From Spironucleus salmonicida (lineage: Eukaryota): a stretch of 20,000 nt of DNA. The position numbers and the translations under genes are program-made. Shown here piece by piece: positions 1 to 20,000 of the stretch. Under the pieces are notes generated by a model. It was not told the DNA's origin. It ran no database searches and saw only the letters and a program-made list of their open reading frames with translations. Within the stretch, counting starts at the first letter, position 1. Each line of letters starts with the position of its first letter. The stretch covers positions 176,828 through 196,827 of the forward strand of contig NC_090604.1 in assembly GCF_000497125.1 (NCBI RefSeq). The letters are read 5' to 3'.

Positions 1-195
1 TCTAGCGTTTGGTTAGCTTGGGTGCATAGCCTCTGCTGGTAGATTTTGTTATAGGTGCAGTTAGTAAAAGCTAATGCTAGGGCTAGGCAATTAATAGAAT
101 AAATACTGCCGAAACGTATAAATAAATCATTAGCATAGCTTATCAGCCAGCTAGAGTGGAGGGACGTGAGGGCGCTATAAATCAAGTAGGGTCAC

Positions 196-1422
196 TCAGA
201 TCTCATTCCTCTGCACGAGGGGGAGCTCGGTGTGCATTCTCTGCTTCCTGCTGCGCACGGCGAAGGCCACGACACCGATGACCGCGGTCAGGGCGACGAC
301 ACCGCCGAGGACGGCACCGATGGTGGCGGCCTGGGAGGCTCTGTTGGCGGGCGCGACGCACTGGTGGGCCTGGAAGAGGTAGCCGGGTCTGCACGCGGCG
401 CAGTAGCGCTCGTCGCAGGACAGGCACCCCTCGGGGCAGGCGGCGCACTGGCCGGTGGTGGTCTGGCGGAAGCCGACCTCGCACTCGTTGCAGGAGTCGC
501 CGCTCTGGACCTTGCAGTTGGCGATGCCGCCGGGGACGACTGGTGGAGGCGTGGGAGGGTTCACCGAGCCGCAGGAGCTGGCGTCGGCACAGACCCCGGC
601 TGGGGTGAGGTAGAAGCCGAGCCCGCAACCGAGGCACTCGGAGGTGCTGCAGATGGCGCAGCCCTCGGCGCAGGGGACGCAGAGCCCGTTGGTGAGGGCG
701 TGACCGGGGTGGCACACGAGGCAGCCGTCGGCGCCCTCGATCTGACAGGAGTTGGGCTTGGGCACGCATACGTTGTCCTGGACGGCGAGGCCTTCCTTGC
801 ACACGACGCACTTTTCTTCGTACTGGAAGTCGCAGTTGGCGACGGCGGCGAAGCAGTTGCCGCCCTGCTGGACGAAGCCTGGGATGCAAGTGGTGCAGCC
901 GGAGGCATCGGAGGATGCGCAGAGGGAAGGGTTGGTGACGCAGGTGTTGTTCATGACGGCGAAGCCCTCGCGGCAGTTGACACACTTCTCCTCGTACTGG
1001 TAGTCGCAGTTCTTCACGCCGGCGTAGCAGTTGCCGTTGGTGTTGGAGTAGCCAGGCTTGCAGCTGATGCAGCCCTCGGGGGTGTTGGTCTCGCAGAAGG
1101 CGGGGTTGGTGACGCACTTGTTGCCGGCGTTGGCCATGCCGTCCTTGCACACGACGCACTTCTCCTCGTACTGGAACTCGCAGTTGGCGACAGCCGCGAA
1201 GCAGTTGCCGTCCTGTTCGACGTGGCCGGGCTTGCAGGTGGCGCAGCCGTCGATGCCCTGAACGGAGCAGAGGGCGGGGTTGGTGACGCACTTGTTGTCG
1301 GCGACGGCGAAGCCCTCGCGGCAGTTGATGCAGGTGGCCTCGTACTGGAACTCGCAGTTCTTGATGTTGGGGATGCAGGTGTTGTTCTCACGGTGGGTGT
1401 TGGTCGGGCAGGTCGCGCTCAT
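196..1422 (-). CDS. CXXC-rich (cysteine-rich) membrane protein, VSP/HCMP/CRMP-like, copy 1 (408 aa from MSATCP...)
   Basis: 15 CXXC motifs, four 58-aa Cys repeats, furin-like Cys modules, a Pro-rich hinge (PPTPPPVVP), a C-terminal hydrophobic helix (ATIGAVLGGVVALTAVIGVVAFAV) and a basic 19-aa tail (RSRKQR...NEI). Strong GC3 bias begins at the ATG at 1422. The ORF-track start at 1578 runs through promoter-like sequence and is less likely. Confidence 0.9.
   Translation of the reverse strand: MSATCPTNTHRENNTCIPNIKNCEFQYEATCINCREGFAVADNKCVTNPALCSVQGIDGCATCKPGHVEQDGNCFAAVANCEFQYEEKCVVCKDGMANAGNKCVTNPAFCETNTPEGCISCKPGYSNTNGNCYAGVKNCDYQYEEKCVNCREGFAVMNNTCVTNPSLCASSDASGCTTCIPGFVQQGGNCFAAVANCDFQYEEKCVVCKEGLAVQDNVCVPKPNSCQIEGADGCLVCHPGHALTNGLCVPCAEGCAICSTSECLGCGLGFYLTPAGVCADASSCGSVNPPTPPPVVPGGIANCKVQSGDSCNECEVGFRQTTTGQCAACPEGCLSCDERYCAACRPGYLFQAHQCVAPANRASQAATIGAVLGGVVALTAVIGVVAFAVRSRKQRMHTELPLVQRNEI
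679..1374 (-). repeat. Intragenic tandem repeat, 4 x 174 bp (58 aa, each made of two 29-aa CXXC modules), in an A-B-A-B pattern; present in every complete CDS copy
   Basis: IPNIKNCEFQYEATCINCREG...GNC / FAAVANCEFQYEEKCVVCKDG...GNC / YAGVKNCDYQYEEKCVNCREG...GNC / FAAVANCDFQYEEKCVVCKEG...GLC. Confidence 0.92.
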
Positions 1423-1468
1423 TGGTAGTGGAGTGGGCGGGTCGGATCGGGGGTATAATACGGTATTA
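1423..1468 (-). promoter_or_regulatory. Putative core promoter of the membrane-protein gene: TATA-like element, C-rich tract and palindrome (repeated in each unit)
   Basis: The minus strand reads TAATACCGTATTATACCCCCGATCCGACCCGCCCACTCCACTACCA-ATG. TATTATA lies about 32-38 nt upstream of the ATG and is followed by a C-rich tract. Function is inferred from position only. Confidence 0.4.
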
Positions 1469-1606
1469 GGCCGATAATCTATTTCGGGCCGAGTTAGAAT
1501 AGGTGGAGCGGAGTTGGATTGCCTTGGGTATCCGCGCCATCGTGCAGAATACCCGGCCGGGTGGAAGGGCGGACCCATCCCGAGGCGGGCGGTGCGCGAG
1601 AAAGAT

Positions 1607-1610
1607 AAAA
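1607..1610 (-). terminator. Pol III oligo-T terminator (TTTT) at the 5S 3' end; identical in all 14 copies
   Basis: Minus strand GCCGAA-TTTT-ATCTTT immediately after the 3' strand of helix I. Confidence 0.65.
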
Positions 1611-1726
1611 TTCGGCACAGCTCTTTCCCTCGTAGTCTCCCAGCGAAGTACTCAATACTGCCAGGTCAGGCTTCACTTCACAATTTGGAACAAGATGTGG
1701 TGTTTAACTGACTGTATGACCGAATC
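1607..1726 (-). rRNA. 5S rRNA (unit 1, copy a)
   Basis: Minus strand: GATTCGGTCATACAGTCAGTTAAACACCACATCTTGTTCCAAATTGTGAAGTGAAGCCTGACCTGGCAGTATTGAGTACTTCGCTGGGAGACTACGAGGGAAAGAGCTGTGCCGAATTTT (~120 nt). Folding by hand gives helix I ATTCGGT/GCCGAAT; helix II CAGTCAG/CTGAC(C)TG with a bulge; helix III CAC-CACA/TGTG-AA-GTG; helix V GCAGT/GCTGT; loop E AGTA/GAA; helix IV CTTCG(C)TGG-GAGA-CTACGAGG with a GNRA tetraloop; and a T4 Pol III terminator. Ends are uncertain by 1-2 nt. Confidence 0.93.
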
Positions 1727-1819
1727 GAGAGTACTGGGGCGTGGCCGCGGACCCGGGCGCTGGGCGGGTGCTGGGAAGCGGGCCCGCCCATCCCGAGGCG
1801 GGCGGTGCGCGAGAAAGAT

Positions 1820-1939
1820 AAAATTCGGCACAGCTCTTTCCCTCGTAGTCTCCCAGCGAAGTACTCAATACTGCCAGGTCAGGCTTCACTTCACAATTTG
1901 GAACAAGATGTGGTGTTTAACTGACTGTATGACCGAATC
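1820..1939 (-). rRNA. 5S rRNA (unit 1, copy b)
   Basis: Identical to 1607-1726. Confidence 0.93.
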
Positions 1940-2032
1940 GAGAGTACTGGGGCGTGGCCGCGGACCCGGGCGCTGGGCGGGTGCTGGGAAGCGGGCCCGC
2001 CCATCCCGAGGCGGGCGGTGCGCGAGAAAGAT

Positions 2033-2152
2033 AAAATTCGGCACAGCTCTTTCCCTCGTAGTCTCCCAGCGAAGCACTCAATACTGCCAGGTCAGGCTTC
2101 ACTTCACAATTTGGAACAAGATGTGGTGTTTAACTGACTGTATGACCGAATC
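2033..2152 (-). rRNA. 5S rRNA (unit 1, copy c; loop E variant AGUA>AGUG)
   Basis: As 1607-1726 except + strand T>C at 2075. Confidence 0.9.
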
Positions 2153-2584
2153 GAGAGTACTGGGACGGCCGGAAAGAAGGGGCGCCTCGCGCTGTTACTT
2201 TGCGACGCTTCCCGTGAGGCGCTAGCTCGAAGTGGGCCACGAGATGCTTCAGCTACCGCCCTGGGAAGCCAAGGTGAAAGTGCGTGGCTAAAGGTTGGGA
2301 CGTACCAAGCCACTACGAAGTGGGAGTGAGACAGCATACTTAGGGGAGGCGCTGTGAAGGCAGATGACGGAGAAGTGACGGCTGCCCTTTCTAGCGTTTG
2401 GTTAGCTTGGGTGCATAGCCTCTGCTGGTAGATTTTGTTATAGGTGCAGTTAGTAAAAGCTAATGCTAGGGCTAGGCAATTAATAGAATAAATACTGCCG
2501 AAACGTATAAATAAATCATTAGCATAGCTTATCAGCCAGCTAGAGTGGAGGGACGTGAGGGCGCTATAAATCAAGTAGGGTCAC

Positions 2585-3811
2585 TCAGATCTCATTCCTC
2601 TGCACGAGGGGGAGCTCGGTGTGCATTCTCTGCTTCCTGCTGCGCACGGCGAAGGCCACGACACCGATGACCGCGGTCAGGGCGACGACACCGCCGAGGA
2701 CGGCACCGATGGTGGCGGCCTGGGAGGCTCTGTTGGCGGGCGCGACGCACTGGTGGGCCTGGAAGAGGTAGCCGGGTCTGCACGCGGCGCAGTAGCGCTC
2801 GTCGCAGGACAGGCACCCCTCGGGGCAGGCGGCGCACTGGCCGGTGGTGGTCTGGCGGAAGCCGACCTCGCACTCGTTGCAGGAGTCGCCGCTCTGGACC
2901 TTGCAGTTGGCGATGCCGCCGGGGACGACTGGTGGAGGCGTGGGAGGGTTCACCGAGACGCAGGAGCTGGCGTCGGCACAGACCCCGGCTGGGGTGAGGT
3001 AGAAGCCGAGCCCGCAACCGAGGCACTCGGAGGTGCTGCAGATGGCGCAGCCCTCGGCGCAGGGGACGCAGAGCCCGTTGGTGAGGGCGTGACCGGGGTG
3101 GCACACGAGGCAGCCGTCGGCGCCCTCGATCTGGCAGGAGTTGGGCTTGGGCACGCATACGTTGTCCTGGACGGCGAGGCCTTCCTTGCACACGACGCAC
3201 TTTTCTTCGTACTGGAAGTCGCAGTTGGCGACGGCGGCGAAGCAGTTGCCGCCCTGCTGGACGAAGCCTGGGATGCAAGTGGTGCAGCCGGAGGCATCGG
3301 AGGATGCGCAGAGGGAAGGGTTGGTGACGCAGGTGTTGTTCATGACGGCGAAGCCCTCGCGGCAGTTGACACACTTCTCCTCGTACTGGAAGTCGCAGTT
3401 CTTCACGCCGGCGAAGCAGTTGCCGTTGGTGTTGGAGTAGCCAGGCTTGCAGCTGATGCAGCCCTCGGGGGTGTTGGTCTCGCAGAAGGCGGGGTTGGTG
3501 ACGCACTTGTTGCCGGCGTTGGCCATGCCGTCCTTGCACACGACGCACTTCTCCTCGTACTGGAACTCGCAGTTGGCGACAGCCGCGAAGCAGTTGCCGT
3601 CCTGTTCGACGTGGCCGGGCTTGCAGGTGGCGCAGCCGTCGATGCCCTGAACGGAGCAGAGGGCGGGGTTGGTGACGCACTTGTTGTCGGCGACGGCGAA
3701 GCCCTCGCGGCAGTTGATGCAGGTGGCCTCGTACTGGAACGCGCAGTTCTTGATGTTGGGGATGCAGGTGTTGTTCTCACGGTGGGTGTTGGTCGGGCAG
3801 GTCGCGCTCAT
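2585..3811 (-). CDS. CXXC-rich membrane protein, copy 2 (E>A, two Y>F and G>V substitutions)
   Basis: Intact 408-aa ORF near-identical to copy 1; contains NCAFQ, CFAGVKNCDFQ and SSCVSVN. Confidence 0.9.
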   Translation of the reverse strand: MSATCPTNTHRENNTCIPNIKNCAFQYEATCINCREGFAVADNKCVTNPALCSVQGIDGCATCKPGHVEQDGNCFAAVANCEFQYEEKCVVCKDGMANAGNKCVTNPAFCETNTPEGCISCKPGYSNTNGNCFAGVKNCDFQYEEKCVNCREGFAVMNNTCVTNPSLCASSDASGCTTCIPGFVQQGGNCFAAVANCDFQYEEKCVVCKEGLAVQDNVCVPKPNSCQIEGADGCLVCHPGHALTNGLCVPCAEGCAICSTSECLGCGLGFYLTPAGVCADASSCVSVNPPTPPPVVPGGIANCKVQSGDSCNECEVGFRQTTTGQCAACPEGCLSCDERYCAACRPGYLFQAHQCVAPANRASQAATIGAVLGGVVALTAVIGVVAFAVRSRKQRMHTELPLVQRNEI

Positions 3812-3995
3812 TGGTAGTGGAGTGGGCGGGTCGGATCGGGGGTATAATACGGTATTAGGCCGATAATCTATTTCGGGCCGAGTTAGAATAGGTGGAGCGG
3901 AGTTGGATTGCCTTGGGTATCCGCGCCATCGTGCAGAATACCCGGCCGGGTGGAAGGGCGGACCCATCCCGAGGCGGGCGGTGCGCGAGAAAGAT

Positions 3996-4115
3996 AAAAT
4001 TCGGCACAGCTCTTTCCCTCGTAGTCTCCCAGCGAAGTACTCAATACTGCCAGGTCAGGCTTCACTTCAAAATTTGGAACAAGATGTGGTGTTTAACTGA
4101 CTGTATGACCGAATC
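3996..4115 (-). rRNA. 5S rRNA (unit 2; helix III variant that creates an internal T4)
   Basis: As 1607-1726 except + strand C>A at 4070. Confidence 0.88.
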
Positions 4116-4547
4116 GAGAGTACTGGGACGGCCGGAAAGAAGGGGCGCCTCGCGCTGTTACTTTGCGACGCTTCCCGTGAGGCGCTAGCTCGAAGTGGGC
4201 CACGAGATGCTTCAGCTACCGCCCTGGGAAGCCAAGGTGAAAGTGCGTGGCTAAAGGTTGGGACGTACCAAGCCACTACGAAGTGGGAGTGAGACAGCAT
4301 ACTTAGGGGAGGCGCTGTGAAGGCAGATGACGGAGAAGTGACGGCTGCCCTTTCTAGCGTTTGGTTAGCTTGGGTGCATAGCCTCTGCTGGTAGATTTTG
4401 TTATAGGTGCAGTTAGTAAAAGCTAATGCTAGGGCTAGGCAATTAATAGAATAAATACTGCCGAAACGTATAAATAAATCATTAGCATAGCTTATCAGCC
4501 AGCTAGAGTGGAGGGACGTGAGGGCGCTATAAATCAAGTAGGGTCAC

Positions 4548-5774
4548 TCAGATCTCATTCCTCTGCACGAGGGGGAGCTCGGTGTGCATTCTCTGCTTCC
4601 TGCTGCGCACGGCGAAGGCCACGACACCGATGACCGCGGTCAGGGCGACGACACCGCCGAGGACGGCACCGATGGTGGCGGCCTGGGAGGCTCTGTTGGC
4701 GGGCGCGACGCACTGGTGGGCCTGGAAGAGGTAGCCGGGTCTGCACGCGGCGCAGTAGCGCTCGTCGCAGGACAGGCACCCCTCGGGGCAGGCGGCGCAC
4801 TGGCCGGTGGTGGTCTGGCGGAAGCCGACCTCGCACTCGTTGCAGGAGTCGCCGCTCTGGACCTTGCAGTTGGCGATGCCGCCGGGGACGACTGGTGGAG
4901 GCGTGGGAGGGTTCACCGAGCCGCAGGAGCTGGCGTCGGCACAGACCCCGGCTGGGGTGAGGTAGAAGCCGAGCCCGCAACCGAGGCACTCGGAGGTGCT
5001 GCAGATGGCGCAGCCCTCGGCGCAGGGGACGCAGAGCCCGTTGGTGAGGGCGTGACCGGGGTGGCACACGAGGCAGCCGTCGGCGCCCTCGATCTGGCAG
5101 GAGTTGGGCTTGGGCACGCATACGTTGTCCTGGACGGCGAGGCCTTCCTTGCACACGACGCACTTTTCTTCGTACTGGAAGTCGCAGTTGGCGACGGCGG
5201 CGAAGCAGTTGCCGCCCTGCTGGACGAAGCCTGGGATGCAAGTGGTGCAGCCGGAGGCATCGGAGGATGCGCAGAGGGAAGGGTTGGTGACGCAGGTGTT
5301 GTTCATGACGGCGAAGCCCTCGCGGCAGTTGACACACTTCTCCTCGTACTGGTAGTCGCAGTTCTTCACGCCGGCGTAGCAGTTGCCGTTGGTGTTGGAG
5401 TAGCCAGGCTTGCAGCTGATGCAGCCCTCGGGGGTGTTGGTCTCGCAGAAGGCGGGGTTGGTGACGCACTTGTTGCCGGCGTTGGCCATGCCGTCCTTGC
5501 ACACGACGCACTTCTCCTCGTACTGGAACTCGCAGTTGGCGACAGCCGCGAAGCAGTTGCCGTCCTGTTCGACGTGGCCGGGCTTGCAGGTGGCGCAGCC
5601 GTCGATGCCCTGAACGGAGCAGAGGGCGGGGTTGGTGACGCACTTGTTGTCGGCGACGGCGAAGCCCTCGCGGCAGTTGATGCAGGTGGCCTCGTACTGG
5701 AACTCGCAGTTCTTGATGTTGGGGATGCAGGTGTTGTTCTCACGGTGGGTGTTGGTCGGGCAGGTCGCGCTCAT
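4548..5774 (-). CDS. CXXC-rich membrane protein, copy 3
   Basis: Intact ORF, same protein as copy 1. Confidence 0.9.
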   Translation of the reverse strand: MSATCPTNTHRENNTCIPNIKNCEFQYEATCINCREGFAVADNKCVTNPALCSVQGIDGCATCKPGHVEQDGNCFAAVANCEFQYEEKCVVCKDGMANAGNKCVTNPAFCETNTPEGCISCKPGYSNTNGNCYAGVKNCDYQYEEKCVNCREGFAVMNNTCVTNPSLCASSDASGCTTCIPGFVQQGGNCFAAVANCDFQYEEKCVVCKEGLAVQDNVCVPKPNSCQIEGADGCLVCHPGHALTNGLCVPCAEGCAICSTSECLGCGLGFYLTPAGVCADASSCGSVNPPTPPPVVPGGIANCKVQSGDSCNECEVGFRQTTTGQCAACPEGCLSCDERYCAACRPGYLFQAHQCVAPANRASQAATIGAVLGGVVALTAVIGVVAFAVRSRKQRMHTELPLVQRNEI

Positions 5775-5958
5775 TGGTAGTGGAGTGGGCGGGTCGGATC
5801 GGGGGTATAATACGGTATTAGGCCGATAATCTATTTCGGGCCGAGTTAGAATAGGTGGAGCGGAGTTGGATTGCCTTGGGTATCCGCGCCATCGTGCAGA
5901 ATACCCGGCCGGGTGGAAGGGCGGACCCATCCCGAGGCGGGCGGTGCGCGAGAAAGAT

Positions 5959-6078
5959 AAAATTCGGCACAGCTCTTTCCCTCGTAGTCTCCCAGCGAAG
6001 TACTCAATACTGCCAGGTCAGGCTTCACTTCACAATTTGGAACAAGATGTGGTGTTTAACTGACTGTATGACCGAATC
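5959..6078 (-). rRNA. 5S rRNA (unit 3, copy a)
   Basis: Same sequence as 1607-1726. Confidence 0.93.
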
Positions 6079-6171
6079 GAGAGTACTGGGGCGTGGCCGC
6101 GGACCCGGGCGCTGGGCGGGTGCTGGGAAGCGGGCCCGCCCATCCCGAGGCGGGCGGTGCGCGAGAAAGAT

Positions 6172-6291
6172 AAAATTCGGCACAGCTCTTTCCCTCGTAG
6201 TCTCCCAGCGAAGTACTCAATACTGCCAGGTCAGGCTTCACTTCACAATTTGGAACAAGATGTGGTGTTTAACTGACTGTATGACCGAATC
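6172..6291 (-). rRNA. 5S rRNA (unit 3, copy b)
   Basis: Same sequence as 1607-1726, 213 bp from the previous copy. Confidence 0.93.
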
Positions 6292-6723
6292 GAGAGTACT
6301 GGGACGGCCGGAAAGAAGGGGCGCCTCGCGCTGTTACTTTGCGACGCTTCCCGTGAGGCGCTAGCTCGAAGTGGGCCACGAGATGCTTCAGCTACCGCCC
6401 TGGGAAGCCAAGGTGAAAGTGCGTGGCTAAAGGTTGGGACGTACCAAGCCACTACGAAGTGGGAGTGAGACAGCATACTTAGGGGAGGCGCTGTGAAGGC
6501 AGATGACGGAGAAGTGACGGCTGCCCTTTCTAGCGTTTGGTTAGCTTGGGTGCATAGCCTCTGCTGGTAGATTTTGTTATAGGTGCAGTTAGTAAAAGCT
6601 AATGCTAGGGCTAGGCAATTAATAGAATAAATACTGCCGAAACGTATAAATAAATCATTAGCATAGCTTATCAGCCAGCTAGAGTGGAGGGACGTGAGGG
6701 CGCTATAAATCAAGTAGGGTCAC

Positions 6724-7950
6724 TCAGATCTCATTCCTCTGCACGAGGGGGAGCTCGGTGTGCATTCTCTGCTTCCTGCTGCGCACGGCGAAGGCCACGA
6801 CACCGATGACCGCGGTCAGGGCGACGACACCGCCGAGGACGGCACCGATGGTGGCGGCCTGGGAGGCTCTGTTGGCGGGCGCGACGCACTGGTGGGCCTG
6901 GAAGAGGTAGCCGGGTCTGCACGCGGCGCAGTAGCGCTCGTCGCAGGACAGGCACCCCTCGGGGCAGGCGGCGCACTGGCCGGTGGTGGTCTGGCGGAAG
7001 CCGACCTCGCACTCGTTGCAGGAGTCGCCGCTCTGGACCTTGCAGTTGGCGATGCCGCCGGGGACGACTGGTGGAGGCGTGGGAGGGTTCACCGAGCCGC
7101 AGGAGCTGGCGTCGGCACAGACCCCGGCTGGGGTGAGGTAGAAGCCGAGCCCGCAACCGAGGCACTCGGAGGTGCTGCAGATGGCGCAGCCCTCGGCGCA
7201 GGGGACGCAGAGCCCGTTGGTGAGGGCGTGACCGGGGTGGCACACGAGGCAGCCGTCGGCGCCCTCGATCTGACAGGAGTTGGGCTTGGGCACGCATACG
7301 TTGTCCTGGACGGCGAGGCCTTCCTTGCACACGACGCACTTTTCTTCGTACTGGAAGTCGCAGTTGGCGACGGCGGCGAAGCAGTTGCCGCCCTGCTGGA
7401 CGAAGCCTGGGATGCAAGTGGTGCAGCCGGAGGCATCGGAGGATGCGCAGAGGGAAGGGTTGGTGACGCAGGTGTTGTTCATGACGGCGAAGCCCTCGCG
7501 GCAGTTGACACACTTCTCCTCGTACTGGTAGTCGCAGTTCTTCACGCCGGCGTAGCAGTTGCCGTTGGTGTTGGAGTAGCCAGGCTTGCAGCTGATGCAG
7601 CCCTCGGGGGTGTTGGTCTCGCAGAAGGCGGGGTTGGTGACGCACTTGTTGCCGGCGTTGGCCATGCCGTCCTTGCACACGACGCACTTCTCCTCGTACT
7701 GGAACTCGCAGTTGGCGACAGCCGCGAAGCAGTTGCCGTCCTGTTCGACGTGGCCGGGCTTGCAGGTGGCGCAGCCGTCGATGCCCTGAACGGAGCAGAG
7801 GGCGGGGTTGGTGACGCACTTGTTGTCGGCGACGGCGAAGCCCTCGCGGCAGTTGATGCAGGTGGCCTCGTACTGGAACTCGCAGTTCTTGATGTTGGGG
7901 ATGCAGGTGTTGTTCTCACGGTGGGTGTTGGTCGGGCAGGTCGCGCTCAT
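6724..7950 (-). CDS. CXXC-rich membrane protein, copy 4
   Basis: Intact ORF, same protein as copy 1. Confidence 0.9.
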   Translation of the reverse strand: MSATCPTNTHRENNTCIPNIKNCEFQYEATCINCREGFAVADNKCVTNPALCSVQGIDGCATCKPGHVEQDGNCFAAVANCEFQYEEKCVVCKDGMANAGNKCVTNPAFCETNTPEGCISCKPGYSNTNGNCYAGVKNCDYQYEEKCVNCREGFAVMNNTCVTNPSLCASSDASGCTTCIPGFVQQGGNCFAAVANCDFQYEEKCVVCKEGLAVQDNVCVPKPNSCQIEGADGCLVCHPGHALTNGLCVPCAEGCAICSTSECLGCGLGFYLTPAGVCADASSCGSVNPPTPPPVVPGGIANCKVQSGDSCNECEVGFRQTTTGQCAACPEGCLSCDERYCAACRPGYLFQAHQCVAPANRASQAATIGAVLGGVVALTAVIGVVAFAVRSRKQRMHTELPLVQRNEI

Positions 7951-8134
7951 TGGTAGTGGAGTGGGCGGGTCGGATCGGGGGTATAATACGGTATTAGGCC
8001 GATAATCTATTTCGGGCCGAGTTAGAATAGGTGGAGCGGAGTTGGATTGCCTTGGGTATCCGCGCCATCGTGCAGAATACCCGGCCGGGTGGAAGGGCGG
8101 ACCCATCCCGAGGCGGGCGGTGCGCGAGAAAGAT

Positions 8135-8254
8135 AAAATTCGGCACAGCTCTTTCCCTCGTAGTCTCCCAGCGAAGTACTCAATACTGCCAGGTCAGGCT
8201 TCACTTCACAATTTGGAACAAGATGTGGTGTTTAACTGACTGTATGACCGAATC
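8135..8254 (-). rRNA. 5S rRNA (unit 4, copy a)
   Basis: Same sequence as 1607-1726. Confidence 0.93.
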
Positions 8255-8347
8255 GAGAGTACTGGGGCGTGGCCGCGGACCCGGGCGCTGGGCGGGTGCT
8301 GGGAAGCGGGCCCGCCCATCCCGAGGCGGGCGGTGCGCGAGAAAGAT

Positions 8348-8467
8348 AAAATTCGGCACAGCTCTTTCCCTCGTAGTCTCCCAGCGAAGTACTCAATACT
8401 GCCAGGTCAGGCTTCACTTCACAATTTGGAACAAGATGTGGTGTTTAACTGACTGTATGACCGAATC
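8348..8467 (-). rRNA. 5S rRNA (unit 4, copy b)
   Basis: Same sequence as 1607-1726. Confidence 0.93.
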
Positions 8468-8899
8468 GAGAGTACTGGGACGGCCGGAAAGAAGGGGCGC
8501 CTCGCGCTGTTACTTTGCGACGCTTCCCGTGAGGCGCTAGCTCGAAGTGGGCCACGAGATGCTTCAGCTACCGCCCTGGGAAGCCAAGGTGAAAGTGCGT
8601 GGCTAAAGTTTGGGACGTACCAAGCCACTACGAAGTGGGAGTGAGACAGCATACTTAGGGGAGGCGCTGTGAAGGCAGATGACGGAGAAGTGACGGCTGC
8701 CCTTTCTAGCGTTTGATTAGCTTGGGTGCATAGCCTCTGCTGGTAGATTTTGTTATAGGTGCAGTTAGTAAAAGCTAATGCTAGGGCTAGGCAATTAATA
8801 GAATAAATACTGCCGAAACGTATAAATAAATCATTAGCATAGCTTATCAGCCAGCTAGAGTGGAGGGACGTGAGGGCGCTATAAATCAAGTAGGGTCAC

Positions 8900-10126
8900 T
8901 CAGATCTCATTCCTCTGCACGAGGGGGAGCTCGGTGTGCATTCTCTGCTTCCTGCTGCGCACGGCGAAGGCCACGACACCGATGACCGCGGTCAGGGCGA
9001 CGACACCGCCGAGGACGGCACCGATGGTGGCGGCCTGGGAGGCTCTGTTGGCGGGCGCGACGCACTGGTGGGCCTGGAAGAGGTAGCCGGGTCTGCACGC
9101 GGCGCAGTAGCGCTCGTCGCAGGACAGGCACCCCTCGGGGCAGGCGGCGCACTGGCCGGTGGTGGTCTGGCGGAAGCCGACCTCGCACTCGTTGCAGGAG
9201 TCGCCGCTCTGGACCTTGCAGTTGGCGATGCCGCCGGGGACGACTGGTGGAGGCGTGGGAGGGTTCACCGAGCCGCAGGAGCTGGCGTCGGCACAGACCC
9301 CGGCTGGGGTGAGGTAGAAGCCGAGCCCGCAACCGAGGCACTCGGAGGTGCTGCAGATGGCGCAGCCCTCGGCGCAGGGGACGCAGAGCCCGTTGGTGAG
9401 GGCGTGACCGGGGTGGCACACGAGGCAGCCGTCGGCGCCCTCGATCTGGCAGGAGTTGGGCTTGGGCACGCATACGTTGTCCTGGACGGCGAGGCCTTCC
9501 TTGCACACGACGCACTTTTCTTCGTACTGGAAGTCGCAGTTGGCGACGGCGGCGAAGCAGTTGCCGCCCTGCTGGACGAAGCCTGGGATGCAAGTGGTGC
9601 AGCCGGAGGCATCGGAGGATGCGCAGAGGGAAGGGTTGGTGACGCAGGTGTTGTTCATGACGGCGAAGCCCTCGCGGCAGTTGACACACTTCTCCTCGTA
9701 CTGGTAGTCGCAGTTCTTCACGCCGGCGTAGCAGTTGCCGTTGGTGTTGGAGTAGCCAGGCTTGCAGCTGATGCAGCCCTCGGGGGTGTTGGTCTCGCAG
9801 AAGGCGGGGTTGGTGACGCACTTGTTGCCGGCGTTGGCCATGCCGTCCTTGCACACGACGCACTTCTCCTCGTACTGGAACTCGCAGTTGGCGACAGCCG
9901 CGAAGCAGTTGCCGTCCTGTTCGACGTGGCCGGGCTTGCAGGTGGCGCAGCCGTCGATGCCCTGAACGGAGCAGAGGGCGGGGTTGGTGACGCACTTGTT
10001 GTCGGCGACGGCGAAGCCCTCGCGGCAGTTGATGCAGGTGGCCTCGTACTGGAACTCGCAGTTCTTGATGTTGGGGATGCAGGTGTTGTTCTCACGGTGG
10101 GTGTTGGTCGGGCAGGTCGCGCTCAT
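8900..10126 (-). CDS. CXXC-rich membrane protein, copy 5
   Basis: Intact ORF, same protein as copy 1. Confidence 0.9.
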   Translation of the reverse strand: MSATCPTNTHRENNTCIPNIKNCEFQYEATCINCREGFAVADNKCVTNPALCSVQGIDGCATCKPGHVEQDGNCFAAVANCEFQYEEKCVVCKDGMANAGNKCVTNPAFCETNTPEGCISCKPGYSNTNGNCYAGVKNCDYQYEEKCVNCREGFAVMNNTCVTNPSLCASSDASGCTTCIPGFVQQGGNCFAAVANCDFQYEEKCVVCKEGLAVQDNVCVPKPNSCQIEGADGCLVCHPGHALTNGLCVPCAEGCAICSTSECLGCGLGFYLTPAGVCADASSCGSVNPPTPPPVVPGGIANCKVQSGDSCNECEVGFRQTTTGQCAACPEGCLSCDERYCAACRPGYLFQAHQCVAPANRASQAATIGAVLGGVVALTAVIGVVAFAVRSRKQRMHTELPLVQRNEI

Positions 10127-10310
10127 TGGTAGTGGAGTGGGCGGGTCGGATCGGGGGTATAATACGGTATTAGGCCGATAATCTATTTCGGGCCGAGTTA
10201 GAATAGGTGGAGCGGAGTTGGATTGCCTTGGGTATCCGCGCCATCGTGCAGAATACCCGGCCGGGTGGAAGGGCGGACCCATCCCGAGGCGGGCGGTGCG
10301 CGAGAAAGAT

Positions 10311-10430
10311 AAAATTCGGCACAGCTCTTTCCCTCGTAGTCTCCCAGCGAAGTACTCAATACTGCCAGGTCAGGCTTCACTTCACAATTTGGAACAAGAT
10401 GTGGTGTTTAACTGACTGTATGACCGAATC
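10311..10430 (-). rRNA. 5S rRNA (unit 5, copy a)
   Basis: Same sequence as 1607-1726. Confidence 0.93.
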
Positions 10431-10523
10431 GAGAGTACTGGGGCGTGGCCGCGGACCCGGGCGCTGGGCGGGTGCTGGGAAGCGGGCCCGCCCATCCCGA
10501 GGCGGGCGGTGCGCGAGAAAGAT

Positions 10524-10643
10524 AAAATTCGGCACAGCTCTTTCCCTCGTAGTCTCCCAGCGAAGTACTCAATACTGCCAGGTCAGGCTTCACTTCACAA
10601 TTTGGAACAAGATGTGGTGTTTAACTGACTGTATGACCGAATC
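10524..10643 (-). rRNA. 5S rRNA (unit 5, copy b)
   Basis: Same sequence as 1607-1726. Confidence 0.93.
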
Positions 10644-11075
10644 GAGAGTACTGGGACGGCCGGAAAGAAGGGGCGCCTCGCGCTGTTACTTTGCGACGCT
10701 TCCCGTGAGGCGCTAGCTCGAAGTGGGCCACGAGATGCTTCAGCTACCGCCCTGGGAAGCCAAGGTGAAAGTGCGTGGCTAAAGGTTGGGACGTACCAAG
10801 CCACTACGAAGTGGGAGTGAGACAGCATACTTAGGGGAGGCGCTGTGAAGGCAGATGACGGAGAAGTGACGGCTGCCCTTTCTAGCGTTTGGTTAGCTTG
10901 GGTGCATAGCCTCTGCTGGTAGATTTTGTTATAGGTGCAGTTAGTAAAAGCTAATGCTAGGGCTAGGCAATTAATAGAATAAATACTGCCGAAACGTATA
11001 AATAAATCATTAGCATAGCTTATCAGCCAGCTAGAGTGGAGGGACGTGAGGGCGCTATAAATCAAGTAGGGTCAC

Positions 11076-12302
11076 TCAGATCTCATTCCTCTGCACGAGG
11101 GGGAGCTCGGTGTGCATTCTCTGCTTCCTGCTGCGCACGGCGAAGGCCACGACACCGATGACCGCGGTCAGGGCGACGACACCGCCGAGGACGGCACCGA
11201 TGGTGGCGGCCTGGGAGGCTCTGTTGGCGGGCGCGACGCACTGGTGGGCCTGGAAGAGGTAGCCGGGTCTGCACGCGGCGCAGTAGCGCTCGTCGCAGGA
11301 CAGGCACCCCTCGGGGCAGGCGGCGCACTGGCCGGTGGTGGTCTGGCGGAAGCCGACCTCGCACTCGTTGCAGGAGTCGCCGCTCTGGACCTTGCAGTTG
11401 GCGATGCCGCCGGGGACGACTGGTGGAGGCGTGGGAGGGTTCACCGAGCCGCAGGAGCTGGCGTCGGCACAGACCCCGGCTGGGGTGAGGTAGAAGCCGA
11501 GCCCGCAACCGAGGCACTCGGAGGTGCTGCAGATGGCGCAGCCCTCGGCGCAGGGGACGCAGAGCCCGTTGGTGAGGGCGTGACCGGGGTGGCACACGAG
11601 GCAGCCGTCGGCGCCCTCGATCTGACAGGAGTTGGGCTTGGGCACGCATACGTTGTCCTGGACGGCGAGGCCTTCCTTGCACACGACGCACTTTTCTTCG
11701 TACTGGAAGTCGCAGTTGGCGACGGCGGCGAAGCAGTTGCCGCCCTGCTGGACGAAGCCTGGGATGCAAGTGGTGCAGCCGGAGGCATCGGAGGATGCGC
11801 AGAGGGAAGGGTTGGTGACGCAGGTGTTGTTCATGACGGCGAAGCCCTCGCGGCAGTTGACACACTTCTCCTCGTACTGGTAGTCGCAGTTCTTCACGCC
11901 GGCGTAGCAGTTGCCGTTGGTGTTGGAGTAGCCAGGCTTGCAGCTGATGCAGCCCTCGGGGGTGTTGGTCTCGCAGAAGGCGGGGTTGGTGACGCACTTG
12001 TTGCCGGCGTTGGCCATGCCGTCCTTGCACACGACGCACTTCTCCTCGTACTGGAACTCGCAGTTGGCGACAGCCGCGAAGCAGTTGCCGTCCTGTTCGA
12101 CGTGGCCGGGCTTGCAGGTGGCGCAGCCGTCGATGCCCTGAACGGAGCAGAGGGCGGGGTTGGTGACGCACTTGTTGTCGGCGACGGCGAAGCCCTCGCG
12201 GCAGTTGATGCAGGTGGCCTCGTACTGGAACTCGCAGTTCTTGATGTTGGGGATGCAGGTGTTGTTCTCACGGTGGGTGTTGGTCGGGCAGGTCGCGCTC
12301 AT
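11076..12302 (-). CDS. CXXC-rich membrane protein, copy 6
   Basis: Intact ORF, same protein as copy 1. Confidence 0.9.
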   Translation of the reverse strand: MSATCPTNTHRENNTCIPNIKNCEFQYEATCINCREGFAVADNKCVTNPALCSVQGIDGCATCKPGHVEQDGNCFAAVANCEFQYEEKCVVCKDGMANAGNKCVTNPAFCETNTPEGCISCKPGYSNTNGNCYAGVKNCDYQYEEKCVNCREGFAVMNNTCVTNPSLCASSDASGCTTCIPGFVQQGGNCFAAVANCDFQYEEKCVVCKEGLAVQDNVCVPKPNSCQIEGADGCLVCHPGHALTNGLCVPCAEGCAICSTSECLGCGLGFYLTPAGVCADASSCGSVNPPTPPPVVPGGIANCKVQSGDSCNECEVGFRQTTTGQCAACPEGCLSCDERYCAACRPGYLFQAHQCVAPANRASQAATIGAVLGGVVALTAVIGVVAFAVRSRKQRMHTELPLVQRNEI

Positions 12303-12486
12303 TGGTAGTGGAGTGGGCGGGTCGGATCGGGGGTATAATACGGTATTAGGCCGATAATCTATTTCGGGCCGAGTTAGAATAGGTGGAGCGGAGTTGGATT
12401 GCCTTGGGTATCCGCGCCATCGTGCAGAATACCCGGCCGGGTGGAAGGGCGGACCCATCCCGAGGCGGGCGGTGCGCGAGAAAGAT

Positions 12487-12606
12487 AAAATTCGGCACAG
12501 CTCTTTCCCTCGTAGTCTCCCAGCGAAGTACTCAATACTGCCAGGTCAGGCTTCACTTCACAATTTGGAACAAGATGTGGTGTTTAACTGACTGTATGAC
12601 CGAATC
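12487..12606 (-). rRNA. 5S rRNA (unit 6)
   Basis: Same sequence as 1607-1726. Confidence 0.93.
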
Positions 12607-13038
12607 GAGAGTACTGGGACGGCCGGAAAGAAGGGGCGCCTCGCGCTGTTACTTTGCGACGCTTCCCGTGAGGCGCTAGCTCGAAGTGGGCCACGAGATG
12701 CTTCAGCTACCGCCCTGGGAAGCCAAGGTGAAAGTGCGTGGCTAAAGGTTGGGACGTACCAAGCCACTACGAAGTGGGAGTGAGACAGCATACTTAGGGG
12801 AGGCGCTGTGAAGGCAGATGACGGAGAAGTGACGGCTGCCCTTTCTAGCGTTTGGTTAGCTTGGGTGCATAGCCTCTGCTGGTAGATTTTGTTATAGGTG
12901 CAGTTAGTAAAAGCTAATGCTAGGGCTAGGCAATTAATAGAATAAATACTGCCGAAACGTATAAATAAATCATTAGCATAGCTTATCAGCCAGCTAGAGT
13001 GGAGGGACGTGAGGGCGCTATAAATCAAGTAGGGTCAC

Positions 13039-14265
13039 TCAGATCTCATTCCTCTGCACGAGGGGGAGCTCGGTGTGCATTCTCTGCTTCCTGCTGCGCA
13101 CGGCGAAGGCCACGACACCGATGACCGCGGTCAGGGCGACGACACCGCCGAGGACGGCACCGATGGTGGCGGCCTGGGAGGCTCTGTTGGCGGGCGCGAC
13201 GCACTGGTGGGCCTGGAAGAGGTAGCCGGGTCTGCACGCGGCGCAGTAGCGCTCGTCGCAGGACAGGCACCCCTCGGGGCAGGCGGCGCACTGGCCGGTG
13301 GTGGTCTGGCGGAAGCCGACCTCGCACTCGTTGCAGGAGTCGCCGCTCTGGACCTTGCAGTTGGCGATGCCGCCGGGGACGACTGGTGGAGGCGTGGGAG
13401 GGTTCACCGAGCCGCAGGAGCTGGCGTCGGCACAGACCCCGGCTGGGGTGAGGTAGAAGCCGAGCCCGCAACCGAGGCACTCGGAGGTGCTGCAGATGGC
13501 GCAGCCCTCGGCGCAGGGGACGCAGAGCCCGTTGGTGAGGGCGTGACCGGGGTGGCACACGAGGCAGCCGTCGGCGCCCTCGATCTGACAGGAGTTGGGC
13601 TTGGGCACGCATACGTTGTCCTGGACGGCGAGGCCTTCCTTGCACACGACGCACTTTTCTTCGTACTGGAAGTCGCAGTTGGCGACGGCGGCGAAGCAGT
13701 TGCCGCCCTGCTGGACGAAGCCTGGGATGCAAGTGGTGCAGCCGGAGGCATCGGAGGATGCGCAGAGGGAAGGGTTGGTGACGCAGGTGTTGTTCATGAC
13801 GGCGAAGCCCTCGCGGCAGTTGACACACTTCTCCTCGTACTGGTAGTCGCAGTTCTTCACGCCGGCGTAGCAGTTGCCGTTGGTGTTGGAGTAGCCAGGC
13901 TTGCAGCTGATGCAGCCCTCGGGGGTGTTGGTCTCGCAGAAGGCGGGGTTGGTGACGCACTTGTTGCCGGCGTTGGCCATGCCGTCCTTGCACACGACGC
14001 ACTTCTCCTCGTACTGGAACTCGCAGTTGGCGACAGCCGCGAAGCAGTTGCCGTCCTGTTCGACGTGGCCGGGCTTGCAGGTGGCGCAGCCGTCGATGCC
14101 CTGAACGGAGCAGAGGGCGGGGTTGGTGACGCACTTGTTGTCGGCGACGGCGAAGCCCTCGCGGCAGTTGATGCAGGTGGCCTCGTACTGGAACTCGCAG
14201 TTCTTGATGTTGGGGATGCAGGTGTTGTTCTCACGGTGGGTGTTGGTCGGGCAGGTCGCGCTCAT
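13039..14265 (-). CDS. CXXC-rich membrane protein, copy 7
   Basis: Intact ORF, same protein as copy 1. Confidence 0.9.
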   Translation of the reverse strand: MSATCPTNTHRENNTCIPNIKNCEFQYEATCINCREGFAVADNKCVTNPALCSVQGIDGCATCKPGHVEQDGNCFAAVANCEFQYEEKCVVCKDGMANAGNKCVTNPAFCETNTPEGCISCKPGYSNTNGNCYAGVKNCDYQYEEKCVNCREGFAVMNNTCVTNPSLCASSDASGCTTCIPGFVQQGGNCFAAVANCDFQYEEKCVVCKEGLAVQDNVCVPKPNSCQIEGADGCLVCHPGHALTNGLCVPCAEGCAICSTSECLGCGLGFYLTPAGVCADASSCGSVNPPTPPPVVPGGIANCKVQSGDSCNECEVGFRQTTTGQCAACPEGCLSCDERYCAACRPGYLFQAHQCVAPANRASQAATIGAVLGGVVALTAVIGVVAFAVRSRKQRMHTELPLVQRNEI

Positions 14266-14449
14266 TGGTAGTGGAGTGGGCGGGTCGGATCGGGGGTATA
14301 ATACGGTATTAGGCCGATAATCTATTTCGGGCCGAGTTAGAATAGGTGGAGCGGAGTTGGATTGCCTTGGGTATCCGCGCCATCGTGCAGAATACCCGGC
14401 CGGGTGGAAGGGCGGACCCATCCCGAGGCGGGCGGTGCGCGAGAAAGAT

Positions 14450-14569
14450 AAAATTCGGCACAGCTCTTTCCCTCGTAGTCTCCCAGCGAAGTACTCAATA
14501 CTGCCAGGTCAGGCTTCACTTCACAATTTGGAACAAGATGTGGTGTTTAACTGACTGTATGACCGAATC
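14450..14569 (-). rRNA. 5S rRNA (unit 7)
   Basis: Same sequence as 1607-1726. Confidence 0.93.
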
Positions 14570-15001
14570 GAGAGTACTGGGACGGCCGGAAAGAAGGGGC
14601 GCCTCGCGCTGTTACTTTGCGACGCTTCCCGTGAGGCGCTAGCTCGAAGTGGGCCACGAGATGCTTCAGCTACCGCCCTGGGAAGCCAAGGTGAAAGTGC
14701 GTGGCTAAAGGTTGGGACGTACCAAGCCACTACGAAGTGGGAGTGAGACAGCATACTTAGGGGAGGCGCTGTGAAGGCAGATGACGGAGAAGTGACGGCT
14801 GCCCTTTCTAGCGTTTGGTTAGCTTGGGTGCATAGCCTCTGCTGGTAGATTTTGTTATAGGTGCAGTTAGTAAAAGCTAATGCTAGGGCTAGGCAATTAA
14901 TAGAATAAATACTGCCGAAACGTATAAATAAATCATTAGCATAGCTTATCAGCCAGCTAGAGTGGAGGGACGTGAGGGCGCTATAAATCAAGTAGGGTCA
15001 C

Positions 15002-16228
15002 TCAGATCTCATTCCTCTGCACGAGGGGGAGCTCGGTGTGCATTCTCTGCTTCCTGCTGCGCACGGCGAAGGCCACGACACCGATGACCGCGGTCAGGGC
15101 GACGACACCGCCGAGGACGGCACCGATGGTGGCGGCCTGGGAGGCTCTGTTGGCGGGCGCGACGCACTGGTGGGCCTGGAAGAGGTAGCCGGGTCTGCAC
15201 GCGGCGCAGTAGCGCTCGTCGCAGGACAGGCACCCCTCGGGGCAGGCGGCGCACTGGCCGGTGGTGGTCTGGCGGAAGCCGACCTCGCACTCGTTGCAGG
15301 AGTCGCCGCTCTGGACCTTGCAGTTGGCGATGCCGCCGGGGACGACTGGTGGAGGCGTGGGAGGGTTCACCGAGCCGCAGGAGCTGGCGTCGGCACAGAC
15401 CCCGGCTGGGGTGAGGTAGAAGCCGAGCCCGCAACCGAGGCACTCGGAGGTGCTGCAGATGGCGCAGCCCTCGGCGCAGGGGACGCAGAGCCCGTTGGTG
15501 AGGGCGTGACCGGGGTGGCACACGAGGCAGCCGTCGGCGCCCTCGATCTGACAGGAGTTGGGCTTGGGCACGCATACGTTGTCCTGGACGGCGAGGCCTT
15601 CCTTGCACACGACGCACTTTTCTTCGTACTGGAAGTCGCAGTTGGCGACGGCGGCGAAGCAGTTGCCGCCCTGCTGGACGAAGCCTGGGATGCAAGTGGT
15701 GCAGCCGGAGGCATCGGAGGATGCGCAGAGGGAAGGGTTGGTGACGCAGGTGTTGTTCATGACGGCGAAGCCCTCGCGGCAGTTGACACACTTCTCCTCG
15801 TACTGGAAGTCGCAGTTCTTCACGCCGGCGTAGCAGTTGCCGTTGGTGTTGGAGTAGCCAGGCTTGCAGCTGATGCAGCCCTCGGGGGTGTTGGTCTCGC
15901 AGAAGGCGGGGTTGGTGACGCACTTGTTGCCGGCGTTGGCCATGCCGTCCTTGCACACGACGCACTTCTCCTCGTACTGGAACTCGCAGTTGGCGACAGC
16001 CGCGAAGCAGTTGCCGTCCTGTTCGACGTGGCCGGGCTTGCAGGTGGCGCAGCCGTCGATGCCCTGAACGGAGCAGAGGGCGGGGTTGGTGACGCACTTG
16101 TTGTCGGCGACGGCGAAGCCCTCGCGGCAGTTGACACACTTCTCCTCGTACTGGTAGTCGCAGTTCTTGATGTTGGGGATGCAGGTGTTGTTCTCGCGGT
16201 GGGTGTTGGTCGGGCAGGTCGCGCTCAT
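15002..16228 (-). CDS. CXXC-rich membrane protein, copy 8 (mosaic; repeat 1 patched with repeat-3 sequence)
   Basis: Intact ORF; repeat 1 reads NCDYQYEEKCVNC instead of NCEFQYEATCINC, and repeat 3 reads CDFQ. Confidence 0.9.
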   Translation of the reverse strand: MSATCPTNTHRENNTCIPNIKNCDYQYEEKCVNCREGFAVADNKCVTNPALCSVQGIDGCATCKPGHVEQDGNCFAAVANCEFQYEEKCVVCKDGMANAGNKCVTNPAFCETNTPEGCISCKPGYSNTNGNCYAGVKNCDFQYEEKCVNCREGFAVMNNTCVTNPSLCASSDASGCTTCIPGFVQQGGNCFAAVANCDFQYEEKCVVCKEGLAVQDNVCVPKPNSCQIEGADGCLVCHPGHALTNGLCVPCAEGCAICSTSECLGCGLGFYLTPAGVCADASSCGSVNPPTPPPVVPGGIANCKVQSGDSCNECEVGFRQTTTGQCAACPEGCLSCDERYCAACRPGYLFQAHQCVAPANRASQAATIGAVLGGVVALTAVIGVVAFAVRSRKQRMHTELPLVQRNEI

Positions 16229-16412
16229 TGGTAGTGGAGTGGGCGGGTCGGATCGGGGGTATAATACGGTATTAGGCCGATAATCTATTTCGGGCCGAGT
16301 TAGAATAGGTGGAGCGGAGTTGGATTGCCTTGGGTATCCGCGCCATCGTGCAGAATACCCGGCCGGGTGGAAGGGCGGACCCATCCCGAGGCGGGCGGTG
16401 CGCGAGAAAGAT

Positions 16413-16532
16413 AAAATTCGGCACAGCTCTTTCCCTCGTAGTCTCCCAGCGAAGTACTCAATACTGCCAGGTCAGGCTTCACTTCACAATTTGGAACAAG
16501 ATGTGGTGTTTAACTGACTGTATGACCGAATC
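16413..16532 (-). rRNA. 5S rRNA (unit 8)
   Basis: Same sequence as 1607-1726. Confidence 0.93.
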
Positions 16533-16964
16533 GAGAGTACTGGGACGGCCGGAAAGAAGGGGCGCCTCGCGCTGTTACTTTGCGACGCTTCCCGTGAGGC
16601 GCTAGCTCGAAGTGGGCCACGAGATGCTTCAGCTACCGCCCTGGGAAGCCAAGGTGAACGTGCGTGGCTAAAGGTTGGGACGTACCAAGCCACTACGAAG
16701 TGGGAGTGAGACAGCATACTTAGGGGAGGCGCTGTGAAGGCAGATGACGGAGAAGTGACGGCTGCCCTTTCTAGCGTTTGGTTAGCTTGGGTGCATAGCC
16801 TCTGCTGGTAGATTTTGTTATAGGTGCAGTTAGTAAAAGCTAATGCTAGGGCTAGGCAATTAATAGAATAAATACTGCCGAAACGTATAAATAAATCATT
16901 AGCATAGCTTATCAGCCAGCTAGAGTGGAGGGACGTGAGGGCGCTATAAATCAAGTAGGGTCAC

Positions 16965-18191
16965 TCAGATCTCATTCCTCTGCACGAGGGGGAGCTCGGT
17001 GTGCATTCTCTGCTTCCTGCTGCGCACGGCGAAGGCCACGACACCGATGACCGCGGTCAGGGCGACGACACCGCCGAGGACGGCACCGATGGTGGCGGCC
17101 TGGGAGGCTCTGTTGGCGGGCGCGACGCACTGGTGGGCCTGGAAGAGGTAGCCGGGTCTGCACGCGGCGCAGTAGCGCTCGTCGCAGGACAGGCACCCCT
17201 CGGGGCAGGCGGCGCACTGGCCGGTGGTGGTCTGGCGGAAGCCGACCTCGCACTCGTTGCAGGAGTCGCCGCTCTGGACCTTGCAGTTGGCGATGCCGCC
17301 GGGGACGACTGGTGGAGGCGTGGGAGGGTTCACCGAGCCGCAGGAGCTGGCGTCGGCACAGACCCCGGCTGGGGTGAGGTAGAAGCCGAGCCCGCAACCG
17401 AGGCACTCGGAGGTGCTGCAGATGGCGCAGCCCTCGGCGCAGGGGACGCAGAGCCCGTTGGTGAGGGCGTGACCGGGGTGGCACACGAGGCAGCCGTCGG
17501 CGCCCTCGATCTGACAGGAGTTGGGCTTGGGCACGCATACGTTGTCCTGGACGGCGAGGCCTTCCTTGCACACGACGCACTTTTCTTCGTACTGGAAGTC
17601 GCAGTTGGCGACGGCGGCGAAGCAGTTGCCGCCCTGCTGGACGAAGCCTGGGATGCAAGTGGTGCAGCCGGAGGCATCGGAGGATGCGCAGAGGGAAGGG
17701 TTGGTGACGCAGGTGTTGTTCATGACGGCGAAGCCCTCGCGGCAGTTGACACACTTCTCCTCGTACTGGTAGTCGCAGTTCTTCACGCCGGCGTAGCAGT
17801 TGCCGTTGGTGTTGGAGTAGCCAGGCTTGCAGCTGATGCAGCCCTCGGGGGTGTTGGTCTCGCAGAAGGCGGGGTTGGTGACGCACTTGTTGCCGGCGTT
17901 GGCCATGCCGTCCTTGCACACGACGCACTTCTCCTCGTACTGGAACTCGCAGTTGGCGACAGCCGCGAAGCAGTTGCCGTCCTGTTCGACGTGGCCGGGC
18001 TTGCAGGTGGCGCAGCCGTCGATGCCCTGAACGGAGCAGAGGGCGGGGTTGGTGACGCACTTGTTGTCGGCGACGGCGAAGCCCTCGCGGCAGTTGATGC
18101 AGGTGGCCTCGTACTGGAACTCGCAGTTCTTGATGTTGGGGATGCAGGTGTTGTTCTCGCGGTGGGTGTTGGTCGGGCAGGTCGCGCTCAT
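16965..18191 (-). CDS. CXXC-rich membrane protein, copy 9
   Basis: Intact ORF, same protein as copy 1. Confidence 0.9.
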   Translation of the reverse strand: MSATCPTNTHRENNTCIPNIKNCEFQYEATCINCREGFAVADNKCVTNPALCSVQGIDGCATCKPGHVEQDGNCFAAVANCEFQYEEKCVVCKDGMANAGNKCVTNPAFCETNTPEGCISCKPGYSNTNGNCYAGVKNCDYQYEEKCVNCREGFAVMNNTCVTNPSLCASSDASGCTTCIPGFVQQGGNCFAAVANCDFQYEEKCVVCKEGLAVQDNVCVPKPNSCQIEGADGCLVCHPGHALTNGLCVPCAEGCAICSTSECLGCGLGFYLTPAGVCADASSCGSVNPPTPPPVVPGGIANCKVQSGDSCNECEVGFRQTTTGQCAACPEGCLSCDERYCAACRPGYLFQAHQCVAPANRASQAATIGAVLGGVVALTAVIGVVAFAVRSRKQRMHTELPLVQRNEI

Positions 18192-18375
18192 TGGTAGTGG
18201 AGTGGGCGGGTCGGATCGGGGGTATAATACGGTATTAGGCCGATAATCTATTTCGGGCCGAGTTAGAATAGGTGGAGCGGAGTTGGATTGCCTTGGGTAT
18301 CCGCGCCATCGTGCAGAATACCCGGCCGGGTGGAAGGGCGGACCCATCCCGAGGCGGGCGGTGCGCGAGAAAGAT

Positions 18376-18495
18376 AAAATTCGGCACAGCTCTTTCCCTC
18401 GTAGTCTCCCAGCGAAGTACTCAATACTGCCAGGTCAGGCTTCACTTCACAATTTGGAACAAGATGTGGTGTTTAACTGACTGTATGACCGAATC
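18376..18495 (-). rRNA. 5S rRNA (unit 9)
   Basis: Same sequence as 1607-1726. Confidence 0.93.
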
Positions 18496-18925
18496 GAGAG
18501 TACTGGGACGGCCGGAAAGAAGGGGGCCTCGCGCTGTTACTTTGCGACGCTTCCCGTGAGGCGCTAGCTCGAAGTGGGGCCACGAGATGCTTCAGCTACC
18601 GCCCTGGGAAGCCAAGGTGAACGTGCGTGGCTAAAGGTTGGGACGTACCAAGCCACTACGAAGTGGAGTGAGACAGCATACTTAGGGGAGGCGCTGTGAA
18701 GGCAGATGACGGAGAAGTGACGGCTGCCCTTTCTAGCGTTTGGTTAGCTTGGGTGCATAGCCTCTGCTGGTAGATTTTGTTATAGGTGCAGTTAGTAAAA
18801 GCTAATGCTAGGGCTAGGCAATTATAGAATAAATACTGCCGAAACGTATAAATAAATCATTAGCATAGCTTATCAGCCAGCTAGAGTGGAGGGACGTGAG
18901 GGCGCTATAAATCAAGTAGGGTCAC

Positions 18926-20000
18926 TCAGATCTCATTCCTCTGCACGAGGGGGAGCTCGGTGTGCATTCTCTGCTTCCTGCTGCGCACGGCGAAGGCCAC
19001 GACACCGATGACCGCGGTCAGGGCGACGACACCGCCGAGGACGGCACCGATGGTGGCGGCCTGGGAGGCTCTGTTGCGGGCGCGACGCACTGGTGGGCCT
19101 GGAAGAGGTAGCCGGGTCTGCACGCGGCGCAGTAGCGCTCGTCGCAGGACAGGCACCCCTCGGGGCAGGCGGCGCACTGGCCGGTGGTGGTCTGGCGGAA
19201 GCCGACCTCGCACTCGCTGCAGGAGTCGCCGCTCTGGACCTTGCAGTTGGCGATGCCGCCGGGGACGACTGGTGGAGGCGTGGGAGGGTTCACCGAGCCG
19301 CAGGAGCTGGCGTCGGCACAGACCCCGGCTGGGGTGAGGTAGAAGCCGAGCCCGCAACCGAGGCACTCGGAGGTGCTGCAGATGGCGCAGCCCTCGGCGC
19401 AGGGGACGCAGAGCCCGTTGGTGAGGGCGTGACCGGGGTGGCACACGAGGCAGCCGTCGGCGCCCTCGATCTGACAGGAGTTGGCTTGGGCACGCATACG
19501 TTGTCCTGGACGGCGAGGCCTTCCTTGCACACGACGCACTTTTCTTCGTACTGGAAGTCGCAGTTGGCGACGGCGGCGAAGCAGTTGCCGCCCTGCTGGA
19601 CGAAGCCTGGGATGCAAGTGGTGCAGCCGGAGGCATCGGAGGATGCGCAGAGGGAAGGTTGGTGACGCAGGTGTTGTTCATGACGGCGAAGCCCTCGCGG
19701 CAGTTGACACACTTCTCCTCGTACTGGAAGTCGCAGTTCTTCACGCCGGCGAAGCAGTTGCCGTTGGTGTTGGAGTAGCCAGGCTTGCAGCTGATGCAGC
19801 CCTCGGGGGTGTTGGTCTCGCAGAAGGCGGGGTTGGTGACGCACTTGTTGCCGGCGTTGGCCATGCCGTCCTTGCACACGACGCACTTCTCCTCGTACTG
19901 GAACTCGCAGTTGGCGACAGCCGCGAAGCAGTTGCCGTCCTGTTCGACGTGGCCGGGCTTGCAGGTGGCGCAGCCGTCGATGCCCTGAACGGAGCAGAGG
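18926..20000 (-). CDS. CXXC-rich membrane protein, copy 10; 5' end outside the window; three 1-bp deletions (probable sequencing error, pseudogene not excluded)
   Basis: Near-identical to the other copies but missing a single G from short G runs near 19076, 19484 and 19658 (+ strand), which splits the ORF over three frames. Confidence 0.7.
   Translation of the reverse strand, partial: LCSVQGIDGCATCKPGHVEQDGNCFAAVANCEFQYEEKCVVCKDGMANAGNKCVTNPAFCETNTPEGCISCKPGYSNTNGNCFAGVKNCDFQYEEKCVNCREGFAVMNNTCVTNLPSAHPPMPPAAPLASQASSSRAATASPPSPTATSSTKKSASCARKASPSRTTYACPSQLLSDRGRRRLPRVPPRSRPHQRALRPLRRGLRHLQHLRVPRLRARLLPHPSRGLCRRQLLRLGEPSHASTSRPRRHRQLQGPERRLLQRVRGRLPPDHHRPVRRLPRGVPVLRRALLRRVQTRLPLPGPPVRRARNRASQAATIGAVLGGVVALTAVIGVVAFAVRSRKQRMHTELPLVQRNEI

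Follow-up and report, generated by a model that had tools for sequence, protein, structure and literature searches.

Tandem 5S rRNA genes interspersed with copies of a gene for a predicted cysteine-rich membrane protein in Spironucleus salmonicida

Related arrays and the published chromosome 9 locus

Linkage of 5S rRNA genes to other tandem gene families is known, with Drouin and de Sa (1995) cited in PMC10946416. In the 5S-linked repeats treated in the relevant passages of PMC10946416, the 5S gene and a second gene share one tandem unit, are co-oriented and are homogenised together, as in the array described here; however, the partners there are housekeeping RNA or histone genes, whereas here the partner is a putative Pol II gene, lineage-specific, for a cysteine-rich membrane protein (CRMP). 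The array adds a new partner to a known type of arrangement, in which 5S genes are joined to a second repeated family, and literature searches returned no paper describing a cysteine-rich membrane protein gene as a 5S partner. An array of histone H4 and reverse transcriptase genes on S. salmonicida chromosome 3, described in part of PMC9509377, also joins a dosage-sensitive housekeeping gene to an unrelated one, but with other partners and no Pol III gene.

According to the passages of PMC9509377 on repeated loci, the 40 5S genes of S. salmonicida form a single tandem array on chromosome 9, which also carries a 64-kb tandem repeat with a period of about 2 kb and is enriched in CRMP genes; duplicated regions of the genome are GC-rich. 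Compared by description only, the window, that is, the whole stretch of 20,000 nt analysed here, resembles the published 5S array and 64-kb repeat: its 5S genes are in tandem, it repeats about every 2 kb, its duplicated DNA is GC-rich, CRMP genes are neighbours, and it comes from a long-read assembly. With 14 5S genes in about 9.5 units, as in the window, 40 5S genes would correspond to about 27 units, or about 57 kb, which is close to the published 64 kb. In these passages the array of 5S genes and the repeat of 64 kb are separate topics, and nothing is said of a protein gene within the units. The novelty claimed in the initial annotation must be narrowed: the locus is already public, but its linkage of 5S to a protein gene appears undiscussed in the same passages.

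5S rRNA genes and layout of the repeat unit

The whole window was searched on both strands with cmscan at the Rfam gathering thresholds. All 14 matches were to RF00001, lay on the minus strand, covered model positions 1-120 and were not cut off (E-values 2.2e-12 to 6.6e-11); 12 scored 66.8 bits and the other two 62.2 and 61.2 bits, with a gathering score of 38. These full-length matches of 61-67 bits confirmed the first annotation of the repeat as a 5S rRNA gene and placed the 14 copies at the coordinates claimed, from 1607-1727 up to 18376-18496. Twelve of the 14 share one sequence; a single base sets apart each of the copies at 2033-2153 and 3996-4116. In the Rfam alignment, the closing helix, the two arms, the GAGA loop and the terminal TTTT were all present. 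The minimum-free-energy fold is a three-way junction of unremarkable energy (z -0.89, with 32 of 200 shuffles folding as well); therefore, the evidence for 5S is the covariance model and not the fold energy. The 5S genes are as follows.

1607-1727, minus: 5S, cluster 1, ORF-proximal; RF00001 66.8 bits; matches consensus exactly
1820-1940, minus: 5S, cluster 1, middle; RF00001 66.8 bits
2033-2153, minus: 5S, cluster 1, upstream; RF00001 62.2 bits; one base differs, position 79
3996-4116, minus: 5S, cluster 2; RF00001 61.2 bits; one base differs, position 47
5959-6079, minus: 5S, cluster 3; RF00001 66.8 bits
6172-6292, minus: 5S, cluster 3; RF00001 66.8 bits
8135-8255, minus: 5S, cluster 4; RF00001 66.8 bits
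8348-8468, minus: 5S, cluster 4; RF00001 66.8 bits
10311-10431, minus: 5S, cluster 5; RF00001 66.8 bits
10524-10644, minus: 5S, cluster 5; RF00001 66.8 bits
12487-12607, minus: 5S, cluster 6; RF00001 66.8 bits
14450-14570, minus: 5S, cluster 7; RF00001 66.8 bits
16413-16533, minus: 5S, cluster 8; RF00001 66.8 bits
18376-18496, minus: 5S, cluster 9; RF00001 66.8 bits

The genes form nine clusters of 3, 1, 2, 2, 2, 1, 1, 1 and 1 copies, with one ORF after each, and the array spans the entire window and continues past both ends. The alternation of 5S and protein genes described initially holds, with the two co-oriented and one ORF per cluster. Among the 14 5S genes, 9 have an ORF as their next gene downstream and 5 have another 5S gene. 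The unit is 1963 bp long, with 213 bp added for every extra 5S gene, and 184 nt separate each cluster from the downstream co-oriented gene of 408 codons. In the 92-nt inter-5S spacer, the first 33 nt are the start of the 5S-to-ORF spacer and the last 11 nt are the flank found upstream of the first 5S gene. A permissive Rfam search of one unit detected nothing besides the 5S gene. The remaining features are listed below.

189-198, minus: stop region; TGA then GTGA, giving AGTGA, candidate polyadenylation signal
196-1422, minus: cysteine-rich membrane protein gene (helix predicted), copy 1; reading frame of 408 codons, ATG at 1422, then TGA
1423-1606, minus: 5S-to-ATG spacer, 184 nt; TATTATA and C-rich tract, candidate Pol II promoter
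1728-1819, minus: inter-5S spacer, 92 nt, 76% GC; belongs to the 213-bp sub-repeat
2154-2584, minus: spacer from stop to next 5S cluster, 431 nt, 52% GC; no recognised feature
2585-3811, minus: same gene, copy 2; 5 differences from consensus
4548-5774, minus: same gene, copy 3; 1 difference
6724-7950, minus: same gene, copy 4; 0 differences
8900-10126, minus: same gene, copy 5; 1 difference
11076-12302, minus: same gene, copy 6; 0 differences
13039-14265, minus: same gene, copy 7; 0 differences
15002-16228, minus: same gene, copy 8; 10 differences
16965-18191, minus: same gene, copy 9; 1 difference
18926-20000, minus: same gene, copy 10; cut by window end; frameshifted as assembled, 1-base homopolymer deletions

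The cysteine-rich protein gene and its product

Nine complete ORFs of 460 codons were found on the minus strand, plus a tenth running off the window end. All nine complete copies are intact, with 0-10 base differences from the consensus over the 460 codons; copy 8 contains a patch of 9 changes copied from an internal repeat. In the tenth, the ORF has lost a single base at three places and its spacer has four further indels; unit 10 shows 7 homopolymer indels vs none in units 1-9. The ten copies initially counted are therefore nine intact genes and one that is partial and frameshifted as assembled.

GC3 is 0.48 over codons 1-52 of the 460-codon ORF and 0.92 from codon 53, the ATG at 1422, and a public protein record begins at the Met of this ATG. 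The ATG at 1578, inside the 5S-to-ATG spacer, is probably not used. TATTATA begins 38 nt upstream of ATG 1422, and a C-rich tract extends from -23 to -8, with 11-mers containing 8 C beginning at -23, -19 and -18. In the passages of PMC3916229 on gene structure, S. salmonicida genes have a TATA box at -60 to -20 and a C-rich motif near -10, the latter associated with highly expressed genes, and TGA is the sole stop codon, with an AGTGA signal at the stop. The 5S-to-ATG spacer and the AGTGA stop of the array gene agree with this architecture, and on sequence grounds they are the putative promoter and poly(A) signal. The bases preceding the ATG are CCA, vs AAA in 85 of 125 CRMP-1 genes in the same passages. 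Judged by the GC3 jump at the start codon, the TATA-like box, the C-rich tract and AGTGA, the protein gene looks functional. A plus-strand ORF of 398 codons was rejected as a gene: its GC content is highest at codon position 1, which makes it the mirror of the real frame. The few substitutions between gene copies comprise 4 non-synonymous and 2 synonymous changes, and the internal repeats, compared with one another, give a dN/dS of about 1; purifying selection is not apparent in either comparison.

The protein contains 51 Cys (12.5%) and 15 CXXC motifs, with a Cys spacing of 11-7-8-3 repeated eight times in 29-residue repeats, and a hydrophobic peak at residues 419-441 predicts one C-terminal membrane helix, in keeping with the CXXC-rich membrane protein first proposed. 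In the AlphaFold2 model (mean pLDDT 80.6), beta-hairpins follow one another in series and the C-terminus is helical, with weak local matches to EGF and furin-like repeats. We propose that eight disulfide-rich hairpin repeats of 29 residues form a rod, followed by a further CXXC region, a presumptive membrane-spanning helix and a 19-residue tail. A signal peptide was not found (maximum 19-residue hydropathy 0.43 in the first 90 residues), so surface export is unsupported. The label VSP-like was not upheld in the family sense: neither Pfam VSP nor any other Pfam family matched at E<=1, the protein sequence lacks CRGKA and GGCY, and it has no signal peptide.

HMMER detected 252 related proteins (E<=1e-3), among them a Tetrahymena "surface protein"; identity to the best was about 32%. 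Of 30 clusters of these relatives that were checked, none bears a Spironucleus name, and word-indexed searches matched only the array's own product. The same homology pattern, with a Tetrahymena surface protein as the nearest named relative, is known for the cysteine-rich proteins of S. salmonicida, whose genome also has GC-rich segments with high GC3s (PMC1805757). The array protein further resembles the CRMPs of this species in having no recognisable signal peptide, as reported in part of PMC3916229. With CRMP-2, CRMP-1 and the Giardia HCMP and VSP it shares many CXXC motifs, more than 10% Cys, one C-terminal helix and a short tail. Differing from CRMP-1 in lacking [KR][KR]X[KR][KR] and from Giardia VSP in lacking CRGKA, GGCY and a Pfam VSP match, it was assigned to neither; it fits the published CRMP-2 definition, compared by description only.

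Homogeneity and origin of the array

The eight full units (2-9) all have 1842 nt from one 5S cluster to the next and differ at 17 variable sites over 1842 aligned positions (mean pairwise identity 99.73%), so the composite unit is homogenised, as the initial annotation had held. Near-identity of this kind is expected if a shared unit has evolved in concert or was amplified recently. In the independent short-read run X1, a 1984-nt contig closes on itself after 1963 bp, so support for the tandem order extends beyond this assembly. Contigs of runs X5 and X6, whose kind was guessed as RNA, join 5S, spacer and ORF. In X1, a 39-nt piece within 5S had a depth of 1217 vs 74.9 for the unit contig, which could reflect extra 5S copies elsewhere or RNA in that run. 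The window is likely a segment of a composite diplomonad 5S rDNA array, made of joint units of 5S and an independent cysteine-rich gene.

That a long-read assembler over-expanded a single- or few-copy unit, creating the array or its length, is very improbable: the X1 contig closing after exactly 1963 bp requires at least two adjacent units, the shared and private variants and the uneven 5S numbers are unexpected from simple over-expansion, and in the passages of PMC9509377 on assembly the long-read pile-up and coverage at the matching locus agreed with neighbouring regions. On the other side, the indels of unit 10 are typical of an unpolished long-read consensus, and only contig depths, which have no single-copy reference, bear on copy number. 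Less improbable, though still unlikely, is that selection acted on the protein gene, amplified for dosage, and that the 5S genes are passengers that happened to be in the amplified stretch, with the main 5S supply possibly elsewhere. Dosage amplification has a parallel in tandem surface-antigen arrays; many CRMP gene arrays occur in S. salmonicida, and chromosome 9 is enriched in such genes (PMC9509377, in part); the C-rich tract resembles the motif of highly expressed genes (PMC3916229, in part); and the depth of the 5S piece in X1 could come from 5S copies outside the units. However, the 40 annotated 5S genes all lie in the chromosome 9 array in the passages of PMC9509377, leaving no separate supply, 12 of the 14 copies in the window are identical and full-length, and 5S number varies through a dedicated 213-bp sub-repeat, like an active 5S array.

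The ORF might also be an untranslated, non-functional relic, a piece of a cysteine-rich gene captured by the 5S spacer and open through recent homogenisation and the few stops of GC-rich DNA, which we regard as improbable. The undetected signal peptide, the lack of a Pfam match (E<=1), the absence of any relative closer than about 32% identity and the substitutions without bias to synonymous sites fit such a relic; GC-rich DNA opens other long frames, such as the plus-strand ORF, and among the sequencing runs on record none is labelled RNA. Yet all nine complete copies are intact, a strict 29-residue Cys framework is kept eight times, GC3 rises exactly at the ATG that follows the TATA-like box and C-rich tract, the stop bears a poly(A)-type motif, and the AlphaFold2 model is confident. 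Moreover, the competing ORF mirrors the real frame, and a missing signal peptide is the norm for CRMPs in the relevant part of PMC3916229.

In the composite array favoured here, each unit carries, on the minus strand, one to three Pol III 5S genes, each with a TTTT end, and 184 nt past them a separate, putative Pol II gene, which has a TATA-like box and a C-rich tract to itself; the 408-codon frame follows, its TGA overlapping the AGTGA candidate polyadenylation signal, and then the 431-nt spacer and the next 5S cluster. Because the protein gene sits inside the 5S repeat unit, we infer that unequal crossing-over and gene conversion would amplify and homogenise both genes together, while 5S number per unit would be varied by crossing-over within the 213-bp sub-repeat. 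The initial proposals that the protein gene hitchhikes on 5S, and not the other way round, and that its dosage and possibly its chromatin state are tied to ribosome biogenesis are hypothetical. The window has a GC content of 60%, extreme vs the 33.5% published for the genome, and frequent GC-biased conversion may have caused the extreme GC3 of the protein gene.

The 5S rRNA genes and the repeat unit

The whole window was searched on both strands with cmscan against Rfam at gathering thresholds. All 14 matches were to RF00001 (5S rRNA); each lay on the minus strand and covered model positions 1–120 without truncation, with bit scores of 66.8 for 12 copies and of 62.2 and 61.2 for the other two (gathering score, 38; E-values, 2.2e-12 to 6.6e-11). 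This bears out the identification of these sequences as 5S rRNA genes in the initial annotation. Twelve of the 14 copies were identical, and those at 2033–2153 and 3996–4116 each had one base changed. In the Rfam alignment, helix I closed two arms, the GAGA loop was present, and the 3′ end carried a TTTT; the minimum free energy fold was a three-way junction with the same Y shape as in the Rfam structure line. The energy of this fold was not significant (z = −0.89; 32 of 200 shuffled sequences were equally stable); therefore, the covariance model carries the 5S identification. When one unit, including its 431-nt spacer, was searched against Rfam with permissive settings, no small RNA genes other than 5S were found.

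The 5S genes shared a tandem unit with a gene for a cysteine-rich membrane protein, the elements of which are as follows.

Elements of one repeat unit with a single 5S gene
5S rRNA gene including TTTT, 121 nt, minus strand
Spacer from the 5S gene to the ATG, 184 nt, minus strand
Reading frame followed by TGA, 408 codons, minus strand
Spacer from the stop codon to the next 5S gene, 431 nt, minus strand

With a single 5S gene the unit was 1963 bp long, and each further 5S gene added 213 bp, consisting of the 121-nt gene and a 92-nt spacer of 76% GC. The 5S genes formed nine clusters with 3, 1, 2, 2, 2, 1, 1, 1, and 1 genes (clusters 1 to 9, respectively), alternating with nine minus-strand ORFs of 460 codons and a tenth that was cut by the window end. 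The 408-codon frame is part of this long ORF, beginning at Met53. The element following a 5S gene was the ORF in 9 of 14 cases and another 5S gene in 5 of 14. Thus, the 5S gene and its partner share one unit, and this unit is repeated head to tail, as in composite 5S rDNA. The alternation of 14 5S genes with ten gene copies, as initially described, was found, but copy 10, as assembled, lacks a single base at three sites within the ORF.

The 92-nt spacer between neighboring 5S genes (e.g., 1728–1819) had only its two ends in common with the gene-bearing spacer: the first 33 nt were those that begin the 5S-to-ORF spacer, and the last 11 nt were those of the flank upstream of the first 5S gene. 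This suggests that a short, pure 5S repeat of 213 bp and the composite unit of 1963 bp coexist in one array. A gene-bearing segment of 1.75 kb may have been placed into the spacer of the 213-bp 5S repeat, or the reverse may have occurred.

The window had a GC content of 60%, compared with 33.5% published for the S. salmonicida genome. Composition was very uneven over the 2 kb of a unit, with a GC3 of 0.92 in the gene, 46% GC in the 5S gene, and 52% GC in the 431-nt spacer; this unevenness also yielded long spurious ORFs in other frames. An opposite-strand ORF of 398 codons was rejected as a rival gene, since its GC peak (0.92) fell at codon position 1, the mirror of the real frame.

Nine coded sequencing runs contained the unit, none of them on record as RNA, and contigs from four of these (X1, X5, X6, and X9) were compared with the circularly permuted unit, window:3200–5162. 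In run X1, the kind of which was guessed as DNA, a 1984-nt contig spanned the whole unit and closed back on itself after 1963 bp. Such closure requires adjacent units, so the tandem order proposed in the initial annotation was recovered in another data set as well. In X5 and X6, two runs of one study guessed as RNA, contigs linked the 5S gene through the 184-nt spacer to the ORF. At the positions where units 2 and 3 deviate, the contigs of X1, X5, and X6 had the letters of the array consensus.

Contigs of X5 and X6 left the spacer past the stop codon (approximately 4124–4520) uncovered, and the X5 contig ended 9 nt after the stop. Reading this stretch as a transcript end was rejected, as missing cover in the contigs of one study is no evidence. 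Depth in X1 was 1217 for a piece of 39 nt within the 5S gene (4059–4097) and averaged 74.9 for the 1984-nt unit contig; in X5 it was 950–1698 for 5S pieces and 60 for the ORF contig, with one of the pieces continuing into an Illumina adapter. Several reasons are possible for these high values, including abundant 5S RNA in the libraries, extra 5S copies elsewhere, and an averaging effect in contig depth. A ranking of the genes by these depths was not adopted, as contig depths cannot rank genes. At 4166, which is 50 nt upstream of the 5S copy 3996–4116, one X6 contig departed from the window and continued with 23 letters found nowhere in the window, even with 3 mismatches; an edge of the array, a different 5S context, or a chimeric contig might account for this.

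The cysteine-rich membrane protein and its gene

The 408-residue protein contains 51 cysteines (12.5%), with 15 CXXC and 0 CXC motifs. A cysteine spacing of 11-7-8-3 occurred eight times, forming a 29-residue repeat, and was followed by more CXXC-rich sequence. The C-terminal part had a hydrophobic helix and then a 19-residue tail starting with RSRKQR and ending with QRNEI. Hydropathy peaked at 2.6 over residues 419–441 of the 460-residue ORF, and an AlphaFold2 model placed a helix at residues 361–390 of the 408-residue protein. The model, built from a 31-sequence alignment, had a mean pLDDT of 80.6 and consisted of a string of beta-hairpins and the C-terminal helix. From these features we infer that the protein crosses the membrane once, with a disulfide-rich rod lying outside it.

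Searches of Pfam (E ≤ 1) and of PDB sequences (E ≤ 0.01) gave no matches. Foldseek returned local, low-TM matches only (best E 1.2e-4; TM ≤ 0.17 on the query), the targets being LRP2 EGF arrays, R-spondin Fu1-Fu2, and the cysteine-rich region of IGF1R, so that similarity to furin-like and EGF-like repeats was confined to local, low-TM fold similarity, with no Pfam profile match. A HMMER search of 1.84 billion representatives returned 252 proteins with E ≤ 1e-3, of which 8 had E ≤ 1e-30. Excluding the product of the window itself, the best relatives were approximately 30–33% identical and mostly very long cysteine-rich proteins. Organism names among the clusters of 30 relatives included Tetrahymena thermophila (‘surface protein’), Angomonas deanei, Entamoeba dispar, and E. 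invadens, and two metagenome clusters had proprotein-convertase labels; none of the 30 had the name of Spironucleus or another diplomonad. Word-indexed protein searches with the whole protein and with residues 290–460 returned only P0002, the translation of the frameshifted copy 10 of the window. The top result of an Atlas feature search was a Fornicata ‘Cysteine-rich membrane protein 1’ cluster (0.89, 172 shared features), which was taken as a lead only.

Cysteine-rich membrane proteins of S. salmonicida are divided into CRMP-1, with [KR][KR]X[KR][KR] after the membrane helix, and CRMP-2, defined by at least three CXXC or CXC, a C-terminal membrane domain, and the absence of a KKXKK-type motif (PMC3916229). 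The protein had at least three CXXC/CXC motifs as well as a transmembrane domain at the C-terminus and, unlike CRMP-1, no [KR][KR]X[KR][KR]. By its motifs and membrane domain, the predicted protein falls within the operational definition of CRMP-2. The initial annotation had called it a VSP/HCMP-like surface protein. A CXXC-rich predicted membrane protein was found, but it did not fit the definition of Giardia VSPs: these (PF03302) have the Pfam VSP domain, a CRGKA C-terminus, GGCY, and a signal peptide, whereas hydropathy and regular-expression searches of the protein detected no hydrophobic segment at the N-terminus and no GGCY, CRGKA, or [KR][KR]X[KR][KR], and no VSP domain was matched in Pfam. 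It differs likewise from the surface proteins of Giardia muris, described as having GGCY, signal peptides, and VSP-type tails (PMC7641422). Within S. salmonicida, cysteine-rich membrane proteins are described as being without signal peptides (PMC3916229), and cysteine-rich proteins as most similar to Tetrahymena proteins and without CRGKA and GGCY (PMC1805757); the window protein similarly has neither motif.

The first ATG of the long ORF was only 28 nt behind the 5S gene. GC3 was 0.48 for codons 1–52 and 0.92 for codons 53–460, and a public protein record begins at Met53. Genes with very high GC3s have been reported in GC-rich parts of the genome of S. salmonicida (PMC1805757). Upstream of the Met53 ATG, TATTATA began at 38 nt and a C-rich tract extended from −23 to −8; promoters of this organism are reported to have a TATA box between −60 and −20 together with a C-rich motif of 11 nt close to −10 (PMC3916229). 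The bases before the ATG were CCA, compared with AAA reported for 85 of 125 CRMP-1 genes. The TGA stop codon was directly followed by GTGA, forming AGTGA; TGA is the sole stop codon in S. salmonicida, and an AGTGA signal at the stop is followed by poly(A) approximately 14 bp further (PMC3916229). The stretch from the 5S terminator to the ATG would hold a candidate Pol II promoter of the gene's own, with a predicted poly(A) signal at the stop. The AGTGA at the stop, the layout of the promoter, and the Tetrahymena-like best named match were the grounds for rejecting green algae, yeasts, and kinetoplastids with small GC-rich genomes as the source; Giardia muris fits less well than S. salmonicida. 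A bacterial-type promoter and terminator scan was set aside as uninformative for a eukaryote.

Variation among units

Eight complete inter-5S segments, each 1842 nt in length, differed at 17 variable sites, with a mean pairwise identity of 99.73% and a minimum of 99.29%. Concerted evolution of the 5S and protein genes had been proposed in the initial annotation, and near-identity indeed extended over the whole unit; however, recent amplification gives the same pattern as ongoing homogenisation, and the data fit both alike. Nine of the 17 variable sites were substitutions within 23 nt of copy 8 (16107–16129, approximately codons 76–84 of the 460-codon ORF), through which the first 29-residue repeat matches the gene's own fifth repeat exactly at that place. 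This patch indicates a putative intragenic conversion between internal repeats. Values of dN/dS between internal repeats ranged from 0.37 to 2.8, and between-copy substitutions were few.

Units 1–9 had no length differences, unlike unit 10 (18497–20000), in which 7 single-base indels were found, 3 in the ORF and 4 in the spacer, all in homopolymer runs. The assembly was built from PacBio RS II reads, and duplicated regions are GC-rich (PMC9509377). The homopolymer indels fit this technology, and unit 10 looks more like a boundary in the consensus polishing of a long-read assembly than like a decayed copy; a true pseudogene is a possible alternative.

The array is made of a composite unit, a Pol III 5S gene with a complete protein gene, in many near-identical copies with variable 5S number. 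Unequal crossing-over and conversion would homogenise the 5S and the protein gene jointly, and crossing-over in the 213-bp sub-repeat would alter the number of 5S genes with the gene number unchanged. Frequent conversion may also lead to the extreme GC3. This mechanism is ordinary for tandem arrays; the partner gene is unusual.

Linkage of 5S genes and possible role of the array

Partners of 5S genes in repeat units are usually housekeeping sequences, namely 45S rDNA, spliced-leader RNA, histones, and snRNAs. The class to which cysteine-rich membrane proteins belong has been proposed to act as variable surface antigens in this fish parasite. Linkage of 5S to multigene families, among them histone genes and the trans-spliced leader, is established (PMC10946416, citing Drouin and de Sa 1995); the array is of the same kind, but has as partner a lineage-specific gene for a cysteine-rich membrane protein. 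A repeat unit shared by 5S and a gene of this class was not found in literature searches on diplomonad 5S, 5S rDNA linkage, and cysteine-rich proteins. The paper most likely to cover the locus gives the pieces of the array separately in the portions available (PMC9509377), and its figures and supplements or the public annotation may already show the interleaving.

The S. salmonicida genome is stated to have 40 5S genes in one array (PMC9509377). With 14 5S genes per approximately 9.5 units, 40 would need approximately 27 units, or approximately 57 kb. If the printed statement is valid here, 5S dosage alone must keep the array. With all genomic 5S genes in the array, the copy number and sequence uniformity of the protein gene would be tied to an essential ribosomal gene, and a protein with approximately 30 identical copies would be atypical, being non-variant, for a family believed to provide variation.

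On the fullest reading, the sole 5S rDNA array of this eukaryote would also serve the expression and dosage of one cysteine-rich membrane protein, a reading that we regard as unlikely. In every unit, a Pol II gene would then follow a Pol III terminator at a distance of 184 nt, the contigs joining 5S, spacer, and ORF would represent read-through or shared open chromatin, and protein output would follow 5S number. The constant recombination by which the 5S genes stay identical would at the same time promote GC-biased conversion and would thereby account for the GC3 of 0.92 within an AT-rich genome, providing a mechanism for the reported GC-rich islands. The array is a clean natural case for asking whether GC-biased conversion creates GC-rich, high-GC3 islands in the S. 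salmonicida genome, and its Pol III and Pol II genes, 184 nt apart and many times over, are a system for studying polymerase interference.

Metagenome scans with exact and with degenerate 5S patterns gave 0 matches each. A far larger run under the label of another organism (X9, 1309 million letters) had two 151-nt contigs of depth 2 that were identical to the ORF (window 4617–4767 and 4846–4996), probably a trace of the source organism in that sample.
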